IMG/VR virus record: IMGVR_UViG_3300045988_077615
Strand: one strand, 5' to 3'
DNA: 31,461 bases
Source: a virus
Shown here piece by piece: positions 1-31,461 of this stretch. The notes under the pieces were generated by a model. It worked only from the letters and a program-made list of their open reading frames with translations, was not told where the DNA came from and did no database searches. A program made the translations under genes and the position numbers. Every line of letters begins with the position of its first letter. Within the stretch, counting starts at the first letter, position 1.

Positions 1-55
1 TCACGTAGGTTCGGAGGTGTGGCTTGGGCTAGGTATAGGAGTCAGGGTTTCGAAC
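1..55. repeat. 55-bp terminal duplication (identical to 31407..31461); circular-closure overlap
   Basis: Exact identity of the first and last 55 bases, read directly from the sequence. Confidence 0.95.
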
Positions 56-612
56 CCCATGACCATGTGGCTTGTGATTCTGGTGGTAGTTCTGACACTG
101 CCTGCCAGTACCAGGTTGTTGCTGCTCATGCTGGGTACAACGGCCTAGGCTACCGAGGCCGTAAAGCTAGTGATAACCACCCTGCCCCTGCTAAGTGGGT
201 TACATGTTCCCAGGGTATAGGCATGATGGAGGCTATCCTGGGGGGATTCAAGACAAACGAGGAAGGACCAACATTGGACAAGAGCGAACTAATTCAGGCT
301 GTACGTGAAGGCGTTGGCGGACTCAACTGGGGTAACGAGACGTTCGGAGCGTATCTCGGCCGTATGCAGGCTGCTTGCCAGACTGCTGCGTACTACGCTC
401 ACCAGGCTGCTACCCAGACTGCACCTATCACCCGGCCTGGCGACCCGTCTGCTGATAGCCGAGGTCAGGTTGTGATCCGCCAGGAGATCGCTGACGCTAA
501 AACTCGCATCACTGCTGTGCAGGCTCAGATGGAGGAGCTGCGTAACAGCATGGCTCAGCTTGTGGATCTTGTCAAGACTCTGACTCCGCATGATCCTGGA
601 GTCAACGCCTGA
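1..612 (+). CDS. Endolysin, 3' portion (LAS/M15-type zinc peptidase); continuation of 31164..31461 across the circular junction
   Basis: Frame 1 is open from base 1. Bases 1-55 duplicate 31407-31461 in frame, giving one 284-aa ORF. HxxGxAxD (HSDGWAFD, in the 5' part) plus HDH (58-66) match LAS/VanY-type Zn ligands. It sits after the tail genes in the lysis cassette. The C-terminal ~180 aa are unassigned and look coiled-coil at the end. Confidence 0.7.
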   Translation, partial: SRRFGGVAWARYRSQGFEPHDHVACDSGGSSDTACQYQVVAAHAGYNGLGYRGRKASDNHPAPAKWVTCSQGIGMMEAILGGFKTNEEGPTLDKSELIQAVREGVGGLNWGNETFGAYLGRMQAACQTAAYYAHQAATQTAPITRPGDPSADSRGQVVIRQEIADAKTRITAVQAQMEELRNSMAQLVDLVKTLTPHDPGVNA

Positions 613-631
613 TAGCCTGAAAGGAGGTGTG

Positions 632-658
632 GTCCCCTGGTAGATAGTATCAGGGGAC
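632..658 (+). other. Intergenic hairpin (GTCCCCTG / CAGGGGAC, 11-nt loop) between endolysin and the GH16-like gene
   Basis: 8-bp perfect inverted repeat at 632-639 / 651-658. Preceded by AAGGAGG and a GTGTGGTC copy (627-634). No U-tract follows. Confidence 0.4.
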
Positions 659-668
659 TCTCCCCCCA

Positions 669-1376
669 ATGAAAGACTACTTGAAAAAGAAACCACTGTA
701 TGACTACAGGTCGTACGGTGGGTGGGGTATACAGCGTCCTGAGCACGGTACTCTAGGTCGCTTCGACCCGGCTATGACTAAGCTACTTCCGGATGGCCGT
801 ACGTTCGAACTCAAGATGCAGTTCGACAGGCCAGCCTACTTGATGTATGTCGAGGCAGGGGCCACACACGAGAAAGCGCTGCACAACTCCCTGAGGTGTG
901 GCTCATGGGCAAGCCTATACAACGTCCAGGGGGAGGGCTACTGGTCCATGTGGGTGAAGAACCCACCCTCCTGGACGACTGAAATGGTAGCTATGCTGTG
1001 GCCTGAGGAAGACTCCCGCTGGCCCGAGGGCGAGATAAACTTCATGGAGACCCAGTCTGACAAGACCAAGACTCAGCTGAATCTCCACTGGCCCTCGCCT
1101 AAGGACCGCTCTCCACAGCACTGGCCTGTGACGATCGACCTCGATACACGACAGTGGCACAAGTACGGGGTACGTATCTACTCTGATTGCGTACGGTGGT
1201 TTGTAGACGACAAGATGGTGAGGCACCTAGACACAGAGTTCGCACCTTACAACACCAAGCTGCACTTCGCTGTGCAGTGTGGGGTGAATCAAAACTTCGG
1301 GGTGATGTGGCACAAGGACATCGCCTGGGAAGAGAATATGTACATCATCCCTGAGAGAGCCCCAGGGATACTGTAG
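669..1376 (+). CDS. GH16-like (concanavalin-A-like glucanase fold) glycoside hydrolase, probable second lysis enzyme
   Basis: WSMWV...WPEGEINFME...HW...WHKYGVRIYSDCVRWFVDDKMV matches the GH16 signature (WPxxGEIDxxE, HxYxxxW...YVDG). The catalytic motif here reads E-I-N-F-M-E. ATG at 669. Confidence 0.6.
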   Translation: MKDYLKKKPLYDYRSYGGWGIQRPEHGTLGRFDPAMTKLLPDGRTFELKMQFDRPAYLMYVEAGATHEKALHNSLRCGSWASLYNVQGEGYWSMWVKNPPSWTTEMVAMLWPEEDSRWPEGEINFMETQSDKTKTQLNLHWPSPKDRSPQHWPVTIDLDTRQWHKYGVRIYSDCVRWFVDDKMVRHLDTEFAPYNTKLHFAVQCGVNQNFGVMWHKDIAWEENMYIIPERAPGIL

Positions 1377-1387
1377 TTAGGAGACAC

Positions 1388-1693
1388 ATGGATATTACTA
1401 CGCTCGCCACTGTACCGGCTATGCTCGCTATTGTCGAGCTGCTGAAGCGCCTCGGACTGCCAGCTAAGGCCGCTATGCCGGTTACTGTGGTCTTGTCCGT
1501 TGCTCTGGGCCTTGCTCAGACTTTCCTTGGAGGTGATCCTGTCTACCAGGCTGCCGCTAAGTACCTGCTGATGGGTCTCGGTGCGTGTGGCCTCTACGAT
1601 GCAGCTAAGCTCGCATCCCCTACCGTGGAGCAGAAGAACGAGTTGAACACCACTGTCCCTCGTCGTGCTGAGGCTCCTGAGGTGACTGCCTGA
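1388..1693 (+). CDS. Holin-like small membrane protein
   Basis: 101 aa with 2-3 hydrophobic helices and a charged C-terminal tail. Last gene of the lysis cassette. SD TAGGAG lies upstream of the ATG. Confidence 0.55.
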   Translation: MDITTLATVPAMLAIVELLKRLGLPAKAAMPVTVVLSVALGLAQTFLGGDPVYQAAAKYLLMGLGACGLYDAAKLASPTVEQKNELNTTVPRRAEAPEVTA

Positions 1694-1704
1694 TCTAAGG
1701 CATA

Positions 1705-1740
1705 AAATAACCCCCTACCTAAACAGGTAGGGGGTTATTT
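1705..1740. terminator. Bidirectional rho-independent terminator between the convergent arms
   Basis: Perfect 16-bp stem AAATAACCCCCTACCT / AGGTAGGGGGTTATTT with a 4-nt loop (AAAC). T-rich flanks on both strands. Located between the ends of the + and - arms. Confidence 0.85.
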
Positions 1741-1758
1741 GTTTACTAGGGGCATAGG

Positions 1759-1839
1759 CTACCACCTTTCGTTGAGGAAGTATCCGATGACCAGGCCTAA
1801 GGCCAGGGCCAGCATCATCATAGCAACGCACATGTCCAT
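1759..1839 (-). CDS. Possible 26-aa single-pass membrane micro-protein (MDMCVAMMMLALALGLVIGYFLNERW)
   Basis: Hand translation. The ATG lies 1 nt after the stop of the upstream 49-aa ORF. Too short for the ORF track. Confidence 0.3.
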   Translation of the reverse strand: MDMCVAMMMLALALGLVIGYFLNERW

Positions 1840-1840
1840 G

Positions 1841-1990
1841 TCAGCTTCCAAGATGTTTCTTGATGATGCGCTTGATGATTTTCTCAGGTGGCCAGCAGTA
1901 CAGGCCTGAAACTTGAGCAATCTCTTGACCACACGCCAGCCTTTGTTCCTGGCTAGTGTGAGGGTAGTAGTAGCGTAGTTGTGCGGCCAT
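1841..1990 (-). CDS. Hypothetical 49-aa protein
   Basis: Hand-translated open frame (MAAQLRYYYPHTSQEQRLACGQEIAQVSGLYCWPPEKIIKRIIKKHLGS). Fills the gap after 2005..2271. Confidence 0.4.
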   Translation of the reverse strand: MAAQLRYYYPHTSQEQRLACGQEIAQVSGLYCWPPEKIIKRIIKKHLGS

Positions 1991-2004
1991 TGCTTCCGGG
2001 TCGA

Positions 2005-2271
2005 TCACCATAGTGCGTCTCCAATCGAGTCGATCTCGTCCATGAGGTTGTCTAGTTCACAGTAGTAGCAGTATGCGGCCAGGTAGTCAGGCAGGTCCAC
2101 ACCGTCCCAGGTTACCTTACCTTCAGCAGCATGGTCAATGTCAATCTTGAGGTTGACGAGGATGGCCTCGCTGAGGTCCTCTCCGTACACGTTGAGGACG
2201 TGATCGTGAAGCTCAGCAAGGTCGATGCCGTGCTCGGCTACGTACTCGGGGTCTCGTTTGAATCCTAGCAT
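2005..2271 (-). CDS. Hypothetical acidic protein (88 aa)
   Basis: ORF track. Overlaps its neighbour by a few nt (operon packing). D/E-rich. Confidence 0.6.
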   Translation of the reverse strand: MLGFKRDPEYVAEHGIDLAELHDHVLNVYGEDLSEAILVNLKIDIDHAAEGKVTWDGVDLPDYLAAYCYYCELDNLMDEIDSIGDALW

Positions 2272-2720
2272 TGTGTTGCCTCCATGTCGTCTAGCAGGTA
2301 TACCAGCGGTGAGCGTTCAACTCCTGGTATAGCCCTCAGTCTTGTGATTGTCTCTTGCAGTGTCAGGTCCGTAGGTATCGCCCTGAACGCCTCTGACTCT
2401 AGCACAGTGGCGTAGTGCGTGTCTAGTACCCACTCAGCCCTACGCATGAGGGCGTTGACAGGGTCATCAATGAGGTCTCCTACGAGACTGTCGTCGATGC
2501 CCTCACCCATGTGGTCGTACAGCTCCTCACCGCACGGCATGTACCTGTCTGTGGCCCTCTGGCAGTACTGCACTGCCCAGTAGCGAGGACATACCCACAG
2601 CTCCCACTCCCACATGAAGTCGTCTGGCAGCTCATCGTAGCCCCACTCGGACAGCTTGTCGAGGACCTTGATGTGGCCAGGTGTGGCTGCCACGTCCCAC
2701 AACTCATCAATAGTGTACAT
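2265..2720 (-). CDS. Hypothetical acidic, Trp-rich protein (151 aa)
   Basis: ORF track. Tightly packed in the - strand operon. Confidence 0.6.
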   Translation of the reverse strand: MYTIDELWDVAATPGHIKVLDKLSEWGYDELPDDFMWEWELWVCPRYWAVQYCQRATDRYMPCGEELYDHMGEGIDDSLVGDLIDDPVNALMRRAEWVLDTHYATVLESEAFRAIPTDLTLQETITRLRAIPGVERSPLVYLLDDMEATQC

Positions 2721-2723
2721 TGT

Positions 2724-2897
2724 TCACCGCTCCACTACGAGAAAGGTTGCTTTGACTGGAGTGTGCTGGCTAGAGTCCCAGTAGATGTCTCCCAGCTCAC
2801 TGGTGTAGAGGTAGCCACACTCGAGGAGTGCCTCGATGCTAGCTCCGTAGAAGTTCTCGACGATCTCTACCTTGATTGTTCCCTGTGTTTCGATCAT
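2724..2897 (-). CDS. Hypothetical 57-aa protein, leaderless
   Basis: Hand-translated open frame (MIETQGTIKVEIVENFYG...). The ATG is exactly 6 nt downstream of a TGTGCTAAGGT extended -10. Confidence 0.5.
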   Translation of the reverse strand: MIETQGTIKVEIVENFYGASIEALLECGYLYTSELGDIYWDSSQHTPVKATFLVVER

Positions 2898-2933
2898 GGT
2901 ATTACCTTAGCACACTCTAGAGAGATTGCACAA
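2898..2933 (-). promoter_or_regulatory. Sigma-70-type promoter with extended -10, driving the leaderless 2724..2897 gene
   Basis: On the - strand: TTGTGC (2928-2933), 18 nt spacer, GTGTGC-TAAGGT (-10 at 2904-2909), then 6 nt to the ATG at 2897. Confidence 0.55.
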
Positions 2934-4524
2934 CTTCAGGCTGCCACTCTCCCGGAGTGTCTAGCCCGGTGACGACAAGGTCCTGTGACCCCGACTTAGT
3001 TTCTACTTGAATACTCAACGACTCTGCCTGGCGAGATATGTACAGACTGTTGTCTGACCAGGCGTGCAGAGCCACTGACCCTGCCAGTGCTGCGCCTCCA
3101 GTGGAGGGCATGTCCTTGTTGGCCTTGCGTGTGTGGTGCACTATAAGCTGAGCGCACCCTGTAGCCTGAGCTACAGTCTTGATGGGCTGTAAGATCTGCC
3201 CGTACATGGCCTGAGAGTCATTGATCGACTCCGTGGTGAGCATAGACAGTGTGTCATAGCACACTAGGCCTATGCCCATCGAGTCTATGGTCTCGCCTAT
3301 CTCCTCAGCTAGCTCAGGTGACAGCCCTTGTGTGGGCCTGCCTGCTATATAGAGGGGGATATCCCCGTCAGGAGGGTTAAGCTCCAGCACGCCAGACTTG
3401 CAGGTTATGTACCCTCGAGGGTCATGGTGGGGGAATCTGCACTGGAGGATAGTCTGTACGCGAGCCCACACACGTGACAGGCTGTCCTCCGCCTCGATGA
3501 TGAGGCAGGGTGCCTGATGTGACCTAGCGTACCCTAGCACTGGCTGGCCTAGAGACAGGCTGATAGCCATATCCAGCATGACCCAGCTCTTGTAGTGCTT
3601 AGGCGGTGCAGCTATGAAGCCACAGCCACCTTCCTCCACCAGGCCGTCGATACGCCACCGCGGAGGGGGCATGTTGACTAGCTCAGATAGTTGCCTGATC
3701 TGGAGCAAAGGCTCTTTAGGTGAATCTTCAACTATCTCGATAGTCTCAGTAGTTTTAGACCCTGCAAGGTCTAGTTTACTAGCTACCCTCTGAACCTCAG
3801 CCCTCAGCTTGTCTACTGAACCCCATTTATTAAGGCACGTGTGCCTGACCAAGCCAGGGATAAACTCCGGCTCAACCCCACACTCCAGCATGCTAGCTAT
3901 AGCCGCGTACAGCTGGCTCGACCTGTCACCAAGGGCTTTACTAGCACGAAGCTGCCCTGCTATAGATGCCGAGCTACCGTCCAGTGTACGGTACACTGCT
4001 GAGGCCAGCTCACCAGGGGTCTGTGTGGTCCCGTAGGTAGGCCTCCCTACCTTACACCCCCTCTTGTGTGAGGGTGTACCAGGTACCCTGAGTAGCTGAG
4101 TAGCATCCCAGCCTCCAGGGTCGCAGCCTAACACGTGGCTGACGGCCCTAGACAGACTGTCCTGGTCAGGCTGAGGCACAGTCTCAGTAAGCCTCCAGAT
4201 AGCTTGTGTGTGACCTGGGCTACTAGTCCACACAGCGAGGGGGTTAGTACCCTCCGTGTGGCCGTCGTCTACGTCAGACCAGATCAACGGGCCCGCTTTG
4301 AGGAACTCCGCTTTCCTTTCTGGTTTACTGAAAAGACCGGGAGTGAAATATACATCCTGCCCAGCTTCAACGAGATCCCGCACGTAGTGTTTCGCTTCGT
4401 CCTGTTGGTCCACAACCCGAAAGGCTTTGCCCGGGTTGAAAGCCTGACTCGGCCATTTGATCCCACAGATGAAAAAATACCCATCACAACCCTCCCAGAT
4501 TGTCTCGAAGAATCTCATCCTCAA
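2917..4524 (-). CDS. Bifunctional primase-polymerase / RepA-like (AAA_25, DnaB/RecA-fold) helicase
   Basis: The N-terminal part has prim-pol-like motifs (DVYFTPGLF, WSDVDDGH). The C-terminal part has Walker A-like APPKHYKS, Walker B-like LIIEAEDS, and HHTRK. Confidence 0.65.
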   Translation of the reverse strand: MRMRFFETIWEGCDGYFFICGIKWPSQAFNPGKAFRVVDQQDEAKHYVRDLVEAGQDVYFTPGLFSKPERKAEFLKAGPLIWSDVDDGHTEGTNPLAVWTSSPGHTQAIWRLTETVPQPDQDSLSRAVSHVLGCDPGGWDATQLLRVPGTPSHKRGCKVGRPTYGTTQTPGELASAVYRTLDGSSASIAGQLRASKALGDRSSQLYAAIASMLECGVEPEFIPGLVRHTCLNKWGSVDKLRAEVQRVASKLDLAGSKTTETIEIVEDSPKEPLLQIRQLSELVNMPPPRWRIDGLVEEGGCGFIAAPPKHYKSWVMLDMAISLSLGQPVLGYARSHQAPCLIIEAEDSLSRVWARVQTILQCRFPHHDPRGYITCKSGVLELNPPDGDIPLYIAGRPTQGLSPELAEEIGETIDSMGIGLVCYDTLSMLTTESINDSQAMYGQILQPIKTVAQATGCAQLIVHHTRKANKDMPSTGGAALAGSVALHAWSDNSLYISRQAESLSIQVETKSGSQDLVVTGLDTPGEWQPEVVQSL

Positions 4525-4789
4525 CCCTAGCTATCTCTTCCTTGTAGGTACCAGGGGTTACGCATGCCCAATACCCTCCGGCTGACATGATATCAGCCCC
4601 AACTCGAATTTGCCACTGGCTCAAAGATGAGCCTGTTTTAAGCTCCAGACCTACGAACCTACCTCTGAAGCAGGCTATCAGGTCTGGGATGCCTTTCTTA
4701 GTGTACTGGCTGGCGTGGTATTTGACAACCCACCAACCTCTACCTTCTATGTACTTCTGAACTTGTCTTGAGAATGTGCTCTCTAGCAT
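4484..4789 (-). CDS. VRR-NUC domain nuclease
   Basis: GIPDLIACFRGRFVGLELKTGSSLSQWQ matches the VRR-NUC core (PD...ExK...Q). Start moved to the internal Met at 4789, because the track's upstream extension overlaps 4827..5279 and is Arg-rich junk. Confidence 0.65.
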   Translation of the reverse strand: MLESTFSRQVQKYIEGRGWWVVKYHASQYTKKGIPDLIACFRGRFVGLELKTGSSLSQWQIRVGADIMSAGGYWACVTPGTYKEEIARVEDEILRDNLGGL

Positions 4790-4826
4790 GCCCAGAGCAG
4801 GGCGCAGGTCCCTGCTCCAGACTATG

Positions 4827-5279
4827 TCAGAGAATGTCGTCGAACTCGCCGAAGTCGTCCTCAACGTCACAGCTGTCCTGGGCAGTCTCAGGAGCCTTAG
4901 GGGAAACCTCAGAGAACGGGGCCACACGCGCCACACGGCTGCGCAGCTTGCCATTGTAGGTGTCGTCCTCAAGCTCTACGTTGATCTTAGCCCCAACGTA
5001 CTTGGCAGGATCAATCTGGACAACCTTGTTAGGTACCCGGGTGCCCGCAGCTTCGATCAGTTCACGGAGCTTCCATAGCTGATTCGGGACGATCTTGCAG
5101 TAGTAGGGGTAGCGTCCAGGACCTGCCACGATAGCGAACACCAGCATGTCGGTGTTATCTGACTTGGTCTTGGTCATATCCACCCCAGCGATCTCAGCGT
5201 TGTACACGCCTGGCGCCTGGTGGACGGTGCTGAAGCTCGGTGCCTTGACGTCGGAGAAGTCGATCGAGATCTTAGCCAT
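4827..5279 (-). CDS. ssDNA-binding-like protein (DUF669-like) with acidic C-terminal tail
   Basis: 150 aa. The C-terminus DDFGEFDDIL resembles an SSB acidic tip. Adjacent to the Sak4-like ATPase, as in many phage recombination modules. Confidence 0.5.
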   Translation of the reverse strand: MAKISIDFSDVKAPSFSTVHQAPGVYNAEIAGVDMTKTKSDNTDMLVFAIVAGPGRYPYYCKIVPNQLWKLRELIEAAGTRVPNKVVQIDPAKYVGAKINVELEDDTYNGKLRSRVARVAPFSEVSPKAPETAQDSCDVEDDFGEFDDIL

Positions 5280-5547
5280 TGTTGGTTTCCCTTTCCTTGA
5301 GGATTGATCGGATGTAGTCGATTGTAGCAGTAGTAGTGGTGAAGAAGCAAACCGTGATGGTGAACATATCGCGGTTCACGTGGTCATTGTATCGCACCTC
5401 GTACTGGCCTACCTGGTGGGCCACAGTGATAGGGTTGGGCACGTCGATGACGGCCAGGTCATGGTGCTCGAAGCGCCATGGCAGATCATCCATCTGGTCA
5501 CACAACCTGACAAGAGCGTTACTAGCGACCTTTGAAAAATCAATCAT
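5272..5547 (-). CDS. Hypothetical protein (91 aa)
   Basis: ORF track. Overlapping starts and stops with both neighbours. Confidence 0.55.
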   Translation of the reverse strand: MIDFSKVASNALVRLCDQMDDLPWRFEHHDLAVIDVPNPITVAHQVGQYEVRYNDHVNRDMFTITVCFFTTTTATIDYIRSILKERETNNG

Positions 5548-6202
5548 GTGTGAGGTACCTTTCTAGACGTTCCCAAGTGGGAGACCCCAACCAGGGCTTA
5601 CGGGCTGCAATGTCAGCCCTGCACCCCGCCACGATACCCTGTGTGGGCTTGAGCCACATACGGTACCCGGTGTCGGAGTCTCTCTTAACTGACTCTGTGT
5701 AGCCTATCACGTCAGCATACATGAGCGCAAACTGTCGTGCTTGGCCTGGAAGAGCCAGGGTGACCTCCTTAGTCTGGGCCACATCAGCGTCCTCGGGGTC
5801 AGCCTCATCCACGTAGGTGACCTTAGCCTGCCCTGTCAGGACCACAGGGATGTCTAGACCACGCAGAGTAAGGATCAGTGACTTGATCAGTTCGTTGGCC
5901 TGGCCATATTGGGGGAGACTGACAGGCTTGGCGACTGTCAGCAGATCCCCTCGCTTACGCCCAGATACGAAATTCAGTGCCAGCTCATGGGCCACAGTGA
6001 TGCTGTCCAGAGCTACTGCCTGCGGAGGCTTAGCGACTATGGACTGAACCTCTTTGGCAAGGGCCTCCCAGGTATCTACCTGTGTGGTCTCGGCCTGTAC
6101 TGCACGGGTGCCTCCCTCGAGGTCGATGATGCGCACCCCCGGCACCGTAGCTGCGAAAGTTGTCTTGCCTGTCTTAGGCTGGCCATACACTAGTGTGATC
6201 AT
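5540..6202 (-). CDS. RecA-fold AAA ATPase (Sak4-like)
   Basis: Walker A GQPKTGKTT within the first 15 aa. Size of ~220 aa and genomic context fit. Confidence 0.6.
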   Translation of the reverse strand: MITLVYGQPKTGKTTFAATVPGVRIIDLEGGTRAVQAETTQVDTWEALAKEVQSIVAKPPQAVALDSITVAHELALNFVSGRKRGDLLTVAKPVSLPQYGQANELIKSLILTLRGLDIPVVLTGQAKVTYVDEADPEDADVAQTKEVTLALPGQARQFALMYADVIGYTESVKRDSDTGYRMWLKPTQGIVAGCRADIAARKPWLGSPTWERLERYLTHD

Positions 6203-7146
6203 TTGTACCTCTCCATAGGGTCTCTCTTGTCAAAGAATTGAAGGTATTGCTCGTCGGTACCGAATTCTACCCTAGCCGCTGCGAGTTTTCCCATACGGCA
6301 CAGGTACGAATTACCACACACTGACGGATTCCTGTCCTCTGGTGGCTTAGACCAGTCGTACTCCCCGACCTGCCTAGCCCACCTCAGTATCGATTTGATC
6401 TGCCTGGCATGCACCTCCTTATTGAACGGCACCAGCAGCCTGGCGAAAGCTGGGCAATGTTGACGCTTCAACAACTCAGCATCCTTCGCGATGATGTCGC
6501 ACTCCGCTGAGGTAATCTCAGTACGGTGCTCATGAGCCCAGTCTATCAGAGATCGGTAGCAAGTGCTACCTGTGGACCCCTTCGTGATCTTAAGCTTACC
6601 TGTCTTAGTCAGCTGGGGCCACACAACACGCTGTGGCTGAATGTAGTCCCAGATCATCCCACCAAGAGGCAGGTCCCAGCCGAGGCGCTTCTTGTTGCCC
6701 TCGAGGAGCCAGAGGTACGCATGCGACTGGATATCCAGCTGCCGGTACTCGGCTGTAGGGAGGGTCTGGTGGGTTTTGTGGTCCAGCACCCACAGACGGC
6801 CACCGAGCTCGACTACCTTATCGATCTTACCTCGGTAGTTGCAGTTGCATCCTGGGATACCCCTGCTCAAATCGAGCTCGCACGCCAGGACGTTGAGGGG
6901 CTCATCACGGTACCTGTACTCGTAGGCACGGTACACACGATCGAGGTCATCGTAGATCTGGTGCTCCTCCTCCATAAGGTCCTTTGGGCGCTCTGGTGGA
7001 GTACCTGTCTCAAGCCACGCATGGAGATACGTACCCCTATCCAATGCCGTACCGGGGTGAGGCTTGGCTGAGATCCCCTGTAGGTCATAGTAAGCCTCCA
7101 AAGGGCAGTTAAGCCAAGACTTGATCAAGCTTGTGGTTATCTGCAT
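6199..7146 (-). CDS. PD-(D/E)XK exonuclease, Cas4/RecB-like
   Basis: GKIDKVVE...LWVLDHKT nuclease core. An N-terminal Cys (WLNCP) and C-terminal CGNSYLC suggest an Fe-S cluster of Cas4/AddB type. Confidence 0.6.
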   Translation of the reverse strand: MQITTSLIKSWLNCPLEAYYDLQGISAKPHPGTALDRGTYLHAWLETGTPPERPKDLMEEEHQIYDDLDRVYRAYEYRYRDEPLNVLACELDLSRGIPGCNCNYRGKIDKVVELGGRLWVLDHKTHQTLPTAEYRQLDIQSHAYLWLLEGNKKRLGWDLPLGGMIWDYIQPQRVVWPQLTKTGKLKITKGSTGSTCYRSLIDWAHEHRTEITSAECDIIAKDAELLKRQHCPAFARLLVPFNKEVHARQIKSILRWARQVGEYDWSKPPEDRNPSVCGNSYLCRMGKLAAARVEFGTDEQYLQFFDKRDPMERYK

Positions 7147-7154
7147 GTCTCCTA

Positions 7155-8876
7155 CTATACATCAATCTCGGGCCCCCAGCAAGTACCTACCTCAACATCG
7201 GCTACCAGAGGGCAGTCAAAGTGAGGCAGAGGCTGCTCCATAGTCTCCTTAATCATACACGCTGTGGTCTCGGCTAGGTCCTCTGGCACGAGCACCAGAA
7301 CAGCGTCATGTACCAGACCCAGTATGTGGCTGTCTCCCTCAAGGCGAGACCACACCTGTACGGCGGCCCTCAGCATGATGTCGGACCCAGTGCCCTGTAC
7401 CTGGCTATTGACAGCCTGGCGCTCAGCCGCTGCTACCTCGTACTCATCACTGCTGTACAGACCTGGCAGGTGCCTACGCCGGCCAAACATCGTGCTGGAG
7501 TACCCCAGCTGGTGTGCCTTAGCTTTAGCCCTGGCGTGCCAGGGCCTAAGGCCAGACCAGTGCTGGAAGAAGTCCTCGCGGAACTGCTCAGCCTCATCCA
7601 GAGTAATGTCCGTACCGTAGCTAACCTTCGCGAATTGGACGAAACTCTTAGCACTCATCCCATATAGGAAGCCGAAGTTAACAATCTTAGCTTTCCTTCG
7701 GTCAAACGAGTTGTCTGGGTCAAGACCAATAGCACGTGTGGTCTGTGAGTGAATGTCCCCGCCCTGCCTGTACAGCTCGAGCATGTTCTTGTCACGCGAG
7801 ACCACAGCGGCTACGCGCAGCTCAAGCTGGCTGTAATCAGCCTCGATGATCTTATAGCCCTCAGGGGCAGCTACCAGACCTCTTATGTAGCGATCCTTCG
7901 GAACCTGCTGGAGGTTCACTCCGACTCCGTCACACACTTTGCCTGATGATAGCCTACCCGTGACTGTGCCGTGCAACTTGAATGAAGTATATAGACGTCC
8001 TTTACCGTCTATTTGCTCTTTATAAGGGGTAATAAAACCGTCTATATTCTTCTTTAAGCGTGACCTTTCCAATAGTGTTTTAGCAATAGGGTGATCCATA
8101 TATGCAAGTGCCTTTTTAGAAAGGCTAGGAGCACCATTGGGGAATGCTTTAGTTGGCTTTCCTACCTCCTTTTTGGGTATACCCAAATAGTCATATAGGA
8201 ACCACCGCTGAAAGTTAGTAGTACCCCATTTAACTTGCATACCTTCGGGTATTTCTGATGGTATTTCAGAGTCCAACTGGGCATCAATTTCAGCCAATTC
8301 AGAGGTGTATTTACGGCTAGCTATCTCGAGCTTATCACGGCTAATAGGTATGCCGTAATCCTCAGTCTCAGCTAGCATATTAATAGCCGGGACCACAACC
8401 TTACGAAGGAGCTTTTTCTGGTTAGGTGTGAGTTTACCTTTGTTAATTCTATAAAGCTCACGTGTGGCCAGGAGGTCCTTCTTCAGATAGGCGGCCATAG
8501 CTTCCGGATCAGAGTCATCCCACACACCGTCATAAGACCAATCCCCACCCATATAGTCAGACATGAGAGACTTAAGCCCAAGAGACCGGTTCTCGTCCAC
8601 CATATGGGCACCCAGCATAGTGTCTCCAGCTGCCTCAATATGAGCGCCGAAACTCTTAGCATAGACTATATCGAATTTAATATTGTGCCCCACCACGGGG
8701 GGTAATTTTCCACACAACCTCCGCAGCCTCTCGACCCAAGTCTCAGGGTGCTTGGAGGCCATGTGGAAAACCCGGGGCTTATCCTCAGGCTTATCCCCGA
8801 GAATGCCCACCATAAGCACGGCGGAGTCCTTAGCTCGGGGATTAAGCCCTGTGGTCTCGATGTCTAGAAATAGCAT
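7155..8876 (-). CDS. Family-A DNA polymerase with 3'-5' exonuclease domain
   Basis: Exo motifs: FLDIETTGL, NIKFDIVY, YLKKD. Pol motifs: A DYSQLELRV, B RRKAKIVNFGFLYG, C LVHDAV. Confidence 0.9.
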   Translation of the reverse strand: MLFLDIETTGLNPRAKDSAVLMVGILGDKPEDKPRVFHMASKHPETWVERLRRLCGKLPPVVGHNIKFDIVYAKSFGAHIEAAGDTMLGAHMVDENRSLGLKSLMSDYMGGDWSYDGVWDDSDPEAMAAYLKKDLLATRELYRINKGKLTPNQKKLLRKVVVPAINMLAETEDYGIPISRDKLEIASRKYTSELAEIDAQLDSEIPSEIPEGMQVKWGTTNFQRWFLYDYLGIPKKEVGKPTKAFPNGAPSLSKKALAYMDHPIAKTLLERSRLKKNIDGFITPYKEQIDGKGRLYTSFKLHGTVTGRLSSGKVCDGVGVNLQQVPKDRYIRGLVAAPEGYKIIEADYSQLELRVAAVVSRDKNMLELYRQGGDIHSQTTRAIGLDPDNSFDRRKAKIVNFGFLYGMSAKSFVQFAKVSYGTDITLDEAEQFREDFFQHWSGLRPWHARAKAKAHQLGYSSTMFGRRRHLPGLYSSDEYEVAAAERQAVNSQVQGTGSDIMLRAAVQVWSRLEGDSHILGLVHDAVLVLVPEDLAETTACMIKETMEQPLPHFDCPLVADVEVGTCWGPEIDV

Positions 8877-9379
8877 TTCGTGAGCTCTTTAGCCAGCTTG
8901 TGCGCAGTACGGACGTCCGTGGTCGACTTGTACTCAATAGACGACTCTCCGATAGTGAAAGCCGTGGCAGTCCTGAACTTATTCAGTTTCCAGACAGAGG
9001 TCCTCGAACATTCAGTTACCCACGAGCGGTACCCTATGCTCAGGACAAGGAATTCGGCCCAAGAATAACCAGTGTCTGCACCGGCCCACAGCTGTTTACC
9101 CCAGTCAGAAAACAGGTCATCAAGATTGAACGCAATCACTGCAAGGTTGAATCCCTTAGCTCGAGGTACGTTAGGCTTGGCTGCCTCCCGGATATCTGAA
9201 CTAATGCCCGTGTAGTCGTGGATATCTCCATCGACCCACGAGCGGGTCATGACCCCGTGTGAGTTGTGTGGGTCCACAACGAGCTCACTAGGTGCGTACC
9301 CCAGACCTCGTGCGAAGATTGTAGGGTCCACACCGGGTGTGGCTGCGATGACCAGACGGTCAGACGGATTCACTAGCAT
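8864..9379 (-). CDS. Hypothetical protein (171 aa)
   Basis: ORF track. Operon packing between the helicase and the polymerase. No motif recognised. Confidence 0.6.
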   Translation of the reverse strand: MLVNPSDRLVIAATPGVDPTIFARGLGYAPSELVVDPHNSHGVMTRSWVDGDIHDYTGISSDIREAAKPNVPRAKGFNLAVIAFNLDDLFSDWGKQLWAGADTGYSWAEFLVLSIGYRSWVTECSRTSVWKLNKFRTATAFTIGESSIEYKSTTDVRTAHKLAKELTKCYF

Positions 9380-10724
9380 AAGTCTCTCCTAGAAGATAGT
9401 TGCGTGTATTCAGCATGATCTCTTTCCTGAACTCTGTGGCTTCCTGTAGGGAGGCCCACAGGGAGTCCTCTACAGTGTCCTGGGTCACCATCACGATGAC
9501 CTTCGGATCAGCCGCTAAGGCTACTCTATCAGACATCTGACGGTAGGTCAACGCCGAGGTAGGTAGCCCGTACCACACCAGCACTTCGGCCTCCCTCATG
9601 TCCACAGCAGTAGCAGCGACCTGAGGGTTGACTACCAGCACACCGTCCTTAGAAGCTTTCCAGGCGTCCAAGACCGATGTCTTGTCCTTGACCTTACCGT
9701 CCAGCCTGTATGTGTGGTCCAGGTGACACTCTATAGCTGTAAGGGAGTCCAGTAGCTCGCTGGCTACCACTATACGCCCTCTGTAGGCCTCCCTGAGGGC
9801 ATCCAGGGCCACAAGCTTATGCCCGCTGTACACTAGCCTGCCCTCACCTGTAGAGAGTCCCTCAGCGAGACGTCGGCACTTAGAGAACAGTGCTAGTACG
9901 CTATCGGCTCCTGTCTCGCCCTGAGCCTCCAGGACGTCTAGCTCATCCCTGACCATAGCCTGGTAGATGGACTTGCGAGACTCGTCTAGGAATACAGGCA
10001 CTGCCTCTTCATCAATAGCCTTGGTACCGATGGCGTCCTCACGGCTAATACTTATGGAATGCGCTTTAATAAGTGCCTGGTATTCCTCAGTATTTCTAGG
10101 CCCTAAATACTTAGGGAAGCCCCCAAAATTGGACCACTCGCCGAAGTACTCCCTAAACGACTTAGCAGAGGGGAATTCTTCCCTAATAGAAGGGTCAGAG
10201 AACACTAGCTGGGGATAAATCTCACCCACCATGTTGCGTTTACCCACAGGTGTGGCTGTCAGGCATACCCTATACCTAGCCGATTTAGCCATACCCACGA
10301 TACGCCTAGACCGTTTACTCGCAGGTGTCTTGATGAGGTGGGATTCATCCAGAACTATAGCTGAAGCATGGTATTCAGCACCCTTGAATAGTCCTTTAGG
10401 ATAACCCCTAGAGAACTTATCGTAGTTGATTAGCACGATCTTAGGCAGTGCTGTGGCCTCATAGGCCCCGTCATAGACAATATCCGCCTCAGGTCCCCAG
10501 TAATGCTGCTGTAGTTCCCTGACCCACACATCGACAGCAATTTTAGGGCAGACCACAACGATATACCTGACATCCCGGTTGTGCATAAGCCATGACAGCC
10601 AGTCGATGGTTGTCTTAGTCTTACCCGTACGTGTGTCCATAAGGAGCATACCGTGCTCTTTTTTAGCCAGCCACTTAACCGCGGCCAGCTGATAGTCTCG
10701 AGGTTTAGTGACTGGCTCAAACAT
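9360..10724 (-). CDS. SNF2/DEAD-like superfamily-2 helicase
   Basis: Motif I DTRTGKTKT, motif II VLDESH, and a C-terminal helicase domain (RQMSDRV). Confidence 0.8.
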   Translation of the reverse strand: MFEPVTKPRDYQLAAVKWLAKKEHGMLLMDTRTGKTKTTIDWLSWLMHNRDVRYIVVVCPKIAVDVWVRELQQHYWGPEADIVYDGAYEATALPKIVLINYDKFSRGYPKGLFKGAEYHASAIVLDESHLIKTPASKRSRRIVGMAKSARYRVCLTATPVGKRNMVGEIYPQLVFSDPSIREEFPSAKSFREYFGEWSNFGGFPKYLGPRNTEEYQALIKAHSISISREDAIGTKAIDEEAVPVFLDESRKSIYQAMVRDELDVLEAQGETGADSVLALFSKCRRLAEGLSTGEGRLVYSGHKLVALDALREAYRGRIVVASELLDSLTAIECHLDHTYRLDGKVKDKTSVLDAWKASKDGVLVVNPQVAATAVDMREAEVLVWYGLPTSALTYRQMSDRVALAADPKVIVMVTQDTVEDSLWASLQEATEFRKEIMLNTRNYLLGETYASESV

Positions 10725-10984
10725 TAGTTAATTGCTCCTTCAATCATCTTCTTGTACTGGAGTGTGGTCCCAGTACCCATCCTAGCAACCTCCACACCCT
10801 CGCGCAAGGCTATCACAGTTGGTACAGACATGATATTGAATTTACGCCCTAGGTCAGGATTGACCTCAACATCAACATACTCCCAACCAAGATAAGGGAA
10901 CTTTTGCATAGCCCTTTCAAAATTAGCCTTAGACTGCGGGCACTGTGAACACCACGGGGCACCAAGGAACAATAACTTCAACAT
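10724..10984 (-). CDS. Thioredoxin/glutaredoxin-fold protein
   Basis: WCSQC active-site motif, a cis-Pro VPT motif, 86 aa. Confidence 0.75.
   Translation of the reverse strand: MLKLLFLGAPWCSQCPQSKANFERAMQKFPYLGWEYVDVEVNPDLGRKFNIMSVPTVIALREGVEVARMGTGTTLQYKKMIEGAIN
10779..10807 (-). promoter_or_regulatory. Candidate internal promoter upstream of the SNF2 helicase
   Basis: On the - strand: TTGCGC (10802-10807), 17 nt spacer, TGC-TAGGAT (10779-10784). It lies inside the thioredoxin ORF, 55 nt before the helicase ATG. Confidence 0.4.
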
Positions 10985-11820
10985 TAGATTACTACCACCT
11001 TTGCTGAATAGATAGGCGCCTTATAGTCGACCGCCTTGAAACCCTTACCTTTGAAATTAAGTATACCTTGTTTGGCTGGAATAAACTCAACCTCACTCTC
11101 TACTCTAGCAGGTATTAGCATCCTATGCCAAACATCAAGATTCTGACAGTACACGTGGGCATTAGCTGTAGTGAACCTCAACTGCCCCGGACTAACCTCG
11201 TGCTCGTGCTTCCGCAGTGTATTAGTCATCAGGTGAATGAGCATCCACCCCTCAAGGGTGTCATAAGGTAGCCCACACACGATGTCTGTGGACCTGGCAA
11301 AGATGTCTAGGTTGACTCGACCTCCTACCACGTTGAACGCCCACACCACTGGGCACGGTGGGATACGCATAGACCCTATCTCGTAACCCTGCCAGGCAGT
11401 CCACAACGCTCGTTTAGTTGTAGGCTGGGCCACTAGACGGTCCACGACGTCCCGTACGGCGTCATAAGCCCCATCAGGACCTCCGTAGCGCCACTGGACG
11501 CCGTACATAGGCCCCAGCTCGTCTGTGGCCCATGGAGACCACATGCGCTCCACGTCGGGGGTGATCCTAGCACACCTGTCGTGCTGTGTGGCCCCTGACC
11601 CACTAAGCATCCAGTAGAGTTCTCGCTGAGCCATGTCCACAGACACCCTACGGGTCTGGGACAGTGGCGCATGTGTGTAGACCACACTCCATGACCCGTA
11701 GCACCAGTAGGGGTGATCCTGCCCTTCAGTGACTAGCTCAGCAGCTTGTCTAGACAAGTGGTATATGTTCTGGTCATACTCACACAGCACGGCGATAAGC
11801 CTCCGATGCGCACTTAACAA
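10984..11820 (-). CDS. Thymidylate-synthase-family pyrimidine C5 transferase with Asp at the specificity position (candidate dCMP methylase/hydroxymethylase)
   Basis: Collinear ThyA motifs: ELYWMLSG, LGPMYGVQWR, IPPCP (catalytic Cys), ARSTD, GLPYD (E. coli GLPFN), ANAHVY. Confidence 0.6.
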   Translation of the reverse strand: MLSAHRRLIAVLCEYDQNIYHLSRQAAELVTEGQDHPYWCYGSWSVVYTHAPLSQTRRVSVDMAQRELYWMLSGSGATQHDRCARITPDVERMWSPWATDELGPMYGVQWRYGGPDGAYDAVRDVVDRLVAQPTTKRALWTAWQGYEIGSMRIPPCPVVWAFNVVGGRVNLDIFARSTDIVCGLPYDTLEGWMLIHLMTNTLRKHEHEVSPGQLRFTTANAHVYCQNLDVWHRMLIPARVESEVEFIPAKQGILNFKGKGFKAVDYKAPIYSAKVVVI

Positions 11821-12535
11821 TTACGTAACCCGGTTCTTTAACCCATGAGCTACCATGTTTAGCCCAGTAGGTAAAGTCTCTAACCGCCTTATTGAAATTC
11901 TTAGCCAGGGTGTAATTAGTCACCCCATAAGAGACATCTGGACTTACATTATAGCCCATTCCTAGGTACTTATGAAAGGTCTCAAGAATAAACATACAGG
12001 CCTTTTTATTAAGGTCCCTATACCTGATTTCTCCCCAATTAAGCACTTCCATGCATTGTGGATACCAGTCACCGAAATTAAGGTCATTATAGTGCCTTGC
12101 ACCGTACTCTGGACGAGATCTAATGACCTCAACACCGGCATTACGAAGTACAGTTATACCCTGTTTATGCTCTCGCCAGTCTGGTGTTTTCAGAGCTGGA
12201 TCGAGCCACGGCCTGTCATACTCCAGAGACCCCCTGAACCCCGCCAGAAGCAGCGCTCTAGCGCACGGTGCGCAAGGCTCATAGGTCATAGCTATGTGGC
12301 CCTCCCTAAGATGATAGGGCAGCTCCATAAGCTGTTGTGAGGCCCACACCTCGGCATGAATGTACTCAAGGCACTGGCCGTCAGATGCAACGTCGTGGCA
12401 TTTAGGGCCAAGCTCAACGTTATGTGTGGATACCTGGTAATCCCCAGAGGTGTTTACGAAATAGCAACCTACCTTGCATTCAGGGTGGGAGGATTGCTGG
12501 GCAATCTCATAGGCTAGCTCAATCTCATTGATCAT
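11780..12535 (-). CDS. dCMP deaminase with ~120-aa C-terminal extension
   Basis: Zinc motifs HAE...PCAPC. Start placed at the ATG at 12535 (SD AGGAG 5 nt upstream) rather than the track's 12562. Confidence 0.75.
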   Translation of the reverse strand: MINEIELAYEIAQQSSHPECKVGCYFVNTSGDYQVSTHNVELGPKCHDVASDGQCLEYIHAEVWASQQLMELPYHLREGHIAMTYEPCAPCARALLLAGFRGSLEYDRPWLDPALKTPDWREHKQGITVLRNAGVEVIRSRPEYGARHYNDLNFGDWYPQCMEVLNWGEIRYRDLNKKACMFILETFHKYLGMGYNVSPDVSYGVTNYTLAKNFNKAVRDFTYWAKHGSSWVKEPGYVIVKCASEAYRRAV

Positions 12536-12818
12536 TATAGCTCCTAACAATAACCCGATCAAACTGCGGAAAAGTCTTCAGAATAGCTTCACAAGTAGGG
12601 CATACGTAGTTAATTATGTACGCAATGCCCGGGCGTGACCCCCCAACCTCATTTAGCAGCCTCATTACTGGGTGGATATAAGCCCCTCCGGGCTCCGGGT
12701 AATACTTACCTGGCACCCACCAGATACCGTCAGGGCTAGAGAAGACCACAGACGACATACATCCTCGCTCGGGCTTAATGTTCTGGATCATACGAGGGAT
12801 ATCCTTGAACTCATACAT
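12525..12818 (-). CDS. Hypothetical protein (97 aa), possible degenerate deaminase-like fold
   Basis: ORF track. IHPVMR...CPTCEAIL...RVIV loosely resembles H(A)E...PCxxC but lacks the catalytic Glu. Confidence 0.5.
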   Translation of the reverse strand: MYEFKDIPRMIQNIKPERGCMSSVVFSSPDGIWWVPGKYYPEPGGAYIHPVMRLLNEVGGSRPGIAYIINYVCPTCEAILKTFPQFDRVIVRSYNDQ

Positions 12819-13024
12819 CAGAATTCACTCCAATCACCGAACTCGTCCTTGTGGCCGTACTTAGCCTCATACTTGAACCCGAGCCACACACCAGCGATAG
12901 CCATTAGGATGAGGGCCACGTACCACAGGCCGTAGAAGATCATCCACGTGATCAGCACCCCCAGCCCGAGAGCAGCAGCGACAGCAGCGATGATACCGGC
13001 TATGTAGGCGATGAACTTAAGCAT
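12818..13024 (-). CDS. Small two-helix membrane protein (68 aa)
   Basis: Two hydrophobic helices. Start set to the ATG at 13024, which follows the conserved leader and SD. The track's start at 13087 lies inside the -35 box. Confidence 0.6.
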   Translation of the reverse strand: MLKFIAYIAGIIAAVAAALGLGVLITWMIFYGLWYVALILMAIAGVWLGFKYEAKYGHKDEFGDWSEF

Positions 13025-13087
13025 TGTTTTGAACCTTTCGTGTTGTTTTGATGTATTTAGCTTAGCACACTCTGTGGACCAGCGCAA
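13025..13087 (-). promoter_or_regulatory. Early promoter (extended -10) plus conserved CA-rich leader
   Basis: On the - strand: GGGGTTGCGC (-35 at 13082-13087), 17 nt spacer, GTGTGC-TAAGCT (13059-13064), then leader ACATCAAAACAAC..GAAAGG before the ATG. Confidence 0.65.
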
Positions 13088-13110
13088 CCCCTGATCCGAA
13101 AATGTTAACC

Positions 13111-13530
13111 TTAGTTAACCCACCCCGACTCATGCAGGATCAGCTCGACCTCCGACGGGTCAATCAGGTCATCCCGCATGCGTGCAGTGAGATACGCGAT
13201 AGCGAATAGAGCGGGCTCACACCTCATAGCCTTAGCAATACCCTCTAGGCCCTTACCGTAGCTGCGCACACGGGACAATACACGTCCCCATGAGGCCTTG
13301 CTGCCAATAGTGAGCTTCTTACAGAGCTGGCCTGCCTCAGCTGACACCCCAATAGCGAATGTCCACGGTGAGTGAGCTATAGCTACCCACCACTCCAAGG
13401 CGTCTCTGAGTTCATCAGGGTCCTCTGACCTTAATGCTGCCACAAGGACCTCAGTAAGGCCCGCCAAATCAGTCTCAAATTGCGTGGTCATATACAATGT
13501 GGTATGTATGTCTTGCCGTGAAACATTCAT
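13111..13530 (-). CDS. Hypothetical early protein (139 aa), paralog of 14186..14566
   Basis: Shares the core L..A.R..D...L..AL.....A.SPW.FA..V.A..G...K..T.G..A.W.RV with the 126-aa ORF (~40% identity by eye over ~60 aa). Confidence 0.65.
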   Translation of the reverse strand: MNVSRQDIHTTLYMTTQFETDLAGLTEVLVAALRSEDPDELRDALEWWVAIAHSPWTFAIGVSAEAGQLCKKLTIGSKASWGRVLSRVRSYGKGLEGIAKAMRCEPALFAIAYLTARMRDDLIDPSEVELILHESGWVN

Positions 13531-13592
13531 TCTTAGGCCTTTATAGTTGTTTTGATGTGACTTATCTTAGCACATTATTAGGGCTATTTCAA
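13531..13592 (-). promoter_or_regulatory. Early promoter (extended -10) plus conserved CA-rich leader
   Basis: On the - strand: GGGGTTGAAA (-35 at 13587-13592), 17 nt spacer, ATGTGC-TAAGAT (13564-13569), then leader ACATCAAAACAAC..AAAGG. Confidence 0.65.
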
Positions 13593-13610
13593 CCCCATTT
13601 AGGGGTAATT

Positions 13611-14009
13611 TCAGCGATTATTCTCGAGCCATTCCTCAGCCTTTTCCACAAGCTGGTCGTAGGTCAGCGTGTAGTCCTCATCGACCAGGTCGATCAGGTA
13701 GCTGATCAGCTCGAACACGGGGGTGTCCTCTATGGCCTCAGCGGTCTCAGGCAGGACCAGGACCTCCCCGAACTCCCAGTCGAGGGGGGTGTCCTCTGAC
13801 TGAGGGCCCTCCACACGCACCAGCACGGGATCAGTAGCGCCTACTGCGTGTGTGGCCCAGTACGCAGCCAGCTCCTCGATGGTCTTGCATCCACTCACAC
13901 CGTGCCTAACCTTGCTCTCGTCCTCGTCTGATGGCCAGCTGTACTGGGTCTCAGGGTCGAGCAGGTACTCAACCCCGCGCTTCCTGTCCTGGATCCTGTA
14001 GGCGATCAT
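13611..14009 (-). CDS. Hypothetical highly acidic early protein (132 aa)
   Basis: ORF track. Has its own promoter and leader. Very D/E-rich. Confidence 0.65.
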   Translation of the reverse strand: MIAYRIQDRKRGVEYLLDPETQYSWPSDEDESKVRHGVSGCKTIEELAAYWATHAVGATDPVLVRVEGPQSEDTPLDWEFGEVLVLPETAEAIEDTPVFELISYLIDLVDEDYTLTYDQLVEKAEEWLENNR

Positions 14010-14071
14010 GTGTTGTCCTTCCTGGGTTGTTCTGATGTGTCTAGACTAGCACACCTCCCCGCGATGTGCAA
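14010..14071 (-). promoter_or_regulatory. Early promoter (extended -10) plus conserved CA-rich leader
   Basis: On the - strand: GGGGTTGCAC (-35 at 14066-14071), 17 nt spacer, GTGTGC-TAGTCT (14043-14048), then leader ACATCAGAACAAC..GGAAGG. Confidence 0.65.
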
Positions 14072-14104
14072 CCCCTCAGTTTCTCGAATCTGACGGCCTA
14101 GCAG

Positions 14105-14176
14105 CACCTGACCCTACCAAGGATACCCCCCAGGCCTTTTGAGGCCGTTTAGGCGCATTCCAAGCAGGGTCAGGTG
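14105..14176. repeat. 11-bp inverted repeat CACCTGACCCT / AGGGTCAGGTG enclosing a small GGCC..GGCC hairpin
   Basis: 14105-14115 is the reverse complement of 14166-14176. Located in the intergenic region downstream of 14186..14566. Confidence 0.5.
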
Positions 14177-14185
14177 TGCTCTAGG

Positions 14186-14566
14186 TCAGGACCACCAACA
14201 GATGGCGACCGGAATGGCGTTGACTGCGTCAGGGTGCTGGCCACTCTTGTGCACCAGGCAGCACATGAGGGCGAGTGTGGCTAGGGCCTCGCCCTCGTGG
14301 CGGGCTGCCCACCCTGGGACCCGGGACCACGCTGCTCTGGTCCCGACCGTGTGGCGCTTGATCGTGGGACCACAGATGGCGTGGACAGCTAGTGCGAACG
14401 CCCAGGGGGACAAGGCTACATCGGACAGGGCCTTGAGTGCTGACTTGAGCGCAGCGATGTCGTCTGCCCGGATAGCCTCCAGGAGGTCACCTGCCAGGAC
14501 ACGCTCGTAGCCGGTCTCCCGTGTGGTCGCGTTGATGGTTGCAAGGATCTCTCGTCTCGTGATCAT
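14186..14566 (-). CDS. Hypothetical early protein (126 aa), GC-rich paralog of 13111..13530, leaderless
   Basis: Paralogy as described for 13111..13530. The ATG is 6 nt downstream of TGTGCTAGGGT. Clearly higher GC by eye than the genome average. Confidence 0.6.
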   Translation of the reverse strand: MITRREILATINATTRETGYERVLAGDLLEAIRADDIAALKSALKALSDVALSPWAFALAVHAICGPTIKRHTVGTRAAWSRVPGWAARHEGEALATLALMCCLVHKSGQHPDAVNAIPVAICWWS

Positions 14567-14601
14567 GGATCCACCCTAGCACAGGACCACACACCTGACA
14601 A
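14567..14601 (-). promoter_or_regulatory. Leftward early promoter (extended -10), leaderless
   Basis: On the - strand: TTGTCA (14596-14601), 17 nt spacer containing GGTGTGTGGTCC, TGTGC-TAGGGT (14573-14578), then 6 nt to the ATG at 14566. Confidence 0.6.
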
Positions 14602-14647
14602 GTCCCGCCCTGTGGTTCCCTCCTCCCCCAGACCCCCTCCTACCCTC

Positions 14648-14766
14648 CGCGTAGCGCTCAGGCGTGGCGCGTGCAGGTGGCGCGCTGGCGTATGTGGCGG
14701 GTATGTGGCGCGGGCGCGTAGCACGCGCGCGTAGCGCTACGCGTGGCGTGACGCGCGCGCGTACGA
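14648..14766. repeat. GC-rich iteron/palindrome cluster
   Basis: GTGGCG(C/G/T)G at 14664, 14677, 14694, 14705 and 14743. Tandem GTATGTGGCG at 14690 and 14701 (11-bp period). CGCGTAGC repeated three times. 16-bp perfect palindrome CGCGTAGCGCTACGCG at 14728-14743. Confidence 0.7.
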
Positions 14767-14816
14767 GGCTGTCGGCCCTTCCCCTCCTTCCCCCCAAACC
14801 CCCCTATCCACCCTAA

Positions 14817-14868
14817 CCCCTGAGGGTCTCTCTCTGGCGTTTACGCCTGAGAGAGAGACCCTCAGGGG
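14817..14868. repeat. Long hairpin / inverted repeat (19-bp outer stem, 2-nt bulge, GGCG-TTTA-CGCC tip)
   Basis: 14817-14835 pairs perfectly with 14850-14868. The inner tip is GGCGTTTACGCC (14836-14847). Confidence 0.85.
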
Positions 14869-14876
14869 GAGTTAGT

Positions 14877-14887
14877 TATATATATAT
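14877..14887. repeat. (TA)n tract inside an otherwise very GC-rich region (possible DNA-unwinding element)
   Basis: TATATATATAT flanked by T-rich pyrimidine runs (TTTCTTCTCTTT, TTTCTCTTCTTT). Confidence 0.5.
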
Positions 14888-15004
14888 TTCTTCTCTTTAG
14901 AGGGGGTATGGGGGAGACCTTTCTCTTCTTTGCCGGTGTGTGGCCTCGGGGATCCTCCTCGGTCGGGCCGTCTCGCGGCCCTCCCCGCACGGGGCACTGG
15001 GCCT

Positions 15005-15038
15005 CCCGGGGCCCCAGGCGTAAACGCCGGGCCCCGGG
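15005..15038. repeat. Imperfect GC hairpin whose tip GGCGTAAACGCC is the reverse complement of the 14836-14847 tip
   Basis: 15017-15028 GGCGTAAACGCC. Flanking CCCGGGGCCCC / GGGCCCCGGG arms pair with two bulges. Confidence 0.55.
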
Positions 15039-15284
15039 GCCCAGCCCCGTGCCAGGGCACGACGGGGACGATGGGGGAGGAAGCTGAGCTGATGAAGCTG
15101 AGGCTCGCCGTCTCGCGGCTCGCCAGGGGGTGTGTGGTCTAGCTCAGGGTGGCAGCAACGGCTGGAATGCCCCTGAGAGACCGGAGGATGGATTCTGAGG
15201 GCCTAACAGGGCTGGGGTGGCACTGGAGTACCCCCAGACGATTTGAGGCCGTCTATGGCCCATACATCCAGCTCTCAGGAGGTG

Positions 15285-15320
15285 TTGCGGAGTGGCGGGG
15301 ATATGTGCTAGGCTGAGGGC
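15285..15320 (+). promoter_or_regulatory. Rightward promoter (extended -10), leaderless start of 15321..15608
   Basis: TTGCGG (15285-15290), 18 nt spacer, TGTGC-TAGGCT (15309-15314), then 6 nt to the ATG at 15321. Confidence 0.55.
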
Positions 15321-15608
15321 ATGGAGTTTCCACGAGAGATCATTAAGCGAGTAGTTGAGATTCCGGGGTGGGGTGATGTACCCGCACTGCCGAGCGAGCA
15401 GAGGCTGGAGGAGGCTGGCATGGTCCACGAGGACCAGACCAGGACCACACGCCTGAGGTACCGGGCGCGGCTTGCGGACTATCCGGTGGAGACGTACGAG
15501 GCTAGGGCGATCCAGCAGGCGGTGCCGACGTACGGCACACGTGTGGTCCAGCTGGAGAGTGTGATCAAGCTTGGGGTGATCTGGGTGGAGGTGACCGTGG
15601 CATGGTGA
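15321..15608 (+). CDS. Hypothetical protein (95 aa), leaderless
   Basis: ORF track. High third-position GC and plausible E/R-rich composition. Promoter spacing identical to the two other leaderless genes. Confidence 0.55.
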   Translation: MEFPREIIKRVVEIPGWGDVPALPSEQRLEEAGMVHEDQTRTTRLRYRARLADYPVETYEARAIQQAVPTYGTRVVQLESVIKLGVIWVEVTVAW

Positions 15609-15620
15609 CGGCGTGTCGAG

Positions 15621-15649
15621 TTGACATGGTAGGGGGTACCTGCTAGGGT
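15621..15649 (+). promoter_or_regulatory. Candidate late-operon promoter
   Basis: Consensus TTGACA (15621-15626), 17 nt spacer, TGC-TAGGGT (15644-15649). Located immediately after the stop of 15321..15608. Confidence 0.6.
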
Positions 15650-15650
15650 G

Positions 15651-15790
15651 TATACCAGGGTAGAAGATATACCCTGGGTACTGGTTTGGAGTACCCCCTG
15701 GATTGGAACCCCAGGGGGTATTTGGGTAAGGTACCCCAGGGGGTGCAGGAATAGCCCCCTGGGGTATACCCCGGTAAGTACCCCCTAGGT
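15651..15790. repeat. Array of CCWGG-centred GC palindromes (TACCCC-W-GGGGTA family) in the late-operon leader
   Basis: Copies centred near 15657, 15675, 15697, 15714, 15738, 15760 and 15784. Perfect inverted repeats: TACCCCCTGG (15692-15701) / CCAGGGGGTA (15711-15720), and TACCCCAGGGGG (15732-15743) / CCCCCTGGGGTA (15755-15766). Confidence 0.8.
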
Positions 15791-15811
15791 AACCCGGATA
15801 GGTCTTGTAAG

Positions 15812-16195
15812 ATGCCGTATTCAGCCCCCGAGCGATGCTGGTGCGGAGAACTAGGTTTGCCGGGCACAGCGTTGTGCCTGGCCCACACACCGACAAAGTC
15901 CGGTTGGGAATTGCGACCAACTGCTTGGAAGAATGTCGACGGAAAGACTTATCGTAAATGGAAGAAACTTCGGAACAGATTCATTAAAGAGAATCCTTTC
16001 TGTAATCTGTGCGGAATGATTGCAACAGAAGTAGATCATATTCAAGGAATTAAAGCAATTGAGAATGAATTAACAATTCTTGACGAAAATCAATTGCAAT
16101 CATTATGCCATGAATGTCACGCAGCTAAAACAAGGGAAGCGTCGAGAAAATCACGAAATTCAATTAAAAAGCTGCGCCGGGGTAACTCTCCGTGA
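15812..16195 (+). CDS. HNH endonuclease (terminase-associated type)
   Basis: N-terminal Cys/His cluster (CWC...C.AH), then NPFCNLCG...EVDHI...LCHECHAAKT (HNH core). Immediately upstream of TerS/TerL. Confidence 0.85.
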   Translation: MPYSAPERCWCGELGLPGTALCLAHTPTKSGWELRPTAWKNVDGKTYRKWKKLRNRFIKENPFCNLCGMIATEVDHIQGIKAIENELTILDENQLQSLCHECHAAKTREASRKSRNSIKKLRRGNSP

Positions 16196-16218
16196 AATAC
16201 AGGTTAGTTGATCGTTAA

Positions 16219-16235
16219 AGTGAACAGTGTTCACT
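16219..16235. repeat. 17-bp palindrome AGTGAACA-G-TGTTCACT between HNH and TerS (candidate cos/terminase site)
   Basis: Read directly from the sequence. It is the only symmetric element in the 61-nt HNH-TerS spacer. Confidence 0.5.
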
Positions 16236-16256
16236 AAGATTTGAGGAGTGCGTAAT

Positions 16257-16631
16257 ATGACTGAAGATGAGCGTTTTAGTGAGATTCCTCCTGGAATCGC
16301 CAATAACGAGGTTTTGCGAGGCGTGTGGTCCGAGCTTGTGGGTATGATGCCCAAGGAAGTCCTCGATAACCTTGATGAGATGGACGGCCTGTTTATTGAG
16401 GCTATGTGTAGGCATTACGCTATTGCACGAAAAGCCTCGAATGAGGTTATTTCAGCTGATTCTGTGTTGGTTACTGATAACCCTAATCACCGCATGCAAA
16501 AGCACCCTGCTGAGGTTATTTTCCGGTCACAATCTCAGGCATTCCTCGCTTATATGAAAGAGGCTGGATGGACGCCTAAAGCAAGGAATTCGGGTAAGAA
16601 TAAAGACACTGATAACCCATTCCTTATGTGA
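16257..16631 (+). CDS. Terminase small subunit (P27-like)
   Basis: 124 aa, directly upstream of TerL. Start set at the ATG at 16257 (SD GAGGAG 8 nt upstream) instead of the track's GTG at 16248. Confidence 0.65.
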   Translation: MTEDERFSEIPPGIANNEVLRGVWSELVGMMPKEVLDNLDEMDGLFIEAMCRHYAIARKASNEVISADSVLVTDNPNHRMQKHPAEVIFRSQSQAFLAYMKEAGWTPKARNSGKNKDTDNPFLM

Positions 16632-16641
16632 ATAGAATACA

Positions 16642-18315
16642 ATGAATAATGTAATTCCTAGTGAAATTAAAGATTATTTAGTCAGTAGGAAGCTAGACAT
16701 ACCTGAAAGAGGGCCACACCTCAAGTGCCCTGATCCTGGAGGTGTGGTCCACGGTATGCAAGTGCGATTTAACCCGAAGAGCGTAGATCATGCTCTTCGG
16801 GTTATTTCTGCTTTAAGACATACTAAAGGCCGTTGGGCGGGTAAGCCCCTTAAGCTAACTAATGTCCAGATAGCCTACATTGTGGCCCCCCTGTTTGGCT
16901 GGCAGGTGTATGATGATTCCCTTGATAGGTGGCTAAGGCTATACAGGGACGCATACATTGAGATGCCCCGTAAAGGAGCTAAGTCAACTCTGGCATCAGC
17001 ACTAGCTATGGTCCTCGCTTTCGGTGATCATGAGGGAGGCGCTGAGGTTATTATTGGTGCAGCGTCTAGAGATCAAGCAGGGGCATGTTTCACACCGCTT
17101 AAGCAACTTGTCGACAATAGCCCACTATTGAAGCAGGCCGGCATCAGATCACTGCATAACTCGATCAAGCAGGATAGGACAAGCTCTGTAATCAAGGTTG
17201 TCTCTAGCAAGGGTGACCTGGCGCACGGTGCCAACCTCCACGGGGCTATCTGTGATGAGCTTCACGTGCATAAGTCTCTGTCCCTGCTGGAGGCTATGGA
17301 GACAGGTACTGGTGCTCGTGAGCAGCCCCTGACGATGGTGATCACCACAGCTGATGACGGCAGTGTGGGCACGCCGTACGACCAGCGCAGGGAGCTGGTG
17401 GACAACATATGTAAGGGGGCTGTAGAAGCCCCTAGGTCGTTCTGTGTGGTGTGGTCTGCTGACCCTGAAGATGACCCCTGGTCAGAAGAGACGTGGGCTA
17501 AGGCTAACCCGCTGTACCCCGTAACTCCGTCAAGAGCATTCATGCAATCTGCTGCTGACAAGGCTAAGACTGACCCTGTAGCTAAGGCCAGCTTCCTTAG
17601 GCTGCATCTAGGCATCAGGGGCAGGCTGGATGAGTCGTGGATCAGCAGGTCTGACTGGATGAAGGGGGCTGTGGCTCAGCTGGACATTGAGGGCAGGCAG
17701 TGCTATGGCGGCCTGGACCTTGCAGCAGTATCTGACCTCACAGCGCTGGTGTGGTTGTTCCCAGCAGAGGACGGTACATACCAGATTCTGCCTCGCTTCT
17801 TCTTGCCTGAGGCTGCGCTAGCTGAACTGGACAGGGCCACATACAGGAATGCGTCTGTGTGGGCTAATAGAGGGCTAATTAAGTTGACTCCAGGTAATGT
17901 CACTGATTATGATTTTGTTAAAGCTCAGATTGATGAGGACGCTAAGCATTACGATGTTCAGTGCATAGGGTTCGATCCATGGAATGCTACTCAGGTATCT
18001 AATGACCTTCAAGCTGATGGGTACAGACTTGAGAAAGTCCGTCAGGGGTTTGTCTCTATGTCAGGCCCTATGAAAGAGATTCAGAGACTGGTTATGCAGG
18101 GGGGTGCTATTAAGCATGACGGTAACCCTCTGATGGCGTGGCAGATAGATAATATTCGTCCTGCTATGGACCCTGCTGGTAACATTAAACCTGCTAAGCA
18201 GAAGAAGCGGGATAAGATCGACGGCGTTGCTGCACTAGTCACAGCAATGAATGTATGGCAATTCCACAAAACAAAAGTCTCGGCTTACGGCGTGTCGGGC
18301 CTGGAATCTGTTTGA
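16642..18315 (+). CDS. Terminase large subunit
   Basis: 557 aa. Walker A-like PRKGAKST, Walker B-like AICDELH, and a C-terminal nuclease-like domain. Position fits. Confidence 0.85.
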   Translation: MNNVIPSEIKDYLVSRKLDIPERGPHLKCPDPGGVVHGMQVRFNPKSVDHALRVISALRHTKGRWAGKPLKLTNVQIAYIVAPLFGWQVYDDSLDRWLRLYRDAYIEMPRKGAKSTLASALAMVLAFGDHEGGAEVIIGAASRDQAGACFTPLKQLVDNSPLLKQAGIRSLHNSIKQDRTSSVIKVVSSKGDLAHGANLHGAICDELHVHKSLSLLEAMETGTGAREQPLTMVITTADDGSVGTPYDQRRELVDNICKGAVEAPRSFCVVWSADPEDDPWSEETWAKANPLYPVTPSRAFMQSAADKAKTDPVAKASFLRLHLGIRGRLDESWISRSDWMKGAVAQLDIEGRQCYGGLDLAAVSDLTALVWLFPAEDGTYQILPRFFLPEAALAELDRATYRNASVWANRGLIKLTPGNVTDYDFVKAQIDEDAKHYDVQCIGFDPWNATQVSNDLQADGYRLEKVRQGFVSMSGPMKEIQRLVMQGGAIKHDGNPLMAWQIDNIRPAMDPAGNIKPAKQKKRDKIDGVAALVTAMNVWQFHKTKVSAYGVSGLESV

Positions 18316-18357
18316 AATGTGTTATACTGTTTACAGGATTGAATTGGAGGTGTAATA

Positions 18358-20229
18358 GTGGGTTTCTGGTCTGGTATTTTTAACCGGCTTCAGGGCATTA
18401 CCACGTATGAGCCTCGGCAGTATAAGGTCGGGCCTACTGAACTGATCGACCTTTCTGGTGTTCCAGCTGCTAAGCTATTCAAGACTCAACCACACCTGCG
18501 CACTGTGGTTACGTTCCTTGCCAGGAATATCGCTCACCTGGGCGTACATTCCTACATTAAACAAAGCGATGGAGGCAGGCTGAGGGATACCTCGTCCCCT
18601 GTTGGCGGGTTTCTCTCTGGCGCCAAAGCTAATGAGAGCATGACTCTGTATCAGCTGATCTACGCTCTCGTTGTGGATAAGGCCCTTTATGATAGGGCCT
18701 ACTGGTGGCCAGTAGTGAACCAGAACGGTAACTGGGAAGTCTACCGCCTGCCTCCTAGCTGGGTTCAGACTAAGTCTGATAATTTCGGTAAGGTCACACA
18801 TGAGGTTAGCTTCGAGTCAGATAAGAAGCTAACCTTGGATAGTTCACGTGTGGTCTATTTCGGTGGGTATCATCCGACTGATCCTGGCGGGTGCAGCGCT
18901 ACGATTGTCAGTTTGAAGGAAGTACTGGCTGAGCAGATTCAGGCTAGCAAATACCGTCAGCAGTTGTGGGCTCGCGGGGGTAAAGTGTCTGCTGTGCTTC
19001 AGCGACCTGTTGACGCACCCCGCTGGACTGACTCTCAACGAGAGAATTTCCGTGAGGACTGGTACGAGAAATATACTGGGTCGGGTAAGCGCGCTGGTGG
19101 CACGCCCATTCTTGAAGATGGGATGACTCTTAACCGTGTGGACTTCAGTGCTACTGATCAGCAGTACATTGAGGGCGTTAAGCTTGCTTATAGCACAGTA
19201 GCTAATGCGTTCCATGTTAACCCCACAATGGTTGGTATTCTTGATAATGCTAATTACAGCAATGTCAGGGAATTCCGTAAAATGCTTTATGGGGATACTC
19301 TGGGTCCGCTTATTGCGGAAATAGAGTCTACTCTTAACGCATTCCTTATTCCCATTATGGGTGGGGCTAAAGGTAGCTACATTGAATTCAATGTAGCTGA
19401 GAAACTCCAGGCTGATTTCGAACAGCAAGCTCAGTGGTTCCAGTCAGCTGTGGGTTCGGCTTACATGACCCGTAATGAAGCTCGGGCTAGGTTGAATCTT
19501 CCTGCTATCGATGGTGGCGATGATCTGATCACGCCACTGAATGTGAGTGTGGACCCTGGAGGGTATAGCCAGAACTCAGGTGAGGTAAGGGTTAAGTCAC
19601 GAGGGCTGCGTGTTGACCGTCGGTCGTGGGTTAAGAGGTACACGACGGTGCTTGAGGCTCATGCCCGTAAGAGGTTGTATAAGTCAGGGCGGTTGAAGGT
19701 TAAATCTTCAGCTGATGAGAGTCTTGCTGAAGACCTGCTTGACCTTGATCTAGGGCTGACCAGTGAGGTAGGCACCAAGCTACTCGAGGGGCGTGACGAG
19801 GACTATGACAAGGGATCTACTAAGTCATACCTGAAGAAGCGAGCTAAGCGTATCTCTCAGGGTATCGTTGATAGCCTAGAGGACCTAGAGGATGAGCAGG
19901 CTGAGTGGGAAGAGGCTATGGAGGGGGATGATCCTCCGGACACTGTGGAGCCTGTAGAACACTGGCTGAAAGAAGCTGCCCTAGGTATGGCGGGGTCAAT
20001 GGTTACTTGGGCTATGGGCTGGGCCACACAGGAGGCTGGCAGGCAGTCAGGCGCTGCTACCAAGACATGGCATACGGGACCTAATGCTAGGGACTCACAT
20101 GCTGCTATGGACGGTGAGCGTGTGGGCCTGGACGAAGAGTTCTCTAACGGCATGAAGTACCCTGGCGATGATGATGACCCTGCTGAGGTTGCTCACTGTA
20201 ATTGCACGACTAGCATAGATTGGGAGTAG
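18358..20229 (+). CDS. Portal protein fused to a C-terminal MuF/SPP1-gp7-like head-morphogenesis domain
   Basis: 623 aa, GTG start with SD GGAGG. Portal-like N-terminal ~400 aa. The C-terminus WHTGPNARDSHAAMDGERV...YPGDDDDP...HCNCT matches the Phage_Mu_F signature (W.T..D.R.R..H....G.....PG....C.C). Confidence 0.75.
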   Translation: MGFWSGIFNRLQGITTYEPRQYKVGPTELIDLSGVPAAKLFKTQPHLRTVVTFLARNIAHLGVHSYIKQSDGGRLRDTSSPVGGFLSGAKANESMTLYQLIYALVVDKALYDRAYWWPVVNQNGNWEVYRLPPSWVQTKSDNFGKVTHEVSFESDKKLTLDSSRVVYFGGYHPTDPGGCSATIVSLKEVLAEQIQASKYRQQLWARGGKVSAVLQRPVDAPRWTDSQRENFREDWYEKYTGSGKRAGGTPILEDGMTLNRVDFSATDQQYIEGVKLAYSTVANAFHVNPTMVGILDNANYSNVREFRKMLYGDTLGPLIAEIESTLNAFLIPIMGGAKGSYIEFNVAEKLQADFEQQAQWFQSAVGSAYMTRNEARARLNLPAIDGGDDLITPLNVSVDPGGYSQNSGEVRVKSRGLRVDRRSWVKRYTTVLEAHARKRLYKSGRLKVKSSADESLAEDLLDLDLGLTSEVGTKLLEGRDEDYDKGSTKSYLKKRAKRISQGIVDSLEDLEDEQAEWEEAMEGDDPPDTVEPVEHWLKEAALGMAGSMVTWAMGWATQEAGRQSGAATKTWHTGPNARDSHAAMDGERVGLDEEFSNGMKYPGDDDDPAEVAHCNCTTSIDWE

Positions 20230-20909
20230 CGATTAAGACTAAGTCGTTTAAGGTTAAAGCAGAAGAGTCTGAGGAATCTGGGTCAGGCTATTTCGTAGGG
20301 TACGCCTCGGTATTCGGCAATGTGGATTCTTACGGTGAGGTCATGGAGAAAGGCGCTTTCTCCGATACCCTGAAAGAATGGGAAGGCAGGAAGATCCCTG
20401 TCTTCTATGGGCATGACCTTACTAACCCCGAGAACAACATCGGGTATGTTGAGTCTGCTGAGGAAGACGACACTGGCCTCCTGGTGAGGTGTGTGGTCGA
20501 TACCGAGGGGCCGGGTAATGGCCCGATCGTTTATAAGCTTTTGAAGGAAGGCCGAATTGACCGCATGTCTTTCGGCTTCTATGTTAATGACGCAGACCAC
20601 AAAGGCGGCGTGACTTATATTAAGAAAGTCTCACTGCTTGAGGTGTCTGTGGTCCCCGCTCCGGCTAATCCCGAAGCGGCTATCAATGAAGTTAAGTCAT
20701 CTAAGAAAGAATCGGGTATGACTCCGGAAGACATTGAGAAACTGATTGTGGGGCCCATCGTCAAGCATATCGATGAGGCTTTCGAAAAGTACTGTGGTGA
20801 TGAGGAGGAGCCTGAGGCTGATAAGCCAGCCGATGAGAAGCCAGCAGACAAGCCTGCTGATGATCAGGCTAAGTCTATCCTCGCTGAGATTAAGGGGTTG
20901 TTTGCGTGA
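20220..20909 (+). CDS. Prohead (HK97-type, S78/U35) maturation protease with acidic PADK-repeat C-terminus
   Basis: FVGYASVFGNVDSYGEVMEKGAF... is typical of HK97-family prohead proteases. TTG start overlaps the portal stop. Confidence 0.75.
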   Translation: MGVAIKTKSFKVKAEESEESGSGYFVGYASVFGNVDSYGEVMEKGAFSDTLKEWEGRKIPVFYGHDLTNPENNIGYVESAEEDDTGLLVRCVVDTEGPGNGPIVYKLLKEGRIDRMSFGFYVNDADHKGGVTYIKKVSLLEVSVVPAPANPEAAINEVKSSKKESGMTPEDIEKLIVGPIVKHIDEAFEKYCGDEEEPEADKPADEKPADKPADDQAKSILAEIKGLFA

Positions 20910-22090
20910 GCGGTATTGCAGCACTGAAAGTTAAGGCGGCTGAGATTAAAGGGCGCCTGAAGGCCGTTGAAGAGTCCGGTGTTGTCGGTAAAGACACCGA
21001 GTCTCTGGTTGAGGAATACAAGGCCACTGTGGCCAAGATTAAGTCCTTCGAGTCGAATGAAGGCGCGGTTAATGAACTGAAAGGAAATTCTGTGGCAGTT
21101 GAGCGCGAGGCCAAATCTCTGGGCGCCCACTTCGTTAAGCACTTCGGTCCTGAGCTTGCTCGGGTTAAGGGGCGTGACAACTTCTCGGTGAATGGCCCCG
21201 AGTTTAAGGGTGCTGAGGATTGGCACCTGACTTGGGACTCCCTGATCGGTTTCGATACTGATTATGACAAGGCTGCCCACTTCGCTCAGCCTCCGCTGTA
21301 TGTCGGTGACCTGTTTGCTCAGGGTAACACCGACAGTGCTGCTGTGGCCTGGCTCGAGGATAGCGCTGTTGAGGGTGACGCTGGCCCGACTACCCAGGGT
21401 GCGAAGAAAAACAACATTCACTTCATTAACCCGAAGACCAATATTGAGGCGCTGAAGAAGATCACCGGTATCCTGGCGTTCTCTGATGAAATGCTCGAGG
21501 ATCACGCCTGGCTGGCCTCGCACATTAACCAGCGTGGCGTGTACCGTATCGCTGTTGCTGAGGAGAACCAGATTCTGAATGGCTCCGGCCAGAATGGCCA
21601 GCTTCAGGGTGTCCTGACCAAGAGCGGTACCCTGGTCCGTGAGGTTGAGAAGACTGCTACCACTGCTGAGTTTGGTGAGGCGATTCTGGGTGGCGCTATG
21701 GACGTCCTTCAGGAGAGCGGGTTCCCGGCTGACGCTATCGTGATCAACCCCCAGGACTACGCTGCTCAGCGTCTGGCTAAGGACAGTAATGGCCAGTACT
21801 TCGGTGGTGGCGCGTTCACTGGTGCGTACGGCAACGGCCAGGTTCAGATTGTGCCTTCGCTGTGGGGCCTGAACACTGTGATCTCCCCGCGTATCGCTGC
21901 GGGCACTGCTCTGGTCGGTGCGTTCAAGGCTGGCGGTATGCTGGTCCGTAAGGGCGGTGTCAGGATTGAGGCTACGAACTCCCACGCTGATCTGTTCGTG
22001 TCTGACGTGACTGTGGTCCGTATGGAGATCCGTGAGCTGCTGACCGTGACTCAGCCGAAAGCTTTCTGCAAGGTTTCGCGCAAGGCCTAA
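20906..22090 (+). CDS. Major capsid protein (HK97 fold) with N-terminal coiled-coil delta domain
   Basis: 394 aa following the protease. First ~100 aa are coiled-coil/scaffold-like, followed by capsid-like sequence. GTG start overlaps the protease stop. Confidence 0.85.
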   Translation: MSGIAALKVKAAEIKGRLKAVEESGVVGKDTESLVEEYKATVAKIKSFESNEGAVNELKGNSVAVEREAKSLGAHFVKHFGPELARVKGRDNFSVNGPEFKGAEDWHLTWDSLIGFDTDYDKAAHFAQPPLYVGDLFAQGNTDSAAVAWLEDSAVEGDAGPTTQGAKKNNIHFINPKTNIEALKKITGILAFSDEMLEDHAWLASHINQRGVYRIAVAEENQILNGSGQNGQLQGVLTKSGTLVREVEKTATTAEFGEAILGGAMDVLQESGFPADAIVINPQDYAAQRLAKDSNGQYFGGGAFTGAYGNGQVQIVPSLWGLNTVISPRIAAGTALVGAFKAGGMLVRKGGVRIEATNSHADLFVSDVTVVRMEIRELLTVTQPKAFCKVSRKA

Positions 22091-22092
22091 TC

Positions 22093-22623
22093 GTGGATCT
22101 TATTGGGGCTGATACTCTGGAAGCCCTAAGTAAGGGGGTCATCAAAAAGGATGACCCCCTTACCCCTATTCTTATTAGGCAGGCTTCCGGACTTATTAGG
22201 GAATTCTGCGAATGGCATATCTACCCTTTGATCACTGAGACTAAGCGGGTAGATCACAAGGGCGGACACTTTATTAAGCTGCCCACACTGATGCTTCAGG
22301 ATGAGCCTACGATCGAGTATCTCGGTCATGAGCGTGTGGTCCAGGAATGGTCTGAAGCTGGTATGTGTAGGCTGAGTGATCCACTGCCTGCTGCTATGGG
22401 GGCTATTCAGGCTACGCTGACTCATGGTTATAGTGAGCTGCCCGCCACGGTCGAGGTTGTTATGGCGTCGATTATTGTGGCGTCTGTGACTTCTCCGGTC
22501 GGTGTTAATCAAGCTGCCGTTGGCTCAGTATCGAGTACGTTTGAAGTTCCTGGTGGGGGTATCCGATTGAGCGCTTATGCTAAGCGGGCACTCGATGGAT
22601 TTAGGTTGGTGTATCGTCCTTGA
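22093..22623 (+). CDS. Head-tail connector/adaptor protein
   Basis: Called from position after the capsid gene and from size. gp6-like N-terminus. Confidence 0.5.
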   Translation: MDLIGADTLEALSKGVIKKDDPLTPILIRQASGLIREFCEWHIYPLITETKRVDHKGGHFIKLPTLMLQDEPTIEYLGHERVVQEWSEAGMCRLSDPLPAAMGAIQATLTHGYSELPATVEVVMASIIVASVTSPVGVNQAAVGSVSSTFEVPGGGIRLSAYAKRALDGFRLVYRP

Positions 22624-23000
22624 GCTTTCCCTTTCTAACTAATGGTTATATCTGGGTGGCTCGACTTCAGGACAAGTACGATGACCGGGGTAATTTGATT
22701 CAAGATCAGGTTGCTAAGGAATTCACTATCCAGGGCTGCTCTATTCAGCAGCCTAGTGCGGCTGAGCTGTCTGGTGATAGGCAGGGTGACGGTCAGTGGA
22801 CGTACACGGTGTACGCACCACTGACTGCATCCGTACAGGCTAAAGATCTGGTCATCCTCAGCTGGGACCACAAAGGTACGCCGGGAGAATGGTTCAACAA
22901 GACCACACCTGTGTACAGAGTGTCAGGCGTTCCCGGTGTGTGGTCTTATGATTACCTCGGCCTTAGTCACCAGGTGATTAAGCTTGTGGCGGTGGACTGA
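22620..23000 (+). CDS. Head closure / head-tail joining protein
   Basis: Called from position and size only. Start overlaps the upstream stop. Confidence 0.4.
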   Translation: MSFPFLTNGYIWVARLQDKYDDRGNLIQDQVAKEFTIQGCSIQQPSAAELSGDRQGDGQWTYTVYAPLTASVQAKDLVILSWDHKGTPGEWFNKTTPVYRVSGVPGVWSYDYLGLSHQVIKLVAVD

Positions 23001-23266
23001 TGCTTGAGCGACTTGAATTCCATGATGAGGGATTCCAGGAAATGCTTAAGTCATCTGAGGTTGCTTCAGTTCTAAACGATATGGCCCAGAAGATATGTGA
23101 TCAGGCTAATGACAATGCTGGCCGTGACGATGCTTTTGAGTGGTCGGGCTATGTGGGTCAGACTCGAGCTAGGGCTACGGTGAGGCCGGCTAGCTTTTAT
23201 GGGGCTAAGTCTGAGGCTGACGACAAGACGTTGACTAGCGCGTTTGGGAGTTATACTCATGGGTAA
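23000..23266 (+). CDS. Neck/tail-completion protein (HK97 gp10-like position)
   Basis: Called from position and size only. ATGA-type start/stop overlap. Confidence 0.35.
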   Translation: MLERLEFHDEGFQEMLKSSEVASVLNDMAQKICDQANDNAGRDDAFEWSGYVGQTRARATVRPASFYGAKSEADDKTLTSAFGSYTHG

Positions 23267-23678
23267 TTATGTTGCTGAGTTCCCTGATGCCGAGGCTGCC
23301 TGCATTATGGGCTTGAGGGCGCACCTACAGGGAGTCCCTGTAAGGCAGCAAGCAGACAAGCTAGGAACTCGACAGTGTGTGGTCAAGCTGACTAGCTCTG
23401 GTACTCGCCTTGATCCTCGCAGAGTGAGGGTCCAGCTTACTGTCACATGCTGGGGTAAGGACAACACTGATAGCACAGAAGCCTTTAACTTGGCGGCTAA
23501 ATGCCTTAATTGGGTTGAAGAGAGGCCCTATTATGGGCATATGGGTAAATACCCTTGTCATAAAGTCGATATTGTTTCTTACCCTTATTATGACCCTGAT
23601 AGCAGCCAGTCATCTGGCGGTTCAGGGATCGCTCGATATTCTTTTACGTTCCGTATGATTCTAGCAGGAGTGAACTAA
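23259..23678 (+). CDS. Tail terminator-like protein
   Basis: Position immediately before the major tail protein. Start set at the ATG at 23259 (SD GGGAG 8 nt upstream). Confidence 0.4.
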   Translation: MGNYVAEFPDAEAACIMGLRAHLQGVPVRQQADKLGTRQCVVKLTSSGTRLDPRRVRVQLTVTCWGKDNTDSTEAFNLAAKCLNWVEERPYYGHMGKYPCHKVDIVSYPYYDPDSSQSSGGSGIARYSFTFRMILAGVN

Positions 23679-24269
23679 ATGGCTGTAAATAACCGTAATG
23701 TGCTGGCAGGCCGTCCGGATCAGGCAGTGACTGGAGCTATCCTCTCCACTACTACTCTGGTGACTACGCTGCCTACTGATCTGTACAATCTTGATCTGGG
23801 TGCGCTTAAGCTGACTGACTCGGGGTATGTCAGTGACGCTGGCCTGACCCTGTCAGTTAAGCGTTCAACTAACGACATCAAAGACTGGTCTCAGTCTGTG
23901 GTTAAGAAGATCCTGAGTGAGTTCTCGGGTTCTATTAAGTGGTCTCACCTTGAGGTTTCTGAGGGCTCGGCGAAGAACTTCTTCGGTGAGAACAATGTCA
24001 CTGTTACCCCGAAGACGACTTCGCAGGGTACTCGCCTGTTGATGAAGCTTCGCGCTGATGAGCTGCCCCACAAGACCTGGTGCTTCCGCATGAAGGATGG
24101 CGACGCTAAGATCATCATCTGGGTGCCTGATGGCCAGATCACTGAGGCTGACGACATCACGTTCGCTGCTAGTGACGCGATTAAGCTGCCTGTGACCCTG
24201 ACTTGCTACCCGGATGCTCAGGGTAACTCGCTGTACATCGCCACCGATGATGGGGTGATCGGAGCGTGA
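23679..24269 (+). CDS. Major tail protein
   Basis: 196 aa, directly upstream of the chaperone pair and the tape measure. Confidence 0.7.
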   Translation: MAVNNRNVLAGRPDQAVTGAILSTTTLVTTLPTDLYNLDLGALKLTDSGYVSDAGLTLSVKRSTNDIKDWSQSVVKKILSEFSGSIKWSHLEVSEGSAKNFFGENNVTVTPKTTSQGTRLLMKLRADELPHKTWCFRMKDGDAKIIIWVPDGQITEADDITFAASDAIKLPVTLTCYPDAQGNSLYIATDDGVIGA

Positions 24270-24595
24270 GCAAGGTCTTTCAGCTTGACGGCCCCAAGGC
24301 TACGGACAATTTCAAGTTCCGTATGCCGGGGTCTAAAGTTACTCATGAGTTGCCGTCTCTTCAGAAGCTGCCTGTGGGTATACGTAAGCGTATGGGTGAT
24401 CTAGCCGGGGCTATTCAGGCTCAGCAGGAGCGGGGTAAGAAACCAACCCAGAAGCAGACTTCTGATCTGCTTGACTTCCAGCTAGATCTGCTTGAGCATT
24501 ACGTGCCGGGTATTACGGATAAGCTCGACGACGATATGTTTATGGCGCTTATGGAGGCGTGGAAAGAGCACTCTGAAATCAGCATGGGGGAATAA
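24266..24595 (+). CDS. Tail assembly chaperone (G-like)
   Basis: 109 aa, located between the major tail protein and the tape measure. Ends at the slippery G-run. Confidence 0.7.
   Translation: MSKVFQLDGPKATDNFKFRMPGSKVTHELPSLQKLPVGIRKRMGDLAGAIQAQQERGKKPTQKQTSDLLDFQLDLLEHYVPGITDKLDDDMFMALMEAWKEHSEISMGE
24586..24592 (+). promoter_or_regulatory. Candidate -1 programmed frameshift site GGGGGAA
   Basis: A run of five G plus AA immediately before the G-ORF stop (24593-24595). The -1 frame is open from 24577 through 24960. Confidence 0.5.
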
Positions 24596-24603
24596 TAGGG
24601 CTA

Positions 24604-24960
24604 GTGGGGGTGTGGCATAATCACCCACTAGCCCTAGAGCGTGAGCTCATTGGGCTAGGTTTGAGGTCCCGTCAGGTAGGCACAGAGGAGCTTACCTGGC
24701 GGGATCTTCAGGCTATAGTCAGCCATGCTGAGCCAGGAGGGCCGCTGGCTAAGGATCTAGGCTATGTGTGGACCACAGACGGCTATATGCTAGCTAACAT
24801 CTATGACGTCCTTGCTGGAGCTAACTGGCAGCGTGCTGGAAAGTCCAGTGAGCCTCCACCTAAACCCATTAGACGGCCAAATGAGATTAGGGATGATGAG
24901 CGTGCTTTCGGGTATGACCCCATCCCTCTAAGTGAATTCAATGATTGGTGGGATGCCTAA
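24604..24960 (+). CDS. Tail assembly chaperone T-part (expressed as a G-T fusion by -1 frameshift)
   Basis: Its frame is -1 relative to the G ORF and overlaps it by 19 nt of open frame. No SD of its own. This is the canonical arrangement before a tape measure gene. Confidence 0.6.
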   Translation: MGVWHNHPLALERELIGLGLRSRQVGTEELTWRDLQAIVSHAEPGGPLAKDLGYVWTTDGYMLANIYDVLAGANWQRAGKSSEPPPKPIRRPNEIRDDERAFGYDPIPLSEFNDWWDA

Positions 24961-27314
24961 TGGCTTCAGTTGAGCTAGCTACAGGTTATTACCAACTAGT
25001 GCCCTCCATGAAGGGTAACAAGGAAGCTATTGTTGGAGAAATCACTGGTGCTGTAAACGAGGGGTCCGATAAGGCTGGCAAAGAAGGTGGAGCTAGGTTA
25101 TCTACTAGGCTAGCCGAGGGGCTGAAAGGTAGCTCCCTTGCGGCCCTCGGTGCAGGTGTGGCCGCGGGTATTGGCGCTGCCCTCTACAAAGTTGGCGAGA
25201 CTTTCGATGAAGTTACTGATACTATCCGTACAGGTACAGGCGCCACAGGCGAGGCTCTCGATGGACTAGTCGATGTCGCCAAGCGCGTGGGCTCTACCAC
25301 ACCAGCTGAGTTCTCCAAGATTGCCCCAGTTGTTGCTGATCTGAATACCAGGCTAGGTCTGACTGGCGAGGACCTCGAGACTGTGGCTAAGCAGGTTCTT
25401 GAGGCTGGCCGGTTGCTGGGTCAGGATGTCGATATCAGCAAGACCACAGCAGCGTTTAGTGCTTTTGGCCTTGAGGCTAAGCAGATTCCTGGAGCTATGG
25501 ATGATCTGTTCCGGGTCAGCCAGGCTACTGGCTTAGGTTTCAATGATCTGGCCCAGAAAACCGCTCAGGCCGCGCCTACAATGAAGGCTCTTGGATTCGG
25601 GTTCCAAGACACAGCAGCAATGATCGGTGCCTTCGATAAGGCGGGGCTTAATTCAAGCCAGATTATGACCTCTATGACTAAGGGTCTCACTACTCTGGCT
25701 AAGTCCGGTGAGGAGCCCAAGGAAGCCTTCAAGCGAGTTACTGGGGAGATTGGTGGCTTTATCCAGTCGGGTAATGAAGCTGCTGCTCTTAAACTTGCTA
25801 GTAAGTTGTTTGGTACTAAGGGTGCTACTCAGTTTGTGGAGGCACTAAAGCAGGGCAAAATTGGCGCTGAGGACATGATGAAGTCCATCGGCGCTACTGA
25901 TGACACTATTCTTGGTGTGGCCGGTGAGACATCCGACTTCGCTGAGAAGTGGCAGATAGTTCAGAACAATGCTCAACTTGCCTTGGAGCCGCTTGGCTCT
26001 GCTGTGTTTAGTACCCTGGCTGATGTCTTGTCGGCTATGGCTCCCACTCTCCAGGATATAGGTAACTGGCTGAAAGAGAACACGTGGGCGTTCGGAGCTC
26101 TGGGTGCAGCTATTGCTGGTATCCTGATTCCTGCCTTCGTTACGTGGGTAGCAGGTATCTGGGCGTCTACGGCAGCTCTTCTTGCCAGCCCTATCACGTG
26201 GATTGTGGTTGGTATAGCTGCGCTGGCTGCGGGACTGGTACTACTGATTGCTAACTGGCAGGCTGTATCTGACTTCATCGGTGGTGTGTGGAACGCTACT
26301 GTGGAAGGCGCTAAGGGCCTCTGGGAAGACTTCGTCAGAGGACTGACGGAGTTCGCTACGGGTATTGGCCAGTGGTTTATGGAAGGTCTGGCTGGAGCTG
26401 GGCAGCAGATTGCTGAGTTCTTCGCTGGCCTACCTCAGATGATCCTGGATGGCCTTGCTGCACTGGGAGAGGTTACCCTCATGATTGTGGGCTTCTCTAT
26501 AGGTATCTTCGCTGGCCTGATTGTGGGTTTCGTCCAATTCCTGGGGTACATCCCAGGCTGGCTGGCGTCTGTGGGTGAGTGGCTGATGTCGCTTCCCGGC
26601 AAGGTACTTGAATGGCTCGCTGGTCTTGGTCAGCTTGCTGGTAAGGCGGCTGAGTGGTTCGGTGGTTTCTTCCAGAGCATGGTCCGCAAGGGTGGCGAGA
26701 TTATTGAGTGGGTTAAGCAACTGCCTGGCAAGATCATTGGTGGTATAGCGTCACTGGCGTCGAGCCTTCCGCAGAAAGCTTCTGAGGCGTGGAACGGATT
26801 CCTCCGTAAGGCTCAGGAGCTCGGCGGCCAGGTTGCTGAATTCGCTCGCTCGCTGCCAGGCAAGATCACTGGAGCTCTTGGTGATCTAGGCAGCCTTCTG
26901 GTCCGGTCTGGTGGTGCTCTTGTGGATGGCTTCTTGCGGGGTATCCAAGGAGCGTGGAACTCGCTTGTGGGCTGGGTTAAGCAGGGCATGGACTGGTTGC
27001 GTGGTCTGTGGCCTTTCTCCCCGGCTAAGTGGGGGCCTTTCTCGGGTAAGGGCTACGTGACTCATTCTGGTAAAGCGATTATTCGAGACTTCGCTGATAG
27101 CCTTAAGAATGAGCAGCCTTATCTGCTTGATTCTGCTAAGAGCGTTATGGGTGACTTCCAGTCGAATTTCCAGCCTAATCTGAATGGAGTTCAACCTGCT
27201 TATGCTGGAGCTAATGCTGGAGGTAATACCAGTAGGGTCAATGTCAATGCATACAGCAGTGACCCTTACGCTACTGCTGAGGAAGTTGCTCGGCAGCTGA
27301 GGAGATTGATGTGA
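24960..27314 (+). CDS. Tape measure protein
   Basis: 784 aa, Ala/Gly/Leu-rich with a central hydrophobic segment. Position fits. ATG at 24960 overlaps the upstream TAA. Confidence 0.85.
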   Translation: MASVELATGYYQLVPSMKGNKEAIVGEITGAVNEGSDKAGKEGGARLSTRLAEGLKGSSLAALGAGVAAGIGAALYKVGETFDEVTDTIRTGTGATGEALDGLVDVAKRVGSTTPAEFSKIAPVVADLNTRLGLTGEDLETVAKQVLEAGRLLGQDVDISKTTAAFSAFGLEAKQIPGAMDDLFRVSQATGLGFNDLAQKTAQAAPTMKALGFGFQDTAAMIGAFDKAGLNSSQIMTSMTKGLTTLAKSGEEPKEAFKRVTGEIGGFIQSGNEAAALKLASKLFGTKGATQFVEALKQGKIGAEDMMKSIGATDDTILGVAGETSDFAEKWQIVQNNAQLALEPLGSAVFSTLADVLSAMAPTLQDIGNWLKENTWAFGALGAAIAGILIPAFVTWVAGIWASTAALLASPITWIVVGIAALAAGLVLLIANWQAVSDFIGGVWNATVEGAKGLWEDFVRGLTEFATGIGQWFMEGLAGAGQQIAEFFAGLPQMILDGLAALGEVTLMIVGFSIGIFAGLIVGFVQFLGYIPGWLASVGEWLMSLPGKVLEWLAGLGQLAGKAAEWFGGFFQSMVRKGGEIIEWVKQLPGKIIGGIASLASSLPQKASEAWNGFLRKAQELGGQVAEFARSLPGKITGALGDLGSLLVRSGGALVDGFLRGIQGAWNSLVGWVKQGMDWLRGLWPFSPAKWGPFSGKGYVTHSGKAIIRDFADSLKNEQPYLLDSAKSVMGDFQSNFQPNLNGVQPAYAGANAGGNTSRVNVNAYSSDPYATAEEVARQLRRLM

Positions 27315-28153
27315 AAGAAGTCACGTGGAATGGCCACGTGATTAATGGCGGGGACTGGGTTGTTAGTGAGTGTAAGCTCTTCGGCTCAGCCCCTGCCGTT
27401 GCACAGAGTGGCCAGCGTGTGGGCTATGACGGTATATGGCGTACTAAGGCCTACCATGGTGCTAAGTCCGGTGCTATCAAGGGGTATTATGTAGGGCAGT
27501 CTCTTGAGGATGCCGAGGAGGCCCTGGAGACTCTCCTGAGTATCGCGGATATTAATACCTCACCACTGACTGTTAACACACCGCGCGGACCGAAGACTAT
27601 GTATGTGGCCCGGGACAGTGCACTCGATATAACGTTCCTGGCTAATGGGTCAGCGTTTGAGTGGGGTGCTACTCTGATAGCTCCTGACCCTGTGTGGTGG
27701 CGTGGAGGTCAGACTCCTGATGGTCAGATTGATGATCAGTACACGGCTAAGCATAGGCTGTATCTACCCAACCTTACGGGCGGTATTAAGTTCCCGATCA
27801 AGTATCCTATCTCTTTCTTGGAGACAGGTAACTACGGTTCGGTTACGGTAAGCTCGGGCTACCATAACAGGGTTAGCCTTAAGCTTTATGGCTACGTTCA
27901 GATACCGTCTGTGATCTTTTCTGGTCCTGGGGGTGCTGGACGCTTGCGGTGGGACTTTACTCTACAGGCTGATGAGTGGCTAGACATTGATTTGACTAAC
28001 CGCACGTCTCTTCGTCAAGGCCAGTCAGCCGCTGCCCCTACTATCAGGGAATGGCCTGAGCTAGGCAGGGGTGAATTGACTATCGGATTCCGTTCTGACG
28101 TGTATTCCCCTACTGCTTATCTTGATGTAATTGTAAGACAGGTGACTATATAA
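27311..28153 (+). CDS. Distal tail protein (Dit-like)
   Basis: 280 aa, immediately after the tape measure. Confidence 0.6.
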   Translation: MKEVTWNGHVINGGDWVVSECKLFGSAPAVAQSGQRVGYDGIWRTKAYHGAKSGAIKGYYVGQSLEDAEEALETLLSIADINTSPLTVNTPRGPKTMYVARDSALDITFLANGSAFEWGATLIAPDPVWWRGGQTPDGQIDDQYTAKHRLYLPNLTGGIKFPIKYPISFLETGNYGSVTVSSGYHNRVSLKLYGYVQIPSVIFSGPGGAGRLRWDFTLQADEWLDIDLTNRTSLRQGQSAAAPTIREWPELGRGELTIGFRSDVYSPTAYLDVIVRQVTI

Positions 28154-29043
28154 TGGCTCTTGATAATGTGCTACCTATTGGTGGCAATATTTCAGTGAAT
28201 GCCGCGGAATTCCGTAGGCTCGATGTGGGCTCTACTATGGTCCACGATACCCACCCTCTGGCGTGTCGGCCAGGCGTGACGTCGGGGATGACTCCTAGCC
28301 TTAATGGTAGCCAGATTAGGGTCAGTTCTGGTACGGCTATTGTGACGCCTGTGGCCTCGAATAATGGTAGCTACCGTGTGGCTAACGTCGATGACGTTAG
28401 CTTGCCGCTGTACGCTAAGGATACGTCGTACCCGCGTACTGATATTCTGGTGCTGAAAGTGTATGACGGTACTGTGGACGGCTCTAACCAGTACAAGGCC
28501 GCGTTTGAAATGATTAAGGGCGTGGCCTCCGCCAGTTTCCCCACACCTGCTACGCCAGCAGGCGCACTGCTGATTGCACGTGTGATCGTGTCGACTACTG
28601 GCAGCCCTACTATCTACGATACTAGGCAGTACACGTGCGCTGTTGGCGGGACTATCCCGTGCTATTCGAATAGCAGGCCCACAACGTGGTTCCTTCAGAA
28701 GGGCCAGCGCATCTACGAGCTGGACACAAACAAGGTCATGCTGTGGACTGGCAGTTCGTGGCGTGAGGATACGGTGATTCCTCAGGTGACCTTGCCACGT
28801 ATCCCTGCTATTGCGTCGGGTACGGTGACTGCTAGCTCTGCTGGGCCTGCTGTGTTCACTATTCAGTTCCCGCCTGGACGTTTCTCGAGCGCCCCTCGTG
28901 TTGTGGCCTCGGTTAGGTCAGCGTCAGGTGACTTCACGTGGGACACACCTAAGCCCTATAACGTCACTGCGACACAATTTCAGATGTTCGTTAAGAATGG
29001 TCGGGGTTGTGACTTCGACTGGATAGCGATCGAGAACGGCTAA
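28153..29043 (+). CDS. Minor tail protein
   Basis: Called from position only. Beta-rich and Thr/Ser/Val-rich. Confidence 0.5.
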   Translation: MALDNVLPIGGNISVNAAEFRRLDVGSTMVHDTHPLACRPGVTSGMTPSLNGSQIRVSSGTAIVTPVASNNGSYRVANVDDVSLPLYAKDTSYPRTDILVLKVYDGTVDGSNQYKAAFEMIKGVASASFPTPATPAGALLIARVIVSTTGSPTIYDTRQYTCAVGGTIPCYSNSRPTTWFLQKGQRIYELDTNKVMLWTGSSWREDTVIPQVTLPRIPAIASGTVTASSAGPAVFTIQFPPGRFSSAPRVVASVRSASGDFTWDTPKPYNVTATQFQMFVKNGRGCDFDWIAIENG

Positions 29044-30107
29044 TGATCACGTGGCATTCATTTGCCGCTCTTGACGGCAGGCCTCTTACTGAACTGCCAG
29101 GGCTGTCAGTGAAGTCTAGTCTGTCATCCATCATTGGGCGGGGAGACTCCGTGACTGTGAGTCTCCCCGTCTGTGATAGGTGGCCTGCTAACTGGATGGA
29201 TGGCACTCAACCTATGCGTGCTGTCCTGGCAGCTATCGATGACGGCCTTGTGCTGTGGGCTGGCTGGGTAGAGAAGCGCACATACGGGTCAGGTGAGTCC
29301 ATGGAGCTGACTCTACAGCCTGCCGAAGAGTGGCTTAAGAGGAATTATATCCCTGAGATCGTTTTCAGGGATCAGCGATACACGACTATTGCTCGAGGAA
29401 TAGGTCTAGACCGTCTGGTAGCTCAGTTTAATGGGCGTCTGGATGAGGATCCTACCCTTGATTGGGGTGACAGGACGTACCGTGCTGACCAGGATATGAC
29501 GTGCTTGGCCGGTCTCCAGAATTTGATGAAGACTAAGCATGGTGCAGAGTTCGCTACTAGCTGGGAACTACATGCTAATGGCCACCTCGGTATTGTGGTC
29601 CACACAGCATACAGGCTTGGCGGTGTAGGCAAGGACACTGCTGGTGCTGCTGTGCTGTCTCAAGGGTCCTGGCAGCAGGTTGAGGACTGCTCTGACGGTA
29701 AAGGAGCCACCATTTGGCGTGTGGTCTCCAATAGATCTGGGGATGAGCGCAAGGAATTCGCTACATCTAATGGTCAGGTCCTTCAGTATGGGTGGCTTGA
29801 GCTCGAGAGACGGTGGACTCCTGACACTGGGTCAGTTGCTGACGCTGTGCTACAGCAATATATGTACGCGGCTAAGGAGAGCCAGCAGTACGGATTGACG
29901 TCTATCAGTGTGGAGACTACATTGGACCACTTCATGCCAGGCCGTGACTTCGTTTTAGGCGACTATGTGGACATTGATATGACTAATCTTAGTAACCCCG
30001 AGCTGCAATTCAAAGGTAAAGCTAGGGTTATCGGGTGGGTATGTGACCCTGACCCTGTATCTGGTGAGATCACTAAGATCAAGCCCATGCTTTCATTGGA
30101 GGATTGA
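29043..30107 (+). CDS. Minor tail protein (Tal/baseplate-hub-like)
   Basis: Called from position and size (354 aa) only. Confidence 0.45.
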   Translation: MITWHSFAALDGRPLTELPGLSVKSSLSSIIGRGDSVTVSLPVCDRWPANWMDGTQPMRAVLAAIDDGLVLWAGWVEKRTYGSGESMELTLQPAEEWLKRNYIPEIVFRDQRYTTIARGIGLDRLVAQFNGRLDEDPTLDWGDRTYRADQDMTCLAGLQNLMKTKHGAEFATSWELHANGHLGIVVHTAYRLGGVGKDTAGAAVLSQGSWQQVEDCSDGKGATIWRVVSNRSGDERKEFATSNGQVLQYGWLELERRWTPDTGSVADAVLQQYMYAAKESQQYGLTSISVETTLDHFMPGRDFVLGDYVDIDMTNLSNPELQFKGKARVIGWVCDPDPVSGEITKIKPMLSLED

Positions 30108-30724
30108 TGAGTTTCGACCCAACAACGGTCGATAGGCCGTCTAATGACCAGGGTATTCGTGAGGTAGTTAACCGCCTAGAGGGTCTCGAGAGTCGCATAA
30201 ACGAGCTCACTGCCACTATTGGTGGGGAAGGGGCGGTCTATAACCGCTCTCTTTTCCACGTTAAGGGGCATGCTAAGTTTGATGGCACCCTCGAGATCGC
30301 CGAAGGGCTGATTGGTGACAAGGCACTCAAGTCTCAGATCAGTGTTGATGCAGGTAATTCCCGTAACCTTGATTGGTCTCCGGTGACTAGCTGGACCACA
30401 GGAGTGTCTACATTCGTTGTGGCCCCGTCATGGGCTACTAAAGCACTGGTCATAGCGGGCGGTTCCATCATGCCTAACTACGACGCTAACGCTGGCACCC
30501 CTGCGTGCTGGGGTAGGGTCGAATGTAGGGGTCAGTATAGCCCTGACTTCTTGTCTTTCTTGGGGTCATCAGCTATCCCATCGAATATCTCGTGGCCATT
30601 CTTCACTGTACCGGATGAACGAGAAGGGGGGATTGAGGTTAATTGCCAGGCTAAACTCTATAGCGGTAGTTCTAATAGAGGCGGACGCTGTTTCGTGTCC
30701 GCTGTTGTACTGTGGTTGAGGTGA
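30107..30724 (+). CDS. Tail fibre / receptor-binding candidate
   Basis: N-terminal coiled coil (VVNRLEGLESRINELTATIG) plus a beta-rich C-terminal domain. ATG at 30107 overlaps the upstream TGA. Confidence 0.45.
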   Translation: MSFDPTTVDRPSNDQGIREVVNRLEGLESRINELTATIGGEGAVYNRSLFHVKGHAKFDGTLEIAEGLIGDKALKSQISVDAGNSRNLDWSPVTSWTTGVSTFVVAPSWATKALVIAGGSIMPNYDANAGTPACWGRVECRGQYSPDFLSFLGSSAIPSNISWPFFTVPDEREGGIEVNCQAKLYSGSSNRGGRCFVSAVVLWLR

Positions 30725-30725
30725 T

Positions 30726-31163
30726 ATGTTGAGCCCTGAGACTATGGGTAGTCTGATTGGGGCTATCCTAGCTGGTATTTTAGCGGTTGGTTATAGCGGT
30801 GTAAAAGTATATAAGGCCATGTCTGGGTCGCTTAAGAAGATAAAGGACCTCACTGCTGACCTGAAAAATGATACCGAGGCGCTGGTCTACGACAAAACTG
30901 ATGCTGAAGGTAACACAGTTCAGGACAAGTTGAATATTCTACTTAAGCAGGCTGATAAGACTAATACTGACCTCGAGATTCTTTCGTCTACAACGGCGGA
31001 AATTAAGGGGGTACTAAACCGGCATGATAAAGAGATCGGCCGGTTTAACACGAATTTGAGCCAGCTCAATGAACGAGTATCGAATTCGGAGCGCATGCTG
31101 ACTTCTAGGTTAGAAGAACACGGTCAGCGCATCCTGGCCGTGGAGACAAGGAAGGAGGGTTAA
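30726..31163 (+). CDS. Membrane-anchored coiled-coil protein (possible holin/lysis accessory)
   Basis: N-terminal TM helix (LIGAILAGILAVGYSGV) followed by ~110 aa of coiled coil. Directly upstream of the endolysin. AT-richer than its neighbours. Confidence 0.4.
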   Translation: MLSPETMGSLIGAILAGILAVGYSGVKVYKAMSGSLKKIKDLTADLKNDTEALVYDKTDAEGNTVQDKLNILLKQADKTNTDLEILSSTTAEIKGVLNRHDKEIGRFNTNLSQLNERVSNSERMLTSRLEEHGQRILAVETRKEG

Positions 31164-31461
31164 ATGGGATACGTGTCTGTGGGCCCTAAATACAATGGGC
31201 AGGAAGCCTACGCTGCTGAGATTCCAGCTAAGTGGTACAAGCTATTCAAGCGCTATATGGCTAAGTATCACCCGGATATCTCGATTATCCTGATCCAGGC
31301 TAAGGGAGGTGCAGCTGCGAGTGCAGGAACACACAGCGATGGCTGGGCGTTCGACTTCCAGAACTGGCACCTGACGTCTAAGCAGAACGAGATTCTGGTA
31401 GCTGAGTCACGTAGGTTCGGAGGTGTGGCTTGGGCTAGGTATAGGAGTCAGGGTTTCGAAC
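31164..31461 (+). CDS. Endolysin, 5' portion (continues at base 56 after removing the duplicated 55 bp)
   Basis: The ATG at 31164 follows the upstream TAA. The frame is open to the window end and in frame with 1..612. Contains GTHSDGWAFD (HxxGxAxD). Confidence 0.7.
   Translation, partial: MGYVSVGPKYNGQEAYAAEIPAKWYKLFKRYMAKYHPDISIILIQAKGGAAASAGTHSDGWAFDFQNWHLTSKQNEILVAESRRFGGVAWARYRSQGFE
31407..31461. repeat. 55-bp terminal duplication (identical to 1..55)
   Basis: Exact identity with bases 1-55. Confidence 0.95.

Follow-up and report, generated by a model that had tools for sequence, protein, structure and literature searches.

What purpose might be served by a single eight-base word that recurs throughout a viral genome, and which protein could read it? 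The question is raised by the viral sequence studied here (31,461 nucleotides in total, in the following referred to as the window), in which the octamer GTGTGGTC occurs far more often than expected.

Enrichment of the Octamer and Its Underlying Heptamer

Direct counting yielded 18 exact copies of GTGTGGTC on the plus and six on the minus strand, in agreement with all 24 coordinates and strands of the original prediction. Dinucleotide shuffles gave an expectation of 1.56 copies and a largest value of six, and Markov models of orders 0–3 predicted 1.1–2.5. At order 5 the expectation reached 14, which indicates that the signal resides in a core shorter than the octamer. Selection acts on the heptamer TGTGGNC, which most often takes the form of GTGTGGTC. 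TGTGGNC occurs 116 times in the 31-kb genome (70 copies on the plus and 46 on the minus strand, approximately one per 270 bp), and this set, on which the analyses of enrichment, conservation and spacing were based, contains all 24 octamers. As many as 111 of the 116 copies are intragenic, in both orientations and in both arms. Positions are as follows, with minus-strand starts given as the low coordinates of GNCCACA:

TGTGGNC, 116 heptamers, 628..31184, both strands
Plus strand, starts 1–24: 628, 997, 1486, 1586, 2510, 2550, 2672, 3331, 4024, 4257, 5642, 6083, 6571, 6777, 7263, 7737, 8463, 8850, 9713, 10452, 10763, 11287, 11524, 11587
Plus strand, starts 25–47: 12295, 12850, 13073, 13851, 14522, 14939, 15133, 15542, 16324, 16743, 16881, 17364, 17450, 17858, 18849, 18965, 19137, 19548, 20121, 20492, 20648, 21028, 21343
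Plus strand, starts 48–70: 22012, 22335, 22939, 23378, 24767, 25157, 25916, 26486, 26966, 27007, 27418, 27604, 28224, 28350, 28473, 28742, 28902, 29254, 29594, 29720, 29966, 30418, 31178
Minus strand, starts 1–23: 860, 1927, 2095, 3464, 4226, 4408, 4920, 5419, 5777, 5840, 5990, 6617, 7348, 7800, 8391, 9084, 9272, 9326, 9454, 9600, 9807, 10551, 11271
Minus strand, starts 24–46: 11339, 11399, 11537, 11635, 11680, 12342, 12744, 14368, 14585, 15443, 15881, 16712, 17835, 20022, 20595, 22281, 22866, 22901, 24771, 25442, 28677, 29598, 30394
Exact GTGTGGTC, 18 copies, 627..29726, plus strand: starts 627, 4023, 6082, 7736, 9712, 10762, 14521, 15132, 15541, 16323, 16742, 17449, 18848, 20491, 22334, 22938, 23377, 29719
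Exact GTGTGGTC (GACCACAC on the plus strand), six copies, 1927..22908, minus strand: starts 1927, 7348, 11680, 14585, 15443, 22901

Related words had also been pointed out before. Plus-strand copies of CTGTGGTC are indeed present at 1485, 7262, 8849 and 20647, while the fifth starts at 22011 instead of 22012. The relatives described as several GTGTGGCC amount to eight copies on the plus and five on the minus strand, and both quasi-palindromes (24767-24777 and 29594-29604) were found in the sequence.

Two well-known classes of repeated sites were considered and rejected. DnaA boxes (TTATCCACA, or TTGTCCACA on the other strand), for which the criterion was TGTGG followed by A(T/C)AA, do not fit because A is the least frequent base directly after TGTGG, an A-rich tail is missing and C occupies position +6 in 57% of copies. 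Repressor sites of the stoperator type were dismissed on the grounds that neither a repressor nor an integrase was found and that the sites lie predominantly inside genes, in either orientation and in both arms.

Selection Acts on the DNA

Synonymous-codon shuffles that keep every protein had been named in advance as a possible refutation, and they did not reproduce the observed counts. For GTGTGGTC, 13 copies on coding strands compare with 1.9 in the shuffles and eight copies on template strands with 0.75 (z ~9 in both cases), while TGTGGYC was found 43 times on coding strands vs. 8.3 (z 15) and 31 times on template strands vs. 7.6 (z 11). The heptamer is therefore enriched 4–5-fold over such shuffles on coding and template strands alike. 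The proposed independence of reading frame was overstated. On coding strands it is read exclusively as xGT-GTG-GTC (nine copies) or GTG-TGG-TC (four copies), so that the suggested Cys-Gly reading does not occur among these 13 copies, whereas Thr-Thr applies to seven of the eight copies on template strands.

Conservation was assessed with 41 relatives sharing 84–93% nucleotide identity with the window. TGTGGNC sites were kept in 0.74–0.82 of comparisons vs. 0.45 for flanks in the same frame (P = 3e-5 to 7e-10). Substitution ratios (observed substitutions divided by those expected at matching codon positions of the gene concerned) were.40 (T),.35 (G),.71 (T),.33 (G),.30 (G), 1.25 (N) and.51 (C) along the heptamer and about 1 in the flanks; six positions are thus constrained, while N and the flanks are free. 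TGTGG lacking the downstream C is not constrained in relatives of the window. Minus-strand copies are as conserved as plus-strand copies, and both orientations are conserved in both arms. Individual plus-strand octamers mostly showed intact fractions of 0.8–1.0 among relatives, the copy at 14521 being intact in only two of 21. The motif is enriched and under purifying selection. In line with the original prediction, codon shuffles and the excess conservation of silent positions together establish that selection operates at the level of DNA instead of protein: natural selection maintains TGTGGNC at silent codon positions.

The Motif Follows a Replication Module Across Phages

Replication genes are all that the window has in common with the Microbacterium phage Koji and the Gordonia phage Amok, in both of which a TGTGG word ranks first or among the most over-represented k-mers. 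Its structural genes, on the other hand, are shared with Eden and Shambre1, both of which are devoid of the motif. The replication module comprises a fusion of RepB'-like AEP primase and SF4 helicase as well as Hjc, SSB-like, Sak4-like, Cas4-like, PolA and SNF2 proteins:

2917..4524, minus strand: primase-helicase, candidate reader of the motif; N-terminal half AEP primase of RSF1010 RepB' type, C-terminal half SF4 hexameric helicase of RepA/T7 gp4 type
4484..4972, minus strand: Hjc-type Holliday-junction resolvase or endonuclease (Pfam Hjc; PHROG endonuclease), with homologues in Koji and Amok
4827..5279, minus strand: small conserved protein, weakly matching DUF669, probably SSB-like
5540..6202, minus strand: AAA_24 (Sak4/RecA-like) ATPase
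6199..7146, minus strand: PD-(D/E)XK Cas4-like exonuclease
7155..8876, minus strand: family A DNA polymerase (PolA) with 3'-5' exonuclease domain
9360..10724, minus strand: SNF2-family helicase

A 7-mer containing TGTGG was among the top ten in 35 of 35 diverse primase-helicase loci and in none of 88 control loci, where the median rank was 280. Rank 1 was attained by GTGTGG in Serratia phage Opt-155 (62 vs. 15), ATGTGGA in C. perfringens phage CPAS-15 despite its GC content of 33% (24 vs. 4.2) and GGTGTGG in Mycobacterium phage FF47 (39 vs. 7), all of which survive codon shuffling, and cultured module phages with the motif thus span three phyla (Actinobacteria, Serratia and Clostridium hosts). 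The relationship also held in the reverse direction: human phages picked solely because GTGTGGG or GCTGTGG was a top-two 7-mer in their late arm indeed encode the primase-helicase in the other arm.

No enrichment was detected in Eden, a phage of M. foliorum (TGTGGCC, 4 vs. 9.5 expected), in the temperate G. terrae phage ThankyouJordi (TGGTGTGG, 2 vs. 1.3), or in prophage and host stretches of 16 actinobacterial genomes, and distant loci carrying only PolA gave no signal. Co-occurrence of motif and module across hosts is strict, and the motif accompanies the primase gene irrespective of host. Other module genes do so as well: primase-helicase, PolA and, where the locus extends far enough, the SNF2 helicase are always found together with the motif, so that the pattern of occurrence does not distinguish the primase from these partners.

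The flanks of the motif do not track the primase tree: GTGTGGTC is common to the window and the HMP phages L277, L278 and L280 at only 28% primase identity, while Koji (TGTGGCC) and L245 (GGTGTGG) use different words despite 67% identity. In L236, a close relative with 48% primase identity, the signal is weak. An earlier description of dispersed TGTGGNC sites was not found in the literature.

Spacing and Strand Distribution

Plus-strand sites in the window are evenly spaced. Their gaps, with a mean of about 450 nt, have a coefficient of variation (CV) of 0.64 vs. 0.98 for random placement (P < 0.0005). Together with Koji (CV 0.45), FF47 (0.55) and Opt-155 (0.55, P = 0.03), this makes four phages in which plus-strand sites are more even than chance; spacing in Amok and CPAS-15 is without significant regularity. 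Sites are present on either strand, and their intervals would permit priming to occur repeatedly, with the qualification that the minus strand of the window shows no such regularity (CV 0.97).

The orientation counts given for the octamer, 12:2 in the late and 6:4 in the early arm, are accurate. The late-arm bias alone is nevertheless weak evidence because a base-frequency calculation from the skew (G>C, T>A) predicts roughly 3:1, about the bias of 10:2 used for this comparison. The emphasis laid on strand bias is justified insofar as plus-strand regularity recurs in relatives, as does the plus-strand excess, which the window shares with Koji, Amok and FF47, but not with respect to conservation, which extends to both orientations in both arms. 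The reported clustering of five octamers between 14.5 and 15.5 kb lacks statistical significance (P = 0.11), and no sigma-70-like promoter was detected at 14567–14601, where one had been postulated.

A Primase-Helicase as Candidate Reader

The TGTGG core is present in every tested phage with the module, across three phyla, which makes a landing or priming signal for the primase-helicase its most likely function. The best of the explanations considered, to which we give about an even chance, is that the scattered TGTGGNC copies serve the primase-helicase of the phage as sites of recognition or priming, and the role as binding site for a phage protein, already suggested in the original prediction, fits the evidence. 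We infer that the motif would be read by the primase domain and not by a different protein of the module, and that the event at the motif would be primer initiation.

The domain make-up of the protein encoded at 2917–4524 is established by Pfam matches (AAA_25 and, weakly, RepB_primase), PHROG primase/helicase families, the invariant motifs DxD, SPGH and RVPG..HK and PDB profile matches to RepA (1g8y, 7.9e-14), T7 gp4 (5e-7) and RepB' (3h20, 0.002); accordingly, a primase is predicted to be coupled to a 5'→3' replicative helicase. This protein would most likely be the reader of the cis-acting heptamer. Helicases of its SF4 class move 5'→3' on the lagging-strand template, and the primase would begin a primer only upon meeting the GTG-containing recognition word. 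Since a word with six fixed bases is expected by chance only about once per 4 kb per strand, which would be too rare, selection would have installed copies and kept one every few hundred bases by means of silent codon positions. The most regular copies lie on the sense strand of the late genes, with copies present on both strands, and this sense strand may be the main lagging-strand template or the strand displaced in rolling-circle replication.

Precedents exist for the initiation triplet. RepB' starts primers at the T of a GTG triplet (PMC8567376), and priming by pRN1 ORF904 is specific to GTG (PMC4234260). GTG is contained in TGTGGNC, a resemblance and not a proof, and the RepB' precedent is imperfect, as RSF1010 RepB' uses long structured ssi sites instead of a bare heptamer and the profile match is weak (E = 0.002). 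The words recognized by T7 gp4 are TGGTC, GGGTC and GTGTC, the first of which is contained in TGTGGTC. These three sites make six words together with their complements, four of which ranked 22–49 of 1024 pentamers when the same codon-shuffle test was calibrated on T7. Okazaki fragments of bacteria and T7 are on the kb scale; the density of one site per about 450 nt on the plus strand exceeds this and counts against a role in priming, as do the independence of the flanks from the primase tree, the weak signal in L236 and the missing regularity on the minus strand of the window and in Amok and CPAS-15.

Alternative Explanations

Another module protein, either the SNF2 helicase or the Cas4-like nuclease together with the Sak4-like ATPase, might read the motif as a phage-encoded, Chi-like "self" signal at which the phage enzymes for end processing and recombination would halt degradation and switch to recombination-dependent replication on phage DNA. 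The evidence from co-occurrence is identical to that for the primase, most module loci contain AAA_24 and Cas4-like genes, the G/T-rich word recalls Chi (GCTGGTGG), and one-strand excess and regular spacing would fit an end-protection signal too. We nevertheless consider this unlikely: Amok-type loci and L274 have a strong motif, yet only primase, PolA and SNF2 lie within ±10 kb (possibly a mere consequence of gene order), conservation extends to both orientations everywhere, whereas Chi is one-oriented relative to the end, and we are aware of no SNF2 or Cas4-like phage nuclease with such sequence specificity. A Chi signal for the host helicase-nuclease (RecBCD/AddAB/AdnAB), as originally proposed, or a plain host oligonucleotide signature would account for an over-represented, G/T-rich word that is commoner on one strand and for the same octamer in two distantly related human-associated lineages. 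This explanation is largely refuted and retains hardly any plausibility, as the same TGTGG core is top-ranked in phages from Microbacterium, Gordonia, Mycobacterium, Serratia and Clostridium hosts, lineages of a kind for which different Chi sequences are known, and the motif is missing from Eden and ThankyouJordi, which infect the same hosts, as well as from the actinobacterial stretches and control loci described above. A host-lineage-specific word common to host DNA and other phages was thus not what we observed.

The two remaining possibilities are both very improbable. If the motif were the target of a sequence-specific DNA modification (methylation or hypermodification), modified bases might protect or mark the genome. 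ThyA-like and deaminase-like genes in the window and the resemblance of a six-base word with one free position to recognition sites of modification enzymes speak for this idea, which had also been put forward originally. However, Pfam and PHROGs searches over the window revealed no cognate enzyme, i.e., no methyltransferase, glycosyltransferase or DpdA-like gene, homologues of the ThyA-like and deaminase genes were not detected in motif-bearing Koji or Amok, and the sole ThyA-like match among cultured phages is motif-free Eden. In the window, the ThyA-like and dCMP-deaminase genes resemble those of a normal dTMP supply, and modification would explain neither the enrichment nor the even spacing. 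Alternatively, the sites may be functionless by-products of a context-dependent error spectrum of the family A polymerase or its repair partners, which would create TGTGG-like words and slow their mutation. The motif does travel with PolA, and a mutational sink could mimic enrichment and apparent conservation, but the constrained footprint spans seven bases with a free internal position, flanks differ between phages with polymerases 73–78% identical, mutation bias does not predict even plus-strand spacing in four phages, and distant PolA-only loci show nothing.

Comparison With Known Systems

Many copies of a short asymmetric motif over an actinophage genome are also typical of stoperators (cluster A mycobacteriophages), SAS/ESAS and the 18-bp motifs of Microbacterium clusters EC, EG and EI. 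Such elements are 13–18 bp long, occur in 5–36 copies and are mostly intergenic and tied to transcription or translation starts; in the window, 116 copies, 111 of them inside genes and in both orientations, are present in a phage without repressor. For cluster EA, no comparable motif is mentioned in the Microbacterium phage survey. Chi sites (RecBCD/AddAB) likewise are over-represented, G/T-rich 5–8-mers, intragenic, in several frames and with strand preference. Chi, however, is set by the host enzyme, enriched in the host chromosome and orientation-dependent, whereas the window word follows a phage module across phyla, is missing from other phages that infect these hosts and is conserved in both orientations.

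The nearest sequence relationship is to RSF1010 RepB' (ssiA/ssiB) and pRN1 ORF904, which belong to the same primase superfamily and initiate primers from a GTG triplet such as that included in TGTGG. RepB' differs in using two structured 40-nt origin sites and leading-strand-only replication, and for pRN1 GTG alone suffices; unlike the window, both are without a dispersed selected heptamer and without a RepA-type helicase fused in one chain. The sites of T7 gp4 are alike in being short words on both strands throughout the genome, over-represented at silent positions too and read by a primase fused to an SF4 5'→3' helicase on the lagging-strand template, priming being proposed in the present case. 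The T7 enzyme is a DnaG/TOPRIM primase with zinc finger, whereas the window primase is of the RepB'-type AEP, and T7 words comprise five bases at about 1.4-fold excess, as compared to six fixed bases, a 4–5-fold excess over codon shuffles and regular spacing of the sites in the window.

The motif at the DNA level

An exact search of the window recovered the octamer GTGTGGTC at every position at which it had been claimed, amounting to 24 exact copies, 18 on the + and six on the − strand. Dinucleotide-preserving shuffles yielded a mean of 1.56 and a maximum of six copies, and Markov models of orders 0 to 3 predicted 1.1 to 2.5 copies, with GTGTGGTC ranking first or second among octamers. At order 5 the expected count climbed to 14, which indicates that the signal resides in a core shorter than the octamer. 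When synonymous codons were shuffled within each gene such that every protein was preserved, a control that the original prediction had itself proposed, the excess persisted on coding strands (13 observed vs. 1.9 expected, z ~9) as well as on template strands (8 observed vs. 0.75 expected, z ~9). The enrichment therefore belongs to the DNA and not to the proteins, and a codon or dipeptide artefact is ruled out by the synonymous-codon and codon-order shuffles.

The unit under selection is the heptamer TGTGGNC and thus shorter than the octamer. In aligned copies of TGTGG, a C follows two bases downstream in 57% of cases, accompanied by a mild upstream preference for G/C. The window contains 116 TGTGGNC sites, 70 on the + and 46 on the − strand, corresponding to about one per 270 bp, and 111 of these are located inside genes.

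Counts of the core and of two heptamers in the window
Word; observed; expected
TGTGG; 204; 85
TGTGGTC; 44; 5
TGTGGCC; 33; 6

Several details of the original prediction had to be revised. One copy of the related octamer CTGTGGTC lies at 22011 instead of 22012. The word is not independent of reading frame, as coding-strand copies of GTGTGGTC read xGT-GTG-GTC or GTG-TGG-TC and template-strand copies ACC-ACA, while the frame that would give Cys-Gly holds none. The 10:2 strand bias in the late arm is approximately what the base frequencies there, with G exceeding C and T exceeding A, would lead one to expect. The five copies in the divergent control region at 14.5–15.5 kb do not form a significant cluster (P = 0.11) and were discarded as a mark of an origin, and at 14567–14601, where one copy had been assigned to a promoter spacer, a sigma-70-like promoter was not detected. 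Two further candidates were rejected: the palindromic full site TGTGGNCCACA, present in only two perfect copies and with an A/CACA tail that the heptamer does not have, and the DnaA box, which the bases flanking TGTGG do not match.

Conservation of TGTGGNC in related genomes

Relatives sharing 84–93% nucleotide identity with the window were found in IMG/VR, dozens of them from human microbiome samples, and 41 of these genomes were projected onto the window. GTGTGGTC was intact in 82% of the genome-by-site comparisons vs. 46% for 8-mers in the same frame at most 60 bp away (P = 3e-5), and TGTGGYC in 74% vs. 45% for controls (P = 7e-10). With substitution rates scaled to those at matching codon positions of the same gene, the ratios along the motif were 0.40 (T), 0.35 (G), 0.71 (T), 0.33 (G), 0.30 (G), 1.25 (N) and 0.51 (C), with values near 1 at the flanking positions. 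It is this footprint that defines the site as TGTGGNC; the constraint is absent from copies of TGTGG that lack the following NC. Conservation is alike for both orientations and in both arms. TGTGGNC sites are under purifying selection.

Gene content and mosaic structure of the phage genome

The genome is that of a siphovirus in which neither an integrase nor a repressor was detected. Its late arm lies on the + strand, with a holin gene behind it. Encoded by the early arm, on the − strand, are the primase-helicase, a resolvase of the Hjc type, a small protein resembling DUF669, a Sak4-like ATPase (AAA_24), a Cas4-like nuclease of the PD-(D/E)XK type, a polymerase of family A and an SNF2 helicase as well as thioredoxin-like, ThyA-like and deaminase-like proteins.

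Features of the window
1–55 and 31407–31461, identical 55-bp direct repeat, leaving 31,406 bp unique
1–1900 and 15321–31461, structural genes resembling those of Microbacterium phage Eden and Arthrobacter phage Shambre1
1901–14800, replication arm resembling that of Koji, Amok, FF47, Serratia phage Opt-155 and Clostridium phage CPAS-15
2917–4524, − strand, primase-helicase with archaeo-eukaryotic primase motifs DxD, SPGH and RVPG..HK in its N-terminal half
11780–12562, − strand, deaminase-like protein

The window corresponds to ENA scaffold ZHAN15-1_SAMEA2738013 scaffold_368, and its terminal repeat identifies the assembly as complete and circular (or circularly permuted). The closest cultured relatives of TerL, capsid protein and polymerase are encoded by actinophages (38–48% identity), as are those of the holin, while TerL homologues stem almost exclusively from metagenomes. 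No nucleotide match to the window was present in the phage collection and no close prophage in genome contigs, where the best match was a contig of 5 kb assigned to the bin of an Oscillospiraceae MAG.

Some other features were recorded. The deaminase-like protein comprises 251–260 aa, about 100 residues more than annotated dCMP deaminases of the phages included in the analysis (109–180 aa), and its Pfam match is limited to residues 15–109. GAATTC, the EcoRI site, is commoner than expected (15 vs. ~4), and TGCA is strongly rarer (152 vs. 313, both strands counted); restriction pressure in the host may account for both. Three overlapping or adjacent CGCGCGCG runs at 14724–14761, in an unusually G+C-rich (62%) stretch between the arms, might mark an origin or have a regulatory role. 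The 13-base sequence CCTATACCTAGCC in the SNF2 gene (10269–10281) recurs as its reverse complement at 27–38 (copied at 31433–31444) near the scaffold junction, where it adjoins GGTGTGGC; with two unique copies, this recurrence may be due to chance.

Occurrence of the TGTGG core together with a replication module

An unbiased k-mer screen of those cultured phages whose polymerase is most similar revealed TGTGGCC in Microbacterium phage Koji (50 observed vs. 9.7 expected) and TGGTGTGG in Gordonia phage Amok (27 vs. 1.7), and for each word the excess persisted on either strand when codons were shuffled (z between 5 and 15). The window has only seven genes in common with Koji and Amok, all serving replication or recombination, and shares a holin with Koji in addition. 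Its structural genes are common to Eden and Shambre1, both of which are devoid of a DNA-level TGTGG signal. The motif is also absent from ThankyouJordi, a temperate phage of Gordonia terrae, and Eden lacks it even though it has the same host species as Koji.

A wider scan of viral contigs with an alignment of the primase-helicase yielded, beyond the window's close clade, another 35 loci that were 9 kb or longer (27–48% identity); these were compared with 88 controls from other phages, prophages and bacterial DNA. A TGTGG-containing 7-mer ranked among the ten most over-represented 7-mers in all 35 module loci, and among the top three in 28, whereas this was the case for none of the controls (median rank 280). 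In three loci with only a distant polymerase, a TGTGG signal was not found. In human phages with a TerL 53% identical to that of the window, GTGTGGG or GCTGTGG was the first or second 7-mer of the structural arm, and the module was predicted from the motif alone; the unseen arm then proved to encode primase-helicase, Hjc, an SSB-like protein and AAA_24.

Homologues of the primase-helicase occur in 308 cultured phages, including those of Mycobacterium, Clostridium, Serratia and Pseudomonas. In three such phages the respective word holds after codon shuffling, and in CPAS-15 TGTGG is the top pentamer as well.

Top-ranking words in cultured phages with the module
Phage; word; observed vs. expected; rank
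Serratia phage Opt-155; GTGTGG; 62 vs. 15; 1 of 2051
C. perfringens phage CPAS-15 (GC 33%); ATGTGGA; 24 vs. 4.2; 1
Mycobacterium phage FF47; GGTGTGG; 39 vs. 7; 1

Three contigs from the Human Microbiome Project (HMP; L277, L278 and L280) represent a second human-associated lineage with a Koji-clade module, their PolA being 57% identical to that of Koji and 38% to that of the window. They carry the exact octamer GTGTGGTC in 22 copies within 16.4 kb, which could reflect a shared host or convergence.

Other words were noted in the compared loci. The family TCCTCGT/GACGAGG/CGAGGA provides top 7-mers in many Koji-type loci (L202, L246–L275), for which an Asp-Glu codon effect and an element resembling a ribosome-binding site are candidates. 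CGACTAC and CGGCTAC (CGRCTAC) are top words in Shambre1 (L204), Eden (L205), L102 and L128, i.e., in actinophages and prophages. In Shambre1 and Eden, coding strands alone show their excess, which codon shuffling leaves modest (z 3–4), so that it is probably for the most part a codon-pair effect; by the same shuffles GTGGTGG, together with these two words, was downgraded to a predominantly codon-driven excess in the two phages.

Spacing and strand distribution

On the + strand the sites are more evenly spaced than random placement predicts, and the longest gap in the window spans 1389 bp vs. 2167 bp under random placement. Sites on the − strand of the window are not regular, and regular + strand spacing was not significant in Amok and CPAS-15. 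The + strand is the late-gene, terminase-bearing strand in all five phages tabulated, and the motif is commoner on it.

Gap regularity on the + strand (coefficient of variation, CV) and copies per strand
Phage; gap CV; P; +:− copies
Window; 0.64 (random 0.98); < 0.0005; 70:46
Koji; 0.45; < 0.0005; 32:18
Amok; –; –; 33:12
FF47; 0.55; < 0.001; 32:7
Opt-155; 0.55; 0.03; 13:8

Paired or phased sites were considered and dismissed, as 62 pairs were found within 150 bp vs. ~64 expected for randomly placed sites; neighbouring TGTGGNC sites exhibit neither a preferred spacing nor a preferred orientation.

The primase-helicase as candidate reader

The PDB was searched with a profile built from 16 members of the protein's family. 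The N-terminal half matched the RSF1010 primase RepB' (3h20, 3h25; E = 0.002–0.006) and the C-terminal half the RSF1010 helicase RepA (7.9e-14), the helicase domain of T7 gp4 (5e-7) and Twinkle. The primer made by RepB' begins at the T of a GTG triplet (PMC8567376), and the start made by the pRN1 primase is specific to GTG (PMC4234260). Motif, selection on it, spacing, linkage to the module and domain make-up of this protein have been demonstrated; that it is the module's primase-helicase that reads TGTGGNC is a reading to which we give about an even chance. The helicase would move 5'→3' along the lagging-strand template, and at TGTGGNC the fused primase would start primers, or the complex would load or pause; the + strand would be the main lagging-strand template or displaced strand.

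Several observations do not sit easily with the primase-helicase as reader. The primase cannot be told from its partners by co-occurrence, since polymerase and SNF2 helicase are always found with the primase-helicase. Nor do the flanking bases correlate cleanly with the primase tree: the window and L277/L278/L280, whose primases are 28% identical, use the same GTGTGGTC, and Koji and the locus L245 differ at 67%. In L236, a close relative, the signal is weak. Okazaki fragments of bacteria and T7 are in the kb range, and the density of sites exceeds this scale.

A different protein of the module might instead read the motif as a private Chi-like signal, which we regard as unlikely. Somewhat less likely still is the fuller version, according to which a TGTGG-core word with a reader other than the primase is a phage-encoded "self" code placed in silent codon positions: the SNF2, Cas4-like and Sak4-like helicase-nuclease proteins would treat it as a private Chi, the phage's own end-processing would spare and recombine phage DNA and destroy host DNA, and flanks would diversify fast between lineages such that co-infecting relatives go unrecognised. 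We consider it highly improbable that the word is a target of DNA modification, and equally so that it is a mutational by-product of the polymerase. The least probable origin is a host Chi or host signature: the core spans phages of Actinobacteria, Proteobacteria and Firmicutes and is absent from others on the same hosts, so that neither a host-specified signal such as Chi nor mimicry of host oligonucleotide usage can explain it, and the host Chi suggested in the original prediction is not supported by the core shared across three phyla or by Eden and ThankyouJordi, which lack the word.

Significance and comparison with known systems

Full-text literature searches for motif variants, over-representation of primase sites and Rothia phages returned nothing relevant, and a survey of 116 Microbacterium phages reports intergenic repeats in clusters EC, EF, EG and EI and nothing for cluster EA. 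A primase recognition word is an already known kind of element; what appears to be new is that a heptamer under selection and placed at even intervals is linked, across phyla, to a module with an AEP-type primase-helicase. The module is present in more than 300 cultured phages, among them Microbacterium cluster EA (Koji), Emalyn-type Gordonia phages, FF47-type mycobacteriophages and phages of Serratia and Clostridium, and also in abundant human-associated phages. If the primase-helicase is indeed the reader, a whole replication module possesses a cis-acting code overlooked until now, this would be the first AEP-type primase-helicase that visibly shapes synonymous-site content and site spacing genome-wide, and template specificity of the family would have been obtained without experiment. 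The TGTGG word can serve as a module marker for metagenomic contigs, as it foretold the gene content of an unseen arm here, constrains the recoding or engineering of module phages and cautions against host prediction from k-mer similarity.

With its RepB'-like N-terminal and RepA/gp4-like C-terminal half, the protein would be a functional analogue of T7 gp4, which likewise combines primase and helicase but differs in the type of primase. T7 gp4 recognizes TGGTC, GGGTC and GTGTC, the first of which sits within TGTGGTC. For calibration, codon shuffles were applied to T7 (L283): among 1024 pentamers, TGGTC and GTGTC as well as the complementary words GACCC and GACCA take ranks from 22 to 49, each in the top 5%, and gp4 sites combined amount to 148 vs. 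103 expected on the + and 139 vs. 109 on the − strand. A five-base word needs little selection and six fixed bases need much, which fits the 4–5-fold excess in the window.

Follow-up and report, generated by a model that had tools for sequence, protein, structure and literature searches.

A thymidylate synthase (ThyA) homolog with Asp177 and Pro147, directly beside a PF00383-type deaminase, is known from Xanthomonas phage Xp12 and Pseudomonas phage PaMx74, in which the pair lies within a replication module with PolA and a helicase. The chemistry there is conversion of dCMP to 5-methyl-dCMP and then, by the deaminase, of 5-methyl-dC nucleotides to dT nucleotides, a route first described for Xp12 as 'new thymidylate biosynthesis'. 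The Xp12 enzyme and five out of seven metagenomic N177D homologs gave 5-methyl-dC in vivo, the predictions for the other two having failed in the published test (bioRxiv 10.1101/2024.12.05.627091). On modified-cytosine contigs 70% of the dCMP deaminases adjoin a ThyA homolog, versus 6% on unmodified ones (bioRxiv 10.1101/2024.12.05.627091). Most tested deaminases neighbouring such ThyA homologs prefer 5mC (MetaGPA mSCD, e.g. mSCD-B5; bioRxiv 10.1101/2024.12.05.627091); the preference is polyphyletic and has no published sequence signature. For the product of the ThyA homolog, published rules associate a hydrophobic residue 143 with a methyl and Asp or Glu143 with a hydroxymethyl group, and take D169N as the mark of 5-hydroxy-dCMP synthases (PMC13326640). 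The 5mC DNA of Xp12 resists PstI.

The window, the whole stretch of 31,461 nucleotides analysed here, is the complete circular genome (31.4 kb; 58-64 kb in Xp12 and PaMx74) of a small uncultured phage. It likewise holds a D177/P147 ThyA homolog directly beside a PF00383-type deaminase, in a replication module that also encodes a helicase and a family A DNA polymerase (PolA), and the same chemistry is predicted; the signature of MetaGPA mSCD, a PF00383 deaminase less than 3 kb from a dCMP-specific ThyA and near PolA, is also present. The pairing of ThyA(N177D) with an adjacent deaminase, which the preliminary description regarded as non-canonical, is an already described one (Xp12, PaMx74, MetaGPA mSCD). 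The gene order is opposite to that of Xp12 and PaMx74, the deaminase being upstream in the window. The features of the locus are:

10724..10984, minus strand: small thioredoxin-fold protein, 86 aa, WCSQC (PF00085)
10984..11790, minus strand: ThyA-family gene, 268 aa, GTG start, predicted dCMP C5-methyltransferase (5-methyl-dCMP synthase)
11780..12100, minus strand: deaminase C-terminal domain (about residues 146-251 plus the stop codon), from clade-conserved columns
12101..12535, minus strand: deaminase N-terminal catalytic domain (about residues 1-145 of 251 aa), from PF00383 and motifs
12525..12818, minus strand: conserved 97-aa ORF, from conserved position

The block of 97-aa ORF, deaminase, ThyA, thioredoxin and SNF2 genes is syntenic among 34 clade loci, wherever the locus reaches far enough; deaminase and ThyA are adjacent in all 34, and the catalytic motifs of the pair are intact in 33. 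The genes are tightly packed: a single base of the thioredoxin gene also belongs to the stop codon of ThyA and another to the SNF2 helicase start codon, and the 97-aa ORF overlaps the deaminase start by 11 nt. The overlap of ThyA and deaminase, previously given as 41 nt, is also 11 nt, the ThyA start being the GTG at 11790, which is preceded by GGAGG and yields the 268 aa found in all homologs. The block had been described as AT-richer than its flanks, consistent with horizontal acquisition. The thioredoxin gene (46% GC) and the deaminase and 97-aa ORF (48% each) are indeed below the genome mean of 53.3%, but ThyA (53.9%) equals it, and other genes, such as TerS (46%), are as low. With ThyA at average GC and the block conserved throughout the clade, a recent transfer is unsupported.

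The ORF at 10984..11820 (minus strand) matched PF00303 with an E-value of 1.6e-31 (110 bits, cut-off 24.3) and phrog_160 with 6e-38. No catalytic or folate-site residue is lost: Cys146, Glu58, Trp80, Trp83, Tyr94, Arg127, Arg166, Ser167, Asp169, His207 and Tyr209 are retained; all of these except Trp80, Trp83 and Arg127 belong to the set that is invariant in the alignments, and profile score and catalytic residues together place the protein in the thymidylate synthase superfamily. As the preliminary description had proposed, the enzyme differs from E. coli ThyA by Asn177 to Asp, His147 to Pro and Gln165 to Ala. The Asp of GLPYD stood opposite E. coli Asn177 in three independent alignments (a phmmer search of PDB thymidylate synthases, E 1e-22; MAFFT together with the ThyA of E. 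coli and PaMx74 and T4 gp42; MAFFT of 90 sequences), GLPYD aligning with GLPFN of E. coli and GLPYD of PaMx74. The codons are 11260-11262 for Asp177, 11353-11355 for Cys146 (in RIPPCP) and 11362-11364 for Ile143. The N-terminal phosphate-binding Arg21 region is diverged and failed to align with E. coli ThyA, PaMx74 ThyA and gp42 in MAFFT. AlphaFold models were poor (pLDDT 51 and 59).

D177, I/L143, P/T147 and A165 are common to 34 of 34 related genomes. Among 46 other viral ThyA homologs from the same scan, 40 have N177/H147 (39 of them with Q165), and the last six make up a D177/H147/Q165 group of their own; the pattern, kept throughout the relatives, is therefore not due to chance. Canonical ThyA proteins (E. 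coli, L. casei) gave the best structural and sequence matches (E 1e-22 to 1e-37, near full length including the C-terminus), but the window enzyme, with 88-104 bits, is below all cut-offs (108-576) of the NCBIfam thymidylate synthase equivalogs (TIGR03284, NF0024xx), as is the PaMx74 enzyme. A genuine thymidylate synthase converting dUMP to dTMP was rejected on account of D177, P147 and A165. The residue pattern supports a change of substrate from dUMP to dCMP in this ThyA-family enzyme, which naturally bears the substitution that makes engineered N229D/N177D thymidylate synthases dCMP methylases. The Asp177 of Xp12-type dCMP C5-methyltransferases is present, whereas specific kinship to the Xp12 and PaMx74 enzymes is not seen: identity is 24-25% in a trimmed alignment (34% over the best BLAST segment of 136 aa) versus 27% to canonical thymidylate synthase, and a neighbor-joining tree places the window enzyme in a separate lineage, so that the assignment as a dCMP methylase rests on few diagnostic positions.

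With Ile143 (Leu in relatives) and Asp169, the enzyme has the residues of the methyl type. The ThyA family profile aligned through the last residue of solved thymidylate synthase structures (E 1e-37), T4 dCMP hydroxymethylase matching far more weakly. The hydrophobic residue 143, Asp169 and the synthase-like C-terminus favour 5-methyl-dCMP as the predicted product over 5-hydroxymethyl- or 5-hydroxy-dCMP, and this narrows the earlier proposal of a C5-methyl or C5-hydroxymethyl transferase to the first alternative. Of the two fates that had been suggested for the deaminated product, dTMP corresponds to the documented Xp12-type role; a route to 5hmdUMP appears unlikely with a methyl product.

Profile and motifs identify the product of the upstream gene as a deaminase of the cytidine/dCMP type, though a very divergent one. 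It matched PF00383 at 3.9e-10 (40 bits, cut-off 25) and has the zinc and catalytic motifs of the superfamily, H60-A-E62 and P87-C88-x-x-C91, which are invariant in 30 aligned homologs and in 33 loci, in agreement with the HAE...PCAPC deaminase first described. The divergence is extreme (best PDB match E 6e-4), no NCBIfam cut-off was passed, and identity to the PaMx74 dCMP deaminase is 28%. The best Foldseek matches of a low-confidence model were dCMP deaminases, in alignments mostly of 140-170 columns to deaminase chains of about 135-165 residues, which indicate the deaminase core only. With its orphan C-terminal domain the protein reaches 251 aa, versus about 153-158 aa in Xp12 and PaMx74. 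This domain (about 105 aa) is conserved inside the clade; it has no Pfam match, and a profile search of 1.84 billion representatives gave no match outside the clade to this domain alone, a few distant deaminase matches extending 6-9 residues beyond position 145. The search detected no close relatives of the deaminase outside its own phage clade, which makes its presence among the tested mSCD enzymes unlikely; it matches these by genomic context only.

The downstream protein matched PF00085 at 7e-8 (32.8 bits, cut-off 23.5) and contains W-C-x-x-C; WCxQC is kept in 30 loci, which bears out the thioredoxin named earlier. With 34 bits it is under the cut-off of 96.8 for the bacterial thioredoxin equivalog TIGR01068, and is thus a divergent member. 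Most plausibly it supports the host ribonucleotide reductase, hence dNTP supply, and it probably stands outside the methylation chemistry. The 97-aa ORF, present in all clade loci examined, has the motif His49-Pro-Val ... Cys73-x-Thr-Cys76, no match in Pfam, PHROGs, NCBIfam or PDB, and a probability of 1% against the deaminase in hhalign; its conserved position alone suggests membership in the module.

No dCTPase, dNMP kinase, DHFR or glycosyltransferase was recognised in the scanned predicted proteins of the complete genome; apart from DHFR, these absences had been reported before. The same proteins include no NTP pyrophosphatase or dUTPase fold, no dUMP-using thymidylate synthase and no kinase or other tailoring enzyme (the domain scan took in most ORFs of at least 80 aa and left out several small structural-module ORFs). 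The sole Walker A motif is that of a Sak4-like annealing protein, and conserved ORFs of 171, 151, 139, 132 and 126 aa are without assigned function. In place of the accessory genes of Xp12 and PaMx74, which include an NTP pyrophosphohydrolase/HAD gene and DHFR, the window has the thioredoxin and the 97-aa ORF; unlike in MetaGPA mSCD, no PRA-PH-type (phosphoribosyl-ATP pyrophosphohydrolase-like) pyrophosphatase is near the pair. The whole Xp12-type pathway of 5mC replacement was not found, there being no phage dCTP/dUTP pyrophosphatase beside ThyA and no 5-methyl-dCMP kinase; PaMx74, Xp12 and sister clades have these genes. Sister clades with an orthologous D177 ThyA carry dUTPase_2-type or DCD/dUTPase-type (dCTPase-like) genes, which fit a flow from dCTP through dCMP to 5-methyl-dCMP.

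The pattern of residues, the intact motifs, the synteny and the gene inventory are seen directly, and from these we infer substrate, product, deaminase specificity and fate in DNA: the two genes probably constitute an Xp12-type pyrimidine pathway acting on free nucleotides before replication. The ThyA homolog would bind dCMP, not dUMP, Asp177 accepting the N3/N4 face of cytosine, with His147 and Gln165, the readers of uracil O4, replaced. Cys146 and 5,10-methylene-tetrahydrofolate would put a one-carbon unit on C5, and its reduction to the methyl of 5-methyl-dCMP is suggested by the hydrophobic active-site entrance (Ile143) and the retained C-terminal lid; dihydrofolate would be recycled by the host. 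The adjacent zinc deaminase may then turn part of the 5-methyl-dC nucleotides (mono- or triphosphate) into dTMP or dTTP, so that one methylase would feed both pyrimidines. Whatever 5-methyl-dCMP the host kinases phosphorylate would be incorporated as 5mC by the phage PolA, with partial replacement of C expected at most, since neither dCTPase nor kinase is encoded.

Other readings concern the chemistry of either enzyme. The ThyA homolog could be a dCMP hydroxymethylase like T4 gp42, or a 5-hydroxy-dCMP synthase, providing a handle for hypermodification while the deaminase forms 5hmdU nucleotides. T4 gp42 shares with it the ThyA fold, the catalytic Cys, the specificity Asp177 and the loss of His147 and Gln165, and two of the seven N177D enzymes gave no 5-methyl-dC in the published assay. 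However, gp42 has Asp143 and is without Trp83 and the C-terminal segment, whereas the window enzyme keeps all three synthase features, its residue 143 being neither Asp nor Glu; similarity to gp42 is 20% identity (BLAST E 0.014), and residue 169 is an invariant Asp, not Asn as in RB69 gp48. The genome also lacks the dCTPase, gp1-type kinase and glucosyltransferase of T4 and any other tailoring enzyme, and this reading is considered highly improbable. Somewhat less improbable, though still unlikely, is that the deaminase acts apart from the methylase as a conventional dCMP deaminase (cf. cd in T4), supplying dUMP to the thymidylate synthase of the host. The intact HAE/PCxxC and the dCMP-deaminase-like fold would allow this, specificity not being readable from sequence; yet the phage itself encodes neither a dUMP-using thymidylate synthase nor a dUTPase, the gene is closely linked to that of the D177 ThyA, which it overlaps by 11 nt and adjoins without exception, and most tested deaminases of such context prefer 5mC.

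Two further readings differ from partial replacement in the state of the virion DNA, and CTGCAG bears on both. This site was observed 0 times versus 53 expected in 299 kb of clade sequence, while its one-off variants occur at normal frequency, so the avoidance is specific. If nearly every virion cytosine were 5mC, as an anti-restriction shield of the Xp12 type, with dCTPase and kinase supplied by the host or by unrecognised phage proteins, the resulting PstI resistance should have removed selection against CTGCAG. This avoidance, together with the missing dCTPase and dNMP kinase (no NTP pyrophosphatase or dUTPase fold, one Walker A motif), makes full protective replacement doubtful; in its favour are the dCTPase-like genes of sister clades B and C, the unassigned P-loop protein of clade C, the conserved ORFs that could conceal the activities, and modified contigs accounting for about 88 of about 96 pairs of a deaminase beside an N177D ThyA (own arithmetic from MetaGPA data). 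No more probable is thymidylate synthesis in reversed order only, dCMP being methylated and then deaminated to dTMP, bypassing dUMP and dUTP, with little or no 5mC in DNA. The phage encodes just these two activities and neither a dCTPase nor a kinase or dUTPase; the branch through deamination is documented in Xp12; and the avoidance of CTGCAG shows that the DNA still faces a type II enzyme. Against it, canonical ThyA and a dCMP deaminase would achieve the same end, such pairs are associated with modified DNA in published data, and clade B has an orthologous D177 ThyA and a dUTPase_2-type gene without recognisable deaminase, so that the product there cannot be only a dTMP precursor.

With the Xp12-type pathway on free nucleotides as the preferred reading, the pair in this phage would be a divergent, stripped-down example of the known enzyme pair of 5-methylcytosine phages and no new type of system.

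The ThyA homolog and adjoining deaminase of the window are a divergent, minimal system of the type known from Xanthomonas phage Xp12 and from the methylation-selective cytidine deaminases (mSCD) of MetaGPA. This kind of pair is already described, and the term non-canonical used in the preliminary description does not apply to it. The genes concerned are as follows.

10724-10984, minus strand: thioredoxin-fold protein (Trx) of 86 aa with the motif WCSQC (PF00085, 7e-8), downstream of the ThyA-family gene, with one base in common
After Trx, minus strand: SNF2-family helicase gene
10984-11790, minus strand: ThyA-family gene, 268 aa, GTG start at 11790 with GGAGG ahead of it (maximal ORF 10984..11820)
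11780-12535, minus strand: deaminase of 251 aa, upstream of the ThyA-family gene, 11-nt overlap
12525-12818, minus strand: conserved 97-aa ORF without family match, upstream of the deaminase, 11-nt overlap
13111-13530 and 14186-14566, minus strand: two small paralogs of 139 and 126 aa, upstream of the nucleotide module

The GTG start at 11790 is supported by protein length, 268 aa being the length of all ThyA homologs, and reduces the overlap with the deaminase from the 41 nt given earlier to 11 nt. Identical stretches of 55 nt occupy positions 1-55 and 31407-31461, and the relatives of the window measure 30-32 kb as contigs; the window is thus an entire circular genome assembly (31,406 bp), and no genes are missing from the inventory. 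The genes form two divergent arms, the plus strand carrying structural and lysis genes and the minus strand replication and nucleotide genes. Most predicted proteins (all those of the replication arm on the minus strand, and the large structural ones) were compared with Pfam, PHROGs and NCBIfam, which identified a primase-helicase, an Hjc-like nuclease, a Sak4-like annealing protein, a PD-(D/E)XK exonuclease, a family A DNA polymerase (PolA) and SNF2, as well as packaging, head, tail and lysis genes. None of the scanned proteins was recognized as an NTP pyrophosphatase, a dNMP kinase, DHFR or a glycosyltransferase, or as having a dUTPase fold, in agreement with the earlier failure to recognize a dCTPase, dNMP kinase or glycosyltransferase; the sole Walker A motif among the scanned proteins is that of the Sak4-like protein. 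The 235-aa product of 669-1376 (plus strand), just upstream of the holin, gave a weak match to glycoside hydrolase family 16 (E 3.7e-7), and a conventional endolysin domain was not recognized among the scanned ORFs.

The GC content is 63-65% at 14000-15500 and falls to 44% at 16000-17000, with a change in sign of the GC skew near 15000; the region of about 14000-16200 is the divergent junction of the gene arms and probably has a regulatory or origin function. No family match was obtained for the long ORF at 15144-15920. CpG is depleted in the window and in the related loci (observed/expected 0.66-0.70, with a TpG/CpA excess of 1.14; PaMx74 and T4 about 1.0-1.1), and genome-wide 5mC alone would not cause a CpG-specific deficit. 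The nucleotide block had been described as AT-richer than its surroundings, which holds for the Trx, deaminase and 97-aa genes (46-48% GC, within the range of other genes) and not for the ThyA gene (53.9% versus 53.3% for the genome). Gene-level GC and clade-wide synteny give no sign of recent acquisition, and the suggested horizontal origin of the module is not supported.

The ThyA ORF matches PF00303 (E 1.6e-31) and phrog_160 (6e-38). Using E. coli ThyA positions, the Asp of its GLPYD motif stands opposite Asn177 (hence D177) in phmmer alignments with solved structures (E 1e-22 to E. coli TS), in a MAFFT alignment with E. coli ThyA, ThyA of Pseudomonas phage PaMx74 and T4 gp42, and in a 90-sequence alignment. 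(Note that the protein's own numbering coincides here with that of E. coli, at Cys146, Asp169 and Asp177, by chance.) The three alignments confirm the placement of the Asp and show the replacement of His147 by Pro and of Gln165 by Ala; the earlier prediction of a dCMP-directed ThyA-family enzyme is upheld in its core. Retained residues are Glu58, Trp80, Trp83, Tyr94, Arg127, Arg166, Ser167, Asp169, His207 and Tyr209. AlphaFold2 models from shallow family alignments (pLDDT 51 for ThyA, 59 for the deaminase) were too poor for active-site inspection, and the Asp placement rests on sequence and profile alignments.

D177, I/L143, P/T147 and A165 occur in 34/34 genomes of clade A, which comprises the window and 33 related phage loci. 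Among 46 other viral ThyA homologs from the same scan, 40 have N177/H147, 39 of these with Q165; the remaining six are a separate D177/H147/Q165 group (L065, L067, L068, L069, L072 and L090, also with Asp83 and Tyr176), whose residues suggest a different flavour of dCMP-directed enzyme. In a metagenomic association study, positions 147 and 177 split the ThyA homologs of cytosine-modified from those of unmodified phages (PMC8670742). The window ThyA belongs to a distinct lineage (identity 24-25% to Xp12/PaMx74 and 27% to E. coli), and no member of that lineage was found in 185,579 species genomes of bacteria and archaea, a scan of which returned only cellular ThyA at 31-32% identity.

Regarding the product, diagnostic positions with experimental backing were taken from a 2026 paper, according to which Asp177 denotes dCMP as substrate, a bulky hydrophobic residue 143 a methyl product, Asp/Glu143 a hydroxymethyl product (as in T4 gp42 and MilA) and Asn169 the flavin-dependent 5-hydroxy-dCMP synthases (PMC13326640). 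The window ThyA has Ile143 and Asp169. The family profile reaches the last residue of solved TS structures (E about 1e-37), which indicates that the C-terminal lid is kept; T4 gp42, in contrast, lacks this lid and is only marginally similar (20% identity, E 0.014). Given Ile143, Asp169, the TS-like C-terminus and the marginal gp42 similarity, the predicted product is most likely 5-methyl-dCMP, formed by TS-like reductive methylation; the earlier alternative of a methyl or hydroxymethyl transferase thus stands as a dCMP C5 transferase and is sharpened to methyl. The NCBIfam scores of the window ThyA (88-104 bits) are under every thymidylate synthase equivalog cut-off, as are those of PaMx74 ThyA; the Xp12 enzyme, which shares 73% identity with the latter, has been shown to produce 5-methyl-dC.

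In Xp12 and PaMx74 the D177 ThyA homolog directly adjoins a dCMP deaminase, and the pair lies between an NTP pyrophosphohydrolase/HAD gene and DHFR, with helicase and PolA close by; the scanned proteins of the window, in contrast, include no dCTPase, kinase or DHFR. dCMP deaminases were located within 3 kb of a ThyA homolog in 70% of cases on modified-cytosine contigs versus 6% on unmodified ones, most of these adjacent homologs have the dCMP-specific residue, 5/7 tested ThyA homologs made 5-methyl-dC, and many neighbouring deaminases preferred 5mC; their proposed role is the formation of dT from 5-methyl-dC nucleotides (2024 preprint, 10.1101/2024.12.05.627091). The deamination branch was first reported for Xp12 in 1982, as 'a new thymidylate biosynthesis'. 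Deamination as a route to dTMP, raised as one possibility in the preliminary description, is the textbook function of this pair in Xp12/mSCD systems.

Residues 1-145 of the deaminase match PF00383 (E 3.9e-10). The motifs H60-A-E62 and P87-C88-x-x-C91 do not vary among 30 aligned homologs and occur in 33 loci, and Foldseek with the low-confidence model returned dCMP deaminases (S. mutans, cyanophage S-TIM5, human, T4 and the PBCV-1 bifunctional enzyme). The C-terminal domain (about 105 aa; 11780-12100, minus strand) is strongly conserved inside the clade, and no relatives of it were found by Pfam, Foldseek or a profile search of 1.84 billion representative proteins. In the latter, strong E-values were confined to the clade and other deaminases scored above 1e-6; as these outside matches stop essentially within the N-terminal part (the longest at residue 154), the C-terminal domain is an orphan. 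The 97-aa ORF contains the motif His49-Pro-Val ... Cys73-x-Thr-Cys76, and found no match in Pfam, PHROGs, NCBIfam or PDB. Its spacing and predicted strand/helix order might, speculatively, recall a deaminase zinc site minus the catalytic Glu, a pattern found in the inactive ADAT3 subunit of tRNA deaminase. As a deaminase-like protein it was rejected beyond motif-level speculation (hhalign probability against the deaminase 1%; no profile or structure support).

The WCxQC motif of Trx is kept in 30 loci. The polymerase domain aligns with the Pfam PolA model over the whole length and has no large insertion, which makes a T7-type thioredoxin-binding loop, and with it a role of Trx as T7-style processivity factor, unlikely. 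As the phage genome also has no ribonucleotide reductase, the most economical reading is that Trx would support the host ribonucleotide reductase and hence dNTP supply. No link between Trx and the methylation chemistry was found.

The window's lineage and two sister lineages (clades B and C) have the replication module in common, and a neighbour-joining tree shows their three ThyA clades as a monophyletic group.

Gene order in the three clades
Clade A (window and 33 related loci): 97-aa ORF - deaminase - ThyA(D177) - Trx - SNF2; no dCTPase-like gene
Clade B (L001, L008, L010): ThyA(D177, L143) - small unknown protein - dUTPase_2/MazG-like gene (L001, L008) - SNF2
Clade C (L043): normal-sized deaminase - 139 aa - DCD/dUTPase-fold protein - ThyA(D177) - 123 aa - SNF2 - P-loop protein (GPDGVGKTT) - PolA

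The constant element is the D177 ThyA. Clade B has no recognisable deaminase in its three loci, and the gene set of L043 (1398-7403, IMG/VR contig 3300045988_015813; P-loop protein of 165 aa) looks like a fuller cytosine-replacement set. Judged from their families, the partner enzymes of clades B and C would convert dCTP to dCMP, the classic way of feeding and enforcing cytosine replacement; in place of a dCTPase-like gene clade A has the deaminase, the 97-aa ORF and Trx. The 171-aa protein encoded between the SNF2 helicase gene and PolA of the window was considered as a degenerate form of the clade-C P-loop protein and showed no similarity to it. The 139- and 126-aa proteins, mutual paralogs (36% identical, E 1e-14), showed no homology by BLAST to the clade-B gene after ThyA, with only the pentapeptide SPWT[FY] in common.

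No CTGCAG site occurs in the window, where 6.8 are expected, or in the 34 pooled clade-A loci (0 versus 53.1 expected in 299 kb), while every one-base variant is found at normal frequency; a PstI-type site is thus strongly and specifically avoided. Presumably the phage DNA is sensitive to a host restriction system that recognizes CTGCAG. PstI leaves Xp12 (5mC) and T4gt (5hmC) DNA uncut, and if the DNA were fully 5mC-substituted, a PstI-like host enzyme would have nothing left to select against. Complete replacement of C by 5mC in virion DNA is doubtful because of this avoidance and of the missing dCTPase and kinase.

Set against this, the published association data make modified virion DNA likely for such gene pairs, and both lines together favour partial incorporation of 5mC into the DNA, with substantial flux to thymidylate; full replacement and thymidylate supply only are kept as rivals. 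It is improbable that the pair forms a self-sufficient, dUMP-free thymidylate route (dCMP methylation, then deamination) with largely unmodified virion DNA, in which the deaminase C-terminal domain and the 97-aa His-Pro-Val/Cys-x-Thr-Cys protein, as a possible catalytically dead deaminase-like partner, would provide channelling or specificity. Were it so, the 'modification enzyme' would be a metabolic device and not an anti-restriction one.

Cultured phages gave no nucleotide match to the window and no tblastn match to the deaminase. The terminase is 46-48% identical to those of actinobacterial phages, a weak hint at an actinobacterial host, and the HMP-style IMG/VR sample numbers permit a guess at a human-associated origin of the clade. 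Its protein clusters have hundreds of member sequences, and its members in NCBI nr are listed as 'MAG TPA ... [Caudoviricetes sp.]'. Database labels of these genes are 'thymidylate synthase', 'deoxycytidylate deaminase' or 'hypothetical protein'; if the prediction is true, these would mislead metabolic and host-interaction inference.

What remains of interest is the lack of a dCTPase and kinase, the orphan domain of the deaminase, the avoidance of CTGCAG and how abundant the clade is in public metagenomes. The very divergent deaminase could enlarge the pool of candidate 5mC-selective deaminases for methylome sequencing. If the prediction is true, 5-methyl-dC nucleotides are made in a very common 31-kb uncultured phage lineage by fewer genes than in any case of this pathway seen so far, which would show the minimum requirement of the Xp12-type route and would test whether every such pair implies modified DNA, as studies of metagenomic association assume, or whether a pair can serve thymidylate supply alone.
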